A DNA stretch of 64,000 bases. It comes from Protoeuglena noctilucae. Taxonomy: Eukaryota. Under the pieces are notes generated by a model. The model did not search any database, had not been told where the DNA came from, and saw nothing but the letters and a program-made list of their open reading frames with translations. The stretch covers positions 496,001 to 560,000 of the forward strand of contig OY253676.1 of the NCBI GenBank assembly GCA_958009085.1, in the 5' to 3' direction. Positions 1 through 64,000 of this stretch are shown one piece after another. A program made the translations under genes and the position numbers. The first letter of the stretch is position 1; the number at the start of each line of letters is the position of its first letter.

Positions 1-319
1 GGGCACCCTCTTGCCCCTTCACCGGCAATAAGTCCTTTCGACAGGCCGCAGATCGCGTCACTCTGACACATGAGTTCACATATGAGCGTGTTCCGGACCC
101 TGCCAGAGCCGCGCGTCGTTCTTGTTCTTTTGAAAGACACTGCCATGCAGATGGGCTGGATATCTTCGACCGAGAATGGTAGAACAGAAGGACAGGGTCG
201 TGCTAGGTCCGCTTTCGATGAACAACAAAGATGAGCTCGGGCAGTGACACCCGTCGCCCATGAGACAGACAGATTACAAGGAGAGCGAAGGAATGGAGAA
301 CGGCTGAGCTGATGCATCG

Positions 320-1792
320 TCACTTGGCTCTTGCCTTTCGCCACTTGTACACCGTGACGCCCCCCACTCGGCCCCCCTCGTCCTCGTATGGACTCTTCTC
401 CCCGCCCACCACGATCTTCCGCACTCCCTTCCCACCCTTGCCCGACAGCTTCTTCTGGAGCTCCAGCCTGCAAGGAGCCACGCGCTGGCTGAGCTCAGCA
501 GCTGTGCTCACATATCGGCAGCAGCTCCGACGGCCATGCATGGCCATCCATGCTACGCTGCCCTTCTGCTCAATAGCAACCCGACAATCCGCGTGTGACG
601 GGCCAATGCAGACGCAACGCGCTTCCTACACACAGCTGGCCCCTCGCCTGTCCGCCACAGCACGGATCTTGTCGTGGGTCTCCGCACGCTGTGCCAGCTC
701 CCGGTACGAAGCAAGCCGGTGACGCTCTGCCTTTTTCACCACGGCGGGCGCTGCGGGTCCCCCCGCGAGGAACTTGGGGTCCTCTAGCTGGCTCGACCTG
801 CGTGCGACGGCACACGGCAGGTGGCAGGTGGATGGCACATGGTCATGAGCGCGCGGCCCGCGCTGCCCATGGATCCAACGGGCCACGAGAGAGCTGACAT
901 CGTCTGCGCACCTGACGCGGTTGAACGCCCGGGACAGGAGGGCCTCTGGAGTGTCGAAGTGCTGGGAGGGGTCGAACTTGCGGGCCTCTTCCGCGGAATC
1001 CTGCGCACCAAGACACGCAGAGGGCCTTGATATCGAATGCCCAGCACGATTCGCGTTCAACCCCTCCGCCCGGTCCGCATCCGGCAGCTCACCACGAAGA
1101 CGGTGTGCTGGGACGGGGCCTGCACCCCCACAAAGTGCAGGTTTCGTTGCAGGCGCTCAATCTTCTTCATCTCTTGACCCGACTTGAGGCTCAAGTAGTT
1201 GACGTCTTGTGTCCGCATCAACGCGAGCTGCTCCTGCGCGCGTGGGGCCACGGCAAAAAGCCTTTGCGTGGGCGTCGCACCAGCGCGTCGCGCCCTGGGC
1301 CCCCTTCCCGCCGCCGCGCACCTGGGTGTACTTCTTAGCCTCCGCAGAGTTGACGACGTGAATCCCTTCCTTCGTCCGGCTCTTCTCCATCGCGAAATAG
1401 AACTCGTCGGGGTTGCGCTGCTCGGCCTTCTCCTGCGCGTGGACGGACAGGCGGGGGTCACGCACCTCGTGCCCGCACTCCTGATGCAGTAGAGGCGCAC
1501 ATGCCAGGCGCTGGGCTCGCCTTGAGCTTCTTGATGGCGTCATCCTTTTTGTGGAAGTCCCGAGCACGCTGCACGTAGTCCTTGTGCTTCTCCAGCAGGC
1601 CCAGCTTGCTCCGCCATCCCCTGCATCCAAGCACGCGAAAGCTGCATTGCTCGGGCCCAGGACAAAGCGGCTCTCGCTCGGCGCAGTCCGCACACGCACG
1701 ACTCACGGCTGCGCTCGCTCCTTGTGCGTCCTCCGCTTCACCACCTTGCTGAACGCCCTCTCGGACTTCAGCTTCATCGGACGCTGCCCCAT
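320..1792 (-). CDS. UTP11: U3 snoRNA-associated protein 11 (SSU processome), about 7 exons
   Basis: Spliced peptide VKRRTHKERAQP|..RSKLGLLEKHKDYVQRARDFHKK..|EKAEQRNPDEFYFAM..LMRTQDVNYL..HFDTPEALLSRAFNR..YKWRKARAK matches Utp11 motifs. Confidence 0.93.
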
Positions 1793-2135
1793 GGCGCGCG
1801 TCGTCCGGCCCAGCAGGGCCGAAATGGGAGCCGGGGCTGCCGGTTGGAAAACGTGACAATCCTGCCCCGGGCGGGATAGATGAGGCCTCCTTCCGATCCC
1901 CAAGCTTACCCAGTTGCTACAGGAACACGCGTCTGGCCTCGGCGTCGCGCGAAACGCTCCTTCTCTGCCCAGTCGTCCGTCAGACCAGACAGACAGGAGC
2001 CGCCGGTCGTCGGCTGCATCCACCGGGGGTGGCGCTCCGTGTCCAAATACAAGTCCGGTCCTGTCTCTCGTAGGACGGCTATCCGCCCTGCCGTCTCGCG
2101 CCGCCCTGGCATCGCGGGGGCCAAGCGGCGGGACG

Positions 2136-5100
2136 ATGTCGGCGTCCTCTGTACCGGCATCTCTCTTGGTGGGAGATGTCGCGAGGGTGCGGGTCTCGAG
2201 GGGATCGGCGGGGGCCCGGGGGCTGGTCGTCTGCTCGGCCGAGCGCCCTGGGGTCCCCGAGAGGCAGATACCCCGCAGGCCTCTGTGGAAGTCGCGGGGG
2301 ATGAAGGTCGCGGTGCTGGCGGTGAGGACAGGGGGCGAGGGGTTGATCGGAGGGCGTGGTCGGGCAGCGCGGGCGTCTACAGCTATTTGCCGTCCTCCTG
2401 GGGCCGATGGCCCGCTGGCTGCTGCAGACAGCGAAGGTACTGGATGAAGATACCGCTTGAGGCCCGACCTGTCGCCGGCGAACTCCCCGCTGACGAAAAC
2501 GCGAGCGCTGCGCTGGTGCGACCTTTATCGATGGCATCCTCCCCGATGGGCCTCTCTCGCCGCAGGCAACCCTGACCGTTGCATCGGCTGCAGTCCCAGT
2601 GGATGTGGGAGGAAGCGGAGGCGCCGGCCCAGCGGGCGGTGGCGGCGGGGGGGGTGGCGGCGGGGGCGGGTGGGGGCTCATCCGGCGGGCGCTTCTTGCG
2701 CGGGCGGACGAAAAGTGAGGGCGCTCTGCTGGCCATTAGATGACTGTTATCTCCCCATCCAGCGTGTTTCGTGCCCCGCCGCGATGCCGCGCGCGAGGCC
2801 CCGGCACTGACGCTGCGCGCCCCTTCCCATGCTCCGCAGCGACGATGACGATGAGGAGGAGGAGGAGGAGGTCGCGGAGGAGGACGAGGAATTTGAAGAA
2901 GAAGTCGCGGAGGAGGAGGAGGGCGGGGCCGGGGACGGGGAGGAGGACCACCCGGACGACGTGGCAGCGGCGGGCTTTGCGGGGGAGCATGCGCTGGACG
3001 TGGCGAGCGGGGACTTCTTCTGCTACGAGATGCGCGCGGAGGGCCTGCCGCGCGAGGACGGCGTCCCGACGGAGGAGGAGCTCTTCGCGAACCTCAAGTG
3101 CCAGCCGGGCTTCAAGTGCACGCGCCAGGAGCTCTCGGAGGACCTCCGCACGCTCATGGGCCTGGGCCTGTTCGAGGACGTGACGGCGACGGTGGACCCG
3201 ATCCCGGGCACGGCCAAGTCCAAGCTGACGGTCCGCTTCGACCAGAAGATTTGGCCAAGGATGCAGAGCTTCAAGGTCAACGGGGCGACGGTGCTGCCGC
3301 CCGAGGTGGAGGAGCGGGTCATGGAGGAGCAGGGCAAGACGGAGGGGCCGAGCAACATGCGGACGCTCGCGCTGATCAAGAACGTGGTCGAGAAGTGGTA
3401 CCAGGACCGAGGCTACCCCTTCTCCTACATCCAGACGTACGACGGGATGGACACCGGTGAGGGGCGCGGGGTCGGCGTGGCGGGAAGCGGTGCACGATCG
3501 AGACCACGGACGGCGTCCTGCAGATGTAGACAGCTGGCATGGGTGGGGGTGTGAGCGGGCTCCGCAGGGCGCGAGCGTGCGTGTGTCTCTGAGAGTGCCT
3601 CGGTCCCCCTGCGCAGGCCATGTGGTGGCGAACGTGGTGGAGGGTCGCGTGAGCAAGGTCAACCTGGTGTTCCAGGACGAGGCGGGCAACACGATCAAGG
3701 GCGGTGGCGAGACGGACCCGGCCATCATCACGCGCGAGCTGCCGTTCAAGGAGGGCATGCTCTACAGCCAGGAGGACGCCCGCCGCGCGCTGCGGGACAT
3801 CTTCGCGACCAACCTGTTTGAGAACGTGCAGATCGCGCCGCGCCAGAACCCCAAGAACGAGCGGGAGGTCGAGGTGGACGTGCTCCTGAAGGAGCGGCCC
3901 GCCAAGGTGACTACGCGGGACGCTTGCGGCAGAGCTGGTGCTGGATGCGCGGGGGGGCGGGCCTCTTGATTGTGCCACCCCTCTGCGCGCCGACTGTGCG
4001 CTCGGGTGTCGCGGTCAGCTGCCAGCGAGCGCCAGGACCGTCGCCCTCGCGCGCAGTCGGCGGAGGTGGAGGCCGAATGGCAGCTGGCGCCCAACGACCG
4101 CGGGTGGCCCATGCTGGTGTCGATCGTGCCGGGCGGCTCCGTCACGTTCGAGCACCGCAACCTCCAGGGCGTCGGGAACCAGATCTCCGCGTCCATCAAC
4201 ACCCAGAACTTCCTGCAGCCCCAGGACGACCTCGGCTTCAAGGCGAGACCGCAGATGCTGTGGCGCCGCTGTTTGACGTGCCACGCGCCGGCGACCGTCT
4301 CTCCGCATCGTAGCGCTGCGTGCGGCTGGGTCATTGCCTGCCTCGGCTGTGCTCTGCAGAGAGCCAGCACGCAAGTTGTAACCGCCGATGGGGTCAGAGT
4401 CACAGAGTCCCGGCATACACACAACTGACACATGCAACTCCCCGTGTCACGCAGGTGGATTACAAGATGCCGTTCCTCAAGGGCCCCGGCGACCCCCGCC
4501 GCACGTCCCTGAGCGTGTCCGCGTTTAACGCACGCAAGCTCTCGCCCGTGTTCACGGCCGGGCCCGGGATGGACGCCACGGAGGTCCCCTCGGTGTGGGT
4601 GGACCGCACGGGGGCCAAGATCTCGGTGCACGAGACGTACACGCGGCATTCGTACGGCCAGCTGTCGCTGCTGCTCCAGGACGTGACCACCTTCGACGAC
4701 CAGGGCCAGCCCATCGCCACCGCCAGCCGCGCTGGACCGTCGTTCGGCCGGGGCCCAGACGGGGCGCCCCCCACGACCCTGTCCGGCACGCACCGCGACC
4801 GCACGGCCACCCTGCAGGCCACCATCGTCCGCGACGCGACCTACTTCGTCAACGGCGCCCTCGTGGGCCCCCGGGATGTGTTCAAGGTTGACCAGGGCCT
4901 CGGCATCGGGCCCGGGGCGCCCCTCTTCAACCGCTTCGAGGCCTCCTCGTCACGGTGAGCGGCGCGCGGCGAGGGCGCGGCGCTAGCCTGGGCCGCGTGC
5001 GCAGGGGAGGTGCTGAGCTATCTGGTGAGACATCCGTCGACCCCCTCGTCACCCCCCCAGGTTCATCCCGCTGACTCAGCCACGGAAGGGGACGACGCAG

Positions 5101-5490
5101 ATGCCGACGGTGCTCGTGGTGCACGGGAAGCTGGGCCACACGGTGGGCGACCTGGCGGGGTACGACCTGTACCCGCTGGGGGGCCCGTACTCGGTGCGGG
5201 GCTACACGCACGGCGAGCTGGGGGCGTGCCGGTCGTACGCCGAGATGGCGGCCGAGGTGCGGATGCAGGTGCCCCGCACGCGGCACCAGGCGTACGCCTT
5301 TGTGGAGCACGGCACGGACCTGGGCTCGGCGGCCTTCGTCAAGGGCAACCCGACGCAGTACTTCAAGAAGGCCGGGTCGGGGTCCTCGTACGGCGCGGGC
5401 ATCAAGATCGGCGCCGTGCGCGCGGAGTGGGCCAAGGACTGCAACATGGGGCGCGGCACGTGGTACCTTAAGTTCGGCGAGCGGTTCTGA
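2136..5490 (+). CDS. TOC75: Chloroplast outer-envelope translocon channel Toc75 (Omp85/BamA family)
   Basis: Transit-like N-terminus, poly-Gly tract, POTRA-like segments (EDLRTLMGLGLFEDV; ALRDIFATNLFENVQI), barrel motifs FEHRNLQG and LGGPYSVRGY, C-terminus YLKFGERF; first exon boundary uncertain. Confidence 0.9.
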
Positions 5491-5766
5491 GGCGTTCGCG
5501 CGTTTTCCACGCACGCTGAGCCTCGCGGCTCAGCCTCGTTTTTGCTCGCTCGCTCGTAAGGCAACCGTGCCCGCGCTTGAGGCCTGCGCGCTGCCTGAAG
5601 GTGTCGTGGGCGTCAGACAGCGCGTGCCGCTCATCTGCTCTGGGGCGTGCCGGCCTTGGTCGGTCTCGCCAAGTTGCCACCTCAGCCATTCAACGCTCAC
5701 CTCCCTGTCACGGAGAACTCGCCCGGCTCTCTGAATTCCATTGCTTCTTTGAGACCAGCGGGAAGG

Positions 5767-6823
5767 ATGCTCGCGCGGATCGGGGGGGAGCTTGCGCGGC
5801 AGGCGTCTGGCCTGTTCGCATCTGCCGCGACTCCCGCGGTGGCCGTGGCCGGCCGGCGTCTCTATCACGAGCGGGTGAGGTGCCCCGGCCCAGCGACGGG
5901 CGGGTAAGGGGGCGCGCTATCCCGCCCGGCATTCGCGATGCTCGAGCGTCTCTTCGAACGCGTGACCTGCGTGTCCGGAGGCCGCGCTTGCGGGCCTCGC
6001 GGCGTAGGTGGGGCGGATGGTTTCGGGTGCCCCCGCGTCCGGACGATCTCCGCTCGCACCCCGCATCCCATCGGTCTGATGTTGGTGCCGTTGCGCTTCA
6101 GCGGGGACCGCGTTCGCCGCCTCCCGCGCGCTTCCGGGGCGCGAGGACCCCACGCTTCCATCGCGCACCGCATCGGACTTTACGCCCGCTCCGAGGCCTC
6201 TGAAACTTTGCAGCCCCCATGACGCATCCCTCGTGACAGTATCTTCCGTTCACCGCGCCTGCAGGTCATTGACCACTACGAGAAGCCTCGCAACGTGGGG
6301 TCCTTCGACAAGGCGGACCCCAATGTGGGCACGGGCCTCGTCGGCGCGCCGGGTGAGCTTTCTGGCCCGCTGTCCCCATGCTTGCATCCGGTTTTGTGAG
6401 CCGGAGTCTCCACTCGCAGCTCCGGTCCCGGGGGCCGGCGGAAACTCTTGCGGAAGCGTGCATGACCCGTCTGTGCCTCTCCCTCGGCCCGCAGCGTGTG
6501 GGGATGTGATGAAGCTTCAGATCAAGGTGGACGAGAACGGCAACATTGTGGACTCGTGCTTTAAGACGTTCGGGTGCGGGTCCGCAATTGCCTCCTCGTC
6601 GGTGGCCACCGAGTGGGTCAAGGGGCGGACGCTCGACGACGTCTTAACCATCAAAAACCAGGACATCGCCAAGCACCTGAGCCTCCCGCCGGTGAAGCTC
6701 CACTGCTCGATGCTCGCGGAGGACGCCATCAAGGCGGCCGTGCGCGACATCCAGGCCAAGCGGGCTGCGGCCAAGGGCGGGGACGCTGGGACCGCGGCTG
6801 AGGCCTCGGCGGCCACTGCATGA
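5767..6823 (+). CDS. ISU1: Mitochondrial Fe-S cluster scaffold IscU/ISU1, 3 exons
   Basis: Presequence then [66 protein letters not shown]. Confidence 0.97.
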
Positions 6824-7084
6824 GCGCGGGATGCTCGCCATCGCGCCCGCTCCTTTTCACGAGCCCTAGCCCAGGAGGGCTGGGCGAGGGCTCGCATCTC
6901 TTTCCTTTTCTTCAACGCACTTGGACATGGCTTGGTCGCCGCCTCGCTTCTCTCATCACTCTAGCGGCGGCAGCTGCACTGAAGACTCCATTTGCTACCT
7001 CAGTGGCTCTGGCAGCACGCGGCTCAAGCACGTCTCGCACGTCGGGTCCTCCCGACACGCGTGCCAGGGCGCGTCTGCCCACCA

Positions 7085-10000
7085 TCAGCTGAACTTGCCC
7101 ATGGCCTCCTTCAGCGCGTCGAAGATGAGGTCCGCACGCGCCACCTGCTCGATGCCCCCGCCCCGGTTCTTCACCTTGTCCGGGTGCACCACCAACAGCG
7201 CCCGGTGGTACACCTTCTTGACCTTGCTCTCATCGATCAGGTCCGCCATCGACACTGCAGCGCAAGGGGGCGGCGAAGGCGTCCATGGGGCGCTGGCGAC
7301 CGACCCCGGGACCCCAGTCGGGCCTGGAAGCCACGCTTGCTTTTACAGGTTTCGAACGTCACCCAAATCGCAGCCCTTGGTGTAAGGTCACACATGCGAA
7401 GAAACCCAAGGCAAAGGACTGCCATGGGTATCGACATTGCCCATCCTGCCCTGCACCCCACCCCCCACGCCTCCACCCCAACCCCTCGCAAGCGCGCACC
7501 TTGCTTCCACTCGCACTCGGGCCACAGGACGCGGTCCATCGTAGCCAGCAGCGTGCGCAGGTTCCCCTTCGAAGACGCCCGCCACGACTCCACCTCGGCC
7601 TTCAGCTCCTTCTTCCGCTCGTACGCCTGCTCCTTCTCCTCTGCCGCCTGACGCTCCCGCTCCTGCGCAGGAAACAGCAGCGGGGATGGAGTCAGTGCCC
7701 CCGGGCGCCTCGAAACGACCGACCGGCGCACGGGCTTACGGCAGCCGAACCCAGATCGACCGTCCACACAGCGGACCCACGCCGTCTAAGCCGGCGCCTA
7801 GGACCACTGCGTGTTGGCCCCACAAACTCCCTTCGCCGCGACTGCGGGGACCCGCGCGCAGGGTCTCCGCCCGGGCACTCGCCTGTTGCTCCCGCAGCGC
7901 CTTCTCCATGGCCGCCTTCTTTTGTGCGATGCGCGCGATGCGCAGGCGGCGCCGCTCCTCGGGCTCGCCCTCCACCTCCACGTCCTCCTCGTCCACTGCG
8001 GACACGATTGCACGGTGAACGTCAGTTACACGTCGAAGAAGGAAAGGGGCGACGAGCGGCTTCCCTCTCTCGCAAGCGGCCTGTGCGACAAAAAGCGGTG
8101 TCAGTCCGCAGCCGCACTCACGTTTGATCCCGTCGCCCCCAGAACCCCCGAACATGTCGAGCAGGCCACCCCCGGCGCCGAACCCAGCGGATGCCGCTGC
8201 CGGCGCCGCTGCGGGCGCGGGGCCCATGTCGAACAGGTCCCCCACAGGTTGGGGGCTCGGGCGCGCCGCCGGCCGTGGTGCCGGCGCCTGGTTGAAGATG
8301 TCCATCTCCGGCTGGGCCGGCGGGGTCGGCGCGGCGGGCGACGCGGCCGCCGCGGCGCTCCGGGACGGCGTGAAGTCCCCGCCCAGCAAGTCGTGCTCCT
8401 CCGAGGCCCCCGCGGTCGCTGCCGTGTGGGGCGACGGCGGCGCGGCTGCCTCGCCTCGCGCGGACCCCTCTCGCTGGGCCGTGCCCGACCCCGGGACCCC
8501 CTGGCTCGGCTCTCGGCTGCCCGGCACCGTCGGGGCCCGCGGCGGGTGCGTCGCCGACGCCTCGCGAGACACGGGGGTGGAGTGGGAGGCCCCGTGGGGG
8601 GACGTCGGTCGCCGCGCGGCCGCCTCCGGAGCCGCCCGCGGGTGCAGCGGCGAGGGCTGCGGGGCCTGCGGCGCGGCCGCTTGGGGCGCGGTGCGTTGCT
8701 GCGCGGCGCGAGCGCGGAAGGGCGCCATGGCGGCGTCGATGACCTCGGGCGTGACGTCCTCCACGGTCGGCGGTAAGAGCACGTGGCCGTGGGCCGGGCG
8801 AGGGATGACGCCGCCCGAGACGGTGATCGTGTCCAGCACCAGCAGCACCGCGTCGCGCTGCGAGGCATCCATCGCGCTGCGGGCGCACGCAGGAGGGGCA
8901 CGCGCTGAGGGCAGCGGGGCGCGCTCCAGCGGGGCGCGCTCCCTGCCGCCAACCTGGCAAAGCCCCTCACTTGATGGCCGCCTTTCGGTCCCACTCGGGC
9001 AGCAAGAACAGAGAGACGCCCTCAACCACGAAGTAAGGGTCCACGTCGAGCACGGGCGGGCTGGTCAGGGCCCTCGACCGCTGACGCTCGGCCACGTTCT
9101 GGTCCATGTGCGTCCGGAACTCCGCAGCCATCTGTTTCGCGGACTCGGCGACCTTCTTGCCGAAGTCGCGCGCCTTGCCCAAAATGCCGCGGAGGCCCCC
9201 GCCGCCACTGCAAACGCCAAACCACTCCTCGGGTCACGCGCAGCTGGCAGGTAGTATCACGGCAGCAGCCCGCCCGGCCTGCAGCCCCTCACCCCTGCTG
9301 CGCGCCGCCGCGCAAGAAGCTGGGCTCCGAGGGCACATGGCTGGCGTCGGCGGGGTGGCCGGCCCACAGCCCCGGCCCGTGCCCGGGATGCGCGAAGGCC
9401 GGCCCCGCGGACCGAGCCGCCTCTGCGCGCCGGTCCTCCGCGTCAGGCATCCACGCCGGGGCGCCCTGCGGCGCCTCTGGCGTCGCTGACCGAGGCACAG
9501 TCCTGGACCCTTGGGAGCCTTCGCTGCCGTCCACGCCCCACCGCTGACTGACCGGGCTCGGCTCGCCGGTGCTGCTCACGGGGCGCTGCGGCCGCGCTCC
9601 TTCCAACGAACCCCGCCCGGTCATGCCCTCTGCGCCTGCCGCGCTCGCGTAGACCTGCCCCGCGTGCCCCACGGGGCTGTGCACCTGTGCCGGCTCCGTC
9701 GAGCGCGGCGCGGGTGCTGGCGCCGGCGCAGGAGCGGGGGCCGCGAAGCCCGCGAGGAGGTCGTCGCCGGCGTCGGGGGCGTGGTTGGCCACATGTGCTG
9801 GCGCCGGGGCTGCCGTGCTGGGGATGAATCCCAGGCCCAACGGGTCGTCCGCGGCGGCAGCGCCGGTGGGTGCGGGACCGGAGACGGAGATGCCCGAGAA
9901 GGGGTCGTGGAGGCCGCCCGCGCCGGGAGAAGGCGCGCCAAAAGCATCCACTCCGAGCAACGGGTTGACGGCTGCATTGCGGAGGCCCGAGGGCCCCGGC

Positions 10001-10573
10001 GCGGGCGGCGCGGGACGGGCGGAGCCGCCCTGCCCGCCCACGTTGGGGTCCGAGGACGTGTGCGCGTGCCGCGGCCCTGAAGGGTGGTGGCCGTGGGGCG
10101 AGCTCGTCGCGGCGTTCTGCCCCGACCCGCTCCCCGACGGCCTCCCCTCCGTCATCGAGCCGCCGATCGACGCCAGGTCGTCGAGCGGTGACAGGGACGC
10201 GGCAGAGGCGACACGGGGGGTCCCGTTCGGGGTGGCGCCCGCCGACGGAGCGCTGGGGCGGGAGCTGGTAGGGGCCGTCCCCGGCGTGCGCCCCGCGTTC
10301 ATCGGGGCAGGCTTGCTCTGCGGCCGGAGGAGCGCGTGGATGTCAAAGGAGATCCCGCGACGAGTCGGGGCCCCGTGGGCGGGCCCAATTCCCGGCTTGC
10401 GGGACCCTCCCGGGGTCGACGCAAGGGGCAGACGAAACTCGAGCGACGGGATCGACGCTCACCTTGCTGGGTGTCCCCAGGTCAGCAAAAGCGTCCGACA
10501 GACCCGCCCGTGCCGCGGGCCCCTGTCCTCCGGTGCCAGGCCGGCCACCGCCCGCAGCTTTCATTCCCACCAT
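7085..10573 (-). CDS. Auxilin-like protein with C-terminal J-domain
   Basis: C-terminal KGNLRTLLATMDRVLWPECEWKQ|VSMADLIDESKVKKVYHRALLVVHPDK (HPD motif); long Pro/Ala-rich N-terminus with DLL/DLF-type motifs; start and joining of 5' exons inferred. Confidence 0.82.
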
Positions 10574-11450
10574 CGGGCCCTGTGTTGCAGGGTGACGGGG
10601 TGACGCGTGATCCACGAGAGCGTGCCAAGCCCATGCGTGACGCAAACACGCGACGTTCCGAGCGCAAGGGAGCGTCGGAAGCTCCAAAAGGCCCTTTGAG
10701 CGCGGTAGTTCAGGGCGCGCCAAGTTCCAAGTCCAAGAGCAGGCCCCTCGCCTTCTGGGGCGTGCCACCGCCCGTTCCCAGACCTCCTAGACCAGAGAAC
10801 GCATCGTTCGCCGTCTTCATCATCCCCTATTGATGAGCGTTGCGAAGGGTCGCCCTGGCCCTCCCCACGGGACCACGCGGGGGGCGATGCAGGCGAGAAC
10901 CTGCAACAACTTCTGCCCAATTACTGCCCACTGTCTCGATTAACCGCTCAAGGCGGTGCAGCGCGCGCAGCGAGCGGGCGTTACAGCTCGGCGCCCGTTT
11001 GTTGCCTAGCTCGACAACTACAGCGCCCGACGGAGGAACGGGCACTGTATCGGCACAAGCATTGCGCACAGGGCGCCAAGCGGACTGCCGTTTGGCCACT
11101 TGAGCGGTCAGACGGGGGCGCCAGATCGGTGTACCGGTCTCGCGCGCGCGGAGAGGTCCCCAACGCGCAGTCACCGCCGCATTCGGTGTGCGACCTGAAC
11201 TACTAGTCGCAGGTGGGTGCGGAGGGGCTGGCTTGCAGCGGAGCGTGGGGATTGTCGCTGCCTGCAATTCCTGCCAATGGCGCGGCTGCACGTCTCTGGC
11301 TGGACTCTTTGGCGTTCGTCGCGCGGGCGTGCGGGGCCAGTGCGGCACGCCTTCGCCCGTGGCCCGCGGCAGCTCAAACGCGCACATCCGTCGCACCCCC
11401 TCGCTCGACGCAGCCACCTGCAGCGCCGGTTCCTGCTCGACGCATTCCTG

Positions 11451-11811
11451 ATGCTCCCCGCACTGCTGGCGACGTTCGCGAGAGGCCGTCGCGTTGTACC
11501 CGCGAAGGGCTGGAAGGTCATCACAACCAAGCGTGCGGCCGGCGCCGTCCGCGGATTCTACAAGGGGAAAGGCGCCCGCTCCACCGGCGCGGTACGCTCT
11601 CCGCTGAACACCCTCCCGGGCGCGCGCGCTCGCCCGCGGCGGCGCTGGCGCGCCTCCACGCCCCGTTGCCGCCGACCCGCCCCCGCAGCTCGACTCCCGC
11701 GGCGAATTCCGCGTCCTGCCCCAGCGGCTGCCCGACTTTGTCGTCCCGGACCTCACAGGGTTCCCGCTGAAGCCTTACGTGGACGCCAACGTGCGCCCCG
11801 GCACCAAGTAG
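11451..11811 (+). CDS. MRPL41: Mitochondrial ribosomal protein mL41 (87 aa; intron 11592-11688)
   Basis: ITTKRA..GFYKGKGARSTG|..RGEFRV..LPDFVVPDLTGFPLKPYV is the mL41 (MRP-L27) signature. Confidence 0.9.
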
Positions 11812-11820
11812 CAGCCCAGG

Positions 11821-13022
11821 ATGGCCTCCCCGGCCCTCGACCCGGGGCCCCAGGCTTCGGCCTCGGCCCCCTCCACCCACGGGACGCGATGGCCGCCTCC
11901 GGGGGAGCCCGTCGCCGGGAAGCCCGGCACCAGCGGCACGGAGACGGCGTCGACGCGAGGGTCGAGCCCGGCCCCCAGCGCGGGGTGCCAGCCCGGCCTC
12001 GTCTGCTCCACGCCGTCGCTGGCCGCCCACGCCGGCGGCGACGGAGCGTTCGGACCGTCGGACATCCGGGGGCGCCAGCAGGGCGCGTCGGATGCGTCCG
12101 CTGCCGGGACGTCGGGCGCGTTCCCTGGGCCGGCCTCACGTGGCCGGTACTTCTCGCGCGAGCGGTGGCTCCCGCTCATCACATCCTGCCTGGAACGCAT
12201 GGCGGGCGTCAACACGGAGCGACTGTCTGACTTCCACGCCCCGGGTCCCACGGAGTCATCGACGGCCCACCCCGCGCCGCCCGCCGTGCCCGTGGCCCCC
12301 GCGGCAGCCCTCCAGGCTTTGCGTCCCGGCGACAGCGTCTTCCATGGGCCCAGGGAGGCCCCTCTGTCTGTGGCGGACTACCTGGACCGGCTCTACACCT
12401 ACTTCCAGTGCAACCCCGCTGCGCTCTTCGCGGCGCTGTGCTACATCCGGCGCGCCTCCCTCTCCGACCCGTACCTCCAAGTAACTCCTCTCACAGTCCA
12501 CAGGCAAGCGCGGTCTTGGGAGCTGCAGTCCCGTCTCGGCTGGGCGCGCGTGCCTTGCCAGGAATCATGGCCTGCCCTGGGCTCCCGGTTGCGACTCCCT
12601 TGACCCGCAGGCTGCTCCTCGCTGCGCTCACGGTCGGCGCCAAGTTCTTAGACGACCGCTTCTTGTCAAACGCATACTACGCGCGGGTGGGGGGGGTCAC
12701 GCTCCGGGAGCTGAACGCGATGGAGGCCGAGCTGCTGCGGAGGCTCGGGTGGAGAGCCACGGTCAGGTGCGAGGCCTGTGTGCTGGGGCCGCCTGGAGGT
12801 GCCGCGGGTCACGGTGCTACGCGCCGCAACGCGGGTGGCCCTCAGTTGGCAGTGCCAAACACCACGTCTCCCTTGGTCGAGGAATGCAGGGAAGAGGACG
12901 TGCTTCAAATTATGGCCATCCTGGAGATGGACGGCTCTCTTACTGACAACCCATTCGGCGTGGGGTCCGGTTCCGATGAAGAGGGCCGCGCTGCCGCAGA
13001 TGCAGAGGCGCGCGAGCTGTGA
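11821..13022 (+). CDS. PHO80-like cyclin (plant cyclin P/U family)
   Basis: FHGPREAPLSVADYLDRLYTYFQCNP..ALCYIRR..VTPLTVHR|LLLAALTVGAKFLDDRFLSNAYYARVGGVTLRELNAME. Confidence 0.9.
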
Positions 13023-13096
13023 GGTCTCGACAACCCTCCACGACAACCCTCCACAAATCTCCATGTCTTTCTTGTTCTAGCCTTCCCACCACACTA

Positions 13097-13118
13097 CCCC
13101 CCCCCCCCCCCCCCCCCC
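13097..13118. repeat. C22 homopolymer (G22 on minus strand) between convergent stop codons
   Basis: Directly visible run of 22 C. Confidence 0.95.
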
Positions 13119-13139
13119 GGACGCGGCGAGCAGGCCGCG

Positions 13140-13740
13140 TTAGTCCACACGATACTTGGCGAACAGGTTGTCAGGATGCGTCATGGCCTTGAACTCGAGG
13201 CTGTTCCCGCTGGGGTCCCGGAAGAACATGGTCCACTGCTCCCCCGGGGCTCCGACGAAGCGGATGTGGGGCTCAATGACGAAAGGCACGCCCGCGTCCT
13301 TGACCCGCTTGGCCAGCGCGTGGAATTGGTCGACCGACAGGGCCGCCCCGAAGTGCGGGACGGGGACCGCGTCGCCGTCCACCGCGTTCTCGTTGCTGGT
13401 GGCCTGGTAGCCCACCACGAGGTGCGCGACGATCTGATGGCCGTAGAAGTTAAAGTCCTGCCACGTCGAAGCCGAGCGGCCCTGGACAACAGCGAGGGAT
13501 TCGCCGTGTCTGAGGAGTTGGCGCTTGCAATGCAGCAGCTGCAGACGCTGGGTCACCTCCGTGCACCCCAGGACGTTCACGTAGAACAGCCGGGCTTCCT
13601 CCACGTCGCGAACGGGGAAAGCGAGGTGGAACGCGGCTGCAGGGGAGGCATCGTGAGGTCTTCATCGCGACCTGGCTCTAACTTCCCATGAAAAGCCTCC
13701 AAGACTCTGTGAAATGGATCTCACGCCATTGCAGCTTCAT
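13140..13740 (-). CDS. VOC / glyoxalase-bleomycin resistance family protein, 3 exons
   Basis: MKLQWP|AFHLAFPVRDVEEARLFYVNVLGCTE|GRSASTWQDFNFYGHQIVAHL..VPVPHFG..GEQWTMFFRDPSGNSLEFK. Confidence 0.88.
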
Positions 13741-14051
13741 CGTCCCCACATGCTGATCCTCACCCTGCGTGGCGTGCGGGCTGGGCGATGCGTCGGCCTG
13801 CATCTCCCGACCGAGGCTCTCCTGCTCCGCGGGAACCAGCGAGTGCTGAGTACCTCAGGGACGTCGGTTCTGTCCAGGCTTTCCTTTGCCAGTCAAGAGC
13901 GTTGCCGTCGAACCAAAGGGGAAATCGGCTGCTGTTTCTGCCGTTCTTGCGCGCTCGACACGTGCGTCAGGTCAAGGGCCCTACCCGAGCCCGAGAGAGA
14001 GTTCACATCCAAACTCTGAACGGATGCCCGTTTAAGAAAGAGAGGCGAGCT

Positions 14052-15816
14052 ATGGATCGCGCGCCCCCTTCCAGTCACGTGAAGGCCGCAGGGCCGGCCC
14101 AGAACCAGCGGTCACAGCGCAGTGGGGGGAGGCCACAGCTCTCGTGCGAACATTTCAGCACATGCTCAGGTTGTGCCCTCGAACGGCGGTTGTCATGGGG
14201 CTCAGTCGCGTCCCATGCTCGCGCAACCTTCGCACAAATGGTGCGTGGCGTAACGGTCCGCCAGCGTCGCGCGGCGGGACGCTATAAATGCGATGTATTG
14301 ATGGCTACTCGATCTTCTTCACATATCAAAGCTTTTTGGCCCGCAGGGCGTGCCTTTTCAGGTGGCAGAGGGGCGCGCACACGGCTGGCGTGTTCGGGCA
14401 CGTCTGGCGGTGCGCAGGAGCGCCGCAACGGGGAAGCCCGCGGTCGGCCTGTTCCGGAGAGGCTCGCACGAGGTCGTGGACATCGTGCCGGGCTGCGCAG
14501 TTCACCATCCCCGAATCAACCGCGTCGCTGAGGCGCTCCGCGGCGTGTTGGTGAGCGAGAGGGTTGAGCCCTACGATGAGGGGACGGGAGCGGGAGCTCT
14601 GCGATACGTCCAACTCACGGCAGTCCCGTGGGAAAACGTCAGGCGAAAGACGCGTGGCCCGGCGAGGACCTGGGAGACGGAGGCGGGAGGGGATGTGAGG
14701 GCGGCCAGCGATGTGGCGAGCGAGGACTGCTCAGGTGCGCATTCGCGTGTGCGGACGACGCCGAGATGTTGCCGGTGCTGTTGGTGCAAGCCGACCCATC
14801 TCGTAGCCGCAGTGGAGCTGGTGCTGGTCTGGAACGCGGACCCAAGTGACGCCGCATCTGCCGGCAAGCTGGCATCCCTTTGCGAGGCCATCTGGGCGAC
14901 GATGGGCCCTCAGGTGAGCGGTGGCTCGCGTGGGCTGACATCCAGGCAGATTTCCTGGGAGCTTGGGCTGCAATGAGCATGCGGCGTGATGCCCTTCACC
15001 ACCCCCCCGCAGGACGCAGGGCAGGACCCGGCTCCGCTAGTATGCTCGGTGTGGGCAAACTTCCAGACTGCAAGATCGAACACGATATTCGGGGAGCACT
15101 TTGAGCACATGGCGGGCTGCGACATGACGTGCTATGACGTGGGAGGGGGCGGGGCACGCGGCGTGTTCTTCCACCCGGGGGCGTTCATGCAAGCCAATCA
15201 TGAGATGGCGGCGAGGGCCGTGCGCGACATCCGACACGCTGTGGCCGGCGCAACCTCAGGTGACACCGCAGGACTGTCCCAGGCTGCTTTATCCAAGGAG
15301 TCCCGCTCTGAGCTTGGAGCCTTCACTCGAGCTCTGCCCCCGTTCGCAGTGCTGGATGTCTACGCGGGTGTCGGCTCCCTGGGGCTGTCGGTGGCCCCGC
15401 CCGGGAGCCGACTGGTCTGCGTAGAGGTCAGCCCCGCTGCCCTTCCCCCGTTCCAGCGATCCAGGCCGGGCGTGGCGGAGAAGGCGGGCGTGGACGCGTC
15501 CCTGGTCGTGTGCCCGGCCGCGGAGCAGCTGGGGCCGCTGGTGCAGGGCGGAGCGAGGGGCCCCGGGGAGCCTTGGGGAACAGTACTGGTGGACCCGCCC
15601 CGCAAGGGTCTAGACCGTACGAGCCTGGCAGCTCTGTGCGATGCGCGCGTGGCCAAGGGCGGCGTCCTGGCCTATCTGTCGTGCGGGTTCCCTGCCTTGG
15701 AGCGGGACATGGCGGCGCTCCTGTCGCACGGATGGCGCGTGCGCAGCGCTCAGGGCTATCTGTTCTTCCCCGGCGCGGACCATCTCGAGACGCTCGTGGT
15801 GTTCGACCACGTTTGA
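14052..15816 (+). CDS. TrmA/RlmD-family RNA (uracil-5)-methyltransferase
   Basis: CEHFSTCSGC Fe-S-type motif, CAVHHPRIN, FMQAN, VLDVYAGVGSLGL, VDPPRKGL, YLSCG, FFPGADHLETL; an alternative in-frame ATG exists at 13788. Confidence 0.87.
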
Positions 15817-15868
15817 AACCAGAACTGTCACAGAGTCTGCCGTTTTAATGCCCGCCCATCGCATCCCA

Positions 15869-16926
15869 TCACGTGATGGAAGCCTCTGCCATCCCTTCTT
15901 CCACCTCCCGCACCGCCCCACTGCCCGAGGGCTCCACCCCGGATGCGCTAGCAGAGTCGCCCTCCTCATTAGCTGGCTTCCCCTCGCTGCCCATCTCAAT
16001 CACCTCTTCCTCCATTTCCTCCTCTGGGGCCTCTGCCGCCGCCGCCTCCTCCTCGCGGCTCGCCTTGACCACCTCGCGGATAACTTCCATGCACTGCCGG
16101 TGACCCTTCCCCGCCCGCCCGATGCACTCATCCACAGGTGTCCTGCGTCGGCCACGTACCCGCCAATGCGATGCGGGACACAGTCATACATGCACCTCAC
16201 ACAGTCACGGCACATGCTGCATTGCCAGCGCCTCACCGCTCCGCGGCATTCAACGCCGTGGGCTCGGCACCAAAGTCGAGCAGCAGCCGCACGGCCTGAG
16301 GCTGCCCATTCAGGCACGCGTAATGCAGCGGCGTGTTGCCGCTTTCATTGCGAGCCATGGGATCCGCCCCCGCGTCGAGGAGTTGCCGTGCAATCCTGCG
16401 GCGGCTCACAGGGACGCTCTTGCACGCCGCGGCGAGGCCAGGGCGCACTCAGCGGCGGCGCACGCGCAGGTACCGACCCAACAGCTCCATTTGCCGCCGC
16501 CATGTGAAGCGCCGTTCGTCCAGATGCGTCCTGTCGCCAGGGAGGGCGCGGAAAGCCGTGAGCGCGCCGCTGCGTGCCGCCTCTCCAATTTTCTTAAAAC
16601 GCGCGGGCTTGGGCCAAGGCAGAGAGCGGATTCGTCCATCCTACTCACCGCGGCGTTGACAGGCGCGCCGTGCTTCAGCGCCATCGTCACGTCCTCCTCG
16701 TCATCGTACCTGCGGCCGTGCCCACTCGGCCGTGGATAGCCGCGGCCTCCGCTGTATGTGACGCAGTCCGAACGAACTGTCCTTGCATCCGCGAGCAGCT
16801 CAAAGCGCCGAAATCTCTGAGCAGCGCGTGCGCCCCTCCTGACCTAGCCCCATCGATGAGGAAGGCTCCGAGCTCGTCGGGACTCGCCGTCGCCAGGTCT
16901 ATCTCCACCTCATACTCTCCCTCCAT
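15869..16926 (-). CDS. Ankyrin-repeat protein with acidic tail (YAR1-like)
   Basis: FLIDGAR|YDDEEDV, GRTALHMAAANG, NESGNTPLHYACLNGQPQAVRLLL, TPVDE. Confidence 0.82.
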
Positions 16927-17417
16927 CGCGTGCGCTGCAAGGGTGGCCAATCACGCCACCCTTGGCACGCAGGGGTCTGCGCACCGCCTTCGCTCGGAAA
17001 ATCTCGCTCAGGTGTCGAAAGAGTTCAACTTTGCGTTGTGCGGTGCGTGTTCACGAGACGCTTGTCGAATATGGCATGTCTGCGCTTCCAAATCATGATG
17101 ACCGGCCTTCTGGCGGCATAAACACCAGTGTCGTGCGTGTCAACTCCCCCACCGACGCCAGCTTCCCGCTTCGCCCGGCCCGTTGGTGACGCAGAGTGGA
17201 GCGTTCCTCACAGATGGCTCTGTTGGTCATTGAAAAGCGCCATTATCGCCGCTGGCGCGAGAACAGTTCGTGTCGGCCGACGCGATGGTAACGTCCGCGC
17301 CCGCTTGCCTCGCTGCCCCTCCCGCCTGTAGCGTGCGCTGCGGCGTGACGCAGAGATGGCTTGTGGCCAGCACGAGGTACGGGCATGCTTCATCTCGGCG
17401 CGGAAACGCGGCTGAGC

Positions 17418-18598
17418 ATGCCGCGCTGTGCCATCCGGTGCACATGGCCGCCGCCGGTTGAGCGCGACGCCTTTGCCGCAACTCTCAGGTCGACGCACGT
17501 CATACACGTGAGTCGTCGCAATCGCGGCGCTGTTCGAGCCGAGCCGCAGCAGGAACGGGCACAGCGGCCCGTCGTTCCCGATAGCCCACCGACTCCTACG
17601 TGGTGAGCGCGCGGCGGGCCTTCCGCGCCCTGGCCACGTCCTGTCGCTTTGTATGTTTCATAATGCGCCTAAATCTTGCGTTTCTGCAGGACACCGCCGC
17701 CCCCGCCGCCTCCGCCCACACCTCCCCGCGACCTGGGCCAGATGAGCCCGTTCACCAAGGCGGGGGTGGCTGTGGTGGCCGCGCTGCTGGGCATCTTCAT
17801 GTGGAACGTGGAGCAGTCGACTTTGCCGTACGAGGTCGCGCGGCAGGAGGGCGTCGACACGTATGCCTGGGTCTTTGGCAAGGGCAAGGATGGAAAGCGT
17901 GAGTCGCTGCGGGGGGCTCTGAGACCGCAGGCCGCCGCACGCGCCCAGCGATGCATAGCCACCGCTCCTCTCCGCTCCGCCCACTGCAGTGGCGCTTCAG
18001 GTGGCTCGGGATGCGGACGGCCTGCTTTGGATGGCGGACCCCGAAACGGGCACCTTGATGGTGGACACGGGCAATCCTCTCACGGGCATCCTGGCCGTGA
18101 CGCCCGACGGGGACATGTACAACTTCTTCACAGACTCCGTCACGGGCAAGGTGAGGCCCTGGCAAGGCTATTGCTATGGCTTAGTGCAGGTCCGCCACCC
18201 CGATCCCTGCCAACATGCACCGACTCTCGGCCTCCACCTGTTTGCAGGTGGCCCCGACCAAGCTGGGCAACGTGGACGATCTCGTGACAATTGACACGAA
18301 GAATCTCGGGCAGGTGACGGGGTTCCCACAAGAGACCGGGCCGCTCCCGCCCAACATCCCGCTGAGCGTGGACCCCGAGACGGGAGAGCAAGAGTACCCG
18401 GCGTTTTTGGAGGACTGGATCCTGTCGCTGGTGCCCAAGGAGCCCTGGGAAGTCAACCCCCTGGAGCGCTCGCGAGCGAACAGGCTGGCGGACCTTCGGA
18501 GGGGTGACAGGGTCGACGACGCCGAGGCGATCAAGGTGGAGCAGGAGGCAGCCAGGCTCGCCGCGCAGGGCAAGGGCGTCGAGCTCTTCTCTCGCTGA
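17418..18598 (+). CDS. Unknown protein, probable plastid transit peptide plus one TM segment
   Basis: Four exons join in frame with GT-AG sites; GC3-rich codons; hydrophobic AGVAVVAALLGIFMW; no recognised domain. Confidence 0.6.
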
Positions 18599-18800
18599 GG
18601 GCTGCGCGGCTCCGTGGCTGGCCTCGCTCATAGCACGTTGCGGGGAGGTGCAGTTGCCAGCACCGTGTGCCGTCCCTCCATCGCGTGTCTGCTCCTTTCT
18701 GACCCATCCTTTTAACCGAAACGCCATCACTGGAAACTCCGAGCTAGAAGGCGCATCATGTGAACACCGCCCATGGACAGTGCAGAGCAAAGCTCCTGCG

Positions 18801-19922
18801 TCATCGCCGCACAGAAGCGATGACCACGTACACGAGCACCGCCGCCACCAACACCATGATGAGAAGGAGGCGCCAGTTGTTGCCGCGCTTGAGCACCGCC
18901 ACCACCTGCTTGCGTATGAACCTGCGGGACCACGCAGGCGTTGCGCTGAGCGGCCCTCGACAGCCATTGCAGCGGCGCAGGTCCTCAGCGCCCAGCCGCG
19001 CTCCGCTCCGTCATCTCTGGCCGACTCGCCTCATCCGCGACTGCACGGCCTCCGTCTCCGAGTCCACGTCCGCCAGAATGCGGTTCTGCTCGTCCAGCTC
19101 CGTGTTGATCGTGATGGCGATGTTCTTCACGGCACCCACGTGCTCGCTCAACAGTCCGAGCTCCTCGTCTTGCTCCTTCATCAGCCTGAGCATAAGCGCG
19201 TCTTGGGTGAGGCGCCTCAGAGCCCAGCGTGTGATGAGCAGGTCAAGGGCATTTCCCAAAACAAATCATAACCCACCTGTCCTGTAATTGCAGCGCGCCC
19301 TCCGCGTCCAGCCCCACCGTCTCCTCGGTCTCTTGGGCCGGACGCCCCGCCTGCCCGGACGGCCCCCCCCGGCTTCCGGCAGGACCCGATGTGGACCCTC
19401 CCAGCAGCTCGCTCTTGTCGCTCTGCAAGCTGTTCGCCAGCTGCTTCGCCATCTGCGGCACTTGCGCGGCTGGGCTGGGGTCTTGCGGCACGGGGAGGAA
19501 CGTTGGTGGATGACAGTACAAGTGACTGATGCGCGCACCTGCGTCCGGCGCATCCTCAGGATGGATATCATGTCTCTCCTCCGCGACTTCTCCTGCTTCG
19601 ACACCTCCCGACTCTCGTCCCGGTCGAGCTTCACCTCCAGCTCATCCGTCAACGTCGCAAGTTGCCCCAAGCGCTGCCGCAGGCCCGCGCTGAGCTTCGC
19701 GGGCTGCTTCCCCTGACGTATCAACTGAGCACGCTCCTGTGAGGAGCAGAGAGGCCCGCATTGGCCTCGCAACGCGGCGCGAGCGGGGAATGCAGGGCCC
19801 CTCGCAGCGCCGGGGCTCTCCTGGATCCCATCCTGGATGGACTTGGCCGACTCGTTGGCAGCATCGTATAGCCGGAGCCAATCGTCGGCCTTGGCGCTCG
19901 ACGCGCCTAGGACGCCGGCCAT
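18801..19922 (-). CDS. Qc-SNARE of the SYP5/syntaxin-8 type
   Basis: ADDWLRLYDAA.., ETEETVGLD..LQLQDR|LMKEQDEELGLLSEHV..INTELDEQNRILADVD, C-terminal TM LLLIMVLVAAVLVYVVIA. Confidence 0.85.
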
Positions 19923-20501
19923 GGACGCGGCGCGGCCAGCGCGTGCCCTACCAACCAAGGAAATGCGCGCGCCGGAGCGTTGGAGCGCAAAGACGCCAAG
20001 CTACCAACGGCCGTCGGGCCTGCTTCGCAAGAGCAAACAACTGGTCCAGCCTTATGCCCGGCCTGAGGCCCTCACGGTCGCTCCGCGCGCGCAAAACGCG
20101 CAGAGCTGGTGCCGGCGACTGCGGGCGTCCCTGCGCGCGATACGCGTTGGCACGGGTCGTCTGCGACGCGACTCTCGCCAGTCTGTCGGAAGCGTCTGGG
20201 CCTGGCAACGGATTTCCCCAGGAGGGCACTTTCCCCAGACGAGGGTTCTGACAGGAGAAACCGCGACGATTTAGCCGGCCTGCAACGGCAAGGGTACTCT
20301 AAGCGACTATCTCGACCGAGGAGGAGCTTCTCTCGCATTGGACGTGTCTCCTCGGTGCACAACTCCGGGTCGATCGTGGTTGGGCCGAGGGGCCGGGACA
20401 TCGAGGGAGCCGCGCAGCCGAGGGGCGGGGGAACGCATCAATCATGCGCGCGGAGGCCGCACAGGCGGGAGTTTCCTCCCCAGCATGTGAGATGCTCCCC
20501 G

Positions 20502-22695
20502 ATGCCTTCAAAAGTGCCGGGTATCTGGTCTCCGCGGCGCGAGGGCCGGCGACCATCGCGCGGGCAACTCAGAACGTCCGCGGCAGGGCAGCCCGCGGCG
20601 CTAGCGACGCGATTGCCCCATCGAGCGCGCGCGCCCACCCTCCTGTGGGTGTCGTCACCAGCCCCTGGGACACATGCGGCGCAGGCCGATCGGCGACGCG
20701 GAACAAGCCCTTGGCGCGCTGATCCGCTCTTCTGTCGTCGTCGTTTCTGCAGATGCGGGGGCGAGGACGCCATCGCGGGCGGTGCCGCGGACGCGCTTGG
20801 CACAAGCAGTGCCATGGGTGGCCACCCGGGGGTCCATCCGGGGGGCTTGCGGCGGGCGCGAGGTGGTCCTGCGCACGGTCGGGAACCCGGCAAGCTCCTT
20901 CGTTGAGCCGAGGCCGGAGGTCGCCGCGGTGCGGCCGGGGCAGGGCCTGGTGCCCAAGCGTGTGTGCATCTTCGTGGAGCCGTCGCCCTTCACGTACGTC
21001 TGCGGTTACAAAAACCGGTTTTGTAACCTCATTCGGTACCTCCGGGAGGCGGGCTGCGAAGTGCTGGTCATCACCACCGGTGAGCAGGGCGCAGCCGAGT
21101 GTGCTGCGGTGCTCAGTAGGGCCCGCGCGAGAAGACCCACGCCCTGCGCCCGCAGGACCCGGCATCGTGCTCGAGGGCGACGCGGGTCGCGAGCAACCCA
21201 CGGATTACTTCGGAGCCCGCGTGGTGTCTGCCTACAGCTTCAGTTGTCCCCTGTACTGGCCACTGCCCCTGTCCTTTGCCTTGAGGTGAGGAGCGCGCGA
21301 GACGCCGTATGCAGGTCGACGGGATGAGCTCGCGACGCAGGGTCCCTGCCTGGCCCCTCGCTGCCTGCCTCCGACGCCCTGCACCCCCTTGCCCCTGCAG
21401 CCCCCGCTTGTGGCGGGAGGTCCGTGATTTCAAGCCCGACATCGTCCACTGCTCGTCCCCCGGGGTGATGGTCATCGCGGCCTGGCTCTACGCCACCATC
21501 CTCCGCAGCCCCCTTGTCTTCTCCTACCACACGCACCTCCCCGCCTACCTCCCCCGCTACGGCCTCTCCGTCCTCGTCTCGGCCATGTGGGCCGTCCTGC
21601 GCATGTTCCACACCCAGGCCTTTCTCACGCTCTGCACCTCCGAGGCCATGAAGAAGGAGCTGCAGGCCAACAACGGTGAGCGGCAGGGCTGGGGGTGGCG
21701 ACTGTGTACGAGCTGGTCCAGTCGAGTCCCGCGCGACCTGCCCATGCGCCCGTCGGCGTCTCCGTCTCCCCAGCAGTGTGCCGCCGCCACTGCTGCTGCT
21801 GCTGCTCACGCTCACCACGCTCACCCTGCGCACCCCGGCGGCTCTCGCAGTGTCCGGGGAGCGCCAGATCGAAGTCTGGAAGCGGGGCGTCGACACGGAC
21901 GTCTTTAACCCTTCCTTCCGCCGCGCGGACATGAAGCGGCAGCTGACTCAGGGCCACGAGGAGGACCCCGTGATGGTCTACGTGGGGCGCCTGGGGGCCG
22001 AGAAGAACATCCACTTCTTGGAGGGCGTGCTGGACCGCGTGCCCCGCCTGCGACTCGCGCTCGTCGGCGACGGGCCCTCCCGGGGGGAGCTCGAGGCGGT
22101 CTTCCGGAGGTTCGGGGACCGCGTGACCTTCATGGGCATGATGCACGGGGACGAGCTGTCCGCGGCCTACGCCTCCGCCGACCTCTTCGTCATGCCGAGC
22201 GAGTCGGAGACGCTGGGCTTTGTGGTCCTCGAGGCCATGGCGAGCGCCGTGCCTGTGGTGGCCGTGGGGGCGGGGGGCATCCCGGACATCGTGACGCGGT
22301 CGGGCGACGACGGGGTTGGGTACCTCTACGAGAGTGGGGACCTGGACGGCTGCTGCGCCGCCATCTCGCGCCTGATCGAGGACCCCGCGCTGCGGGAGCG
22401 CGTCGGGCAGGCGGGGCGCGCGGAGGTCTCCAAGGTGAGCTGCGCCGCTGAGTGGGCACACGGTGCACCCTCTGGCCCGCAAACAGGCTCCCTCACCGCC
22501 GGAGCCTTTCCTCCCTCGCAGTGGGACTGGCGGGCCGCCACGACGCACCTCCTCACGGAGCAGTACCCGCTGGCTGTGGCGACCTGCCAGGCCTATTACG
22601 GGGACAAGTTCCGTGTGCCGCGCTTAGGTGCCCCCACTCCCGATGCCGGGAACGGCTGGGCAGACTCGGCGTCGCCCGCCGGCGCCCTTGCATGA
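20502..22695 (+). CDS. SQD2: Sulfoquinovosyldiacylglycerol synthase (GT4 glycosyltransferase)
   Basis: FVEPSPFTYVCGYKNRF, FKPDIVHCSSPG, SYHTHLPAYLPRY, WKRGVDT, FVMPSESETLGFVVLEAMAS, WDWRAAT; start uncertain (20502 or 20674). Confidence 0.92.
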
Positions 22696-23039
22696 CGCCA
22701 GCAACCTAGGGTTTGCGACTGGCACCTGCGACGGCATTTCCGCGACCCGGAATTGCAATTGCATGACCCGTGCCCATCAACGCAACCATTGAAAGTCGTG
22801 GGGGTCGCCTCGCGGGACGTGGAAGGCTCGCGTCCCCGAAACTGGCCCGTCTGGGCGAACGCGAGCAGCACCGGCGTGTGGACCCCGCCAGCGTTGATTA
22901 TATCGCAAGTGCGGATTCTATTGCACCTCGGCTCCCCGAGCCGAACGCCTCGTCGGCGCGTGCGCCCTTCCTCTCGCCCCCGGGGCCAGTCGCGTGAACC
23001 CGAGGCCCCTCCGACGCCAGCGTCGTGGCCGTTGCCATC

Positions 23040-24534
23040 ATGGCGCAGCAGAGCGCTGTCCGGAACTGGGAGGCGCAGCAGCGCACGAACACAGTGCTGG
23101 CGCAGTCCATCAAGCAGCTGAAGGATGAGCTGGTGAGCACCGCCCGCAGACGGGATGTACCGCATCGAGCTCTACAACAGATATGCCACTGCCCGGCCGC
23201 CTTGCCGGGTCCCGGAGCGCGCGTGCGACGAGCGGCGCCCCTGCATGTGGTGACATCCCGTGACCCCCGCGTCGCCGCGCAGAGCGCTTTGAAAGAGCTG
23301 ACGGTGTGGAAGGGAGAAATGGAGGAGCAGGTCAACAGCATGATGGACGAGATGGACACGCTGAGGCGAGGCGCCCGGCTCCCCCGCGTGCAGCGGGCTT
23401 CCCAGCCTGGCGGCGCCTTCCTGAGCTTAACCTCTGAGCCCGCCGCCCGCAGGAACGGCGTGAAGCAGGCGCAGCTCAAGCGGCAGGCTTCGATGGCCGG
23501 GGCCTCGCAGATGTGGGGCAAGGTGTCGCAGCGCGTCATGAACATCGTCCGGGGGGGTGGCGATGGCGAGGGCAAGTCGGCCAAGGTTGCGGACGTGGAT
23601 GGGCCGTTCCCGGCGACGACGCCGGCTCGGAGCCACCTCAACACGGCCGGGACCATCGCGCTCCTGGTGTCGCTCGTGATCCAGGGCGCCCTGTGCGTCC
23701 CCATCGGCGTGTGGGCCTACCAGAGCGGCGGGGACACCAACACGCGCGATGTTGCCATGGTTCTGTGCGTCTGCGGCTTCGTCATGGCCTGCCTCGGCGC
23801 CCTGGCCCTCATCCGCCTCAACCGCTGGCACACGGCCACCTTCGTCGCCTTCCAGCCGTGGGTGGTGGCCCTCGGCGCCATCTACCTCACGCTCAACGTC
23901 AAGGACGTCATCAAGGTCAAGGACCTCTGCGACGGCGACTCGAGCTCCACCTGCAAGGACCTCCTGAAGAACTCCTCCGTCAAACTCTCCCTGGGCGTCG
24001 CCATCGTCCTTGTCACGACCCTCAACTCCATCTTCCTCCAAATCAAGCGCGACAACCTGGTGACGGCGTGGCGCGAGGGGACCGGGGGCTCGCTCGGCCC
24101 ACCTGCGGCTGCCTACGCGCCGGGCGACCTCCAAAGGGCCCCACCGTGCGCAGGCATGGTGGTCTCGTCAAGAGGCGACCCACCCATTGCCACCTCGTCC
24201 GCAGGTCATCCAAGACATGATCTTCAAGCTCCCCATGCGCGTCCGCATGATGATGGGGTCGGCCGATGCTACAGCCGTTGCGCCCCTGGCCCGTGCGCCA
24301 TCCCAGCTGCAGAAGACCAACTCGGCCGTCGCGATGCTCACTGGCGCGACATCGATGTCCCTCTCGGGCAACAAGACCAAGATGCTGTACGCCCGTGTGT
24401 CGTCCAAGCAAATCATGAAGACCGGGCGCAGGCCCAGCGGGTTCAACGGCAGCGGGGCCCTGGGCAGCAGCAACCTGGGGCCCAAGCTCGGCTCCGTGCC
24501 CATGGAGGGCGCCATCACGGCCGTGCAGGAGTAG
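23040..24534 (+). CDS. Unknown protein: N-terminal coiled coil plus four TM helices
   Basis: Long GC3-rich ORF with heptad-like N-terminus, four hydrophobic segments and a Cys pair (LCDGDSSSTC) in the loop between TM3 and TM4. Confidence 0.65.
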
Positions 24535-24812
24535 AGGGGCGACGAGCGTGACACTGTGTTTCTTAGATTGCATCGACCCGCGGTGCTGTCTGCTGCGGGC
24601 CCGAGCGTGACCTAGTATCTTCGTGATGGCGGCTAGTGGCGAGAAGGACGTAGTGGTCGCGGACAGAGGTTAGCTATGACGCGTGGTGGGCGTCCGTCGG
24701 CATTTAGCACGGCGTAGGGTTCAACGTCGTCGTGCGGTGGAGGGTACATAGCAACAGAAAACATGGGCCTTTCGCGGCAAGATCCGTGACCAATCGCGGA
24801 CAGCGCGGGGCG

Positions 24813-26274
24813 TCAGGTGCGGATGTCGATACCCATCAAGAGCTTGGCCTTCTCGAAGGTGTACCAACTGACAGCTGCGGCGGGTGCCAGCTTCAGCATG
24901 TTGGGAGTCAGGCCCTTGTACAGGCCCTTGAATCCCTCGTGCTGTAACGTCTTGGCGAACGCGTCCATCATCCCGCTGTACTTCTCCCCATGGCTGCCGC
25001 CCTGCGCTTGGAGCCGCGTCTGGAGGCACGAACGGCAGCTGGAGGTTGCCGTCACGCATGGGCGCGTGCCGCCATGCTATGCATCGCAGTCCCTTCCGGT
25101 AACCCCGAGCGTTGCTTCACGTGTCGCATATCTCACCCTGACCAGCGCGAAAGGGTAGGACACGAACTGCGCAATGGAGCTGGCGACGGCCCCCGCGCCG
25201 AACAACAGCGTCTCTGGTGGGTGGTCGTCGAACTTGTCGAGCAGGTAGCCCTTCAGCATCTGCGAGTCGCATCGGGTGGCAGTGCGTGAACCGCTACGGC
25301 AGGCCCGCGCTCGGCCTCGGCCCCGGCTGCGGTGACTCGTCAGCAGCACTCGCCTCGAACAGCATGATGTCGCATCCGGCGTAGGGGAAGATGCCGATGA
25401 GACTGGGAACCAAGCCCCGGTATAACCCCCGAACGCCCTCGTCCACGAACACCCTCCGCAGCACGTCCGTGATGCCGCGGTACGTGCCGTGAGGCGTCAC
25501 GGCCAAGCGGACCTTGACCACCTCCATCGGGTAGATGACCATCTGCCCGATCGCTCCGCTGATACCCCCGATGATGAGTCTCTGGGGCAGGACAGGCCGG
25601 GGATCGTGAACATGGGGGCAGCCGGCTGCAGAAGCCACCCTCGCCCGCAGCGCGCCTCTCACCTCCCCCGGATGCAGCGACTCCCGCACGTTCCCCCCGT
25701 AAAACATGTACATGCGCTTGATCTCGTCATTCAGGGCCATCTTGAGCGCCATCTCCGGGCCAACCTTGGCGCAGTTGGCACCGTTGCCCTTGAAGAAGTG
25801 GCGCAGGGAGCCCTCCGCAGTCATGGTCCGGAACGCCTGCCGCATGGTCATCATGTGCTTAGAATCTTGCACCTGCATGAGCATCTTGGCGCGGTCCACG
25901 GGGGCGGTGGCCGACCGGCTGACCACGCCGGCCAGGCCCCCTGCGCGCACGAACGGATCCATCCGCGAGTAACAGCAGCTAGCTGCTGCGACATAGATAC
26001 AGGTGGAGGTGAGCGACGCGAGCATCTCGGCCCACCGCGCCAGCGGGCAGGGGCTCAGCACGCGATGCCGGCAAGTCGCGGCAGGGCCGAGACGCTGAGG
26101 GGACGCGACGTGTCGCGGCCCCGGCCGAGAACGGACATGCCATTCTGCTCACTAGCCAGGTGGCCGCCACCGCGATCGGGACGCCCGGCAGCTCGCAGCG
26201 TGCGGCGCACCGGCGAACAAGATCTTCCACTCGCGGAGGGGGTCATGGAGGGACCTCTCCGACTGCTCCTTCAT
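24813..26274 (-). CDS. Mitochondrial carrier (SLC25), ATP-Mg/Pi-carrier-like
   Basis: ILFAG|GLAGVVSRSATAPVDRAK, FFKGNGANCAKVGPE, IYPMEVVKVRL, GLYRGLVPSLIGIFPYAG, SYPFALVR|TRLQAQ, GLYKGLTPNMLKLAP. Confidence 0.9.
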
Positions 26275-26823
26275 CAATTCCTCGAGAGTCGCGCCAAATC
26301 ACCCCCGGGGCGGCGCTATTCCCCGACCGCGCGCCCCTGGGGGCCCCACAGGAAAAATGGCAGCGGGACGATGTCAAACGAGGGCCTGTGGTGTAGACGG
26401 CACGCTCTGCGGTTTCAGGACGAGTCTCAGAGCCAGAGTAAGGCGGCGACCGATTCTAGGACGGCTCCACAAGCTGGTAGGCTTTGAAAGCTGCGTGCAC
26501 AAGCACTGCTGTGCAAAATGGCGGCGAAGCGATCCTAGGTCAGCAGGAGTGCCTACGTCAGCTGACTCCGGTGCGCTGATCCATGCGGGCGGCGAAACCC
26601 GGCAGGCCTCGCCAGTGCAGCCGTGCCTTGCCGACAGACAAAGCCCGGGCCAGCCGCAATCAGTCGCTGTGATCATGCCGACAGGCCCGATAGCATAGCC
26701 CCGCACAGTTGCTGAAGCTTGCTTCTATTGTTCGGACCACTTTGGGAGCTCAGGCACGATCCACAAAAGCAGTCGTCTCTTTTGCCTCGCTCGGCACCAG
26801 GATCGGAAGGACCCGTCAACGTG

Positions 26824-29103
26824 ATGATGACGGTGTCTTCTAGCTTTCTGCTTGGCCACGCTCCCTCGTGCCCCTCGCTGCGCCCGCGGGTCGCCCCATC
26901 ATGGAGAACGGGACGCGTCGGCCATCGGGCCCCGCCGCACACGTGCCACTCTCGGTGCGTCAACGTGTCTGCGGCGTGGCTGCCCACGCAAGATCTACAC
27001 ACAGACACAGAAACCCGCGGCGCTACCCGCAGACGTCCCCTGGCTGCCGCGGCGGGCGGGATGAACCAATCATTGATGCAACAGAAAGCGAAGAAGGAGG
27101 AGCTTCGCGCCAAGTGCGAGCAAGCGATGGACGCGCTTGTGGAGGAGATCAGGAGCGCGGCGAGCACGGGCAAGACCCTGGAGGCGACGGAGGCGGCTCC
27201 CGAATCTTCGGAGGGTCTCCGGGAGCGCATATTGCGCGCTATCGAACTGATGAGCAAGTGAGACCTGCCCGTCGTGCAGCGGACGGGGGCGCCCATGAGG
27301 CTGTGTGCCGTTGTGCACTCGCGTGCCCCACACCCCCGCCCCTCGACCCTGCCCGCAGGGGACTGGTCGAGCGCGACGTGGAAGTGCGTCTCTTGCTGCT
27401 GGCGGCGCTCAGCGGGGAGCATGTCCTGTACATCGGGCCTCCCGGCACGGCCAAGTCGGAGCTCGGACGTCGCCTCAGCCGAGTGACGCGCGGCGTGTTC
27501 TTCGAGCGCCTCCTCACGCGCTTTTCGGTGCCAGAAGAGATCTTCGGTCCCCTGTCGATGCGGTGAGCTGCCGTGCTCACTTCAGCCAGCGTTCCAGGCT
27601 CCCTTTGCTTGGTGCAGGGCCCTCCCGTGCGTCCCCCGGCAGCTGCTGCGTCGTCTCGGCTTCTCTAACCAGCAATGCGCTTCGGGTCGTCGCAGAGCAC
27701 TCGAGGAGGACCGGTACTGCCGCATCACGGATGGGTACCTCCCTCAGGCGACGGTGGCGTTTGTGGATGAGATCTTTAAGGCCAACTCGGCCATCCTCAA
27801 CACGCTGCTGACCATCCTCAACGAGCGCCTCTTCGACAACGGCTCCGAGCGCGTGCGCGTGCCGCTCCTCTGCATGGTCGGCGCATCCAACGAGCTGCCG
27901 GAGTCTGAGGAGCTCGACGCTCTGTACGACCGATTCCTTTTCCGCAAGGTGAGGGAATTGGGACGCTCTCGTGGCCGAGCAAGCGCTGTCGCGGCCGAGC
28001 AAGCGCTGTCGCGGCCGAGCAAGCGCTCTCGCGCGCAAGCGTTGGGATCGCATGCGACGATGCCGGCATGCCGCGTCTGAGCTGCAGGCCGTCTGCCAGG
28101 TCAGCCCGGGGGGCCTGGCGGAGATGCTGCGTCAGTCGGTGGACGCGGGGTTCAGCGAGGAGAGCGGACTGGAGGAGGTCCCGCTGGACGAGGAGGTGTT
28201 CCGTCGCGTGCGTGCCGAGGCGCTGCGGACGGTGCAGGTGCCCAAGGCCATCCTGGACCTCATCGGCGACCTGCGGCAGCACTTGCAAGAGAAGTGCGAG
28301 CCGCCCGTGTACGTGTCGGACCGTCGGCTGGTGAAGGCGGTCAACGCGCTGCGGGTGGCGGCGTACTGCGACGGCCGCACGACGGTGGAGGAGGGCGACT
28401 GCCTGCTGCTGCAGCACGTGCTGTGGCAGAGGCCCGAGGAGGCCGAGAGGATCTATGACTTCATCATCAAGCAGCTCAGGTGACACCTGTGCGGCATTAG
28501 TTGCCGGCAGCGCTGGAGTGGCCGTGCCTGTCGCTTGCCCTCGCCTGGCCGCGCTGCTTGCCATGTGTCATTGCGTTGGATTTCCTCGACGCTGCTCACG
28601 ATCGACCCGCTCCATGCGTCCCGGCATGTTCACCACGATGTTTGCACTCCTTCACCCACAGTGAGGGCGAGGACAACCGGACGCAGATCAAGTACATCCT
28701 GGCGTCGCTGTTCGGCAAGGCCTGCCGCCTGAGCGAGGCGGACCGCGTGTCGCCCGGCCGCCCCGACCTCACTCGCTTGCTCGAGGAGGTGCGCATCGTC
28801 AAGTCCGTCTTGAGCGACAAGCTCCTCCGCGTCTACCGCGGCGCTAACGCGGACGCCGCCGCCACCCACCAGTCCCTGTGGGCCTCCGAGGACGTGGCGC
28901 GCGCCGTGGCCAGCGCGCTTCTGCCCAAGCTGGAGCGCTCGCGTGCGGATGTGGAGCGGCTCATGTTCGACACCGTGACGCTCGAGACGGCGCTCGTGGA
29001 GTGCGCCGCGCCCGTCACGCTCGCGGAGCTCCTGCCCAAATACTGGGCCGACTTCATCCGCAGCGGGCCCATCGAGGACGTCTCGCCCCTCGGCCTCAAA
29101 TGA
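26824..29103 (+). CDS. ravA: RavA-type MoxR AAA+ ATPase with N-terminal transit-peptide-like extension
   Basis: [29 protein letters not shown] (Walker A), [39 protein letters not shown] (Walker B), [20 protein letters not shown]. Confidence 0.9.
27971..28030. repeat. 20-bp tandem repeat x3 (GCGGCCGAGCAAGCGCTGTC) in ravA intron
   Basis: Units start at 27971, 27991 and 28011, with at most 1 mismatch to consensus. Confidence 0.95.
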
Positions 29104-29250
29104 CCGTTAACCGTAGGACGCGTGAGACCTCTCGCGCCCCCGTGCTACGCGGTACAATTTCACATGCGCGGCGACTAAAGGCTAAGCGAGGCGTTGAACG
29201 AGCGGAGCGTGCATAGTCCAGCGAACAAGACATGTTCGTCTACAATGCCC

Positions 29251-32200
29251 TCAATCGCTCCCATCAGACGCGTACTCTGAAATGGAGGAGTCCAGCCCCC
29301 GATGCGCCCCGCTGCGCAGCTGATAGCTCGCAATCGTCCTCAGCGCCCCGGAACCCGCGCGGCCCTCGCCGCCCTCACCACCCCCCACGCCCCTCCCCAC
29401 GCGCCGGCGCAGCGTGCCCGACGACCCATGCTCCCGTATCGTCCTCGCTGCGCCCTGCCGCGTGGCGCCCCACGCCCCGCCCAGCTCTCCCGAGCCATCC
29501 TCAGGTGCTCTGAGGGTACGACCAACAGAGCCCCTGGCCCCCACACGCGCCCCACGAGATGACCCCGCCCCCTCCGCCTCCCCCGTCCGCCCCAGCGCCA
29601 CACGGATGCCTGGCCCGAGTGGACTGACGCTCCCCGCCGACCCCGTTCCCCAGGAGGGCCACAGTTCGACCGCATCCCCGTCTCCGTCCAATGGGTGCGT
29701 GTCAGGAAAGCTACCCACACCGTCGGCCACACCGTCGCTGCCGGCCCCGGGGAACGTCCTCTCGGAGAGATGCCGCAACGGCCAAGGCCAGCTGCCCCAG
29801 CCCCGACGGCCCCCGTGACCGAGAGCCGCGGCGATGCCAGGGCCCAGGACGCGCGGGGCTGGCCCTGCGTCCTGCGAGTGGCCACCCTCGCCCGCTCGGC
29901 CCTCTCCCTCGGGGGCTTGCGGGGCCGAGGGCACTGCGCTCAAGTCCAGCATCTGCATGGCCCTGCGGACGCCCTGCGCTGAGCTGGGCGCTGCGGTGTC
30001 GGGAACGGGACCGGTCCCGCCCCGCACAGGCACCCGCACTTCGCTGACCACCGAGCCGCCCCCGGGCGCGCCGTCCCGCCGCCGGGCCTGCAGGCGCACC
30101 AGCCACGAGGCCTCCTGCCACCCGACGCGGCTCGCAGTCTGATCGCCCGCCGCAGCGTCACTCGTCGACGGCCCCGCCCCGTCACCCCCAGCGTCGCTGT
30201 GGCGTTCCCGCCGCCCTCGCGCCCCCCGCCGTCGCATCGCTACCCCTCCCTGACTTGACCCCTCGCGTCCCCTGGCACCCAACTCCGCCCCCGAGCTCCC
30301 CGCGTCCTCCCCGCTCTCCCACTCGTCTGCGTCGCCGCCCGACACCGCCGCGGCCGCCCGCGCGAGCAAACTACGCAGCCTGCCCTGCAAGGCTTCCCCG
30401 CCCCTTGGCCTCTCCACCAACTGCGTCCTCGTCTGCCTAGATGACCCCGCAGCCCTGCCCCCGTCCCCACCGTCACCCGTGCCGTCCGCGCCCTGAGCTT
30501 CGCCCCGCCCTCGCCCCGCGCCCTCGCTGCGGTCGCTCCCCGAGGACTCGCCGTCCGCGTCCACCGCTGGCCCATCCGTCAGCCCCTCTGCCATCGTCTG
30601 CGCCTCCTGCATCTCTCGCAAAAGCCGGTCCAGCATCCCCAGTCGATCCAGGGCCGTCTGAAGCGTCGCGAGCGGGTCGTCCTGCCCACTCTGCGATCCC
30701 TCCGCGGCCTGCAAGGAGGGCAGCGCAACAGTCGAGGAGAGCCCAGGACACGGCTTGGCTTCGAGTCTCCATGGCGCATGGTGTGCGGGTGGCGTGGCAG
30801 CTTGCAAAGGGACATACGGCAGGGCACTATTCCACCTGCATGGAAGCCAGGCCCGTCCTAGACGTGCTGGCGTGCCTCACCTGCGGCCCTCTTGCTCGCA
30901 GGGGTGAGCCTCGCGTCTGCACCACGAGTTGGATCCCCCACAACACCTTGTGCCCGAAGCGCCAGGCCGTGCGAGCCACTCGCGTGACCCACCAGGACCG
31001 GGGCTCGCGCCCAGCGCCCAAAGCACCGCGGCCGTCACGGCCCCTCCCACCCGCGCGATCGCTGTCACCAGCGGTGGCCGCGTCACGCAAGGCGCCCTCT
31101 GCACTCAAATCGCCCTCCCATTCAGGGGAATCTGCCGGGCCCGCTTCTTCCGTGGCCATAGACACAAAGCGGGAGGACTCCTGGACAGCGATGGCTGCGA
31201 TGCCGAGAGTGGAGGCAAGGGCCAGGGCGGCGGGGAGCCCAGCCACGAATGCGACAGGGAGGGCGGACAGCGACAGCCAATGCAGCGCCACCGCGGCGCG
31301 GTCGAGGGTGGAGCCCGGGGGCGCGTGGGGCGTGGCGAGGGCGAAGAGGCCGCACTGGACGGACTGGGGGCAGGGCGTGGGGGCGTCAGGTCGTTGGGCG
31401 ATCCAATGACATTGGTGCTGGCGGTGGCGTGTGGGCATATGATGGCATCACGCCAGCACCACTCACCGTGACGATGGCCGCCTTGGCCAGGCTCCACCAG
31501 GACACCCGGACGACGCGCGCCAGCAGCGCAGCAGCCCCGACGGCGTTCAGCCGCGCCCCGAAGCGCCGTACGCGCAGGGCCGCGCGTCGGGCCAGGGCTT
31601 TGCCTTCGTCGCTCCCTAAGGGGTGCTCGACGGCGGCCCAGGCCTCCGACAGCACCAGCGCGCTCATCTGCGCGCCCGCCACGAAGAGGACCGCGACCAG
31701 GCCCGGCACCCATCGGTAGAAAGCCGACGGGGCATACCCCATATGGAGCGCGTCGAGCAAGTGGATGACCAACGCATCGAGAACGGCCATCCACACGTGC
31801 CTCGCCAGGGGCGGGTCGTAGATGCCGCGCGCGATGTCCGCCTCACGCGCTGAGGTGGGTAGGGGAGTGCGGGCGGGTCAAGCAACAGCGCAGCATCGCG
31901 GGGTAGCGAGAGCCTGTGGCGCTGGCGGCGAACGCAGACATCGCCCCATTTGCCTTCTGCACAGACATTGCGGCTAGTCTCGGCAGACGTGCCTGCAGGC
32001 ATTGATCAGCAAGCCCCCCGAGCCAGTTGGCATCTCACCCACGCCAGCGGCACTTCGCGTCTCGGCTCCCTCCTGCCTCAGAGCCTCCTCCAGGTCGTAG
32101 GCGCAGCCCACATAGACGCGCCCGAACGCGTGGATGGCCGCCTCGACGACGCCGGCGTGGAAGCGGGGCAGCAGCAGCACGCACAGCACGTCCGAGGCGC

Positions 32201-34789
32201 ACAGCACGTCGTGGACCTCCCGATCCGGCCGGTTGAGGGCCGGCCGCCGGGCCATATTGTACGCGCTCGCGGGGACGTAGAGCAGCAGGATGGCGGCGGC
32301 AGGGAGGCGGGCGAGGGGCGCGAGGGCCAGGCCGAGCCACTGAGGACAAGGGACGGGTCGGGTTGGTTACTCGCACTTGCAGCTGTTCATTACACCTTGG
32401 CGGCATGAAGCGTAATGCGGCAAACTTCTCACCAGAAGGCATGCGAACGTCAGGGCACCCATGTAGTACGCAGCACGGTATACAGGTGTCACCCTCTGCA
32501 AGGCAACGAAACGACACAGGTCACATATCCTGTCGTAGAAAGAACATGGCAACGTGGTCATGGTGGCATCGGCACCCCGCAGCTCCGCCTCACCTGCAGC
32601 GGAGGGTCACAGGGCCAGAACTCTGCCCATCGGCTGAGGCCCCCGACATTCCAGAGCATCTGCACGACGACGGCGGCGAGTCCCATCCGCACGCCGAGCC
32701 ACCCGTGCCCCAGCACATCGTCGAAGCTGCCGAAAGGCCGCGGGGCCTTGGCAGGCAGGGCGGTGGCCAAGGGGCTCGCCATGGCGATGGCCGCGAGTTT
32801 GGCTTCGGCGAGGGCGGCGAGCACGATGACGAGCAGCGCGACGCTCCACAGTCGCTCAAGTGCCACCGGGCCCAGCCCGACGCGGTGCAGGGCGGCGCGG
32901 GCCGCGATGCGCGCGGAGGCGTCCGACAAGCGCATCGGGGTGAAGAGGCCGCCGCCCTCGGTGCCTTCTGACAGCGACGCCGCTGCAGGTGAGGCCAGGA
33001 GAATAGGTAAGATGTGTCCCGAGGATGCAGATGAGGCGTCACAACAGGATAAGACAGGTGTGCTCGCCGGCATGCGCGTGCAGGAAATTGCCTGGGCCTC
33101 TATGACTCCCACGTGCAGCGGCTCACTTGGATTCGCAGTCGACAGCACCGTGAGCCCAGCGACGCGGCCACCCTCGAGATTGCGGACCAGCTCATACAAA
33201 CACGAGTGGCCGTCACCCTGCAGGGGCACGGTCGCCCTCGCCGCCCCGCCGTCACTGCCAGTTGGGCCTTCGCTGCTGCGGCCGCCGTCGTCCCCCGCGC
33301 CTCCTGCTTCCGCAGCCACAGCCCCGGCGGCCGCAGCCCCGGCGGCCCCGGGCATGTCTGCCGCCACCCCCGTGTGGCAGAGGCATGTCGAAGGACTCTT
33401 GCGATAGACCGCCACGCGTGTCAGCAGGAGCAGCATGGCTGTGAACCGCACCCGGCCCCATGAGTCCAGGCCCCACGCCGCCCCGATGCAGCACGAGGTG
33501 AGAACCACCGCCACCGCCCAGTGCTGAAGGGTCTTGAGCTGCTCCGCCCCCTCGGCGTGCAGCGATATCAGCATGATGCCCGCCACCGTCAACGCCGTGT
33601 AGGAGATCGCGGGGAGCTGCGGGCGACACGGGGTGCGGCGCTGCGTCAGGAACGGCGATGCCATCACAAAGCGGATGGCACACGACTAATGGGAGAGCGA
33701 ATGGTGGTGGCAGAGGGCCCAGGGAAAGCCAGCGAGCGTTCGTCATGCAACCAGACGACCATAAGAGTGTCACAGCGGAGACACCAGCTCACCAGGGCTG
33801 CGAGGCGGCTGCGGATGTAGTGGGCGACGACGACGGGGAGGGGCGAGGCGCGGTGACCTGGGAGGAAGCTGGTGATGACCACCAGGCCCAGGATAAAGAC
33901 GTAGACGGCGTGGACGAGCCAGCCGGCCGGGAAGCGCATCCCGCGCCGCTCCTGGCGGTGCGCCTGCAGCGCGGCACCCGCGGAGGCCGCAGCAATCGCC
34001 TCCATCAGAGCGTCCTGCGCGGGGTCCTGGAACAAAGGCTCGGAGGCACCCGAGAGGACGCTGTCCGGCTCCGACTCGCTCGGGAGGACAGCTTCTGTGA
34101 TCTCGGGGAGGCCTCGCTGGGGTGCTTCGGGCGCGGCGCGCCACGGATTGAGTAAGGACGACAGCGACCGCAACAGGAAGGGTTGCTCCGCTGCTGCTGC
34201 GTCCCTCGTGGATGCGACCTGCTCGGCGCCGACATCTCGAGCTCTGATAGCTCCCGCTTCCTGGCGCGACCTCTTCCGCGCCCGCCTCTGCGAGCGATGA
34301 CGGGCTCCCAGTTGTGCTCTTTCTTCGCCATTGGGGTGCCCCCGTCCTGGGCTCCGCGCGCTTCCGACAAGCGCGCCTTCGACATGCGACACAGGAATGC
34401 ACGATGCACTGACCTGCCGCGCCTTCCTCAGCGCCTGCTGGGACGCGTCACGCAGGTCGTAGTTGATCGGACACCTCGCCACGCTCAGCACAGCGTCGCC
34501 GGCCGTGTCGTCGGATACAACACATCTCCTGAAGACGGAGCGGGAGGAGCGTCGCGACGGGTGCGCAAGCGACTCGCGGCTGAGAGAACCGAGTCAATGA
34601 ACGCGGTGCCATCGCAGCCAGCCCTCGCGTCCGCAGCGCCACCGCTTCTCACCTGCAGAACGGGCACTGCAAAGATCCAGACGAGAAATGCTTGTGGAGG
34701 CAGTGGCGACATGCAGAGTGCCCGCAGGGAAGGATGTGAGGCGTCCGTGGTCCGTCCGCGAACAAATGGAGGCAGATTTTGCACCGCAT
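29251..34789 (-). CDS. RING-HC (C3HC4) zinc-finger protein with many TM segments and a disordered C-terminus; putative membrane E3 ligase
   Basis: Exon 1 (34789-34653) translates MRCKICLHLFADGPRTPHILPCGHSACRHCLHKHFSSGSLQCPFCR; downstream exons join in frame through ORFs 33664-34491, 32558-33667, 31974-32255, 31386-31796, 30827-31438 and 29251-30807. Confidence 0.72.
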
Positions 34790-34872
34790 GGCCCCTCGTC
34801 TTCGCCTCGGTCACGTCAAGTGCTACTCTTTGAGCTCGCGAGCACCATCGCAGCGGAACCTTTCCGGTCTAT

Positions 34873-34914
34873 GAGGGCGTGTCTACGAGGGCGTGTCTAC
34901 GAGGGCGTCTCTAT
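34873..34914. repeat. 14-bp tandem repeat x3 (GAGGGCGTGTCTAC)
   Basis: Two perfect copies and one diverged copy about 85 bp upstream of the RING gene ATG. Confidence 0.9.
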
Positions 34915-35154
34915 GGATGATGCCTGCCCAGTCTTGCACGCTAAATGTGGGCAGGGAGCGAGTGTACCATTCGCAAGCAACTGCTGAGGCTGTAGACTCT
35001 GAGGGGCTTGCTGCTGTCCTGGGCAACTGGCGAGGGTCCTGGCGAGGGCACCCCTTGCAGGGTGGGTTGCTGCCTTGAATCATGGACGAACTGGGCACGG
35101 CTAGATGGCTAGGAGAAGCGCGGAAACCCATATCTTCGCTGCGATAGACACTGT

Positions 35155-36891
35155 TCACTTGGCCCCCGACGTGAAGCCGTACGTCCGAACGAGCCGAATC
35201 TGGGCCAGCGCGAAGACCGCACGTACGACACGGCCATAGTCAATCCCCGTGGCCTTGACGAGAAGGTCGAGCACCACGACGGCCCACATGGCTGGGGTCA
35301 CGGCCGATGACAGCGCACGAATCGCCCCGTACCTTGCGGCAGCGTGCTGCGTGGAACGTGGGGAACGCGGGGAGCGCGGGATGAGGTCCAGTCGAGTCAT
35401 CACGCCCCACGCGTGCACAGCTGATCATCATAACGGCCTCACCGTCATTCCCTGCTGCGCTGCGTCGGTTGCTGCGCGCTTGGCCGCCCCCGCCACGCCA
35501 TGACGGAACGCCTCGCACGCCAGCGCCTCATATGCCCCCGCGTGGTGCAGAAACTGCGCATGCCAGTACACAATGGACATGGAGCTCACGTGCATGAGCA
35601 ACGGGTCTCTCGCATGTACAACCTGTCCGATCGGCACGCACCTGCCCCAGCGCGCGCTCGGAGGCCGCCATTCCCAACGACTTGACTGCCACGGCGCCAC
35701 CGATCTTCCCGAGAGTGCCCAGGATGTCGGGAGCCCCCACGCGCACGGGCGTCACCACCGCCTCGCGCCACTTGGCGACTGCTGAGAGGGGTGCCGTCAT
35801 ACCATCACCCTCTGCGGACGCAATCGCATGTAACACACTTGCCGTCATTGGCCTGCCGCGTCCCCTGGCCCGAGAAATACCGACGGACACCATTGCGCTC
35901 TCCATCGCACGACAGCATGTTCCGGCAAAGCACCTGCCAAGATGGCCTTGGACTCTCCGGGGTGGATATTGGATAGCGCTCGGGTGCTTGCGCCGCGGGA
36001 TGCCCGGAGATACGCCTGCTGCAGCAGGTGCAGGAAGATCTCCGCCTCCAGATCCGCCGTGACGAGGGTCGCCGGGCACTTGACGCCCAGCCGACGGCGC
36101 ACCGCTGAGAGGGTCGGAAGCAGAAAGACCATGCGCCGTCTCTGGGCCCGTTCGCGTGTATTTCTGTGCTCCAGCAGTCGTCGGTGCACCTGCACATGCG
36201 TGCCGCACCTATGCGCCCCAGCCCTCTCACCTAGGAGGGTGTCCCGGTACTGCGGACGGATGCCACGCACAAGCAAGGCCGAGTCCGCGGCTAGGAACCG
36301 AAAGCGCTCCTCCAGGAGTCGAATGAAGCCCTCCCGCCCCACGTGGTGGAGACGAGCTGCAGCCTCGTCGGCACCTGCCATCGACTTTAGGAGCGGACTG
36401 AAGGGGCTGGGGCCGTACAGAATGCTGCGCAAGGACGGGATAGCGGGTCAGCGAGGGCCCTCGGCATCAGCCTGCGCCAAAGGGTGCATTCCTCGCCACA
36501 ACTTGGCAGGCTGTGCAGGCGACCGACTCGAATCTTTCACGAGATTGCTGGCCCGCAGGTTATTTGCAACAATATGACAATCGCGTCAGGAGAATGATCG
36601 CAGCCCAGGGCCCCTCACCTGTGCAGTTCCAGCAGCTCCTCGTCGCTGGCCATCGACATCACCCCCCACAGCTCCATGTCCGCGCCGCCTGACGGGGCAC
36701 GCAAGCCCATTCCCTGCGCCCATGCCTCCGTACTCACGGAGGAGCAGATCGGGCGGCTCCGGGGACGCGTCCTCGGTGCATGCAGGGGTTCCCCGCACTC
36801 CCTGGGAACGTGGGGATGAAATCGTGGATCCGCGCCCTGCTGTGGCCGGACGGAAAGTATCGAGGCAGATGTCGGCTGTCGGCGCGCACAT
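35155..36891 (-). CDS. YaaW (UPF0174)-like protein of cyanobacterial/plant type
   Basis: MASDEELLELHS|ILYGPSPFSPLLKS, LEERFRFLAADS..YRDTLL, DLEAEIFLHLL, IDYGRVVRAVFALAQIRLVR; start uncertain. Confidence 0.75.
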
Positions 36892-37215
36892 CGTCTGCGG
36901 GATCGCCCCCTCGGCGAAGCGGTGGCGCGTCCGTGATTCGCGACGGGTATAAGTCACCTTTCCGACGCGCACCGCGGGCGCAGACCCCGATACGGGTGAG
37001 AGTGCGATTTAGAGGATGTAGACGGTGCAGCGCATGCCGTCGGGAGGGGGCGGGCGCTCGCGAGCCCGCACATGGGCGAGCGGAGATCTGAGACCCTACA
37101 GCGCCTGGCCGGCAATCGAATGCGGGCGCCACGGCACAGCTCCAACCTCAGCTTGCTCGATTGCAGAGATTCAAAGTAGCATGCCGCCCAAATTAGCGTG
37201 CAGTGGCCGCCAGTG

Positions 37216-37804
37216 TCATTGTGTCGTGGCCTGCATGCGCTTCTCGACACGCGCCATCTCCTCCTCGTGCCCCCTCTGCTTCCCCTGCAGGGCCTTGAGC
37301 GCCCCGTCCAGCCGCGCAACCTCCTTGTTGATGAACTCCAGCCGGTTGCCCACGTTCGAGCGGGCCTCGACCAGGTCCTGCTTCACCAAAATGGGCCCCA
37401 CCTGCGGGCGCGAGCCAGGGCCGCGGTGGATGACCCATGGTGCGCGTGTCAACATGGCCCACCAATGTCCCGCGCCCGCACCATCTTAAAGACGCTGGCG
37501 TCGTCCTCCAGCAGCTCCAGCTCCTTTTTGACCATCTCGTTCTCGTTCAGCTGGCTCAGCACCTTCTGCCGCGTATCGTGGTTCTTCTCGATCTCTGCGA
37601 CGAGGACGGCGCGGGAGGAGCTGCCGCCGGCGTTCCAGGAAGCTGACCCGGCCTAAGTAGGCCGCCGTGTCCCGTCTGCTGGCGGGCTCGCTCGCGGGAC
37701 TCGATCTCCGCAAACTTAGAAAGAGGCTAGTCACCTGTTTGCGTCTGCTGATGCAGCGCCACGAGCTTGTTGTACTCCTGCTGGAGTGCCAAGCGTGCGG
37801 ACAT
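37216..37804 (-). CDS. PFD6: Prefoldin subunit 6, 3 exons
   Basis: RQKVLSQLNENEMVKKELELLEDDASVFKM|VGPILVKQDLVEARSNVGNRLEFINKE. Confidence 0.95.
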
Positions 37805-38251
37805 GGTCCCCACCGATCCCCGCCGACGACAGCCACCCCGGTGATGCCAATGTAACGTTGCCGAGATCCCAGTGCGTGGAGTCGATCGAGAGCTCTCGCG
37901 GGCTGCCGGCCAGCCAGGAGCAGGCCAATTTTGGAAGCGTGCCACCAACGATCCTACGCCCTCAGCGAGACCTGGTTAGCAAAACAGCGCGGTTTTTCAG
38001 GTAGTGGAGCGTCAGAAGGCGGAGCTGACGTCGTTCAGCTGTGTCCGGACGGCGCTGGCTGGCCGTGTCACTGCAGGTCCTGTAGCCTGGGCACGTCAAC
38101 CTGCGGCGCAGCGCCCAGGCAATGTGGAAGGCATGTGTCATCTGCACTAGGCGCTCCTTCGTTCCACTGTTGACCCACAGCTCCCAGCATCTCATCCATC
38201 TCTCCCAACCATCCGAAGCCTCGGGGGGCGCAGAACTTCGCATCGGGCGAA

Positions 38252-39948
38252 ATGACTACGCTGGCGTCGTCGTGCAGCTGTGCCGGGACTCGCGTCGCGG
38301 CACGGGGTCCACGGGGTGCGGGGCCAGGTGAGTGAACGTGCCGGATGGTAGCTCCGCCGATCCATCGCGAGTCCGCGACCCGCGCTGACCCCGCAGTTCT
38401 GGGCGAGAACTCATTGCATCAACGCATCGTTTCGGCCTCATGATGGGCCCTCAATCTCCCTGCTGGCGCAGCGCTGACGTGGTTGGCCACGCGCCCGGGC
38501 CACTCTCCCCACCGCGTCCTCCGCCCGTCGCGGTGGAGCCCGCTTGCGACGCTTCCATCGACTCCCGTCACACGCTGCGACGCCGCGCGGCATGAGGTGC
38601 GGCTCCTCGCGCGCGGTGGCCCGCACGATCCGAGTTGGAGAATTCCAGCCAACCAGCGTCGGCCCGCGCGATCTCTTCGCAGGCATGGCGCAGCGCTGCG
38701 AAGCCGCAGTCGGGGGCTCCTTGGGCGCGTCTTCCAGTGGCTCTCCTCGCGGGCGTGGTTGGGTTGGCTGCTCTCTTCGGCGCACCCAACGCGGCCCTCG
38801 CCGCGCGCTCGGGCGGCCGAGTTGGGGGCTCCAGCTTCTCCTCCCGCGGCTCCTCTTCTCCCTCTTACTCCTACTCGGGCGGCAAGCACTCGGCCGGCAT
38901 GGGTGCGGGCTGGGGCAGCTCGCGCATGGCGCCCTCCACCACCGTCATCCGCACAGGCACGAGCGTCGGGTTCTTCCCCATCGCGCCCACCTACGGGTTT
39001 TACGGGGGCGGCTTCTCGTTCATGTCCACCGCCACGACCCTCATTATCGTCGCGGCACTGGTCTTCGTGGCTGCCCAGGTGAGGCGTAGGCCCATGGAGA
39101 CAGCGTGGAGCGTTTCTTGCGCATCATTGCTACGGCGTTGTGGTAAACTCTATCCTGCTCGCATCCCTGGTACCCCCAGGCCTTCAACAGCGGCGGCATG
39201 GGCATGGCGGACGACGAGGGTTACTTTGGGTCGGAGCGCGTGACGGTGGCCAAGGTCCAGCTGGGCCTGATTGCGGAGGGACGGCGCATGCAGCGCGACC
39301 TGGAGCGCATCGCGGGGCGCGCCGACACGAGCGACTCGGACGGGTTGCAGTTTGTACTCCAGGAGACCGTGCTGAACCTGCTGCGGCGGCCGGAGGTGTG
39401 GGTGTACGGGTACTCGGAGGGCAAGTCCGTGACCGGGGCGGAGCGGGGCGAGGAGGAGTACAACCGGCTGTCCATGTCGGAGCGGGGCAAGTTCGAAGTA
39501 AGGAGCGGGGAGTGGGTTAGGGTAGGGAATGGCGCGTGGTTGCGTGAGAGTCAGGGCTGACACCATGACACCATGCAAGTGGTGCCTAGCAGCAAGTGGT
39601 GCTTAGCCGCTGGGGTGGGAGGGGGCCGACAGTGGCTTCGCGCCTGCTACCCTGCAGAAGGAGACGTTTGTCAACTACGGCGGCCGCACGCGCAAGGCGG
39701 AGATGGACGGCAACTCGGAGGCGGTGGACGAGTTAATCGTCATCACCATCCTGGTGGCGTACGAGGGCGGGGTCAAGCTGAACAAGTGCCGCGATAGGGA
39801 GGAGGTTCGCGCGACGCTCGAGACCCTCGGGGGCCTCCGCGCGGACCAGATTCTGGCAGTCGAGGTGCTGTGGACGCCGTCGGACGACAAGGACGCCTTC
39901 ACGCGCAACGACATCATCCAGGACTACCCGCAGCTCAACACGCTCTAG
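38252..39948 (+). CDS. FLAP1: DUF1517 protein, FLAP1-like (fluctuating-light acclimation), plastid
   Basis: ALAARSGGRVGGSSFS, VAKVQLGL..MQRDLERIAGRADTS..LQETVLNLLR, SMSERGKFE|KETFVN, ILAVEVLWTP..DYPQLNTL; transit exons start 38252 (inferred). Confidence 0.85.
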
Positions 39949-40113
39949 AAGCAAGGGCAGCGCGCGTGTGCATGGCTTCTTTGCAGAGGGTCACACAGTG
40001 CGCTCGCCATCGCCGGTGAGCGCGGCCCGCCTTGTGTGCTGGGCTTATTGAAGCACAGAGGCTTTGCCATCCGCCTTGTCTCTGCCTCGTCCATGCCATC
40101 CGCGTCGCTTGGC

Positions 40114-42409
40114 TCACCACTCTCTTCCTCCTAGGCGGGTTGCCAGGGGATGACCTCGATATCCACAGTCAGCACGACTCCGTTCCCGTGCATCTCCCGC
40201 TCCAGCGCCTCCATCCCCACTGCCAGCTGCCTCAGGCCGTCGGCCGCTGCGACAGGCCACACGCGAGAGGATGACCGCCCCAGCGCCACATAGCAGGGCT
40301 ACAACTAGCACAGGCAGGGTGCCAACACTGGCACTGCGCCCACCTGATGCTTCTCGCTTGTATCCCACTTGGAACTCCGCATTTGAGATGGCCGGGAGCC
40401 GTGACGGGGCAGCGAGAGGGGGCCGCCTGCCCCTTCCGCCCAACGTGAACCGACGGGGCCACTGACTGGCCCCTTCGGGAAGCGTCCCCATGGAAAGCAG
40501 CACATCAAGGGACCCCTCCACATGTTGCCGCTCCGGCAGGCCGCCTGCCTCCTCCGCCTCCTCCTCGCTGCTCAGGTCACCCCCCGTCATTGCCTGGAAG
40601 CGCTTTCGGGTCATCTCCACCAGGGCGCCGGCCATGGCCTTGGGGGTGGTCGCGAGACCCCACAGCCCGTACGCCGCCGAGTCGCTGGTGAGGTCCCGCA
40701 GATGGACACCGACCTGGGATTTGGACGCCAGAAGCGATGCGTCGAGCGCCACAGCCGCCCCATGGATCGCCGGGTGACGTGCGGTACACGCTAGTCGGTA
40801 CACACCAGCCGCACGGCCATCGCCCTGACCCAGGCCAAGCATGCTGCTCGCTCACCTGTCCAAGCCTCGGGCAGCCTCCGAGCTCCCTGACCAAAGCGGC
40901 GTCCACCTCGGGGCAGTACCGCACGTCGATGGCTCGCACGGTGTCCCTGAACGCACCATCGAGGGCTCCTTCCAGAGCATCGCCAGCCATGGAGCGCACG
41001 CCGACGGCCTTGAGGTCCTGGAGAGCCGGGCAGCATGCCAGGGCACGCGCAAAGGTGGGGCTGCACCCGAGAGGCGAGTTGGGGCTGCACCCGTGCCAAG
41101 AGACGTCGAGGGCCGTGAGGCGGGGCCCGAACGCCCGCAGCACGCACAGCAGGCCCTGGTCCGAGAGCCAGCTTCCGGTGCTGCGGTGGTGCAGCCCCGG
41201 GGGCCCCAGTGGCGCTTTAGCTGACAGGTCGAGGTGGGTGACGTCTGGGAAGCACGCAGCGAGCGCTTTGAGAGCCTTGGCGTATCCCGTCATCAGCACC
41301 CTGGGCGCACAGCCTCGCTGGGATGTATCGACGACCGTCTCGTCAACGTGGGTCGCCGCCTGGTCGATGCCTGCAGTCTGCGGCTCCATCTCTGCAGCCG
41401 CTTCCGCAGCTTGAGCCGCTTTGCCCAGTGATACCTCCTCCTCTTGGCAGTGCATGGCGAGGTCGTCGTCAGAGGGAAGCAGGCGCATGATCTCTGGGAG
41501 GGCTCCTCCCAGCTTGAGAGAACGACAGATGACCCCGCAGGCTGGCCCGCGGGTCTCGCCCCTGGCCTTTGCGTGCGTGGAGATCTCCTCAGACAGGAGC
41601 AGGCACATCCCTGCGAGAGAGACGGGAGAGCCAGGTGTGAAAGTGGCAGGGAAAGGGTCGGGCAGTGGAGCAGGGCGGCAGCAGGGTGGCAGGCAGGGAA
41701 GGCGATGGCTCACTTGCGCCGTCTCGCGGGTGTGCCTCGATGATGGCGTCCAGGTCCAGCGACTCCATCTGCAAGCGATGTCGAGGCAAGGCGTCCGATG
41801 GCAAACCATGCCCGGTGCGCACTGACGCACCCCTTTGGCCACATGGGGTCCCTGAAGTTACGTCTGGGTCTGATCCATGGCAGGGCTGTTGGCTAGCTCA
41901 TCCCTCACCTTGCTGGCGAGGAGAGGGCGGGCTGTAGCCGCCCATCCCTTGCACACGTGCACAGTGCGCGCCAACGATGCCGCATCCAGCTGGCCCAGGA
42001 TCATGTCCAGGAGTGGCTGGCCGGGCGACAGCAACTCGGCCCAGTCCGCGGGCGCAGGCAGTGGCGCGGGAGCGGACGCCAGGGCGCTGCCTGCGGGCGC
42101 TCCCTGCCGGGGTGCCGGGCGCAGCCCCCCGCCCTTCCTGCGCTTGGCTCGCGTCGCGTACGGTGAAGGCTTCGCTTCCGGCTTTATGCTTGCTTCCATC
42201 GCTTCCGCATCCTGCTGCTGCTGGCGCTTCCGTCGCAGGAACTCCGCATGCACCATCTCCGTGATGTCCTCAGGGCCCAGCTGGGCCCAGGTGCGGCGCT
42301 GTACGATGCCCCAATCCCACAGCGCGCCGAATCCCTCCTGATAGACGTATCCAGCGCCTTCCTGGGTCGCCAGGTCGCCTTCCGGGCCGGCATCGGCCAC
42401 GGCAGCCAT
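40114..42409 (-). CDS. F-box / leucine-rich-repeat protein
   Basis: F-box-like WAELL..LLDMILGQLDAASLARTVHVCKGW; LRR-like VTHLDLS, LTALDVSW, CPALQDL, VRAIDVRYCPEV; 3' end uncertain. Confidence 0.65.
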
Positions 42410-42767
42410 GGGCAAGTGCTAAGCGCGACTGCGCGGTTTCCACGGACTACGACACCAATCTATGCCAGGTCCAGGCAACTTTATGTAACGAAGAATCTCA
42501 CTATGATTGAATATCGATCAAAGGGCGTTTCTGTGCGCGAAACAGACGGTTGCCCTAATCGTGCAAGTAGTGGATTGACAGAGGGACCAAAGACCCAAGT
42601 CTCCATCGATCCAATAACATACCATTTAGTAAAGACTGCCCTGCTTACCCTTCCCGGAAATCGCTGCGTGGACAGTGCGTTCAGGTCACACCTACACGAG
42701 CTCGACGGCTGCCCCCTTTCTCCCTCTGGACCTGCCCTTTTCTGCAGCGGTCAATCCTGCGCCACCC

Positions 42768-45700
42768 ATGAGAGTCGTGAGCCTCTTTTCGGGATGCGGG
42801 GGGCTCGACCTCGGCCTCCAACTCGCCGGGCACGAGATTATCCTGCAGGTGCCGTGGCCTCCATGCCAAGCGCCCGATGTCCTCCCCTCGAGCGCATTCG
42901 GAGCGATTCGCCCCATTTCAAATGACATCACATCATTATCTATCCAGTTGTACCCCTCGCGCAATGCGAGAACGATCCGGACGCGCAAGCGGTCCTGCGA
43001 GACCGCTTCCCAACTGTCCCCCTCGTCCCCGACGTCAGGCACCTCCTCGAGCTGCCCAGGGAGACAGAGATCGTCGCGGCGGGATTTCCATGCATCGACG
43101 TGTCCAGGTGCGGCGCTGCCGCCTCCCTCCGATCCCTGCCTGGGGCCCGCCTTGGCACAGCGGCGTTGGCGGCTGCTGGGCCTGACCCTCCCGCTCCCAC
43201 CTGGCCCCAGGAACGGCAACCGCCAGGGCGTCTCCGGACCCGACACAGGTAAGTCGACACCATGTGATATTCACAATGGTGTCGGAGTGTAGCCGTCAAG
43301 TGCACCCGAGCAGGTCTTCCAAGCGTGGGAAAGCAAGAAGACCCCGCCTGCCCGCTGCATCATGCAGGACTCGTGCAGCACGTTTTGCGGCTGGTGCGTC
43401 GGGCGGCGGAGGACCACCGGCCCGTTCCTTGGCTCCTGTTTGAGAACGTGCTTGGCCTGACCGACATGCCCACCCACGACGGGGGCATGGTCGAGCCCCC
43501 CGCGGTGCAGCGGCTCGTCTCGGAGATCGAGGCTATCGGATACGGCACGTGGGCGCACCGGTGAGGATCGCACAGGGCCTGCGCTTGCATGCCCCTGCTG
43601 TACGCGGCCATGCTCGCGGCATGGTCCTTTGTGGCCCCCACGTAGGGTGCTATCGACGCAATCCTTCGGCATCCCGCACCGCCGGAAGCGCATCTTCCTG
43701 CTGGCGGCGTGGCACGCCGATGCTCGGGACGTGCTGCTTTGCCAGGGCACCCGGGAGTGCGACGGGCTGTGCAAGCGATACGTGAGTGAAGAATGCGGGG
43801 CATGGGGCAGCCCAGTAAGGTATGGTCTGTACAGGGACCTTGCTGCCGTGGCTCCCGCAGCTCCTCCAGCTCCCCCAGCCCATGGGCTGATGAAGCAACA
43901 TGTGGCGTTCTGTCTTGCAGGGTGGTCCGTGCTGGAGGTGCTATGCGGGCCTGTCCCTAGACGCCTTACAGCGGTCGCTGGATGAGCAGATCACAGAGAG
44001 GGCCACGCTGGCCCGGGAGGCGCGCTTCGCCAAGCGACACCGTGCGGCCACTCAAGGCACCGAGGCGGCACCAGTTGTGGATGCGCCCAGGGTGGCGGAC
44101 AAGGTGGCAAGGGAGGAAGGTGCGAGGTGGATCGCATGTCGACTTTCATCACAGTATTTTCCATAGACCAAGCGTCGCATCCACGGCAGCTTTGGCAATC
44201 ACACCCGCAGGCCCTGAGTGCGCGAGCGAGAACCCAGCGACGCAGGAGGCCCCAAGCAACCCTGAGCTGACTGCCGCCCCTCTTGAGCGGGCGGCGGCCG
44301 TCGATGTCGACCCGCCTGGCACCCCAGCCACGCCGCCGCCACAGCCACCGCGCCGAAAGACGTCTGCCAAGCCGTCAGCCAAGCGCAAGATGCCTGCGCT
44401 CCACGATGCCGCAAAACACGCCGTCCCGCCCGAGACCCCGCCCACTCTGCCCGCCACTCCAAGCACCCCCGTCCAGCCGCCCTCGGCCGCCCAGCCGCAG
44501 CCGCAGCCTTCGTTCGCTGCCGCACCTGCCACAGACCCTCGCATGCCCGCGCTGGCATTCGACCTGGGGGAGGCACGGTCGGAGCCCGTGCGGGACATGA
44601 TCCCGAGCCTGACCACGTCCAACCGCTCCATCGTGGTGGCACTCCCTACGGGGAAGTTTGGGTTCCTGCGCCTCACCGACGCAGAGCGACTGCAGGGGCT
44701 GCCTGAGGTGAGTGGTTGGCAGCTGTGAATAGACAGCTTAGAGGCTGGCGGTAGGGGTCACTTACCAGCGCTCTGCATTGCAGAGGGTGACTGGCTGGAT
44801 ACAAGCATGCGTGCGAGTCCCATTGTGGGCGCAACCGCAGGGATGGACCCGACCGGCGCTGGGGAGCCGTGCGACGGACACCGAGGCTGAGGACAACCGC
44901 GGACGCCTGTGGGTCATGATTGGCAACGCCGTGACGGTGAGGGGATGCTACTAGTCGCCTGCTGATACCCGCGTCAGTCTGACGCAGCCCAGGCTTGGCG
45001 TATCTGAGTAACCATGGGGTTAGGCTGTCTCACTAGCGGTCTGGTGTCGATGTCTGCGCAGGTGGACGTCGCTTCGTGGATCGGGGAGCGCCTCATGCAG
45101 CCCCACATGTGAGATACGCTGGAACTGTGCATAGACATGCTGCACAGACAATGGACAGTCCAGCTGATGGCATAGCCATGTAAGCCCTACCCCTGACATC
45201 ATTTGCAGCCACAAGTACGCCTCGTTCGGGCCAGACGACATGCTGCTGCACCCGAGGTTCCAAGAGACAGTGCGGCTGGCGGCCTCCTTGCCTGTGGACC
45301 CGAGAGGCGCGCAGGCGGCCCCGCTGTGGCGCGCAGACGAGCTCGACGCCAGGAAGCTGGGCGGGGAAGGCATGCTGCGGTCCTGGCCCGATGCAGGTGA
45401 ACGCCGCTCAGCGACAACCCACCGAATGCAAATGAGTGTGACACCCCCCCAAGATGCTCCCAAGCCGTGCTCAACTATGGTTGCTTGTGTCTCGCAGCGT
45501 GGTATGTGAAGGGCGTGGGGAGGTACAGCACCCACGCCAGCGACGCCCCCCTCCCGGTGCCCTTCACGCCGCTCTCCGAGTTCATCACCGAGACGGGCCT
45601 CATGCCCGACCAAGGCCGGGTGCACCTCTACCTCGCCAGGCTCGCCGCCAGCACCCTCCAGTGAGCGCGCCCTTGGTCTTCTGTGCTGAGCAGTGTTTTT

Positions 45701-47131
45701 GGTTGCCAACATTGCTGTGGGGTGCTCTGCTGTCTCATACCCTGCCACGCCAATGCCGCCCACTCAACGCGCCCTCACCAACAGCAGATGGCCATGTCTA
45801 TCAAGCTTGTACGTCATGCCTCTGGTGCTGATGGACTCCACCGTTGCTGGTCCCCGCAGCGCCCAGAGAATGAGGCACATCGTCGAGGCCTTCCTTCGCG
45901 CGGGGGCCAACATCCATGAGGCCGTCACAGCCCAGGTCTCTGGGATGGCGCCCCTGGTGCCCGAGGCAGCGGGCAAGCGCCGGGTGAGCGGGGAGTGGGG
46001 CGACGGGAGACGTGGCTGGGTGCTACGGGTGTGCCGACAGCGCCAGTGGTAAAGATGGCTGGGCGCTTAGCAGACGAGTGCACGCTCACTGTGCACACTC
46101 CGGTCGTCCCTCGGTGTGCAGGGGACGGACCTGGCCGCTGCGCCGTGGATGTCAGGGTCGACCGCGCAGGCGTGCAAGCGGTGCGAGAGCTGCGTTGCGA
46201 AGAACAACCGGAGGCGAGTGGCGTGCGTTGAGGGGACACTTACTGACGCGGTCAATGGCGTTGTATACAACAGTCTGTCCTCGCCCCGGCGTCGCAGGTG
46301 CTTCATGGTGCGTGTGGGCCTGGCCGCCAGGGCAGGGCACCACGGCGCGCAGCTGGCGGCGTACGGGGAGGACTGCATCGGGGCAGTCATCGAAGTCTAT
46401 TGGCCCCTTGATGAGCGGTGCTACCGGGGGAGGATCGTATGGTTCAACCCCTTCACGGTGCAGCACGTCGGTGAGGGCCGGTTGCTGTGACGACTCTGCG
46501 CTCACGGCGGGGGACTAAAAGGGCTCATGACTGTTACTGTGCGGTACAAGAGCACCACCGGGTGGTGTTTCGTTAGATCTGGACTACCTCACTGGCCAGT
46601 CACAACGGTACCCCACCTTGCGACACTTGCATGTCCCTGGACTGCGGGGCCTGCCGTGACTCAGCGAGGGTCGCGCCCGTGCAGTGCTGTATGAGGACGG
46701 GGACGTGGAGAACCTGCACCTCTGGACGGCCAACCAGACGATCGTGCTGTGCTCGCGCCCGGACGAGTGGGCCGGGGAGCGCCAGCGGCTCGCCAGGCGA
46801 GGCGTGCTGCGCTCGCAGGGAGGGGCACCGGAGCGAACGATGGAGCCGGAGCTGGCACTAGAGGCATCCTCTGTCGACATGAGTATTGTTCACAGCTTGG
46901 CAGATGCTGCCTGGTACATCAGGGCACACCCACCCGTGCCTCACAGCGATCGACGGTGTCAGAGACGAGGACTGCTCTCTTGTTAAGCGCGCAGGGACCC
47001 GCTGGCAAGGAAGCTCATGAACGTGGAGGCATCGAATCCTGCCAGGGGCCGCGTCACCCGCGGGGCACAGGGGGCGGCGGTGGGCAGCACGAGCGCGGAG
47101 TGAGACGGGAAGGGAAGGGCGCGTAAGATGA
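42768..47131 (+). CDS. DNA (cytosine-5)-methyltransferase with C-terminal CxxCxxC zinc motif and Tudor-like domain, about 14 introns
   Basis: Motif I SLFSGCGG, IV GFPC, VI FENV, VIII PHRRKRIF, IX LRLTDAERLQGLP, X IGNAV; then CKRCESC-x8-C and IEVYWPLDERCYRGRI..H..LYEDGDVENL; last exon uncertain. Confidence 0.88.
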
Positions 47132-47368
47132 GAAGGGCGCGTGACAGTGATGGGTGTGGTGCGAGGCAGGAAGCTAGCTGAGACCTGTCGATACATGATT
47201 TTGTGCAGGCAGCCCTGTATGGCTCGATTAAGTCGAGGAGTTTGAAACCTGGTCACCGTCTGTACGACAGCATGAAACATGTCCCCTATCAAATATGCTA
47301 CTTCTATTGCTTCTCCTATCTGAGCCTACAACACACCGCTGGATCCCCCGGGAGCTTCCACAGCACTG

Positions 47369-47526
47369 TCACCGCACCGCAGGGCATGCCTGGATGGCCC
47401 CTCGCTACCGCACCGCTGGGCATGCCTCACTCGTACCTCGTCACCGCAGCTCTGGGCACGCCCTTTCCTCTCCAGGTATCACCGCAGCCCTGGGCATGCC
47501 TCGCCCTCTCCAGGCATCACCGCAGC
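47369..47526. repeat. Degenerate 36-38 bp minisatellite, about 4.3 copies
   Basis: Core TCACCGCA(C/G)C(G/C/T)C(A/T)GGGCA(T/C)GCC at 47369, 47405, 47441 and 47479; partial copy at 47517. Confidence 0.85.
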
Positions 47527-50197
47527 AATTGGAATGCCCCTGCTTTGTTGACGGGGTCCCATGGCCACACGCGGTGCTTGACGCGCTTCTCGTGCCCCCG
47601 CACCTCCAGCATGATCTGCGCCCCGCAGAAGAAGGTGGCCAGCGCAGGGACGAGGAGCCTGCGAGGGCGACAGGCGGCTCACGTCTGTTGTTGACGGATG
47701 CCGGTCGACACGGCGTGCACCAGTACAACACGCATGACTCGTGACTGGGGATGATTGGGACTGCCAATCAGGGTATTAGAGTCCTCTCTGTTCCCGTGCT
47801 CGCATGTGAGCCACAGGTACTACCTTGGTACTAAAGGCCCTTTCCTCGCCAGTCACCTGATCCCCGCGGCGGTGAACAGCGAGCCGAGGAGCATCCGGAG
47901 GCCCTCCCCACCGAAACAGAACCCGGCGGCGTTGGCTGCGACCAGGACCACGATGTTGACGGCCCCGAACGACGCCTGGAACCATCGGCTGCGCCTGCGA
48001 GGGTCACACGAAGCCAGGCTGCGACTCTGCACTCTGCGCTAAGAAACCCTGTCCCACGCCGCATCGCCTGTCCAGTTGCCCCGCATTGCCCCTGGCGCTT
48101 CCAGCCGCTGCCACTTCGCATACATCGCTGCGAGTGGGCGTGTGTCGTGTACGCCTCCGAGAGCTTAGCCATACCTGAGGGATGGGTACCCCGTCTTGTC
48201 CCACTTGTCCCGCAGGAACCCGAGGTGCGTGAGAGCCACCTCGGGGAGCATGGCCGCTGCCATGATGCCAGCCCACACGAGCAGGTGCGTGACGATGCGC
48301 CAGTCGGCCTCGTGCCACACGGCGACGAACACAAAGACGACGGGCACGGCCAGCGCCCGGCGCACGTTGCCGCCCAGCGGGACGTACAGGTACCGCACCA
48401 GCCACTGGTAGAAGGACGTGTGCCACTCCCGCCAGAAACCCTGCAGGACACAGGTACTATGAGTAGGTGATAGGGAGGGAGGCGATGCGCAAACGACGGC
48501 ATCACCAGCGTTCCGCACCTGTCCTGCGCTTCCACCACACCCACCGCTCATCTCACCTGCACGCTCATGTTGTTGCAGATGCACCGCCGCATGTTCTCAG
48601 GCGCGGGGATGCCGTCCAGGAGGGCAAAGAAACGGAAGAATCGCCAGAAGGAGAGGAACTTGAGCCAAAGGAAGACCAGGTAGGCGAAGCTGATGCAGGC
48701 GAGCTGGTGCACGGGGAGGCGAGAGAGGTCGACGTGACGACGACCCTGCGGTGGGTACGGGAGCCAAGCAGGGTTGGTATAGGAGAGGGTTGGTCTAGAA
48801 GAAACACTTGCGAGGTCGAAGTCGTGCCGGGATGACCCGGAACATGGCCATACCGTGGCTGGCACGCAGAGGTTACGCATGGGGGGCATAGCTGGCCGCC
48901 CTGAGCTGTGCGCTGTGTGACTGTGCAGATATGGGTGCCAATCTAGCCCTGGCTGCCACTCTGCCTCTCCATTCCTGCACTTCGCAGCATGCAGCGTCAC
49001 CTGGGCGGTGAGGAAGTCGAGGTAGTTGAAGTGCAGGAGAAACTCGACACAGAAGATGCCCAGGCAGGCGCGAAAGGCGTACTGTGCCAGGAAGCGCCCC
49101 GGCAGCATGGGCGGGGGGTGCTTGCGCGCCGCGGCGAAGTTGTCGAACGTCACGATGGGCCCCGCGATGTACAGCGGAGGGTAGCAGAGGTACTCCAGGT
49201 AAGCCCCGAGAGTGTAGGCGGTGAGCGGGAGGGTGCTGACCCTGCGGCCCGCGCCGCCCCCGTCCCGCTGCGCACCGTCGCCCTCCGCCGCGGGGCCCTG
49301 CGTCAAGGGCAGCCCCGGGCCTCGCCGCTCGCGTCGCCTCGCGTCGGTCATGTCGATGGCGAAGGATATGAGGCGCAAGGCGGAGATGTTGAAGCACACG
49401 TCCCATCGCAGGTCGCCGCCGAACGAGTCGAGCGGTCCGGCGAGCCAGCGGGGCAGGAGGGCGGCGGAGAAGCCCTGGTGGATGCGGATGAGGTAGAGCA
49501 TGGCGAGGTTGAGAGCCCACACGAAGGGCCCGGCGGGGGCGGCGTCAGGCAAAAACGCAGCTGCAAGGTAGTAAGCCACAGAGGCCGCGAGGAAGAACAG
49601 GGCCCGCGCCCCGTGGGCCTTTGCCAGGAAGGCGAGGCCGGCCACGACCATGAGGGGCCGGTGGAGGCGGGGCAGCACGCGCTGGGTGGCGCGGCTCAGG
49701 ACGGCCGCGGCCAGGAAGGCCGGGGCGAGGAGTGGGAGGGAGTCTCGGAAGGAGGACCACTGGGGGTTGGACCTGTCGACCCATCGACCGACCTCGGCGC
49801 CGGGGATCGTGGGGTCCGTGAGGCCAAGGGCGTTGGTGTGCTCGTACTCCGGGCCCCAGTAGCCTATTAGCTTCATGAGGGTGACCATGAATCGCGTCTG
49901 CGCCCGCATGACTCCCGTCACGGCGACCACCGCCCAGCCGGGCAGCCACCCTGTGCGGACGAGGCATGCGGCGTGGGGTGGGCGGGTGTTGACGGGACAT
50001 TGCGGGAGCCAGGACGGATGCTCGGTCTGTCGTGTGCGCGGGGAGGGGCCCAGCGGCTGGCACTCACCGGGCTTCAAATAGTGGTCGGGCCAGGAGAAGA
50101 GGAGGTAGTTCTGGGAGGCGCCCGCGACGATGGTGTGGCACCACAGGACCATGAACGCCGCCACGACAACCCACAGGACGTGTTCGAGTCGCGGCAT
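47517..50197 (-). CDS. GUP1: MBOAT membrane-bound O-acyltransferase, GUP1/HHAT-like
   Basis: DRSNPQWSSFR, LRLISFAID, YPPLYIAGPIVTFDNF, WLKFLSFWRFFR..ENMRRCICNN, FWREWHTSF..RYLYVPLGG, FVAVWHE. Confidence 0.9.
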
Positions 50198-50765
50198 CGG
50201 GGGCGGGTCATCATCGCTGCGAGTGCGGGGAGGCGGTGGCGAGGATGCGAATGCATGTCCCAAGCGCCGGGCGGGTCGGGGCGATGGGGCGTTTGGGGTC
50301 TCCAGGGCGCTTACTTGAATAGAGTTCTCCGCGATGACCCCGTGCCATGTCCCCCGGATCGCCGAGCGCGGCTGCTCGGTTCGATGTCCATGGCGATCTG
50401 TCAACACGATCTCTGGGCGTCCCCAGCGCGCGCGATGGGTAGGGCCGAAGCCTCAGCTCTGCTTGATCATTTCACTTTCCTCCAGGCATCCAAGGTTTCC
50501 CAGAAAACGTGGCTGGGGCCCACCCAAGTCTCAGCACAGGCGTGACAGTCGCTGCACCAAACCATCCGGCTCACCCTCTCCCGCTAGTTGGCACGCACTA
50601 GCTGGCGCACGTCCTGCGCCGCAGGGAGTCCTGAGATTGACTGAGAAGTTGCCAGGCGCGGTGCCAGATTTGCCAGGGGGGCCCCCTACAGCCCATACGC
50701 GAGCGCGACGTGTCCAAGACATCGCAGGGTAGCGCATTCGAGGGCGTGCTGTGGTAGATTGCGAC

Positions 50766-52960
50766 ATGGAGGACCGCGGACCGCGAGGGGGTGCTGGGCA
50801 GGATGTTGCACCCATGAACGGGGAGAAGGCCGCGCGTGAGCGTGGCGAGGCATCCACGGAGCGTGAGAACGGCGAGTCCGCTTCCGAGTCATCGTCCTGG
50901 TGGGAGAACTTATCCGACAAAACGCGGAGGGCGGCCCAGAGGGCAGGCGAGATCTGCGCAGTGATTTCTCGCCCGCGGGGCGCACGAAACCCAGCGCAAG
51001 CATCGCGTGATGGAACAAAGATAATGACGATAGACAATGACGATGGCGAGTCCCGAGTTTCGTCGACATGCCCGCTGCAGAGCCCCTCGTGAAGCGCGTC
51101 AGCGAGGCGACGAAGAAGACGGCGGCGAACGTGGCCCGTTATGCCCAAGAGACGGCCAAGGCGGCGAAGCGGCACGTGTCGGACCTGGATTCGAGCGCCC
51201 CGCTCCGTCGCTTCACGGAAGCCCTGAATTTGCAGCGTGCAGAGGTGGCCACGGACGAGCCCACGCAGGCGGAGTTGGAGGCGAGGGCGTGCGACTTGCA
51301 GCTCATGGCTCATTCCGTCGCTCGGCGGTCGCTGTCTCCCGAGCTGCGGTGGCGCCCATGTGCCAGCGGCGTGGCATCCCCTGCCACACGGATGTGGTGC
51401 TGTGCGACCGCAGTGGTACTCCATCACCGTGGCTGTCATCGACCTGGCCACCGGCCTCTCCTACGGCACGTTCCGGGACTTCCCCGTCGACCACCTCCCC
51501 CGCCCCGCGCGTGGCAGCGACCTGCCTGACGTGACCCCGGGGGAGGTCGAGTCCGTGCAGCACAGCGGGAAAATCACCTTCACGGACGGAGTCGACGACG
51601 ACGTGCAGGCAGAGCTCCTCACCTCGCTCCTGGTGCGACGAGACGGCTGGGCTGCCGGGGAAGGCTCACTTCCCTTAACTGTCACTCCCCTTAACTGTGC
51701 GTCTCAACCCCTCCCCATGCTCCTCACCTGCAGGCGACGCGCCTGTCGCCCTGGCAACAGCGCCACGCCCAGCTTCTTCTCTACAAGGTCAAGGAGCTGC
51801 GTTACATCCACGACGAGATGTGCGGAGGCGAGTGACAGAATGTCCCTTCTCTCGCACCCAGAATCGGACGTCCCATCCTCTCAGCTGCCCAGCAGCCCCT
51901 TTGCCCACCCGCGACCCTCCCTCGTCCCTCGCTGCAGACAACGCTTCTTTGGAAGTCCTTTTTTGGCTCATCTGGTTCCACCTGGCCCGCCACGTCCTGC
52001 CCACCAACCAAGAGCTCCCGTTGTGGCCCGCACGCAACGCACCAGGCCGCAAGGCACAGGGAGCCGCAGCCACGCCTCCCGGGCAAGTCACCGTGGCTCC
52101 GGGGGAGCACCCCATCGACCCTGCGCGCGTGGCTGGGCAGGGGGCACCGCAGGCGGAGTCCGCTGGGGAAGACGGCGACCGCCGGGGCTTCTGGACGGAT
52201 GTGTCGAGCTCGGTGCGCGTCTTTGGGAAGGATGTGGGCGGCGCGCTGGCGAGCTGGGGCAAGGACATTCGGACAGCGGGCAAGGAGCTTTGGGGTCAAA
52301 AGGGCGGGAGCGGGCAGGGTGCGGGCGGGCAGGGTACGGGTGGCGAGGACGTGGCCCGGGATGCCCAGGGGCCGCCTCAGGGAGAGCGCGCGGAGGAGGG
52401 CAGGAGCCTGGGTGGTCGGCTCAAGAGCGGGCTGACAGGCGAGGAATGAGCCGGTGATCGCGCGCGGGGCCGCACAGGTCGCGAGAAGCCATGGCAGATG
52501 TGCCTGAGAGGTTTATCGCACTTTGCATAAAAAAGTGACTCGCCAGCCCCTATCTGCAGTCGCCCAGCGGGAGGCGGTGGAGTTGGCGAGTCACTTCAAG
52601 GAGGGCGTCTTCAGCATCGGGAGGGACATGACGTTTGCGCGTAACTTTGTGCACCGGGGTGGCGGGGCCCATGGCGACTGGGCAGACGGCGCACCGGAGG
52701 CGGAGGTGGAGGCCATGCGGAGGGGGATCACGGGCACGGAGGCCGGGACCGGCGACGAGGCCAGGGCGGGAGCGGAGGCGAAGGCAGGGGCGGGCGACGT
52801 GCAGGAGACGCCTGGTGGCACTTTGGAGCGTGGGGCGAGCGCGGACATGTGGAGTGCCCAGGGCGGGGCACACGCAGAGCGGGAAGAGGGCATGCAGCCG
52901 GTGGCCGTGCACGTGGAGACACCCCCGGAGACCCCCGTGCAGAGCCCGCGCCAGCACTAG
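50766..52960 (+). CDS. BSD-domain protein, 6 exons
   Basis: TFRDFP..LSPWQQRHAQLLLYKVKELRYIHDEMCG|DNASLEVLFWLIWFHL (BSD FW motif), resembling plant BSD proteins. Confidence 0.75.
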
Positions 52961-53009
52961 CACTAGCGAATCGAGTGTGGGTCCGGAGTTGAACGCGTCC
53001 GCAGCTACG

Positions 53010-54434
53010 TCACGCCGACCAAATGCGAATAGTGCCGTCCTCGGACCCGGAGGCAAAGGTGGAACCCCCCGGCCGGAACTGCACCGTGTGGATGGGCCCA
53101 TGGTGCCCCTTGCACACATCCACCTCCTCCCCCGAATTGACGTCCACGACGTGCAGCCACATGTCGGACCCCCCCATAACCATCAGACCCTTCTCGGGAC
53201 TGCGTTCAGGCGGACGGATCGCATGGTGATCGTGCAGCTGCCGTGGCGACGGGTCACTGTGTCCGTGCCTGAGCCATCTGAGTTCCAGCCGCAGCTCACC
53301 ACAGCGACGCGCTCTCGACCTCGAAACCATCCGGCTTCAGCTTCTTGGTCACGGCGAGGCGCTGGACGTCCCATACCAGAACGCAGCCGGCCTCCGCAGT
53401 GACCAGCTGGTTGGCGTTCGTGAGCTCGATAGACGTGCAGGCGTCCCCCGTCTCGAGCACTGTCGCGCGCTGGCCCGTGCGTACGTCAAACACATATATC
53501 CCGCGGTGATCCGAGCACGCCGCTGCGTAGGGAAGGGGGAATCGAGCAACGTGCCAAACACGACGCGTAGCGGCCGCGGCACGCGAGCCTGCGCGGCGCC
53601 GAGGCCTTGGACAGACAAAGCATAGGCAACGGAGATGGCCGAGCCAGAATCTGCCACGCGCGCCGCACCGAGCAGGAGGTTGTCGCCCTGGACAAACTGC
53701 AGACACCGAATCGAGCTCGGGAGGTTCGAGATCGTGCGGGGTTCGGCGTCTGGGACGTTCACGTCGTAGAGTCGAACCATCTTATCCTGGCAACCAGTCG
53801 CAAACACGTTGTGGGCCAGCTCCGCGAACGCCACCGACCGCACAATGTGCTGCGTGACGGAGGGGGGGAGAGAGCCGGTGTTAGGCGGCCGGACAAGCCG
53901 AGCCGCGAACGCCACTGAACAGAGGACGGACGCCCACGAGCGCCTGCTGGATGCGCGCACCTTATGCTCGAACTTGTGCTTGAGGTCGCCGCTGCAGGCG
54001 TCCCAAACGTTGGCGTAGAAGTCCGCCGAGCCCGTCACCGCCAGCAGCGCGGGGCGATTGAGGTCCGCGGACCACACCGCACCGTTATGACCGTCAAACG
54101 TCCCAATCCAATCCCCCGTGTCCCCGGATCGCAGCATTGGCTTCCCATCCTTGGATGCCGATATCAAAAACACGCCGTCCGGCGTCGGCTGAGAGTAGCT
54201 GACCTGCGCACGTCACACGAGCGGGCGAACAGCGTCTGCTCGGGGAGGTAAGCTAGCGCCACGGGCCCACCGCGAGCCTGCGCGTCGTCCGCATCGGCCG
54301 CGGCTCGCCCCGCCGCGTCGCGACGCAGGCCCGCGCCCAGGGACGCGGGCCGGGCGCGAGGAAAGCACCTGGACGATGGGCCTGGAGTGCCCGTGGCAGA
54401 CGAGAGGAATCTGATACTTCGCGTTCGCAGTCAT
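53010..54434 (-). CDS. STRAP: WD40 protein STRAP/UNRIP
   Basis: PLVCHGHSRPIV|VSYSQPTPDGVFLISASKDGKPMLRSGDTGDWIGTFDGH..KGHHGPIHTVQF..ASGSEDGTIRIW. Confidence 0.95.
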
Positions 54435-54847
54435 CGCGCCCGCTCTCAGGCGATGCGCTCGTCTAGAGGGCCCCGCCCGGCTCCCTGCTCGCTCCCGGGG
54501 CCGTGTTCGCCCAGACTATCCTAGCAGACCTCGCTCGGTCAGAGAGTAGGCGGCTCACTCGTGCTCGTGGACCGCTAGCAAAACACTGTGCAAGCCCAGC
54601 GCATCCAATCCCCCGCTCCCTCCGTGTTGCCGCATCATAGCCGTGACGCGCGTGGCGACCTTGGAAGTCCTCGCCCGCTGGTCTGACCGGTTTGGCCTCG
54701 TAGGTGGCGCGCGTTTCGGGTCGGGAGCGGCGGACTCCCTTCGATTTTCGATGGGGGCACCGTCCCCCGGACCCGACTCGGGCTAGGTCCCGGCGGCGTC
54801 CATCGCAGCGGCACTTGGCCGGCGTTTCCTGCCTTTCCCGCGACGCC

Positions 54848-57800
54848 ATGTCCCGAGAGGAGTACGATGGGGTCAAGGAGGCCCGCAAGGAGGTCCTGGG
54901 GCACCTTGTCCGCCTCTGCGACACGTTCGGGGTGCGGCGCGCCCGTGCCTTCGGTTGCCGCGATCCTGGCGCCTTTTTCGCCGCCCCTGGCCCTCGCGTG
55001 ACATATACCCGAACACCGATGGGTTTGTTATGCGGGTCTGTGCCGCTGAGATCCCGCGTAGCACCGGGATCTACCCGGGGCAGCACGGGGCGAGGGCGCG
55101 GGCCGACCCATCGCCGCGACGCAACGCGCGCCCCACGCGCGGCCGCAGGAGATCAAGAACGTCGGCGTGAAGTCACAGATCGTCAACATGGCCACTGGCC
55201 TGCAGCTCTTCAGCGTGTCGAACGCCGGCAGCCCTCAACTCGCTGTGGAGTACCTCCTGGACTGTGCCACGGAAATCCCGCCCAAGGCGAGGCATGCCGC
55301 CGAGCCCCGTGTTTTCAAAGATGCATTTGATTCAGAGCTGGCCGTTGGAATCGCACGTGGAGGCCGGGCGCTCGCGGCGGGCCAGCCCTCCAGCGCACGC
55401 TGCCGCGATCGCAGGTCCCAGCTTACGCGGGCATCGTGGCGGTGCTGGCAGTCAAGGGCCACACGGAGTTGGCGTCCCTGGCGCTCCGCACGTGCTCGGA
55501 GCGCCTCCACGCGCACCTGCAGGAGGGTGCACACCCGCAGGCCCGGGGCATGCTGCGTTTCCTGGCAGCCTGCGCCGCTTACGGGGCGATCCCCGCTTCC
55601 GTGGTGCACGCCGTGATGGCCGCCGTCGTCAACGCGGCCGGCCACTGCGCCATGGCCGGCGCGGGCCGCGCCCACACGCTGTGGCAGCCGTACTGCGACT
55701 CGCTCGTCCGCATCACGCTGCTGGCGCTCCCGTTCGGCATGCCCGCCCTCCGTGAGCCCGTGAAGGGCAGCGACGCGGCGCAGGAGGAGGACGCGTTGGG
55801 CCGGCTGCTCTCTACGGTGGGCGCCTACATGGCGATGCGGCCGGCGACCGTGGACCGCCGCTTCGGCCCCACGGGCGCCCTCCCGGACGGCACCGAGTGC
55901 GGGGACGACTCTGGGATGTACTCGCTGACGGGCGACACGTTTCAGGCCGTCCAGGAGTGCCATGCGCAGGGCAAGTGGACCGACGTCCAGGTGCGCGCAG
56001 TGTGGGTCGCAGGGGTAGCGCCTTGCTCTGCCCTCCCGCGGGGCTTGGCGCACCCATCCAGCCGGAGTGCGTGACTCCCGTCCGCCTCGCACCTGGTTGC
56101 AGACGGTCCGCCTGTTTCAGTCAGATCTGGCAGAGGTGCTCATGGGACTGACGCCCCTGGAGGTGGAGCTCGCCCCCATCGAGGCCCCCGTCCAGCCCCC
56201 GCGCGTCGACCCTCAGGCGAACGAAGCCGTCATTGCCGCGGCGCTCGTCGAGCACTACGGGCCGAGGGGACGCATGAGGGTGAGGCGACGAAGTGCCTGG
56301 CGCCCGCCTTGCGCCTTGCCAACTGCGCTGCACATTGGCAGCCGGGGTCTTCGCGGAACTGCTCGCACCGTACTGTCACGCTTGATCAGGCCAGTCGCCA
56401 CCCGCTGCACCGTCGCTCGAGTCGTCTCCCCATCATCGTGGCGACCGACACATGTCGCCCGCTCGTGCTTTCAGATCTTGGACCCGGCGGTGACGCGCGG
56501 GACGGCCCTGCTCCTGGAGCGCATCATGTTCGAGGACTACGTCACAGACATCATCGACGTCTGGCACGACGACCGCACCGAGTGCGTCAAGCGACTGGCC
56601 ACGCTCCCCGTCTCGCCCACCCAAGCCGCCTCGTACGCACCCATGCTGGCAGAGGCCCTGTTCGGGCAGGTCCTCCGCCTGCCCGTGCCCCGCCACCGCC
56701 TCATCGCCTACTTCGTCGTCATGGTCGACCTCTGCCGCCTCAAGAGCATCTCCTTCTCCCGGGCCATGTCCGGGTGCATGCGAGAGCTCTTCAAGCTCAT
56801 GGGGACCCTCGACGCGGCCCTGCGCGACCGCCTCGCCGAGTACCTCGCATACCACCTGAGCTACTTCGACTTCATCTGGCCGTGGGACAAGTGGGCGCAC
56901 GTGGTGGGCGCGCCCAAGGTGAGACCGCGTGCAAAGCGCCTAGCACCGCCGCGCTCCAACCGACCACCGCGCCCGCCCCGCCCACGCTGAATCCCCGTCC
57001 CACCCGGCCCTTTCGCTCCGCAGCACGATCCTCAGCGCCACTTCTGCCAGCTCCTCCTGGCACGCGTCCTCCGGGTGTCCTACTGGGGCAAGCTCCTCGA
57101 CTCCGTGCCGGCGTCCTTCGAGCCCCTGCGGCCCTCGGAGCCGCTCCCGGACCCCGCGCGGCCCCCGTCCGTGTCGACGGCGGACCTGGGCGGGCTCGAG
57201 CCCTGGCGCAGCGTGGCGGACGAGGTGGCGGGGATGACTTCGGGACGCGACAAGGTGTCGGAGGCGGAGCTGGGCGACTACCTGGGGCAGGCGGGGTTGC
57301 GGGAGCGCCTGGGAGGCTCGGCGGCGCTCCTGCGCGCGGTGGTGCGGGGGGTGCTGGAGGGAGGCGCCAAGTCCCTGACGCACTCGGTGGCCGCTTTGGA
57401 GCGGTACGCGAAGCCAATCAAGGCCGCGGTGGAGGCGCTCGAGGGCGAGGGGGAGGCTGTGTGTATCGAAGGCGAGAAGGGGGCTGAGGGGGCGGAGGCG
57501 GGGTGGGGTTGTCAGGCTACCCCGCATGGTTCGATGCAGGCCACGTGTTCTTCGTCATAACGCCTTCGTCCCTTCCCTGTGATGCAGCCGCCGCCGATTT
57601 CTACAAGCACAACCCGCAGCGCTTCCTGATCATGATCGACCGCATGATGGGCTTGCGGTTCGTGGGCGTGGAGGCGCTTGTGCGGTGGTGCGCTGCTCAG
57701 GTGACACCCGTTGGCCGCCGCGTGCTCGCCCACTGGCACAGCATAAGTGGTGGAACCTGCTGCGTATGGCGTCTGCTGACGTCCTGGCTCATCGTGCATC

Positions 57801-58597
57801 GCAGCCCGCCCTGACTTCGGTGCAAGACCCGCTGCCGTCCGCGACGGTGTGGGAGGCGCTGCACGGGGCCCTGGACCGGATGGTGGCACGCACGACTGAT
57901 TGCGTCAGCGACGTGCAGCAGGCTGCCGGCGTGCTGGGACAGTCCAGAGACTACGAGCGGGATGCGTTGGCAAAGCTCGAGCAGGCACGGGAAGCGAGGG
58001 AGAGGGGGGAGAGCCGCGGGCTAGGAGAGGAGGAGGAGATCGAGGGGGCGGAGGGGCGCGTCGTCGCGGCGCGGCAGCGAGTGCTGGCGGCGGAGCAGGC
58101 ACTTCAGGACGCGCAGGCGAGAGCGGAGGACGTGCCGGATGCTCGAGGCGTGAACGGGGATGGCTGTTTGCGATCAGGCTTTCACGCTGCGTGATTCCTG
58201 CTTTCCTCTGCACCTGCAGGACGCGCTTCGGACCGCCGAGGAGGACGAGCGGAGGGCGTTGCTCCAAGCGCTGTCGCTGCTGATAGCTCGACTGGGGGAC
58301 CCCGCCGCGATGCCGCCGCCCCCGCCGCCCAAGGTCGTCCACCCGCGCGCTGTCTTCGGCGCGGACGCCAATGGCGGTGGCGGGGACGATGAGATGGGCG
58401 AGACGGGGGAGCTGGACGAGGAGGCGCGGCGAACGCTGGAGGTGCACCGGTTGATTGTGCGGATCGGCGGGGTCGCGCGGAAGTACCTGGCGCGTCTGGC
58501 GCCCAAGTGGGGAGAGTTGGACGGCGAGGTGTGCGCCCAGGGGCGCGTGCATCCGCGGGTGCGGGACGCAGTGGTCGGGGTGTTTACCGGCATATGA
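54848..58597 (+). CDS. CBP80: Nuclear cap-binding protein subunit 1 (CBP80/ABH1)
   Basis: LLDCATEIPPK|VPAYAGIV, LAEALFGQVLRLP..YFVVMVDLC, RDRLAEYLAYHLSYFDFIWPWDKW, GAKSLTHS..LERY, NPQ..IDRMM. Confidence 0.92.
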
Positions 58598-59444
58598 GGT
58601 GCACACGGCCGGCCCGACGCGCTCCTTGAAAGCTTGAATCACCACCTGTCGTGCTGATCATCATGATGTGCACTTTCCTCGCCTAGTCAGGTCAGCGTCG
58701 GACGGAGGAAGCTGTGAAAGCTGAGCGTGTGGTCGTTCGTCCCGCGAGCTAGTCATCTTACTGGTAAAGAACCCGTCGTCTGGTTTCGTTTCGCACCCGA
58801 CCATCCACCCCTCTGAAACTCCAGGCTAGATTCGCGCAAAAAGCTTTCCTCACATGCTCTGCACGATAACGCCGCTGCATTGGGAAAGGAAGGTGCAGTG
58901 ACGTGCCAGCTGACGGCCCGGCGTCGCTCGGTGCCCGGGGTGGGGGGGGATGGCAGCGACGCCTCCCCTAGGTGTGGAGCGTTTGACCACTCGTCCCGCC
59001 TTCGACGACGTCCTGTCCGAAGGTGCGTTTTTGCGCTCTCCCCGCCACGCGCGATGACCCGGAGTGACCGCCCCGAGGCGGGCAGCCCTTGGCTGGTGGC
59101 CAGGCATACAGTCGCTTGAGGCCTGCGCGCCCGGGCCAGCGCTCCAAAATGGCTTGGCGGTGCTCCACTGTCATGAATGCTTTCTTGCGTTGCCTGCGGT
59201 ATGCACGAGCACACGCACGCCTCCCGCAACGCGCGCAGCCCCGGCGTACATCTCGCGCGGCTTTTCTGTCGACGACGATGCGCCACACAACAGTCTGCCC
59301 GCGTCTGCGCATGCTTCGTGGGCACGGGAGGATGGGGGAGAGGACGGGGACGGGAAAGTCACGCGCCTGGGGCGGAGAAGGGACTCGAAGGCGAGGAAGG
59401 GGTCTAGGGTTCGCCGCGAGTGCACGGAACGCGTCCTCTCAGCC

Positions 59445-62400
59445 ATGTCACAGGCCGCACCTGTCAGATGTGACTGGCTGTCATCGTCCCTGCAGGCCAG
59501 CCGCATGGGCCGACGACGCAGCGTGATGCGCAGCTTGGGACAGGGTCTGGGGAACCTCGTGAAGACTCTCTCGCGTGCCATATCCGGGATCGGGAGCACG
59601 TTTTCGCGTTCCATCTCACGCATCAGCCAGGATGAGCTTGACGAAGCGCTGGGGGACACGTGAGCACACCGCGAAAGCCGGAGGCGAGTGACGAGCGATG
59701 CAAGAGATGCGATGCGCAGACGGCCTCCCCACGACTCTCCTGCCCGCAGAGCTCCACGGAACTCCGACGCTGCTGCTGTGGCGCGCGCTGCGCCTCCCCC
59801 GGACCCCCGGGCCTCTGAGAGCTTCACGTCCCGCCCGGCCCCGGCCCTGCCCAAGCCCAAACCGGGTCCCCTGCCCCACCCGCCAGCCCGTCCTGCGGCC
59901 CAGGCTCGCGCTGACACGGACGACCGTACGCGGGCGCTGCAGGAGATGCCGCCCGAGCTGCACCGGGACCTGATGGGTGTCATGCGCCTCCCGACCCCCG
60001 TGGGTGGCATCGAGCCGCCGCCGTTAGATGCCTGGGACCCCTCGCGCTTCGAGGATGCCAGGGACTCGAGCAGCGACGTCCCGGAAAGCGCGGAGAGATC
60101 TCCACGCGCCCACACGTCTGCGCGGTGGAACCCGGTCGGCGCTGTGCACCAAGCCAGGGGCGAGGCACCGAGGCGAGGCGCACGTGCTGTGCTCTGGGGC
60201 ACACGAGAATGGAGCAGCTGCATAGCACGCGCTCTACCTTTCTCTGTCGCGCTGCCTGAGGTTGGCAGGAGGACTCACACAGTCGGCGACCCCCCGTTCG
60301 ACGCCTGCAGAGCTCGGCCTCAGCCGGCCAAGCTGAGTGACCAGCTGTGGGACTTCAAGGCCCCACATCGCAACGACAGCGGGGGCTTGATGAGCCTGGG
60401 AGACGTGCTTAGTCCCAAGGCGGACGTCGGCTCGGGGCGTGGGGATCAGATGTCGGACCACTCTTCAGTGATCGAGGACATGCAGGCCGTATCTCTCACG
60501 AACGGCTGGGCGGGGGCTCTGGCGGAGTCAGAGAGGATCGCACGGTGAGGCGGGGAGGTGCATGGGTGGTGGTCGTGACTGTCGAGATGCCCTTGGCTTG
60601 TCCCAGGCAGCAGTGCGGATGTGGCTCAGTTGTACGGGGTGGGGTGGGTGGATCGGGACGGACTGTGCTCGTCTACATGGTGGCGTTCGTGCTGTTGTTG
60701 CAGATACGAGCACGCGCAGGACAGGGAGAGGGAGCATTACCTGTCCTCGCGGTCGATGCGCATGCGGGGCGCAAATGGTCGCGGCGGGGAGCACGAGCCC
60801 ACGCTGAAGGACCTGCAGGCGGCGGGACTGCAGCACACGTACGATGCGGTGAGTGTGGGGCAGGGAGGGGTGGCAGCACACGTATGATGCGGTGAGGGCG
60901 CCGCTCCTGCCACCGGCACACCCGTGTCAGCCCCATAATGTGAACGTACTTTGTGCTACAATCGTGGGCCTAGGCAGAACCATGCAATACCGTGTCTGCC
61001 TTTCGACTGCAGATGATGGACTTAGGCAGGAATATGCGGCGGGAGTTTCGGTCTTCCAGGGCCAGCCAGTCAGGAATGGGAAGCATCGCACCCGCCTCCG
61101 AGCCGCCCCCCGGGCCGACGCGAGCACAGAGCAACTGGTCGGTGAGATATGGTGCAGCTTCTTCAAAATCTGTAACACATCGCTACGACCTCTTGTGTCG
61201 ATCTGTATTGCATGTCCTGTCCTCTGTCCTGCCTATGCGCGACCCCACATCCCATCGTGTCGCATCACACCCAACCCCTTGGCTCCAGACACCCCGCCCA
61301 ACCTCTTCCAGGCACCCTCCGCCCCACTAAACGCTTCTTGATGCGTCTCTCTCATTCGCAGAAAGCGCGGACCGTGACCAAGGCCACCACGTTCCTGTCC
61401 ATCGCCTCGACACGCTTCCGGGCCTTGCAGCAACTGGCCACAAAGTCACTCGAGGACATCTACGAGGATGAGCCGGGGGAGACCAAGGAGAGCAAGGTGA
61501 GACGGGAATGCAGACGAAAAGACGCGCACTGAGGTCCAATCTGCTGACTTAGACGTTGGATCCTGCAAATGGACGTGCACGACCGACCCTTCCAAGCCCC
61601 TCGCCTGGCCTCAGTACGGCGGCCGCGCGTACCAGATGGCGCTGGAGGCTTCGGTGAACGAGGAGGCCCACCAGGCGCTGATGCACTTGGAGATGGAGGG
61701 GCGCAAGCAGGCCAAGCAGGATCGGGTGGCAAAGTACCAGGCGCGCAAGGCCGAAGAGGACAAACAGCGCGCCGACCACTTCCGGGAGCTCCTGCTCCAG
61801 CAGCAGGCCGAGACGGTGGCGGCGGCGGTCATCCAGACGTACGCGCGGCGGTGGCTGGCGGCGCGCATGGTGGCGAGGCTGCGCATGCGGCGGCGGCTGG
61901 AGCGGGAACGGGAGGAGGAACACCGCCGGGCGATGGCGGAGGCGGCGGAGAGGGAGAGGGCCGCGGAGGAGGAGAGGCGCGCGAGGGAGGCCGAGGAGCG
62001 GGCGCGGGTGGCGGGGGTGTTGGAGGAGCGGATGAAGGCGGCCAAGGTCAAGCACGTCAGCCGCGTGCGCAGGCACGGGCAGGGGCAGGCGCCGTCGGGC
62101 CTGGCGAGCGTGCGGGAGGGTCTGAGCCCCACGCCTCCCGGATGGGCGTCGCCCGCGCCGCCACGGGGCAACGCGTTGTTCAGCGCCGTGCGGGGCCCCA
62201 CTGCCACGGCGGACACGGAGCCCATCCTGAGGGATCCCGAGGGGCCACGCCCGGTCATTGGCCGGCAGAAGAGCCTGTCACTCATGGACGACAGAGGTGA
62301 GGGCCGATGGGCACGCGCTTGCGCGGAGAGGATGACAGGCTGTTGCTGCCCCAACCTCGAGACCCATGGGTTCCCATGGTGTGTGACCTGGCCCAACTGT

Positions 62401-64000
62401 GTCAACTTCGCTCCTCGCGCAGACATGTCGTCGCTGGAGCCAGACAGGGCCGACATCCCGCTCGTCTACACGTCCCCGTACCAAGTCCCCTTCCCCGCCA
62501 GGAACAAACACCAAACGGAGACCCACCCGGCCCTCCCGCCCCTCCTCCACGACCACCGCTCCTCGCGCGCCCTCCACCCGGGCAACTTCGCCGGCGGCCC
62601 AAGCGCGCGCTTCGACTTGGCCGCGTCCCAACTGCGCCAGTCCGCCGACGAGTCGCCGCTCCCGTTCATCCGAGGAGCGACGTCCTCCACGCTCGCCCCC
62701 TCGTCGGGCGCCAAGGCGGCATCGCCCGCGGCCAGCCACACGCTCCCAGCGGCACCCTCGCCCCGCGTCATGAAGAGCCATGCAGGGACCCCGGGGACGC
62801 CCACCTCACCAGCACCGAACGGCGCGTCGCCGGGAATGGCATGGTCCGGGGGTCCCCACAGCCCCAGTCCCGTTCTGGGCCAGGACCTCTCCTTCGCGCC
62901 GCTGTTCGCGCGGCGCCCCAACGGCCCCGCGAGCCACGACTCGCCCGCGCGGCTCGGGCAGCTGTCGCCGGGGGGGCTTCTGATGATGGGCGCGGGAGGC
63001 GGGGGTGCCAACGCCAGCGCCCTGGGACTGCAGGGCATCCGCGGCGATGCCGTGTCCGCACATGACGGGTCCCCGCTTCCGCAGTTCCCGAGCATCCCGG
63101 ACCGCGACGCCCGCCCCGTCCGCGCCGCGGCCTCGCAAAGCACGATCCGGCTGGCGCCCCGGGCACTGCCGGCCAAGGCAGCCTCGGCGGTGGGGCCTCG
63201 CGGGTCGGCGGCTCTGGGCCCCGGCAGGGCGCTTCACGCATCGTCGGACGCCCCTCGTGGCGCGTGGGGTACCGTGGCTGGCCGGGGGGTTCACGGGGGC
63301 CCAGGGGAGGCTCGCGGGGTCCCGGTCAAGGCGGCGACGGCGGCGTTGGGGAGCCGCGTGCTGGCCATGGAGCCTTCCGATGCCGGGAGGGCGCCGTGGG
63401 GGGCGAGGAGCGAGGCGGCGCTGGGGCGAAGCAGCGCGGGGATCGGGGACGGCGACGTGGCACGTGCGGAGGGCGGCGCTGGCGAGGGTGGGCTTCATGA
63501 TGCGATCGCGGAGGGCGCGGCGGAGGCGGGGCGGCTGGCCCGGCAGCGGTCTCTGAGCGAGTCGGGGGGAGCGACGGCGAGCGACATGGCGACGCTGGCA
63601 GAGGTGGTGGCGGAACAGGCGAAGATCGCATCTCCCGAGTCCTTGACGGGAGCAGAAGCGCCGCAGGGCGATGGGGAGGGCGCTGATTCGCGAAGGGACG
63701 TCCTGGCGAGGATGGCGGCGCAGTTGGAGGTTGGGACGCTCGCTTCTGTGCAGGTGAGGGGCGAGATGGGGGCGGAGAGGTGACATGCGAGGTGCGGCCG
63801 GAGAGGTGACAGCGAGGGTGGTAAGTCACAGTCACAGTCAGGCTGGGAGGCATCTGCATGATGGGCGTGACTCGCTCCTTTGCAGGGCAACGCGTCGTAC
63901 CGCAACCTGGGAGCGGGGCAGTCGTGGAAGTCCAACTCCTCCGGCCACAGCTTCCGAAGCCGGGAGTCAAGCAGCCGCTCGCTGGCGCTTCACCAGAGCA
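59445..64000 (+). CDS. Large low-complexity protein with IQ motif and charged single-alpha-helix/coiled coil; runs off the window
   Basis: AAAVIQTYARRWLAAR (IQ motif) followed by an E/R-rich helix in ORF 61636-63783; multiple GT-AG exons; start uncertain. Confidence 0.6.

Follow-up and report, generated by a model that had tools for sequence, protein, structure and literature searches.

Frequent GC-AG introns in a 64-kb window of a GC-rich marine green alga

In the locus analyzed here, a single window of 64 kb from a marine green alga with GC-rich DNA, introns often begin with GC instead of GT. A preliminary description of this DNA had listed 17 such donors, and all 17 positions indeed read AG|GC(G/A)AG on the implied strand, which is the minus strand for the sites at 647, 1520, 7882, 19029 and 25353. 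On both strands of the window, the motif AGGCRAG was counted 37 times compared to approximately 32 ± 6 occurrences expected from order-2 Markov simulations, and AGGTRAG 32 times compared to 10.5. Since AGGCRAG is present at chance frequency, the motif alone proves nothing. Independently of the motif, use as a GC donor is supported for 10 of the 17 sites, namely by four RNA joints, one RNA loose end, one transcript-derived protein, two homologue scans and two cases of Pfam profile continuity, and none of the 17 was refuted. About one quarter of the checkable introns begin with GC. The window has a GC content of 67%, with 65-73% in each 4-kb bin, and thus, as far as the window is concerned, lies in the class of GC-rich algae (approximately 64% or more). 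Frequent GC-AG introns are a trait previously described for other algae of this class. As their abundance has been in print since 2011, the novelty that the preliminary description implied does not hold and no new question is opened.

The segments flanked by GC are missing from mature RNA. RNA contigs assembled from four runs (X1-X4) of a single study were aligned to positions 44001-64000 and revealed 43 joints. Among the 15 of these joints that were listed, four can be placed only as GC..AG, each of them in all four runs, and the other 11 are GT-AG. A 16th joint, taken from contig pieces, is GT-AG as well. Of the 16 RNA junctions that are visible, four are therefore GC-AG (p = 4.6e-5 in a binomial test against 1.3%), a fraction that is biased upward because the 20-kb stretch was picked for holding most of the listed sites, as were the genes analyzed by homology for holding listed sites. 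One of the four joints removes an intron of 110 nt (51828..51937, plus strand) from a gene without a Pfam domain, GC..AG being its sole spliceosomal placement. The other three lie on the plus strand within the gene of CBP80, in which introns look dense (eight in this gene) and whose joined mRNA forms a single frame of 889 amino acids. The intron 55287..55414 (128 nt) separates the two halves of the motif PPK|VPAY, whose exact restoration had been predicted and is now confirmed by the RNA joint. It is followed by introns of 116 nt (57472..57587) and 103 nt (58117..58219). For the latter, six placements of the joint are possible, but a canonical one is obtained only at a shift of +4, which is GC..AG. 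A fifth intron of 133 nt (51281..51413, plus strand), across whose junction the frame is open, is supported by a loose end of an X4 contig, in which eight letters before 51412 correspond to the exon end 51271-51278. Eight further loose ends of 30 letters each were searched in the window and none could be located there.

Besides the RNA evidence, removal of the GC-flanked segments exactly restores reading frames and conserved motifs of the proteins. In the gene of a syntaxin-6-like SNARE, the intron 18922..19029 (minus strand, 108 nt) has GC..AG as its only canonical placement. The spliced exons are identical to P0149, a transcript-derived protein of 250 amino acids from contigs of at most 2198 nt (sources JGI/IMG and Logan), and the homologues P0150, P0153, P0157 and P0159 retain five residues that would be lost if a GT near 19029 served as the donor instead. 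Homologue junction scans, by which two of two resolvable CBP80 junctions known from RNA were also recovered, supported two more introns. In the Toc75 gene, the intron 4243..4454 (plus strand, 212 nt) at the junction GFK|VDYK gave the best score and the sole canonical solution with P0123, in agreement with the P0125 alignment. In a mitochondrial carrier gene, six of six homologues stop and restart exactly at the junction FE|ML (25260..25353, minus strand, 94 nt), for which GC..AG was the unique canonical solution with P0004 as well as with P0005. Pfam profiles were searched with 442 of 623 ORFs of at least 70 amino acids, leaving out 150 ORFs at 30.4-45.0 kb and 31 inside CBP80. The Utp11 profile runs from position 12 to 44 in one exon frame and from 43 to 76 in the next, across the UTP11 intron 1433..1520 (minus strand, 88 nt), to whose donor the in-frame GT alternatives are poor. 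Likewise, the Cyclin profile continues from 34-100 to 99-148 across the intron 12504..12610 (plus strand, 107 nt, donor GCAAG) of a PHO80-like cyclin gene, and the motif VHR|LLL, also said to be restored by splicing, is indeed formed at this junction (TVH-R-LLLAAL...). Three acceptors were tried for this donor, one of which meets a stop, and only the end at 12610 continues the profile. Among the 442 ORFs searched, no Pfam match was found for the genes around 7882, 19029, 23366, 46214, 50947-52439 and 60173.

The surroundings of the donors indicate how C at position +2 may be tolerated. It had been proposed that a strong exonic AG compensates for it, and this was supported in a form wider than the exonic AG alone. 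The full donor context (A-2, G-1, R+3, A+4, G+5) is present in 10 of 10 supported GC donors versus 2 of 18 GT donors (Fisher p = 5e-6), a comparison that is partly circular as some of the GC donors were taken from a motif-defined list. With RNA-derived introns only, the ratio is 6/6 versus 2/14 (p = 7e-4), and in the strictly unselected RNA joints, counted by hand, 4/4 versus 2/12. A stronger remaining consensus is a well-known feature of 5' splice sites that begin with GC (PMC3167603). U1 snRNA would pair with donor positions -2 to +5, and C at +2 would cost one of these base pairs, so that a GC donor should work only where all other positions match the consensus (AG|GCGAG, once GCAAG). GT donors, on the other hand, may have their mismatch at another position, as in GTGCG and GTGAC or where -2 is not A. 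Counted by hand, the seven-position core contains about one mismatch in either donor class. If GC-biased mutation or fixation converts T to C at +2 of otherwise strong donors, GC-AG introns would accumulate with genomic GC, as in Micromonas pusilla, Aureococcus, Chlorella and Emiliania.

Thus, these introns are most probably ordinary nuclear GC-AG introns of the U2 type, processed by the major spliceosome, in which the GC donor occurs in a large minority of cases and tracks GC richness. An origin from U12-type introns was rejected, because the donors are GCGAG or GCAAG and not of the ATATCC type quoted as U12 consensus in PMC3033335, and no TCCTTAAC-like branch box is present. When the last 60 nt of 23 introns were inspected, CTRAY-like boxes were seen in four, and only one intron, with a GT donor, had a TTAAC-type box. 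The strict CTGAC type of branch box described for Ostreococcus is not general among the introns of the window. GC pressure, the second explanation given in the preliminary description, received indirect support from the composition of the window, from surveys linking GC-AG abundance to genomic GC (PMC3033335) and from metagenomic relatives of Toc75. At three intron positions, these have GC in a contig of 68% GC and GT in a contig of 54.5% GC, a fourth call being doubtful, and in the 68% GC contig four of six resolved Toc75 introns are GC-AG. An intron orthologous to that at 4243 was sought in the two metagenomic relatives and neither has an intron there.

In view of these data, the share of GC-AG introns is many times the usual 1%, with 4 of 16 visible RNA junctions, 10 supported introns in 64 kb and 17-34% in a gene model, figures that rest on one window of which 20 kb were compared with RNA. 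Values of about 1% for human and plant (PMC3167603) and 1.3% over 61 species (PMC3033335) have been reported. The introns in human and plant belong to the same class, i.e. they are of the U2 type and offset a mismatch to U1 at +2 by a stronger consensus in the rest of the donor, but their frequency is more than ten times lower than here. A close parallel is Micromonas pusilla CCMP1545, for which Iwata and Gotoh in 2011 gave a share of 22.2% at 65.9% genomic GC (PMC3033335). Like the alga studied here, M. pusilla is marine, green and GC-rich. In both, GC-AG introns account for between roughly one fifth and one quarter of the total, and GC content was proposed as the cause. It is a different species by protein matches, though, and intron density looks high here, with only 64 kb compared. 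In Chlorella sp., likewise green and GC-rich, the share is raised too, albeit to a lower level than here (7.7%; PMC3033335). For Aureococcus anophagefferens, 39.6% was published in the same survey, and approximately 14-17% in a later work that gives approximately 14% for Pelagomonas calceolata (bioRxiv 10.1101/2024.10.30.620910). These two marine algae are GC-rich, and their numerous GC-AG introns, 100-180 nt in length, have been ascribed to GC content. They belong to the stramenopiles, however, and their genes have few introns (0.19-0.9 per gene), contrary to the many in the green alga examined here. In the haptophyte Emiliania huxleyi, 241 curated junctions comprised 56% GC, 40% GT and 4% GA donors (PMC4028052). 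What this genome (65% GC) has in common with ours is that GC donors are frequent, that GA donors exist as well and that AG is kept at the acceptor. What separates them is the majority, which is GC in Emiliania and GT here (18 of 29 supported introns, 12 of 16 RNA joints).

A lineage-specific change of the splicing machinery, affecting the U1 5' end, the U6 ACAGA box or proteins such as U1C and Prp8, might have relaxed recognition of +2 so that GC, and occasionally GA, equal GT. This is unlikely, even though GC donors constitute a quarter of the visible RNA junctions and Iwata and Gotoh suggested for their algae that modified bases in U1 or proteins of the U1 snRNP may be responsible (PMC3033335). 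The donor would then in effect be AG|GNGAG, with +2 unread and T, C and A accepted next to perfect flanks, the latter in at least one intron, that of the SNARE gene at 19737-19820 (minus strand), which can be placed only as GA..AG or with other ends that are neither GT nor GC. Such a donor, brought about by a lineage-specific change in U1, U6 or a protein, is improbable, but if it existed, the alga would offer a natural experiment on the near-invariance of GU elsewhere. However, every GC donor, and also the GA donor, needs the full flanking consensus and GT donors do not, as predicted for an unchanged U1. Moreover, the survey reports a standard U1 5' end in M. pusilla, Aureococcus and the reference Micromonas RCC299 (2.7% GC-AG) (PMC3033335), and a canonical U1 in algae rich in GC-AG introns makes an altered U1 unlikely here. 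A search of the 64-kb window against Rfam gave no match, snRNA genes included.

Still less probable is a true share of only a few percent, with the majority of the listed GC donors being AGGCGAG motifs that arose by chance and were picked up by a manual gene model. The chance frequency of the motif and seven sites without independent support (647, 7882, 23366, 46214, 50947, 52439 and 60173) speak for it. The segments 3' of all seven have non-coding composition. The composition score was below zero in 20 of 20 validated introns and in 10 of 10 segments that were unverified candidates at that time, and above zero in 51 of 52 exon chunks. A 180-nt intron before the last UTP11 exon (468..647, minus strand) is likely, since exon 5 matches the Utp11 profile at 134-206, ending at about 650, the segment is non-coding (score -10.9) and the sole close in-frame GT is GTAGGA (score -5.0), supported GT donors all being GTG (18 of 18). 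PDB sequence searches with the last two UTP11 exon frames yielded nothing usable for this site. The candidate 7663..7882 (minus strand, 220 nt) has a stop 144 nt into the read-through, no in-frame GT within 60 nt and was predicted by the gene model at every GC penalty tried. The putative intron 52439..52559 (plus strand, 121 nt) keeps the frame open and read-through meets a stop after 8 nt. At 52557-52559, contigs of X1, X2 and X4 start or shift in their alignment, which amounts to no more than a hint. For the 84-nt candidate 46214..46297 (plus strand), consensus signals and composition are opposed by a plausible in-frame GTGCGA donor 33 nt upstream. The segment 23366..23452 (plus strand, 87 nt) has a consensus donor, a CCGCAG acceptor and a composition score of -3.3. 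It is in frame and stop-free and was predicted at zero GC penalty only. Motif and composition suggest a possible intron of 138 nt at 60173..60310 (plus strand) with an uncertain acceptor. Doubtful is the candidate 50947..51080 (plus strand, 134 nt), which has consensus signals but was not predicted at any setting and is dispensable for the reading frame because an in-frame ATG sits just upstream of 51081.

The gene model used was a crude order-0 periodic model, which recognized 65-77 introns in confident genes compared to about 120 counted by hand in the preliminary description. Under a penalty of 4 nats, 11 of 65 introns (17%) had GC donors, and at zero penalty the model over-calls them. It drops 647, 23366, 52439 and 60173 at GC penalties of -1 to -2 (60173 from -2 onward) and 46214 at -3, which favors chance motifs. 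Under penalties it also skips a Pfam-supported UTP11 exon. Further errors were a carrier acceptor misplaced by 18 nt and two introns fused at 51281-51733, and a modelled non-consensus GC intron at 62716-63084 was contradicted by RNA contigs running through. An order-2 coding gene finder trained on one gene fused everything into giant genes and was dropped, as were sliding coding scores, which were too noisy. Against chance motifs stand the 10 independently supported sites, none being refuted, and the quarter of visible RNA junctions. Even when divided by 120 introns, ten real GC-AG introns in 64 kb amount to approximately 8%. It is scarcely credible that the C at +2 is a mistake of the assembly or differs between strains, with GT in the cells that yielded the RNA: RNA runs (2016) and DNA runs (2023-2025) are separate data sets and exon-exon joints do not display intron letters, but four DNA runs contain 100% of the sampled words of 50400-60399, the aligned RNA contigs have no letter differences, and ten independent T-to-C errors in one shared context are implausible.

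The biological significance of ordinary U2-type GC-AG introns tracking GC content is modest, as they add another green alga which, by protein similarity, lies outside Micromonas and Chlorella. The nearest relatives of the Toc75 and carrier proteins are green-algal, and the best named matches of two proteins of the window belong to Pedinophyceae, Chlamydomonas, Myrmecia and Mesostigma (45-57% identity). The introns also form a small but clean data set in favor of the idea that donors can afford about one mismatch to U1, and that it may fall on +2 only when all other positions match. For annotation, gene predictors accepting only GT would break about one quarter of the introns in this alga, and the failure of GT-assuming predictors has been reported for Emiliania (PMC4028052). 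Apart from the correctly spliced transcript product P0149, the protein collection that was searched contains only read-through ORFs without splicing (P0003, P0148).

All 17 positions at which the preliminary description had placed GC donors carry AG|GC(G/A)AG on the implied strand. The two strands together contain 37 copies of AGGCRAG, versus about 32 ± 6 expected from order-2 Markov simulations, a frequency near chance in this sequence of 67% GC. Thus, the motif alone is no evidence and usage decides. AGGTRAG was found 32 times, compared to 10.5 expected from such simulations. Usage is supported at ten of the 17 sites and refuted at none.

The most direct support came from RNA. Assembled contigs of four runs of one study (X1 to X4), which represent at most three samples and contain 47-61% of the sampled words of 50400-60399, were placed on 44001-64000 only, a stretch picked for containing nine of the 17 sites. 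Four DNA runs contain 100% of the same words. The contigs yielded 43 spliced joints, and placement was worked out for 15 of them: six are GT..AG introns on the plus strand, five are GT..AG introns on the minus strand and four are GC..AG introns. The latter, all on the plus strand (51828-51937, 55287-55414, 57472-57587 and 58117-58219), permit no GT-AG placement; the single spliceosomal placement of each is GC..AG. They coincide to the base with proposed positions, and each is present in all four runs. When the exons of the CBP80 gene (54.8-58.6 kb, plus strand) were joined at the RNA joints, one open frame of 889 codons resulted, in which three of eight introns are GC-AG. An X4 contig aligning from 51412 bears eight loose letters that equal the exon end 51271-51278. 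A GC-AG intron at 51281-51413 fits this loose end, and the reading frame is open across the junction. After 50718 (plus strand), contigs of all four runs depart from the window and continue with 30 unmatched letters encoding a KGFGFV-type RRM RNP1 motif. The 64 kb do not contain these letters, and 50718 is not followed by a splice-like dinucleotide; the departure may reflect a paralogue, a break in the assembly or an exon farther away.

Outside this stretch, junctions were fixed by homology. For the mitochondrial carrier gene (24.8-26.0 kb, minus strand), six of six homologues end at 25354 (...FE) and restart at 25259 (ML...) with no gap, and a scan of all donor and acceptor positions, run with each of the database proteins P0004 and P0005, had GC..AG at 25260-25353 as its one canonical solution both times. 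A scan of the Toc75 gene (2.5-5.5 kb, plus strand) against its nearest relative found, the protein P0123, placed GC..AG at 4243-4454 (GFK|VDYK) among the top-scoring solutions and as the sole canonical one. The scan also gave GT-AG introns at 3457-3616 and 4955-5060 (plus strand); a third at 3907-4056 (plus strand) corresponds to a 150-nt alignment gap, its ends being taken from a gene model. As a control, the RNA-known CBP80 junction was recovered in both resolvable cases, while three other HSP pairs had no canonical solution. In the UTP11 gene (about 0.3-1.8 kb, minus strand), the Pfam profile runs from 12 to 44 in one exon frame and from 43 to 76 in the next, and this continuity fixes a GC..AG intron at 1433-1520. 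The profile of the PHO80-like cyclin (about 12 kb) runs from 34 to 100 and then from 99 to 148. One of the three acceptors tried for the GC donor at 12504 meets a stop and 12610 alone continues the profile.

In the SNARE gene, the evidence is a protein of RNA origin. P0149 (sources JGI/IMG and Logan), retrieved with the exon upstream of 19029 as query, is 250 aa long and identical letter for letter to five window exons; its RNA origin follows from the lack of introns and the shortness of its contigs (at most 2198 nt). The sole canonical placement of the last junction of P0149 is GC..AG at 18922-19029 (minus strand), and four relatives (P0150, P0153, P0157 and P0159) retain five residues that a nearby GT alternative to 19029 would delete. 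P0149 also defines two GT-AG introns, 19453-19538 and 19186-19276. Moreover, it lacks an in-frame segment of 84 nt at 19737-19820 (minus strand) which has non-coding composition. None of the eight possible placements of this gap has a GT or GC donor; the spliceosome-like one is GA..AG (cag|GAGAGC ... CTCACAG), and this single GA donor shares the full flanking context of the GC donors. On the other hand, the two ends of the segment share seven letters of microhomology, so that the gap may also stem from a deletion polymorphism or from an artefact of reverse transcription.

The evidence-backed introns number 29 (18 GT, 10 GC and one GA), a set biased by having been built by following the proposed sites. 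The least selected sample is that of the RNA joints, which together with a 16th junction taken from contig pieces (GT-AG, 62297-62422) contains four GC-AG introns among 16 (binomial p = 4.6e-5 against an average of 1.3%). The unusual frequency of GC-AG introns is real and well above chance. A crude gene model of our own, which recovered 17-18 of its 20 training introns, used GC donors in 26 of 77 introns without a penalty and in 11 of 65 at a penalty of 4 nats. The GC donors that it called outside the consensus are unreliable: contigs continue unspliced across one such intron, 62716-63084. Ten supported GC-AG introns among the 120 counted in the preliminary description would correspond to about 8%; the share of 14% given there is plausible and the true local share may be nearer 20-25%. 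Every estimate is far above 1%.

GC and GT donors differ in their surroundings. A at -2, G at -1, R at +3, A at +4 and G at +5 are all present in ten of ten supported GC donors but in only two of 18 GT donors (Fisher p = 5e-6), which bears out the suggestion that the weak +2 position is compensated; for RNA-derived introns only, the values are 6/6 and 2/14 (p = 7e-4). By hand count, GT donors depart from AG|GTRAG at about 1.1 positions on average and GC donors at exactly one, the C at +2. GT donors occur as GTGAG, GTGCG, GTGAC, GTGCT and GTGGG, often without A at -2; G occupies +3 in all 18 (GTG), and C occupies +4 in seven (GTGCG). The two classes are alike in intron length and in the pyrimidine content of the acceptor. 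No donor resembles the U12 type, and the introns examined contain no fixed branch box such as CTGAC. Donor recognition by pairing with U1 is well established. A C at +2 would cost U1 pairing, for which a stronger remainder of the donor could compensate. GC 5' splice sites have indeed been described as combining the +2 mismatch in the U1 helix with a stronger rest of the site (PMC3167603). A lineage-specific relaxation of +2 recognition by altered machinery, kept alive by the possible GA-AG intron 19737-19820, is improbable, because the strict need for the flanking consensus argues for an unchanged U1, as does the standard 11-nt U1 5' end given for Aureococcus and two Micromonas species by Iwata and Gotoh (PMC3033335). 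Altered snRNAs as the cause of the GC-AG abundance are unsupported; the 64-kb window gave no Rfam match, snRNA genes included.

The suggested role of GC pressure agrees with surveys that tie GC-AG abundance to genomic GC (PMC3033335). Shares of 39.6% in Aureococcus, 22.2% in Micromonas pusilla, 7.7% in Chlorella sp. and 2.7% in Micromonas RCC299 are reported there, with 1.3% overall. For Emiliania, 241 curated junctions comprised 56% GC, 40% GT and 4% GA donors (PMC4028052), and a 2024 preprint (bioRxiv 10.1101/2024.10.30.620910) gives about 14-17% GC-AG for Aureococcus and about 14% for Pelagomonas. For other GC-rich algae, green ones included, such abundance was published as early as 2011; no report was found for an alga matching the window's organism. 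Metagenomic contigs scanned with one Toc75 exon also speak for GC pressure. In L007 (68% GC; Toc75 at 730-4956), four of six resolved Toc75 introns are GC-AG with GCGCG donors lacking A at +4, while L003 (54.5% GC; Toc75 at 2003-4823) has GT at three of these positions, the call at the fourth being doubtful. The pair exemplifies how GT and GC donors turn over in step with GC content. Neither organism is close to that of the window (49-55% identity), and the proposed comparison of orthologous donors, successful between L003 and L007, gave none at the window's positions: no intron position coincides with its five Toc75 introns, which suggests that intron turnover between these green lineages has been heavy. 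L001 and L002, metagenome or metatranscriptome contigs of 73% GC, contain the uninterrupted Toc75 frame P0123, which is 61-73% identical to the window exons and represents a transcript or else a gene that has no introns.

The window DNA is nuclear and eukaryotic with many short introns, and its GC content is 65-73% in all 4-kb bins. A Pfam scan of stop-to-stop ORFs of at least 70 aa (442 of 623 scanned) and homologue searches revealed, besides UTP11, Toc75, the cyclin, the carrier and CBP80, a NifU/ISCU-like gene, a glyoxalase, an ankyrin protein, a GT4 glycosyltransferase, a MoxR-like AAA protein, an MBOAT and a WD40 protein (52.6-54.4 kb, minus strand). Toc75 is of the plant/green-algal type (top named matches Myrmecia bisecta and Mesostigma, 57%) and the carrier is closest to those of Pedinophyceae sp. 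(51%) and Chlamydomonas (45%), which identifies the organism as a green alga. Its annotated proteome was not found in the protein collections searched. Their own entries for it are, apart from P0149, the unspliced ORFs P0003 and P0148 (25297-25962 and 19014-19265, minus strand), which continue past the end of an exon into a GC-AG intron and illustrate how such introns become mis-annotated.

Seven sites (647, 7882, 23366, 46214, 50947, 52439 and 60173) are candidates. A periodic-composition score, negative for 20 of 20 validated introns and positive for 51 of 52 exon chunks, ranged from -3.3 to -10.9 for the ten segments unverified when scored, i.e. their composition is non-coding. Almost none of the in-frame GTs within 60 nt of these donors is a good alternative, the exceptions being at 46214, with GTGCGA 33 nt upstream, and at 52439. 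There, GTGATC lies 15 nt downstream but was ruled out, as the frame meets a stop 8 nt after the donor. The donor at 50947 is not required because the coding sequence could start at an in-frame ATG immediately before the next exon. Position 647 is likely a real donor, judging from sequence: exon 5 is Pfam-supported to about 650, and the sole close in-frame GT is GTAGGA, versus GTG in all supported GT donors. Within 52557-52760, the plus-strand gene and the convergent WD40 gene overlap, the former with its proposed last exon (from 52560) and the latter with its 3' end; an X2 contig has 108 extra letters before 52559, and X1 and X4 contigs start at 52559 and 52557, respectively.

What the first reader, a model, noticed from the sequence alone, without database searches (positions are those of the whole stretch)
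11451..13022. Candidate nuclear bicistronic unit: mitoribosomal mL41 followed by a PHO80-type cyclin
Seen: the mL41 stop (TAG, 11809-11811) is only 9 nt from the first ATG of the cyclin ORF (11821), leaving no intergenic room for a 3' UTR and promoter. The spliced mL41 ORF has no further ATG in any frame. Its start context is weak (CTG-ATG-C) while the cyclin context is strong (AGG-ATG-G). Established: green algae have bicistronic nuclear mRNAs with short AUG-poor first ORFs, attributed to leaky scanning. Inference: one mRNA couples a mitoribosome subunit to a cyclin P/U. I do not know this pairing to be described.
Basis: partly seen in the sequence, partly recalled or inferred. Interest (0 to 1): 0.85.

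Follow-up and report, generated by a model that had tools for sequence, protein, structure and literature searches.

The report
Probable two-protein mRNA in a picoalga
A small mitochondrial ribosomal protein gene and a PHO80-type cyclin gene lie nine bases apart in a GC-rich marine green alga and appear in environmental RNA as one spliced message, which would be a new example of the two-protein messengers already known from other green algae.

Summary
A two-exon, 87-aa mL41 gene (ATG 11451, TAG 11809-11811) ends 9 nt before ATG 11821 of a 323-aa PHO80-type cyclin. In the spliced RNA these are the first and second ATGs.

New evidence comes from marine metatranscriptome contigs. Three of four runs, all from one study, hold spliced contigs that bridge both ORFs. 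Two of these are 1.4-kb contigs carrying a 5'UTR exon, both ORFs and the 3'UTR. The 5'UTR intron removes the only other upstream ATG (11277). ATG 12199 is an unlikely cyclin start, because a conserved block lies upstream of it and a relative has Asp at that position.

The best reading is a bicistronic mRNA translated by leaky scanning (about 0.65). This is a new member of a kind already known in Chlamydomonas, Chromochloris and Auxenochlorella.

Three limits apply:
- Short-read contigs cannot prove a single molecule.
- The lack of ATGs is statistically weak (P about 0.13).
- The start-codon contexts are not calibrated for this organism.

The pairing looks incidental. None of 60 metagenomic mL41 loci has a cyclin downstream, although none is a close relative. 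In one other alga, mL41 sits 2 nt before a homoserine kinase instead. I found no published report of this pair.

The parts
11177..11212 (+). 5' non-coding exon. The true transcription start is at or upstream of about 11177-11182. No ATG lies here, nor anywhere from 10890 to 11212.
   Evidence: X3 record 12 carries 31 letters and X2 record 7 carries 18 letters upstream of the joint 11207>11409 (cut +5 = 11212|11414). ATG list.
11213..11413 (+). 5'UTR intron (201 nt, GT..AG). It contains ATG 11277, which is in frame with mL41 in unspliced DNA and is removed by splicing.
   Evidence: table 5 (joint in X2 and X3; only X3 meets the tool's 31-letter rule); splice-site check; (ORF 11277..12230).
11414..11450 (+). 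Second part of the 5'UTR (37 nt). The total 5'UTR is at least 73 nt.
11451..11591 (+). mL41 exon 1 coding part (codons 1-47). Start context is CTG ATG C.
   Evidence: The N-terminus aligns with the start Met of homologues.
11592..11688 (+). mL41 intron (97 nt, GT..AG, no ATG).
   Evidence: joint 11590>11688 (cut +1) in X2, X3 and X4.
11689..11811 (+). mL41 exon 2 coding part (codons 48-87 plus TAG 11809-11811).
   Evidence: Pfam PF09809, E 6e-8. The whole protein (P0001) matches solved mL41 chains, for example 9evs_1j at 7e-14 and 6xyw_AG at 2e-13.
11812..11820 (+). Inter-ORF spacer (9 nt, CAGCCCAGG). The mL41 TAG is in frame with the cyclin ATG.
11821..12503 (+). Cyclin exon 1 coding part (start context AGG ATG G). 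It holds a low-complexity N-terminal 106 aa and then the first half of the cyclin box.
   Evidence: GC3 is 0.91 in frame over 11821-12138. A block conserved with relative P0004 starts upstream of ATG 12199.
12504..12610 (+). Cyclin intron 1 (107 nt, GC..AG).
   Evidence: joint 12500>12608 (5 letters ambiguous; at +3 it reads GC..AG) in X2, X3 and X4.. The spliced product is identical to P0005.
12611..12766 (+). Cyclin exon 2 (second half of the cyclin box).
   Evidence: Pfam PF08613, E 1e-12.
12767..12889 (+). Cyclin intron 2 (123 nt, GT..AG).
   Evidence: joint 12763>12887 (cut +3) in X2, X3 and X4.
12890..13083 (+). Cyclin exon 3 (coding to TGA 13020-13022) and the 3'UTR. Contigs run on about 35 nt into the poly-C tract at 13084-13128.
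   Evidence: records 7, 12 and 18.

Best explanation
The locus is one transcription unit of about 1.4 kb after splicing. It is driven from the short gap (130 nt or less) shared with a divergent minus-strand neighbour and ends opposite a convergent glyoxalase-family gene.

The mature mRNA has a 5'UTR of at least 73 nt built from two exons. Then come the 87-codon mL41 ORF, a 9-nt spacer and the 323-codon PHO80-type cyclin ORF.

Scanning 40S subunits meet the mL41 AUG first. That AUG has a pyrimidine at -3 and no G at +4. A share of subunits initiate there and make the mitoribosomal protein. The rest scan on through 270 nt that contain no other AUG and initiate at the cyclin AUG, which has A at -3 and G at +4. 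This is leaky scanning.

Shown:
- the gene models and the identity of both products;
- spliced RNA contigs that bridge both ORFs;
- removal of the upstream ATG by a 5'UTR intron;
- the order of AUGs in the RNA;
- the position of the cyclin start upstream of 12139.

Inferred:
- that the bridging contigs represent single molecules;
- that both ORFs are translated from them;
- that the mechanism is leaky scanning rather than reinitiation.

The pairing itself is probably a lineage-specific accident of genome compaction. A tiny Met-free ORF is tolerated in a 5' leader. It is probably not a dedicated regulatory link between mitochondrial translation and this cyclin.
For: 1. RNA. X2 record 7 (1404 nt) and X3 record 12 (1413 nt) each run 5' exon | 11409-11590 | 11688-12500 | 12608-12763 | 12887-13083 with 0 other letters. 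X4 record 17 (698 nt) runs 11433-11590 | 11688-12227. So 3 of 4 runs have intron-free contigs across the stop/start junction.
2. Proteins P0001 (87 aa) and P0005 (323 aa) are identical to the spliced models. Each is recorded on '2 contigs, longest 2069'. This suggests, but does not prove, a further 2069-nt transcript contig carrying both.
3. AUG order. Genomic ATGs on the + strand are at 10887, 11277 (inside the 5'UTR intron), 11451 and 11821. The spliced model has only 11451 before 11821.
4. Cyclin start. The conserved block YFSRERW.PLIT.CLER precedes Met127 (ATG 12199), and that Met is Asp in the 58-59% identical relative P0004. GC3 is 0.86-0.97 across 11821-12138 in frame, against about 0.67-0.81 in all three positions of introns.
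5. There is no room for separate control regions. The upstream neighbour's RNA contig reaches 11043-11046 on the other strand. Its intron reads GC..AG only on the minus strand. The downstream minus-strand glyoxalase gene's contig starts at 13129.
6. Fit to the published profile (passages of PMC11892635). There, ORF1 medians are 291-357 nt (here 264), inter-ORF medians are 40 and 183 nt (here 9), and 5'UTR medians are 54-83 nt (here at least 73). That study also reports a weak ORF1 context and AUG depletion before ORF2.
7. An independent parallel. Metagenome locus L060 has a three-exon mL41 (ATG 2156, C at -3). Its TAG is followed after 2 nt by the ATG (G at -3, G at +4) of a homoserine kinase ORF. 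No ATG lies in the 432 genomic nt between the two starts.
Against: - Assembled short-read contigs can fuse overlapping transcripts. The tool states that 'a contig across two genes shows no single transcript'.
- All four runs belong to one study.
- X1 shows only unspliced, DNA-like pieces.
- The ATG-free run is not significant on its own. P(0) is 0.13 by shuffling and 0.75 given the protein. In GC-matched 349-nt windows, 26% have 2 or fewer ATGs.
- 6 of 21 mL41 homologues are Met-free anyway.
- 'Weak' and 'strong' contexts follow the general eukaryotic rule only. A rough set of 12 first-ATG candidates from the window gave no usable consensus: at -3, C 6, G 4, A 1, T 1.
- No conservation of the pair was found. 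There were 0 cyclin hits in 60 mL41 loci by tblastn. There were also 0 among the 115 downstream ORFs that I sent to Pfam, from 10 of those loci.
- Compact picoalgal genomes may tolerate overlapping monocistronic transcripts. This is my own knowledge and was not tested here.
- Two introns lie downstream of the ORF1 stop codon. In many eukaryotes that would expose such an mRNA to nonsense-mediated decay (established knowledge, not tested).
Confidence: 0.65

Rival explanations
1. There are two overlapping monocistronic mRNAs. The cyclin has its own transcription start inside the mL41 gene, in exon 2, the intron or exon 1. mL41 mRNAs are polyadenylated inside the cyclin coding region. The assembler merged the overlapping reads into one contig.
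For: - The tool's own caveat on contigs.
- Contigs cannot show starts, ends or isoform ratios.
- Statistical support for AUG depletion is weak.
- No synteny support was found.
Against: - With a 9-nt spacer, each 'monocistronic' RNA would still have to contain part of the other ORF.
- No loose end or break at the junction appears in X2 or X3 (tables 7 and 8). The only loose ends near it, in X4 at 11590 and 12022, are single contigs whose other part is absent from the window.
- The one recognisable intergenic gap lies upstream of the shared 5' exon.
- Even the introns between 11451 and 11821 lack ATG.
Confidence: 0.22
2. Alternative splicing separates the two products. Skipping the exon at 11414-11591 (donor 11212 joined to acceptor 11689) would remove the mL41 AUG. 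That would leave an mRNA whose first AUG is the cyclin's, alongside the full form that serves mainly mL41.
For: mL41 exon 2 has no ATG in any frame, so the skipped form would be a clean cyclin mRNA. The splice sites are canonical. This is inference only.
Against: No joint 11212>11689 is listed in any of the 4 runs (table 5). However, contigs drop rare variants.
Confidence: 0.06
3. One mRNA is made, but ORF2 is reached by termination-reinitiation after translation of mL41, not by leaky scanning.
For: The 9-nt stop-to-start distance would suit coupled termination-reinitiation. The absence of AUGs is also compatible with reinitiation. PMC11892635 notes that an added AUG lowers ORF2 expression under either model (passage seen).
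Against: ORF1 is 87 codons. The same paper cites the negative relation between upstream-ORF length and reinitiation. It shows that ORF1 context strength tunes ORF2 expression in Auxenochlorella, which favours leaky scanning (passages). Nothing was tested in this organism.
Confidence: 0.07

Closest known systems
Nuclear bi- and polycistronic loci of green algae. Sources: Gallaher et al. 2021, PMC7896298 (I read section 12, passages, and term searches of 7 supplements). Duenas et al. 2025, PMC11892635, and its preprint PMC11291117 (I read section 5, passages, and term searches of 6 supplements).
   Same: Two unrelated conserved ORFs lie on one strand with a very short spacer. ORF1 is short with a poor start context, no AUG occurs before ORF2, the 5'UTR is short, and ORF2 has introns. 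Leaky scanning is the demonstrated mechanism in Auxenochlorella.
   Different: Those sets come from Iso-Seq in Chlamydomonas (87 loci, 35-36 of high confidence), Chromochloris (173) and Auxenochlorella (41-43). Micromonas and Ostreococcus were only queried for colinear orthologues. Here the host is a different, marine, GC-rich alga. The RNA evidence is short-read metatranscriptome contigs only. The terms cyclin, L41, L27, MRPL, PHO80, PF09809 and PF08613 found no such pair in either paper or its supplements. ORFs that carry no description there cannot be excluded.
Known bicistrons with a mitoribosomal ORF1: MRPL63 (Cre16.g684950, Chlamydomonas) and MRPL23/uL23m (UTEX250_B12.40975, Auxenochlorella). 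Both are rows in the supplements of PMC11291117.
   Same: A small mitochondrial ribosomal protein is the first ORF of a two-ORF transcript.
   Different: The mitoribosomal protein is a different one and so are the partners. The MRPL63 locus was marked not high-confidence there (no Ribo-seq reads, frame-shifted in field strains).
The CDC26-TTM3 bicistron of land plants and Chlamydomonas, as mentioned in PMC11291117 section 5.
   Same: A cell-cycle regulator shares an mRNA with an unrelated protein, and ORF1 is tiny.
   Different: There the cell-cycle component is ORF1 and the pair is deeply conserved. Here the cyclin is ORF2 and I found no conservation.
Earlier AI notes of this scan on Ostreococcus pairs, such as mL53 followed after 5 nt by a RING-CH ligase (e1-560439, e1-560419) and PET100-DGK (e1-562461).
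   Same: Small mitochondrial proteins sit directly upstream of unrelated genes in picoalgae and are read as bicistrons.
   Different: These are unchecked notes on other genomes and other pairs. Those reports had no RNA evidence, whereas this locus has bridging spliced contigs.

Membership tests
Green-algal nuclear bicistronic locus (sensu Gallaher 2021 / Duenas 2025) | Two or more conserved protein-coding ORFs on the same strand, not overlapping, with a short inter-ORF distance | tested here: met
   mL41 (PF09809) and the cyclin (PF08613) lie 9 nt apart.
Green-algal nuclear bicistronic locus (sensu Gallaher 2021 / Duenas 2025) | Both ORFs found together, and only together, on full-length transcripts (Iso-Seq or EST) | tested here: inconclusive
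   Spliced short-read contigs bridge both ORFs in 3 of 4 runs of one study.
Green-algal nuclear bicistronic locus (sensu Gallaher 2021 / Duenas 2025) | Short ORF1 and short 5'UTR | tested here: met
   ORF1 is 264 nt and the 5'UTR is at least 73 nt. Published medians are 291-357 nt and 54-83 nt.
Green-algal nuclear bicistronic locus (sensu Gallaher 2021 / Duenas 2025) | Weaker start context at ORF1 than at ORF2 | tested here: inconclusive
   The positions are C(-3)/C(+4) against A(-3)/G(+4). The organism's own consensus could not be derived.
Green-algal nuclear bicistronic locus (sensu Gallaher 2021 / Duenas 2025) | Depletion of AUG between the ORF1 start and the ORF2 start | tested here: met
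   0 ATGs in 270 nt against 1.94 expected. The statistical weight is low: P 0.13, or 0.75 given the protein.
Green-algal nuclear bicistronic locus (sensu Gallaher 2021 / Duenas 2025) | Both ORFs translated (Ribo-seq, proteomics or in vitro translation) | not testable with these tools
   No such data are within reach.
Green-algal nuclear bicistronic locus (sensu Gallaher 2021 / Duenas 2025) | Colinearity of the pair in other species (used in those papers as supporting evidence, not as a requirement) | tested here: inconclusive
   0 of 60 metagenomic mL41 loci have a cyclin hit. 0 of 115 downstream ORFs from 10 loci have one either. The best locus is only 45-63% identical. The scan pattern could not match the closest relative's fragment P0077.
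Mitoribosomal protein mL41 (Pfam MRP-L27, PF09809) | Profile match above the curated cutoff, and similarity to mL41 chains in solved mitoribosomes over most of the length | tested here: met
   Exon 2 scores 33 bits against a cutoff of 25. P0001 residues 4-79 match 9evs_1j (mL41, 90 aa, 7e-14) and Arabidopsis At5g40080 in 6xyw (2e-13). 14 chain sequences match in all.
PHO80-like cyclin (Pfam Cyclin, PF08613; the plant P/U-type cyclins belong here by recall) | Profile match above the cutoff covering the cyclin box, and similarity to solved PHO80 | tested here: met
   P0005 scores 88.5 bits against a cutoff of 21, over residues 157-276. PHO80 chain 2pk9_B matches at 9.6e-15. The nearest named protein is a Brassica product with PF08613. 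Assignment to plant P/U subgroups by phylogeny was not tested.

The most novel reading that the evidence does not exclude
The mL41 stop codon is in frame with the cyclin ORF (TAG, then CAG CCC AGG, then ATG). Its 3' context, UAG-CAG-CCC, matches 5 of 6 positions of the plant-virus readthrough motif UAG-CAR-YYA. I recall that motif from memory and did not test it. So one mRNA might yield three products: mL41, the cyclin by leaky scanning, and a low-level mL41-cyclin fusion. The fusion would carry the mL41 N-terminus and might therefore enter mitochondria. The evidence does not exclude this. An in-frame arrangement has a 1-in-3 chance by accident.
Probability: 0.04. Interest if true: 0.75.

Novelty: new member of a known kind. 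Interest (0 to 1): 0.4.

Why it matters
If long reads confirm it, this would be a transcript-backed bicistron found de novo in a marine GC-rich picoalga. The two key papers only checked such algae for colinear orthologues of loci found elsewhere.

Together with locus L060 (mL41 directly upstream of homoserine kinase), it suggests a pattern. The tiny, often Met-free mL41 gene may be captured repeatedly as the first ORF in front of unrelated genes.

That has two consequences. Annotation pipelines tend to drop one ORF or mis-start the second; the 197-aa call P0006 starting at Met127 is an example. It also bears on how the dosage of small mitochondrial proteins is set relative to their mRNA partners.

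It does not open a new mechanism.

Tried and rejected
- **Whole genome:** none is held, so I could make no genome-wide spacing statistics and could not count mL41 copies.
- **Earlier notes of this scan:** there are none for this genome, and no look-alike of the cyclin.
- **Scans for cyclin relatives:** Viral contigs and genome contigs gave no confirmed hit.
- **Scans for mL41 relatives:** Viral contigs gave none. Genome contigs gave 2 short matches of 12-19 residues in bacterial records, which I take as chance.
- **Fused mL41-cyclin gene models:** I scanned 11 mL41 homologues of 161-325 aa. All have only PF09809 and none has a cyclin domain.
- **Start-context calibration:** 12 candidate ORF starts from the window gave no usable consensus.
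- **Wide ATG-paucity test:** the 933-nt stretch 10888-11820 holds only 2 ATGs. However, 934-nt windows with 2 or fewer ATGs also occur at starts 9891-9899 and 29835-29837 (12 starts on the + strand, 0 on the - strand). One of these is next door in a 75% GC region. I therefore do not use this as evidence.
- **TGTAA poly(A) signal** (recalled from other green algae): none on the + strand in 11000-13300, and only 10 (+) and 9 (-) in the whole window. This is uninformative because the organism's signal is unknown.
- **X4 loose ends** at 11590 and 12022: their other parts are absent from the window at up to 3 mismatches. 12022 is not preceded by AG. They are single contigs and remain unexplained.
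- **X1:** this run holds only unspliced pieces across all four introns. I read it as DNA or pre-mRNA, not as an internal start.
- **'Next ATG after the mL41 stop' survey:** run over the 60 loci, it is confounded by introns. Five resulting ORFs had no Pfam family.
- **Third homologue search:** the full cyclin found only P0004 as a close relative.
- **Not run:** no complex or structure prediction, because no binding claim is made.
Full report
**What is in the sequence.**

The + strand at 11451-13022 holds two genes.

- The first is a two-exon gene of 87 codons. It runs from ATG 11451 through exon 1 to 11591, a GT..AG intron at 11592-11688, and exon 2 at 11689-11811 ending in TAG.
  - Exon 2 matches Pfam MRP-L27 (PF09809, E 6e-8, 33 bits against a cutoff of 25).
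  - The whole product matches mL41 chains of solved mitoribosomes over residues 4-79. Examples are 9evs_1j at 7e-14 and Arabidopsis At5g40080 in 6xyw at 2e-13. In all, 14 distinct chain sequences match.
  - Its N-terminus aligns with the initiator Met of homologues of 85-125 aa, so 11451 is a sensible start.
- Nine bases later (11812-11820), ATG 11821 opens a three-exon ORF of 323 codons. Its exons are 11821-12503, 12611-12766 and 12890-13022, with one GC..AG intron and one GT..AG intron.
  - It matches the PHO80-type cyclin family PF08613 (88.5 bits against a cutoff of 21).
  - It matches solved PHO80 (2pk9_B, 9.6e-15).
- Both spliced models are letter-for-letter identical to proteins already in the public protein collection, P0001 and P0005.

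**RNA evidence.**

The stretch is held at 99% identity or more by marine metatranscriptome runs (13 runs listed, 9 hold part of it, 5 of those on record as RNA, 3 studies). I laid four RNA runs, all from one study, on 10600-13700.

- X2 record 7 (1404 nt) and X3 record 12 (1413 nt) are single contigs with no mismatches. Each joins a short 5' exon ending at 11212, then 11414-11591, 11689-12503, 12611-12766 and 12890-13083.
- X4 record 17 (698 nt) joins 11433-11591 to 11689-12227.
- So 3 of 4 runs hold intron-free RNA contigs that cross from mL41 into the cyclin.
- The fourth run, X1, holds only five low-depth pieces that retain every intron. I read these as DNA or pre-mRNA.

The contigs also reveal a 201-nt 5'UTR intron (11213-11413, GT..AG). 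It is seen in X3 with 31 letters on the short side and in X2 with 18, which is below the tool's 31-letter rule.

- This intron removes ATG 11277, the only other ATG between 10887 and 11451. In unspliced DNA that ATG is in frame with mL41.
- In the mature RNA, mL41's AUG is therefore the first AUG and the cyclin's is the second.
- P0001 and P0005 are each recorded on '2 contigs, longest 2069'. This hints at one more transcript contig carrying both, but I could not fetch it.

**Caveat on the RNA evidence.** These are assembled short reads. The tool itself warns that a contig across two genes does not show a single transcript. Contigs give no starts, ends or isoform ratios.

**Where the cyclin starts.**

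Three results speak against it.

- A 58-59% identical relative (P0004) has Asp at that Met.
- P0004 also shares a strongly conserved block (YFSRERW.PLIT.CLER) that lies upstream of 12199.
- The region 11821-12138 has GC3 of 0.86-0.97 in the cyclin frame, like the confirmed exons. Introns are flat across the three codon positions.

ATG 11821 is the only in-frame ATG upstream of that block. The frame is closed just before it by mL41's own TAG.

**Surroundings.**

- The upstream neighbour is on the minus strand.
  - Minus-strand ORFs there have GC3 of 0.87-0.88.
  - Its 5' intron, about 10580-10751, reads GC..AG only on the minus strand.
  - Its RNA contigs reach 11043-11046.
  - That leaves at most about 130 nt before the shared 5' exon.
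- Downstream, a minus-strand glyoxalase-family gene (PF00903) converges on the unit. Its contig starts at 13129, just beyond a poly-C tract.
- The two ORFs therefore share the only visible promoter gap and the only visible terminator gap.
- The rest of the window has Toc75-like POTRA/Omp85 exons, DUF1517, a mitochondrial carrier and others. One of the best mL41 relatives is from a pedinophyte green alga.
- Together with about 66% GC and the marine RNA, this fits a marine green picoalga. The species is not established here.

**How strong are the leaky-scanning marks?**

- The 270 nt between the two start codons have 0 ATGs where base composition predicts 1.94.
- P(0) is 0.13 in 20,000 shuffles. 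It is 0.75 if one only resamples synonymous codons of this Met-free protein.
- 6 of 21 homologues are Met-free too.
- The 370-nt genomic ATG-to-ATG gap is among the longest 24 of 1651 gaps, or 1.5%.
- In GC-matched 349-nt windows, 26% have 2 or fewer ATGs.
- A wider test looked striking at first. It does not hold up, because equally ATG-poor stretches occur next door and at about 29.8 kb.
- The ATG-free condition is thus necessary and is met, but it carries little weight on its own.
- The contexts differ in the expected direction by the general purine(-3)/G(+4) rule. I could not calibrate the rule for this organism.

Against the published profile, the locus fits on every count that I could measure. 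I saw passages of PMC11892635.

| Feature | Published medians | This locus |
|---|---|---|
| ORF1 length | 291-357 nt | 264 nt |
| Inter-ORF distance | 40 and 183 nt | 9 nt |
| 5'UTR length | 54-83 nt | at least 73 nt |

That study also reports weak ORF1 contexts and AUG depletion before ORF2.

**Is the pairing conserved or known?**

- A profile of seven mL41 proteins (A2) found 60 mL41 loci in metagenome contigs (169 pattern matches, 65 confirmed, 60 distinct loci).
- tblastn with the cyclin (P0005) and with its relative (P0004) hit none of the 60 at E of 1e-3 or better.
- I computed 175 downstream same-strand ORFs from 20 of those loci. I sent 115 of them, from 10 loci chosen mainly for higher GC, to Pfam. 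None is a cyclin.
- None of these loci is a close relative. The best is 45-63% identical.
- The scan pattern could not match the closest fragment known, P0077 (83% identical over exon 2). That is because of one substitution inside the motif. Conservation in near relatives therefore remains open.

One locus is telling. In L060 (GC 0.71), a three-exon mL41 starts at ATG 2156 with C at -3.

- It ends in a TAG that is followed after 2 nt by the ATG (G at -3, G at +4) of an ORF.
- That ORF has an N-terminal extension and then the start of homoserine kinase (NCBIfam NF002288, E 5.9e-11 over the 68 residues that the contig holds).
- No ATG lies in the 432 genomic nt between the two starts.

mL41 thus recurs as a tight upstream ORF with a different partner. 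This argues that the cyclin pairing is incidental rather than a dedicated regulatory link.

Literature checks:
- The two key papers list mitoribosomal ORF1s (MRPL63 and MRPL23/uL23m). Term searches of their text and of 13 supplementary files found no mL41, PF09809, PHO80 or cyclin partner.
- Library searches for Micromonas or Mamiellophyceae with bi- or polycistronic, and for mL41/MRPL41 or P-type cyclin/PHO80 with those terms, found no report of this pair.
- ORFs listed in those supplements without a description could escape such searches.

**Verdict.**

The best-supported explanation (about 0.65) is a single spliced mRNA that encodes both proteins. The cyclin would be reached by ribosomes that scan past the mL41 AUG. 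That makes the locus a new member of the green-algal bicistron class, not a new mechanism.

The rivals are:
- overlapping monocistronic transcripts merged by assembly (about 0.22);
- exon skipping that removes the mL41 AUG (about 0.06, with no junction seen);
- reinitiation instead of leaky scanning on the same mRNA (about 0.07).

One further curiosity is that the mL41 TAG is in frame with the cyclin ORF. A rare readthrough fusion therefore cannot be excluded (about 0.04).

Long-read cDNA and end mapping would settle the main question.

Noticed in passing
L060:2156-2948 (metagenome contig, GC 0.71): A three-exon mL41 (ATG 2156, TAG 2583-2585) is followed after 2 nt by ATG 2588 of an ORF. That ORF has an N-terminal extension and the N-terminus of homoserine kinase (NF002288, E 5.9e-11). 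No ATG lies between the two starts (432 nt). This is a second candidate bicistron with mL41 as ORF1 and a different partner. 'Homoserine' found only unrelated rows in the supplements of the two key papers.
   Followed up: partly
L008:4001-5506 (metagenome contig, GC 0.63): mL41 (ATG 4001, stop about 4471) is followed on the same strand by an F-box-like ORF (PF12937, E 5e-12) whose first ATG is at 4622. ATGs at 4442 and 4558 lie between them, so this pair is a less clean bicistron candidate.
   Followed up: partly
window 11809-11823: The mL41 TAG is in frame with the cyclin ATG (TAG CAG CCC AGG ATG). The 3' context resembles, in 5 of 6 positions, the UAG-CAR-YYA readthrough motif that I recall from plant viruses. 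I did not test this.
   Followed up: no
window 11277-11451: ATG 11277, inside the 5'UTR intron, is in frame with mL41 in unspliced RNA. Intron retention would add a 58-residue Arg-rich N-terminal extension to mL41 and put a new first AUG on the message.
   Followed up: no
window 12504-12610 (+) and about 10580-10751 (-): There are two GC..AG introns within 2 kb. One is in the cyclin. The other is in the 5' part of the minus-strand upstream neighbour. Both are supported by RNA joints.
   Followed up: partly
window 11590 and 12022 (run X4): Two single contigs match the window only up to 11590 (the exon 1 donor) or only from 12022. Each carries 255 or 198 other letters that are absent from the 64-kb window. 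They could be chimeras, a related strain, or unusual junctions. They remain unexplained.
   Followed up: partly
window 13099-13128: A poly-C run of about 30 nt separates the 3' ends of the convergent cyclin and glyoxalase-family genes. RNA contigs of both genes stop at it.
   Followed up: no
window 7088-10458 (-): The upstream neighbour has long low-complexity minus-strand ORFs and a C-terminal stretch with an HPD motif that looks J-domain-like by eye. Pfam reported no family at E of 1e-4 or better for 7088-7342.
   Followed up: no
window 2811-5487 (+), 39147-39945 (+): Toc75-like POTRA/Omp85 exons and a two-exon DUF1517 gene are present. They mark a plastid-bearing host of the green lineage.
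   Followed up: no

Follow-up and report, generated by a model that had tools for sequence, protein, structure and literature searches.

Among the DNA methyltransferases (DNMTs) of eukaryotes, a Dcm-like lineage confined to chlorophytes and charophytes was recently named ChloroDNMT (Mol Biol Evol 2025, msaf176, PMC12344493). In the portions of that article considered here, the group "often contains a PWWP" and is set apart in the phylogeny from DNMT1, CMT, DNMT3, and DRM. Klebsormidium, Dunaliella, Coccomyxa, and Chlorella vulgaris are named in its counts, Chlamydomonas and Volvox are not, and ChloroDNMT is the only DNMT counted in the published table for Ostreococcus tauri. Neither a Tudor nor a CXXC domain is mentioned in the main text and in the supplement as far as it was covered (PMC12344493). 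The bacterial affinity and the C-terminal PWWP of the family were already remarked in 2012 (PMC3457860). Our literature search retrieved no methylome, binding or activity report for any ChloroDNMT member, and no paper on the mono-CXXC motif. The architecture may already be described in a 2011 review of eukaryotic DNA methylation systems by Iyer, Abhiman and Aravind.

Our analysis concerns a gene on the plus strand at positions 42768-47103 of the window, i.e. of the whole stretch of 64,000 nucleotides analysed. Expressed and rich in introns, this green-algal gene codes for a cytosine DNA methylase of the bacterial type, to which a small zinc motif and a predicted histone-reading Tudor domain are fused. 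We put at about 70% the probability of our main reading, namely that a nuclear, expressed ChloroDNMT gene of bacterial Dcm origin has gained chromatin modules and encodes a histone-guided methylase. Predictions at this stage are the catalytic activity of the protein, the histone mark that it reads and its target DNA. The sequence features described in a first-pass annotation of this DNA were present, far beyond chance.

Gene structure, expression and the acceptor of intron 1

The gene comprises 16 exons and 15 introns and codes for a product of about 781 aa, and its spliced model is an open frame throughout from 42768 to 47103. Spliced RNA contigs from a marine metatranscriptome, 100% identical to the window, showed at least 11 of the 15 introns, with GT/GC-AG joints on the plus strand among the joints listed; the first-pass annotation had counted about 14 introns. 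Its start at 42768 was retained. Here, an ATG leads straight into motif I (FSGCGG); upstream, the frame is closed by a stop at 42630-32 and contains no in-frame ATG. Its end at 47131 was replaced by the RNA-supported TGA stop at 47101-47103. Among the contig pieces listed, RNA cover was absent over 42436-42982 and 45886-46120. Unspliced pieces were also present across intron 3 and intron 10 (45397-45497, between exons 10 and 11) in run X3.

Exon 1 (42768-42848) lies outside the RNA cover and carries the start codon and motif I. It ends in ...GHEIILQ with a cag-GT donor, and its N-terminus is near-identical to that of the orthologue P0103. Exon 2 (42965-43107), with a predicted start and an end given by the RNA joint 43107/43211, holds motifs II (QCENDP), III, and IV (GFPCIDVS, with the catalytic Cys). 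It is followed by a 38-nt linker after motif IV in exon 3 (43211-43248, both joints within one RNA contig) and by motifs V-VII including ENV in exon 4 (43368-43560), the 5' joint of which is supported by RNA and the 3' end of which is suggested by a GT site and homology. Exon 5 (43646-43781) contributes motif VIII (FGIPHRRKR) together with the first Cys pair (CDGLC) of a four-Cys insertion; its joints are not among the RNA joints listed, its GT/AG sites are canonical, and its translation runs on as in homologues. Exon 6 (43921-44119; RNA joint 44119/44211 and alignment) holds the second Cys pair (CWRC) as well as the beginning of a low-complexity insertion specific to the window. Exon 7 (44211-44707), supported by RNA cover over 44209-44705, both joints and alignment, contains about 165 inserted residues rich in Pro and Ala, followed by the target-recognition region (AFDLGEARS...TTSN) and by motif IX (DAERLQGLPE). 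Motif X (GNAV) in exon 8 (44841-44936) and the subsequent helix (WIGERLMQPH) in exon 9 (45062-45108) have both joints shown by RNA. Exons 10 (45209-45396) and 11 (45498-45660), with RNA joints in two runs, encode the "WPDAAW...GVGRY...PF..L.EF" C-terminal domain of the bacterial subfamily.

Intron 1 (42849-42964) is required by homology and lies without RNA cover. It must end in ...CGCAA/TGC to yield the QCENDP found in P0103, i.e. with an AA acceptor at 42963-64, and all 14 other acceptors are AG. Its boundaries do not fit a U12 or AT-AC intron. Canonical AGs are located nearby at 42946-47 and 42969-70, and their use would result in a frameshift or in an in-frame loss of the motif II Cys-Glu; the AdoMet-binding Glu of motif II, encoded at 42968-70, is retained only with the AA acceptor and removed by the in-frame canonical AG. 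Since homology requires the AA acceptor and the canonical alternatives are damaging, the gene copy could be impaired. A change from AG to AA in this strain would then have led to cryptic splicing and to a protein that is inactive or acts as a reader only. The same base is carried by a DNA contig of run X4, although this contig may represent the assembly's own data and a base-call error is possible. Moreover, the other parts of the gene are intact, undergo splicing and are expressed, the window protein retains 67 of the 76 columns that are conserved to at least 90% in the family, and rare non-AG splice acceptors can be used. We consider a crippled copy improbable.

The C-terminal CXXC-Tudor module and its probable link to the methylase

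Exon 12 (45860-45935; joint 45660/45860) is the furthest exon that the RNA contigs listed connect to the methylase part. Its donor is predicted, with an alternative at 45984, and alignment scores did not clearly favour either its short (45935) or its long (45983) form. Exon 13 (46122-46213) encodes the first three Cys of a single CXXC unit (CKRCESC) and is joined through a GC donor (GC-AG joint 46213/46298) to exon 14 (46298-46470). The first codon of exon 14 provides the fourth Cys; then come an "AARAGHHGAQL" helix and the opening strands of the Tudor domain (VIEVYWPLDERCYRGRIV) with the cage Trp and Tyr, spaced as in 7DE9. Intron 14 (46471-46684) splits the Tudor domain, the rest of which (LYEDGDVENLHLW), including the cage Tyr, two Asp and one Glu, lies in exon 15 (46685-46796). 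Both joints of exon 14 and of exon 15 were shown by RNA. Exon 15 also ends in a GC donor and is connected by the GC-AG joint 46796/46995 to exon 16 (46995-47103), which according to its translation encodes a short tail up to the stop codon.

Because the GC-AG intron 13 (46214-46297) is supported by RNA, the unit reads CxxCxxC-x7-C, and no Cys should be taken from the intron sequence. Thus, of the CxxCxxC-x8-C proposed in the first-pass annotation the motif stands and the spacing had to be corrected. Pfam mono-CXXC (PF15626, "single CXXC unit") matched the family members P0123 (3.7e-20) and P0124 (7.5e-13) at the position aligned with the unit of the window, which by this alignment appears to be homologous to mono-CXXC; the window's own read-through of exon 13, intron 13 and exon 14 gave no Pfam match at E <= 1. 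In contrast to the classical zf-CXXC, which has two CGxCxxC clusters with eight Cys and two zinc sites and for which no Pfam match was listed in any of the 62 relatives, the window has one four-Cys cluster with a putative DNA contact. In a Foldseek search, the predicted C-terminal model matched Tudor domains and no solved CXXC structure, and Protein Atlas gave no usable match for the C-terminal module.

The best sequence and structure match of the C-terminal domain was the Tudor domain of Arabidopsis RDM15 (PDS5C; PDB 7DE9), a reader of H3K4me1. It was scored by the family profile at 1.4e-14 (7de9_A), and the closest metagenome relative aligned to it without gaps (4.6e-10). It was also the best match of the predicted C-terminal model of P0040 (pLDDT 84, five strands; Foldseek E 9e-5, TM 0.81, rmsd 2.0). 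The five-stranded barrel was assessed on P0040, to whose modelled Tudor region the window aligns without gaps. Pfam searches with single exons of the CXXC/Tudor region resulted in one weak match only, PTM_DIR17_Tudor to exon 15 (E 0.13). The Tudor domain of the window reads W-x6-Y-x17-Y-E-D-G-D-V-E and holds, at the same spacing, the equivalents of RDM15 Trp616, Tyr623, Tyr641, Asp643, Asp645, and Glu647. These are six of the seven residues contacting H3K4me1/H3R2 in RDM15 (residues as named in PMC8184781); the equivalent of the seventh, Gln654, is Ala. In view of this exchange, and since the full RDM15 pattern was present in only 33 of the 62 relatives, the mark read may differ.

A profile of the C-terminal module that was built without the window matched residues 634-750 of the window protein (E 2e-39, 127 bits). 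According to the depth table, RNA contigs end at about 45885 and resume at 46121, at the acceptor of exon 13, and none of the contigs listed bridges 45886-46120 from exon 12 to exon 13. This gap would allow for two genes, one for a stand-alone Dcm-like methylase that stops after exon 12 and another for a small CXXC-Tudor reader protein that begins with exon 13, which has an early in-frame Met; retention of intron 12 would give a stop at 46050-52. However, the module profile matched 59 of the 62 relatives, which carry module and methylase in one polypeptide, including the single-ORF members P0002 and P0040. Exons 12 and 13 are both in phase 0 with canonical GT and AG sites, and the start of the downstream contig exactly at the acceptor fits an internal exon and not a transcription start. 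One more RNA joint beyond those listed might be the one between exons 12 and 13. That the two exons are joined is suggested by their phase, by the open frame and by homology. A separate transcript of the Tudor exons, named in the first-pass annotation as a refuting case, is strongly disfavoured by the conserved fusion, and we regard the two-gene model as very unlikely. The fusion of a methylase to chromatin-reader-like modules and the Tudor-like domain, both noted in the first-pass annotation, are borne out by the relatives and by the likeness to RDM15, and we proceed with a single fused protein.

Catalytic domain and family relationships

The Dcm-type C5-methyltransferase domain (Pfam PF00145) begins at residue 1, and in the spliced model its motifs I (FSGCGG; FxGxG), IV (GFPC; Pro-Cys), VI (ENV), VIII (RRKR; RxR), and X (GNAV) follow each other in prokaryotic order. 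Pfam DNA_methylase was found in the single-frame read-throughs holding exons 1, 2, and 5 (E 2.6e-4, 2.3e-3, and 0.15). Plastid targeting was rejected, since motif I from residue 5 leaves no space for a transit peptide. Among PDB entries, M.HhaI (1.2e-16) and M.HaeIII (about 1e-16) were scored best by the family profile, compared with DNMT2 (3e-7), DNMT3A (8e-5), and DNMT1 (2.5e-4); enzymes of the M.HhaI/M.HaeIII type were the best PDB matches in both sequence and fold. Foldseek with the whole 663-aa model listed methylases only. Membership in DNMT1, DNMT3 or DNMT2 was rejected because of the weak profile scores.

Searching 1.84 billion representative proteins exhaustively with exon 4 by HMMER identified 47 relatives, some of them long with the methylase at the N-terminus; a word-index homology search with the same exon (lengths "longer") gave no match. 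The family profile matched sequences from Trebouxia, Coccomyxa, Chlorella, Dunaliella, Haematococcus, Tetradesmus, Pedinophyceae, Cymbomonas, Klebsormidium, and others, i.e. across chlorophytes plus Klebsormidium. Next after the algal members were bacterial enzymes of about 400 aa with 38-44% identity, from Myxococcota-like MAGs. These share with the family the order of motifs I to X from residue 1 and the "WPxAAW" C-terminal domain, which was common to all 15 bacterial relatives listed. In contrast to the intron-containing algal gene, the bacterial relatives lack the CXXC/Tudor/PWWP modules (0 of 52) and, in all 40 rows listed, the four-Cys insertion. This insertion, C-x5-CDGLC-x6-CWRC across intron 5, is invariant or near-invariant in its four Cys columns among relatives (8 of 8 in one alignment, at least 90% of 62 in another). 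The claims of the first-pass annotation of a bacterial-type catalytic domain from residue 1 in prokaryotic motif order, of a missing N-terminal regulatory region, and of a Cys cluster after motif VIII are in agreement with these data.

At a Pfam threshold of E <= 0.01, the 62 relatives comprised DNA_methylase in 62, PWWP in 50, PTM_DIR17_Tudor in 24, and mono-CXXC in 2 cases. PWWP was missing from the window protein, where the bacterial-type domain and the CXXC unit are only some 45 residues apart, as well as from the pedinophycean P0103 (55% identity to the window) and the marine metagenome sequence P0002, with which the window groups (SH-aLRT 99). In a tree limited to this family and 30 of the 52 bacterial rows, without other eukaryotic DNMT families and without three near-duplicate Trebouxia rows, one branch separated 60 eukaryotic from 30 bacterial rows (SH-aLRT 100), with the window on the eukaryotic side. 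Because the species list, with Klebsormidium, Dunaliella, Coccomyxa, and Chlorella vulgaris present and Chlamydomonas and Volvox absent, and the frequent PWWP match the published lineage (PMC12344493, portions considered), we assigned the gene to ChloroDNMT. It thus appears to be a further member of an already named family and not a one-off. Its probable separation from MET1, CMT, and DRM, as proposed in the first-pass annotation, and from DNMT1, DNMT2, DNMT3, DNMT5, and DNMT6 is taken from the published phylogeny, to which our analysis adds the PDB profile ranks.

RNA methylation in place of DNA methylation, as for DNMT2 and DNMT6, would fit with several eukaryotic DNMT-like enzymes being RNA methyltransferases (PMC12344493, same portions) and with motifs that do not reveal the substrate. 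However, the profile favours M.HhaI/M.HaeIII over DNMT2 by about nine orders of magnitude, and the RNA-linked DNMT2 and DNMT6 are described there without companion domains, whereas the ChloroDNMT family carries PWWP, CXXC, and Tudor, which makes an RNA substrate highly improbable. A recent bacterial or giant-virus insertion or a contamination, suggested by the bacterial-like catalytic domain and by the commonness of viral-origin orphan DNMTs in eukaryotes (PMC12344493, same portions), is hardly conceivable given 15 spliceosomal introns with at least 11 shown by spliced RNA, a G+C content matching that of the surrounding window, flanking genes that are spliced and lie on the opposite strand, and orthologues that occur across the green algae and form one side of the tree versus bacteria. 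These findings also uphold the earlier view of a domesticated host gene.

Proposed function and comparison with known systems

For the ChloroDNMT gene preferred here, we infer that the catalytic core and C-terminal domain of the family derive from one bacterial Dcm subfamily that entered the green lineage. There, the four-Cys insertion, most likely a zinc site, would have been gained after motif VIII, and PWWP (in most members), the single CXXC unit, and Tudor would have been added at the C-terminus. The Tudor domain may dock on histone H3 monomethylated at Lys4, as that of RDM15 does, while the CXXC unit and neighbouring basic regions may contact DNA. The N-terminal catalytic domain would then methylate cytosines of that chromatin independently of MET1, CMT, and DRM. 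Since the Tudor domain is closest to RDM15 and keeps six of seven contact residues, H3K4me1-guided methylation is our best mechanistic guess.

The locus itself is one more family member. A testable hypothesis for the family rests on three results, the near-constant CXXC-Tudor module, the kept H3K4me1-reading residues of RDM15, and the bacterial Dcm-subfamily core. In green algae like Chlorella, the genome is heavily methylated, and ChloroDNMT is a candidate for the enzyme that sets the methylation patterns. In one survey, DNMT3 was not found in MMETSP green algae (PMC9998398).

ChloroDNMTs often contain a PWWP, as noted above for the published group, whereas the window copy and its two nearest relatives do not. 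RDM15 is a non-enzyme acting via RNA-directed DNA methylation, whereas the Tudor domain of the window, apart from the Ala exchange with its cage residues kept, sits within the methylase itself. Animal DNMT3 (PWWP-ADD-methylase) is alike in principle, in that histone readers guide a de novo methylase, but its readers are N-terminal and of independent origin and its catalytic domain scores weakly. The ADD domain of DNMT3 is repelled by H3K4 methylation, whereas the Tudor domain described here is predicted to be attracted by H3K4me1. It is tempting, although rather doubtful at present, to speculate that ChloroDNMTs correspond in green algae to DNMT3 but with the H3K4 logic reversed, in which an RDM15-type Tudor within the enzyme draws the methylase to H3K4me1 chromatin, e.g. 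gene bodies, and the CXXC unit senses the CpG state. If so, the clade devoid of PWWP would show that targeting needs no more than the CXXC-Tudor pair, and H3K4me1 would be linked to 5mC directly by a single polypeptide.

Gene structure and transcript support

On the plus strand of the window, which has a G+C content of 63-75% all along, the region 42768-47103 contained pieces of a C5 DNA methyltransferase in stop-to-stop frames, with Cys-rich and Tudor-like pieces further on. Public runs covered parts of the locus in three metatranscriptome runs and the whole locus in four runs of one organism. Contigs from three RNA runs and from one run that spans the whole locus, its library type not being stated, were mapped to 41500-48500. 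The RNA contigs matched the window at 100% identity and supplied 11 plus-strand joints within the gene (43107/43211, 43248/43368, 44119/44211, 44707/44841, 44936/45062, 45108/45209, 45396/45498, 45660/45860, 46213/46298, 46470/46685, and 46796/46995), while the remaining four junctions were set by canonical sites, phase, and homology. The resulting spliced model comprises 16 exons and stays open for about 781 codons, beginning with the ATG at 42768 and ending with the TGA at 47101-47103. It thus has 15 introns rather than the about 14 of the first-pass annotation. GC-AG boundaries were found in 2 of the 15 introns (intron 13, 46214-46297, and the intron 46797-46994), each supported by RNA. Since intron 13 is 84 nt long, in frame, and free of stops, reading it unspliced yields a false fourth Cys; the x8 spacing previously given for this residue is x7 in the spliced model. 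Contigs of one RNA run, X3, were unspliced across introns 3 and 10 (43257-43408 and 45379-45555) and may represent pre-mRNA or DNA carry-over.

One RNA contig ended near 45885 and the next started at 46121, exactly at an acceptor as calculated from the depth table. No joint between the methylase exons and the reader exons was among the RNA joints listed; support for the putative joining of exons 12 and 13 comes from matching phase (0/0), canonical sites, an uninterrupted frame, and the fusion conserved in relatives.

At the intron 1 junction the orthologue sequence reads GHEIILQCENFPDAQAVL. In the window, GHEIILQ is derived from exon 1 and CENDPDAQAVL starts at 42965, and the intervening intron ends in CGCAA. 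The acceptor required by homology (42963-42964) is AA; the other 14 acceptors of the gene are all AG. The sequence resembles a CGCAG acceptor whose final G has changed to A. Of the nearest AGs, one would lead to a frameshift (exon 2 from 42948) and the other would remove the Cys-Glu of motif II in frame (exon 2 from 42971). The RNA contigs mapped to the locus stop short of this junction, and the same base was found in the whole-locus run X4, possibly the assembly's own data. Elsewhere the protein looks constrained: of the 76 columns with at least 90% conservation it retains 67, and its changes are mostly conservative or lie within the missing PWWP domain.

Both flanking genes are encoded on the minus strand and are spliced, with CT..AC joints in the RNA contigs. 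The divergent upstream neighbour (41500-42418) showed a weak F-box-like match (E 0.002) under the Pfam cut-off. The stretch from the end of its RNA cover to the methylase ATG is only about 370 bp long, suggestive of a shared promoter region. The convergent downstream neighbour (47235-48445) had a higher contig depth and a 3'-end near the methylase stop codon, and no Pfam match was obtained in the two frames scanned.

Protein layout and family architecture

In the spliced model, motif I (FSGCGG, from residue 7) is followed in order by motifs II (QCENDP), IV (GFPCIDVS), VI (ENV), and VIII (FGIPHRRKR) and by a Cys cluster, C-x5-C-x3-C-x6-C-x2-C. Between this cluster and the target-recognition region lies an insertion of about 165 aa rich in Pro, Ala, and Gln (exons 6-7, 43980-44560), which is kept in spliced RNA and is far longer than in all 9 aligned relatives; the marine metagenome relative P0002 carries a shorter one. 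The target-recognition region precedes motif IX DAERLQGLPEGWT, motif X GNAV, and a 'WPDAAW...GVGRY...PF.PLSEF' domain. The C-terminal end is formed by CKRCESC-x7-C, the helix 'AARAGHHGAQL', and then VIEVYWPLDERCYRGRIV...VLYEDGDVENLHLW. On single-frame read-throughs, Pfam DNA_methylase matched exon 1 (E 2.6e-4), exon 2 (E 2.3e-3), and exon 5 (E 0.15).

When exon 4 was searched exhaustively with HMMER against 1.84 billion representative proteins, only 47 reached E ≤ 0.001. The best full-length matches were 660-1160 aa long with the methylase at the extreme N-terminus. In the first 14 relatives scanned, Pfam detected DNA_methylase in 14 and PWWP in 6, and the Cys cluster, the 'WP.AAW' block, and the CxxCxxC...C-Tudor ending were all as in the window protein. 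A family profile was searched against a collection of 5.8 billion proteins. The matches listed included Trebouxiophyceae-type algae (Trebouxia, Coccomyxa, Myrmecia, Elliptochloris, Apatococcus, Symbiochloris, Botryococcus, Auxenochlorella, Micractinium, Chlorella, Parachlorella, and Helicosporidium), Chlorophyceae-type algae (Tetradesmus, Dunaliella, Haematococcus, and Scenedesmus), a pedinophyte, Cymbomonas, and the charophyte Klebsormidium. Next in rank after the green algae were bacterial enzymes of about 400 aa (38-44% identity, about 300 bits); only 5 were listed with an organism name, 4 from Myxococcota or 'Deltaproteobacteria' and 1 from Eisenbacteria.

Among 62 aligned eukaryotic members (Pfam, E ≤ 0.01), DNA_methylase was found in 62, PWWP in 50, and PTM_DIR17_Tudor in 24, with many of the PWWP and Tudor scores falling under Pfam's own cut-offs. 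The mono-CXXC entry ('single CXXC unit', PF15626) was found in 2 members, P0123 (3.7e-20) and P0124 (7.5e-13), in both immediately before the Tudor domain. A profile of the CXXC-helix-Tudor module built without the window's protein matched residues 634-750 of the latter (E 2e-39, 127 bits), as well as 59 of the 62 members and none of 52 bacterial relatives. Hence, the unit formerly described as a 'half-CXXC' corresponds to Pfam's mono-CXXC by family-level homology, although the window's own unit, tested as a read-through of in-frame intron 13, gave no Pfam match. The earlier observation thus holds, and its domain calls are correct in substance. Certain database models within the family appear chimeric or mis-spliced: a Trebouxia sp. 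C0005 isoform (P0030) carries an unrelated C-terminus instead of the CXXC-Tudor end that its sister isoform P0053 retains, and in P0126 (2173 aa) the methylase is fused to a GTPase domain.

Bacterial-type core and placement

In sequence searches against PDB, the family profile matched M.HhaI and M.HaeIII at about 1e-16, compared with 3e-7 for DNMT2, 8e-5 for DNMT3A, and 2.5e-4 for DNMT1. The full-length predicted model of family member P0040 (pLDDT 86.1) likewise had M.HaeIII and M.HhaI as best fold matches, with DNMT2, DNMT3, and DNMT1 close behind. Thus, the catalytic domain is of bacterial type, as proposed in the first-pass annotation. The algal family and its bacterial relatives have in common the block after motif VIII (ASLHGDPRDVLL) and the domain after motif X ('WPxAAW..G.GR...P...L..FL'), both seen in all 15 bacterial rows printed. 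In contrast, the four-Cys cluster was shown by the window and by all 12 eukaryotic rows but by none of 40 bacterial rows printed. Judged from this distribution, the Cys insertion, PWWP, CXXC unit, and Tudor domain appear to be the eukaryotic additions.

In a quick IQ-TREE tree of 60 eukaryotic rows (three near-duplicate Trebouxia rows dropped) and 30 of the 52 bacterial relatives, built without any other eukaryotic DNMT family and not rootable by itself, a single branch split the eukaryotic from the bacterial rows (SH-aLRT 100). The window protein grouped with P0002 and with P0103, the orthologue from Pedinophyceae sp. YPF-701 (SH-aLRT 99; 55% identity to P0103). PWWP was found in none of these three, and in the window the bacterial-type domain and the CXXC unit are only about 45 residues apart.

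'ChloroDNMTs' have been described as a distinct chlorophyte and charophyte lineage in which PWWP is frequent (Mol Biol Evol 2025 msaf176, PMC12344493). Its Supplementary Table 1 counts them in Klebsormidium, Dunaliella, Coccomyxa, Chlorella, Ulva, Caulerpa, Nephroselmis, Ostreococcus, Micromonas, Mesotaenium, and Spirogloea and gives zero for Chlamydomonas, Volvox, and Prasinoderma, which agrees with the species list of our profile search. The words 'Tudor' and 'CXXC' are absent from its main text and from the supplement searched, and 'ChloroDNMT' appeared in a full-text literature search only in this paper and its preprint. A 2012 study (BMC Evol Biol, PMC3457860) had noted that Ostreococcus has methylases which carry a PWWP at the C-terminus and are related to bacterial enzymes and to Micromonas and Chlorella proteins. 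The Pfam mono-CXXC entry implies that its authors had already seen the unit; a literature text search for 'mono-CXXC' found no paper, and our literature searches turned up no functional work on the family. The gene is a new PWWP-less member of a named, functionally unexplored family, and because of this naming its novelty is modest. The earlier notion of a domesticated bacterial-type methylase with chromatin readers fits the spliced RNA and the green-algal family. The analysis adds four things: a CXXC-Tudor module present in nearly every member, the RDM15-like set of residues in this module, a four-Cys insertion specific to eukaryotes, and a C-terminal domain that the family shares with bacterial relatives.

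The Tudor domain compared with RDM15

The family profile matched PDB 7de9_A at 1.4e-14, and part of P0002 aligned to it without gaps (4.6e-10). From a six-row alignment, the C-terminal 105 aa of P0040 were modelled at pLDDT 84 as three helices plus five strands. The best fold match of this model was again 7de9_A (E 9.3e-5, TM 0.81, rmsd 2.0), followed by Tudor domains of SMN, PHF1, and PHF20, and no CXXC structure was among its fold matches.

7DE9 is the Tudor domain of Arabidopsis RDM15 in complex with H3K4me1, for which a cage of Trp616, Tyr623, and Tyr641 is described, with Asp643 and Asp645 holding the monomethylammonium group and Glu647 and Gln654 holding H3R2 (PMC8184781). The residue pattern of the window recurs in 33 of the 62 relatives. 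With W-x6-Y-x17-Y-E-D-G-D-V-E, the window protein has 6 of the 7 RDM15 contact residues at identical spacing, whereas the position of the RDM15 Gln is occupied by Ala.
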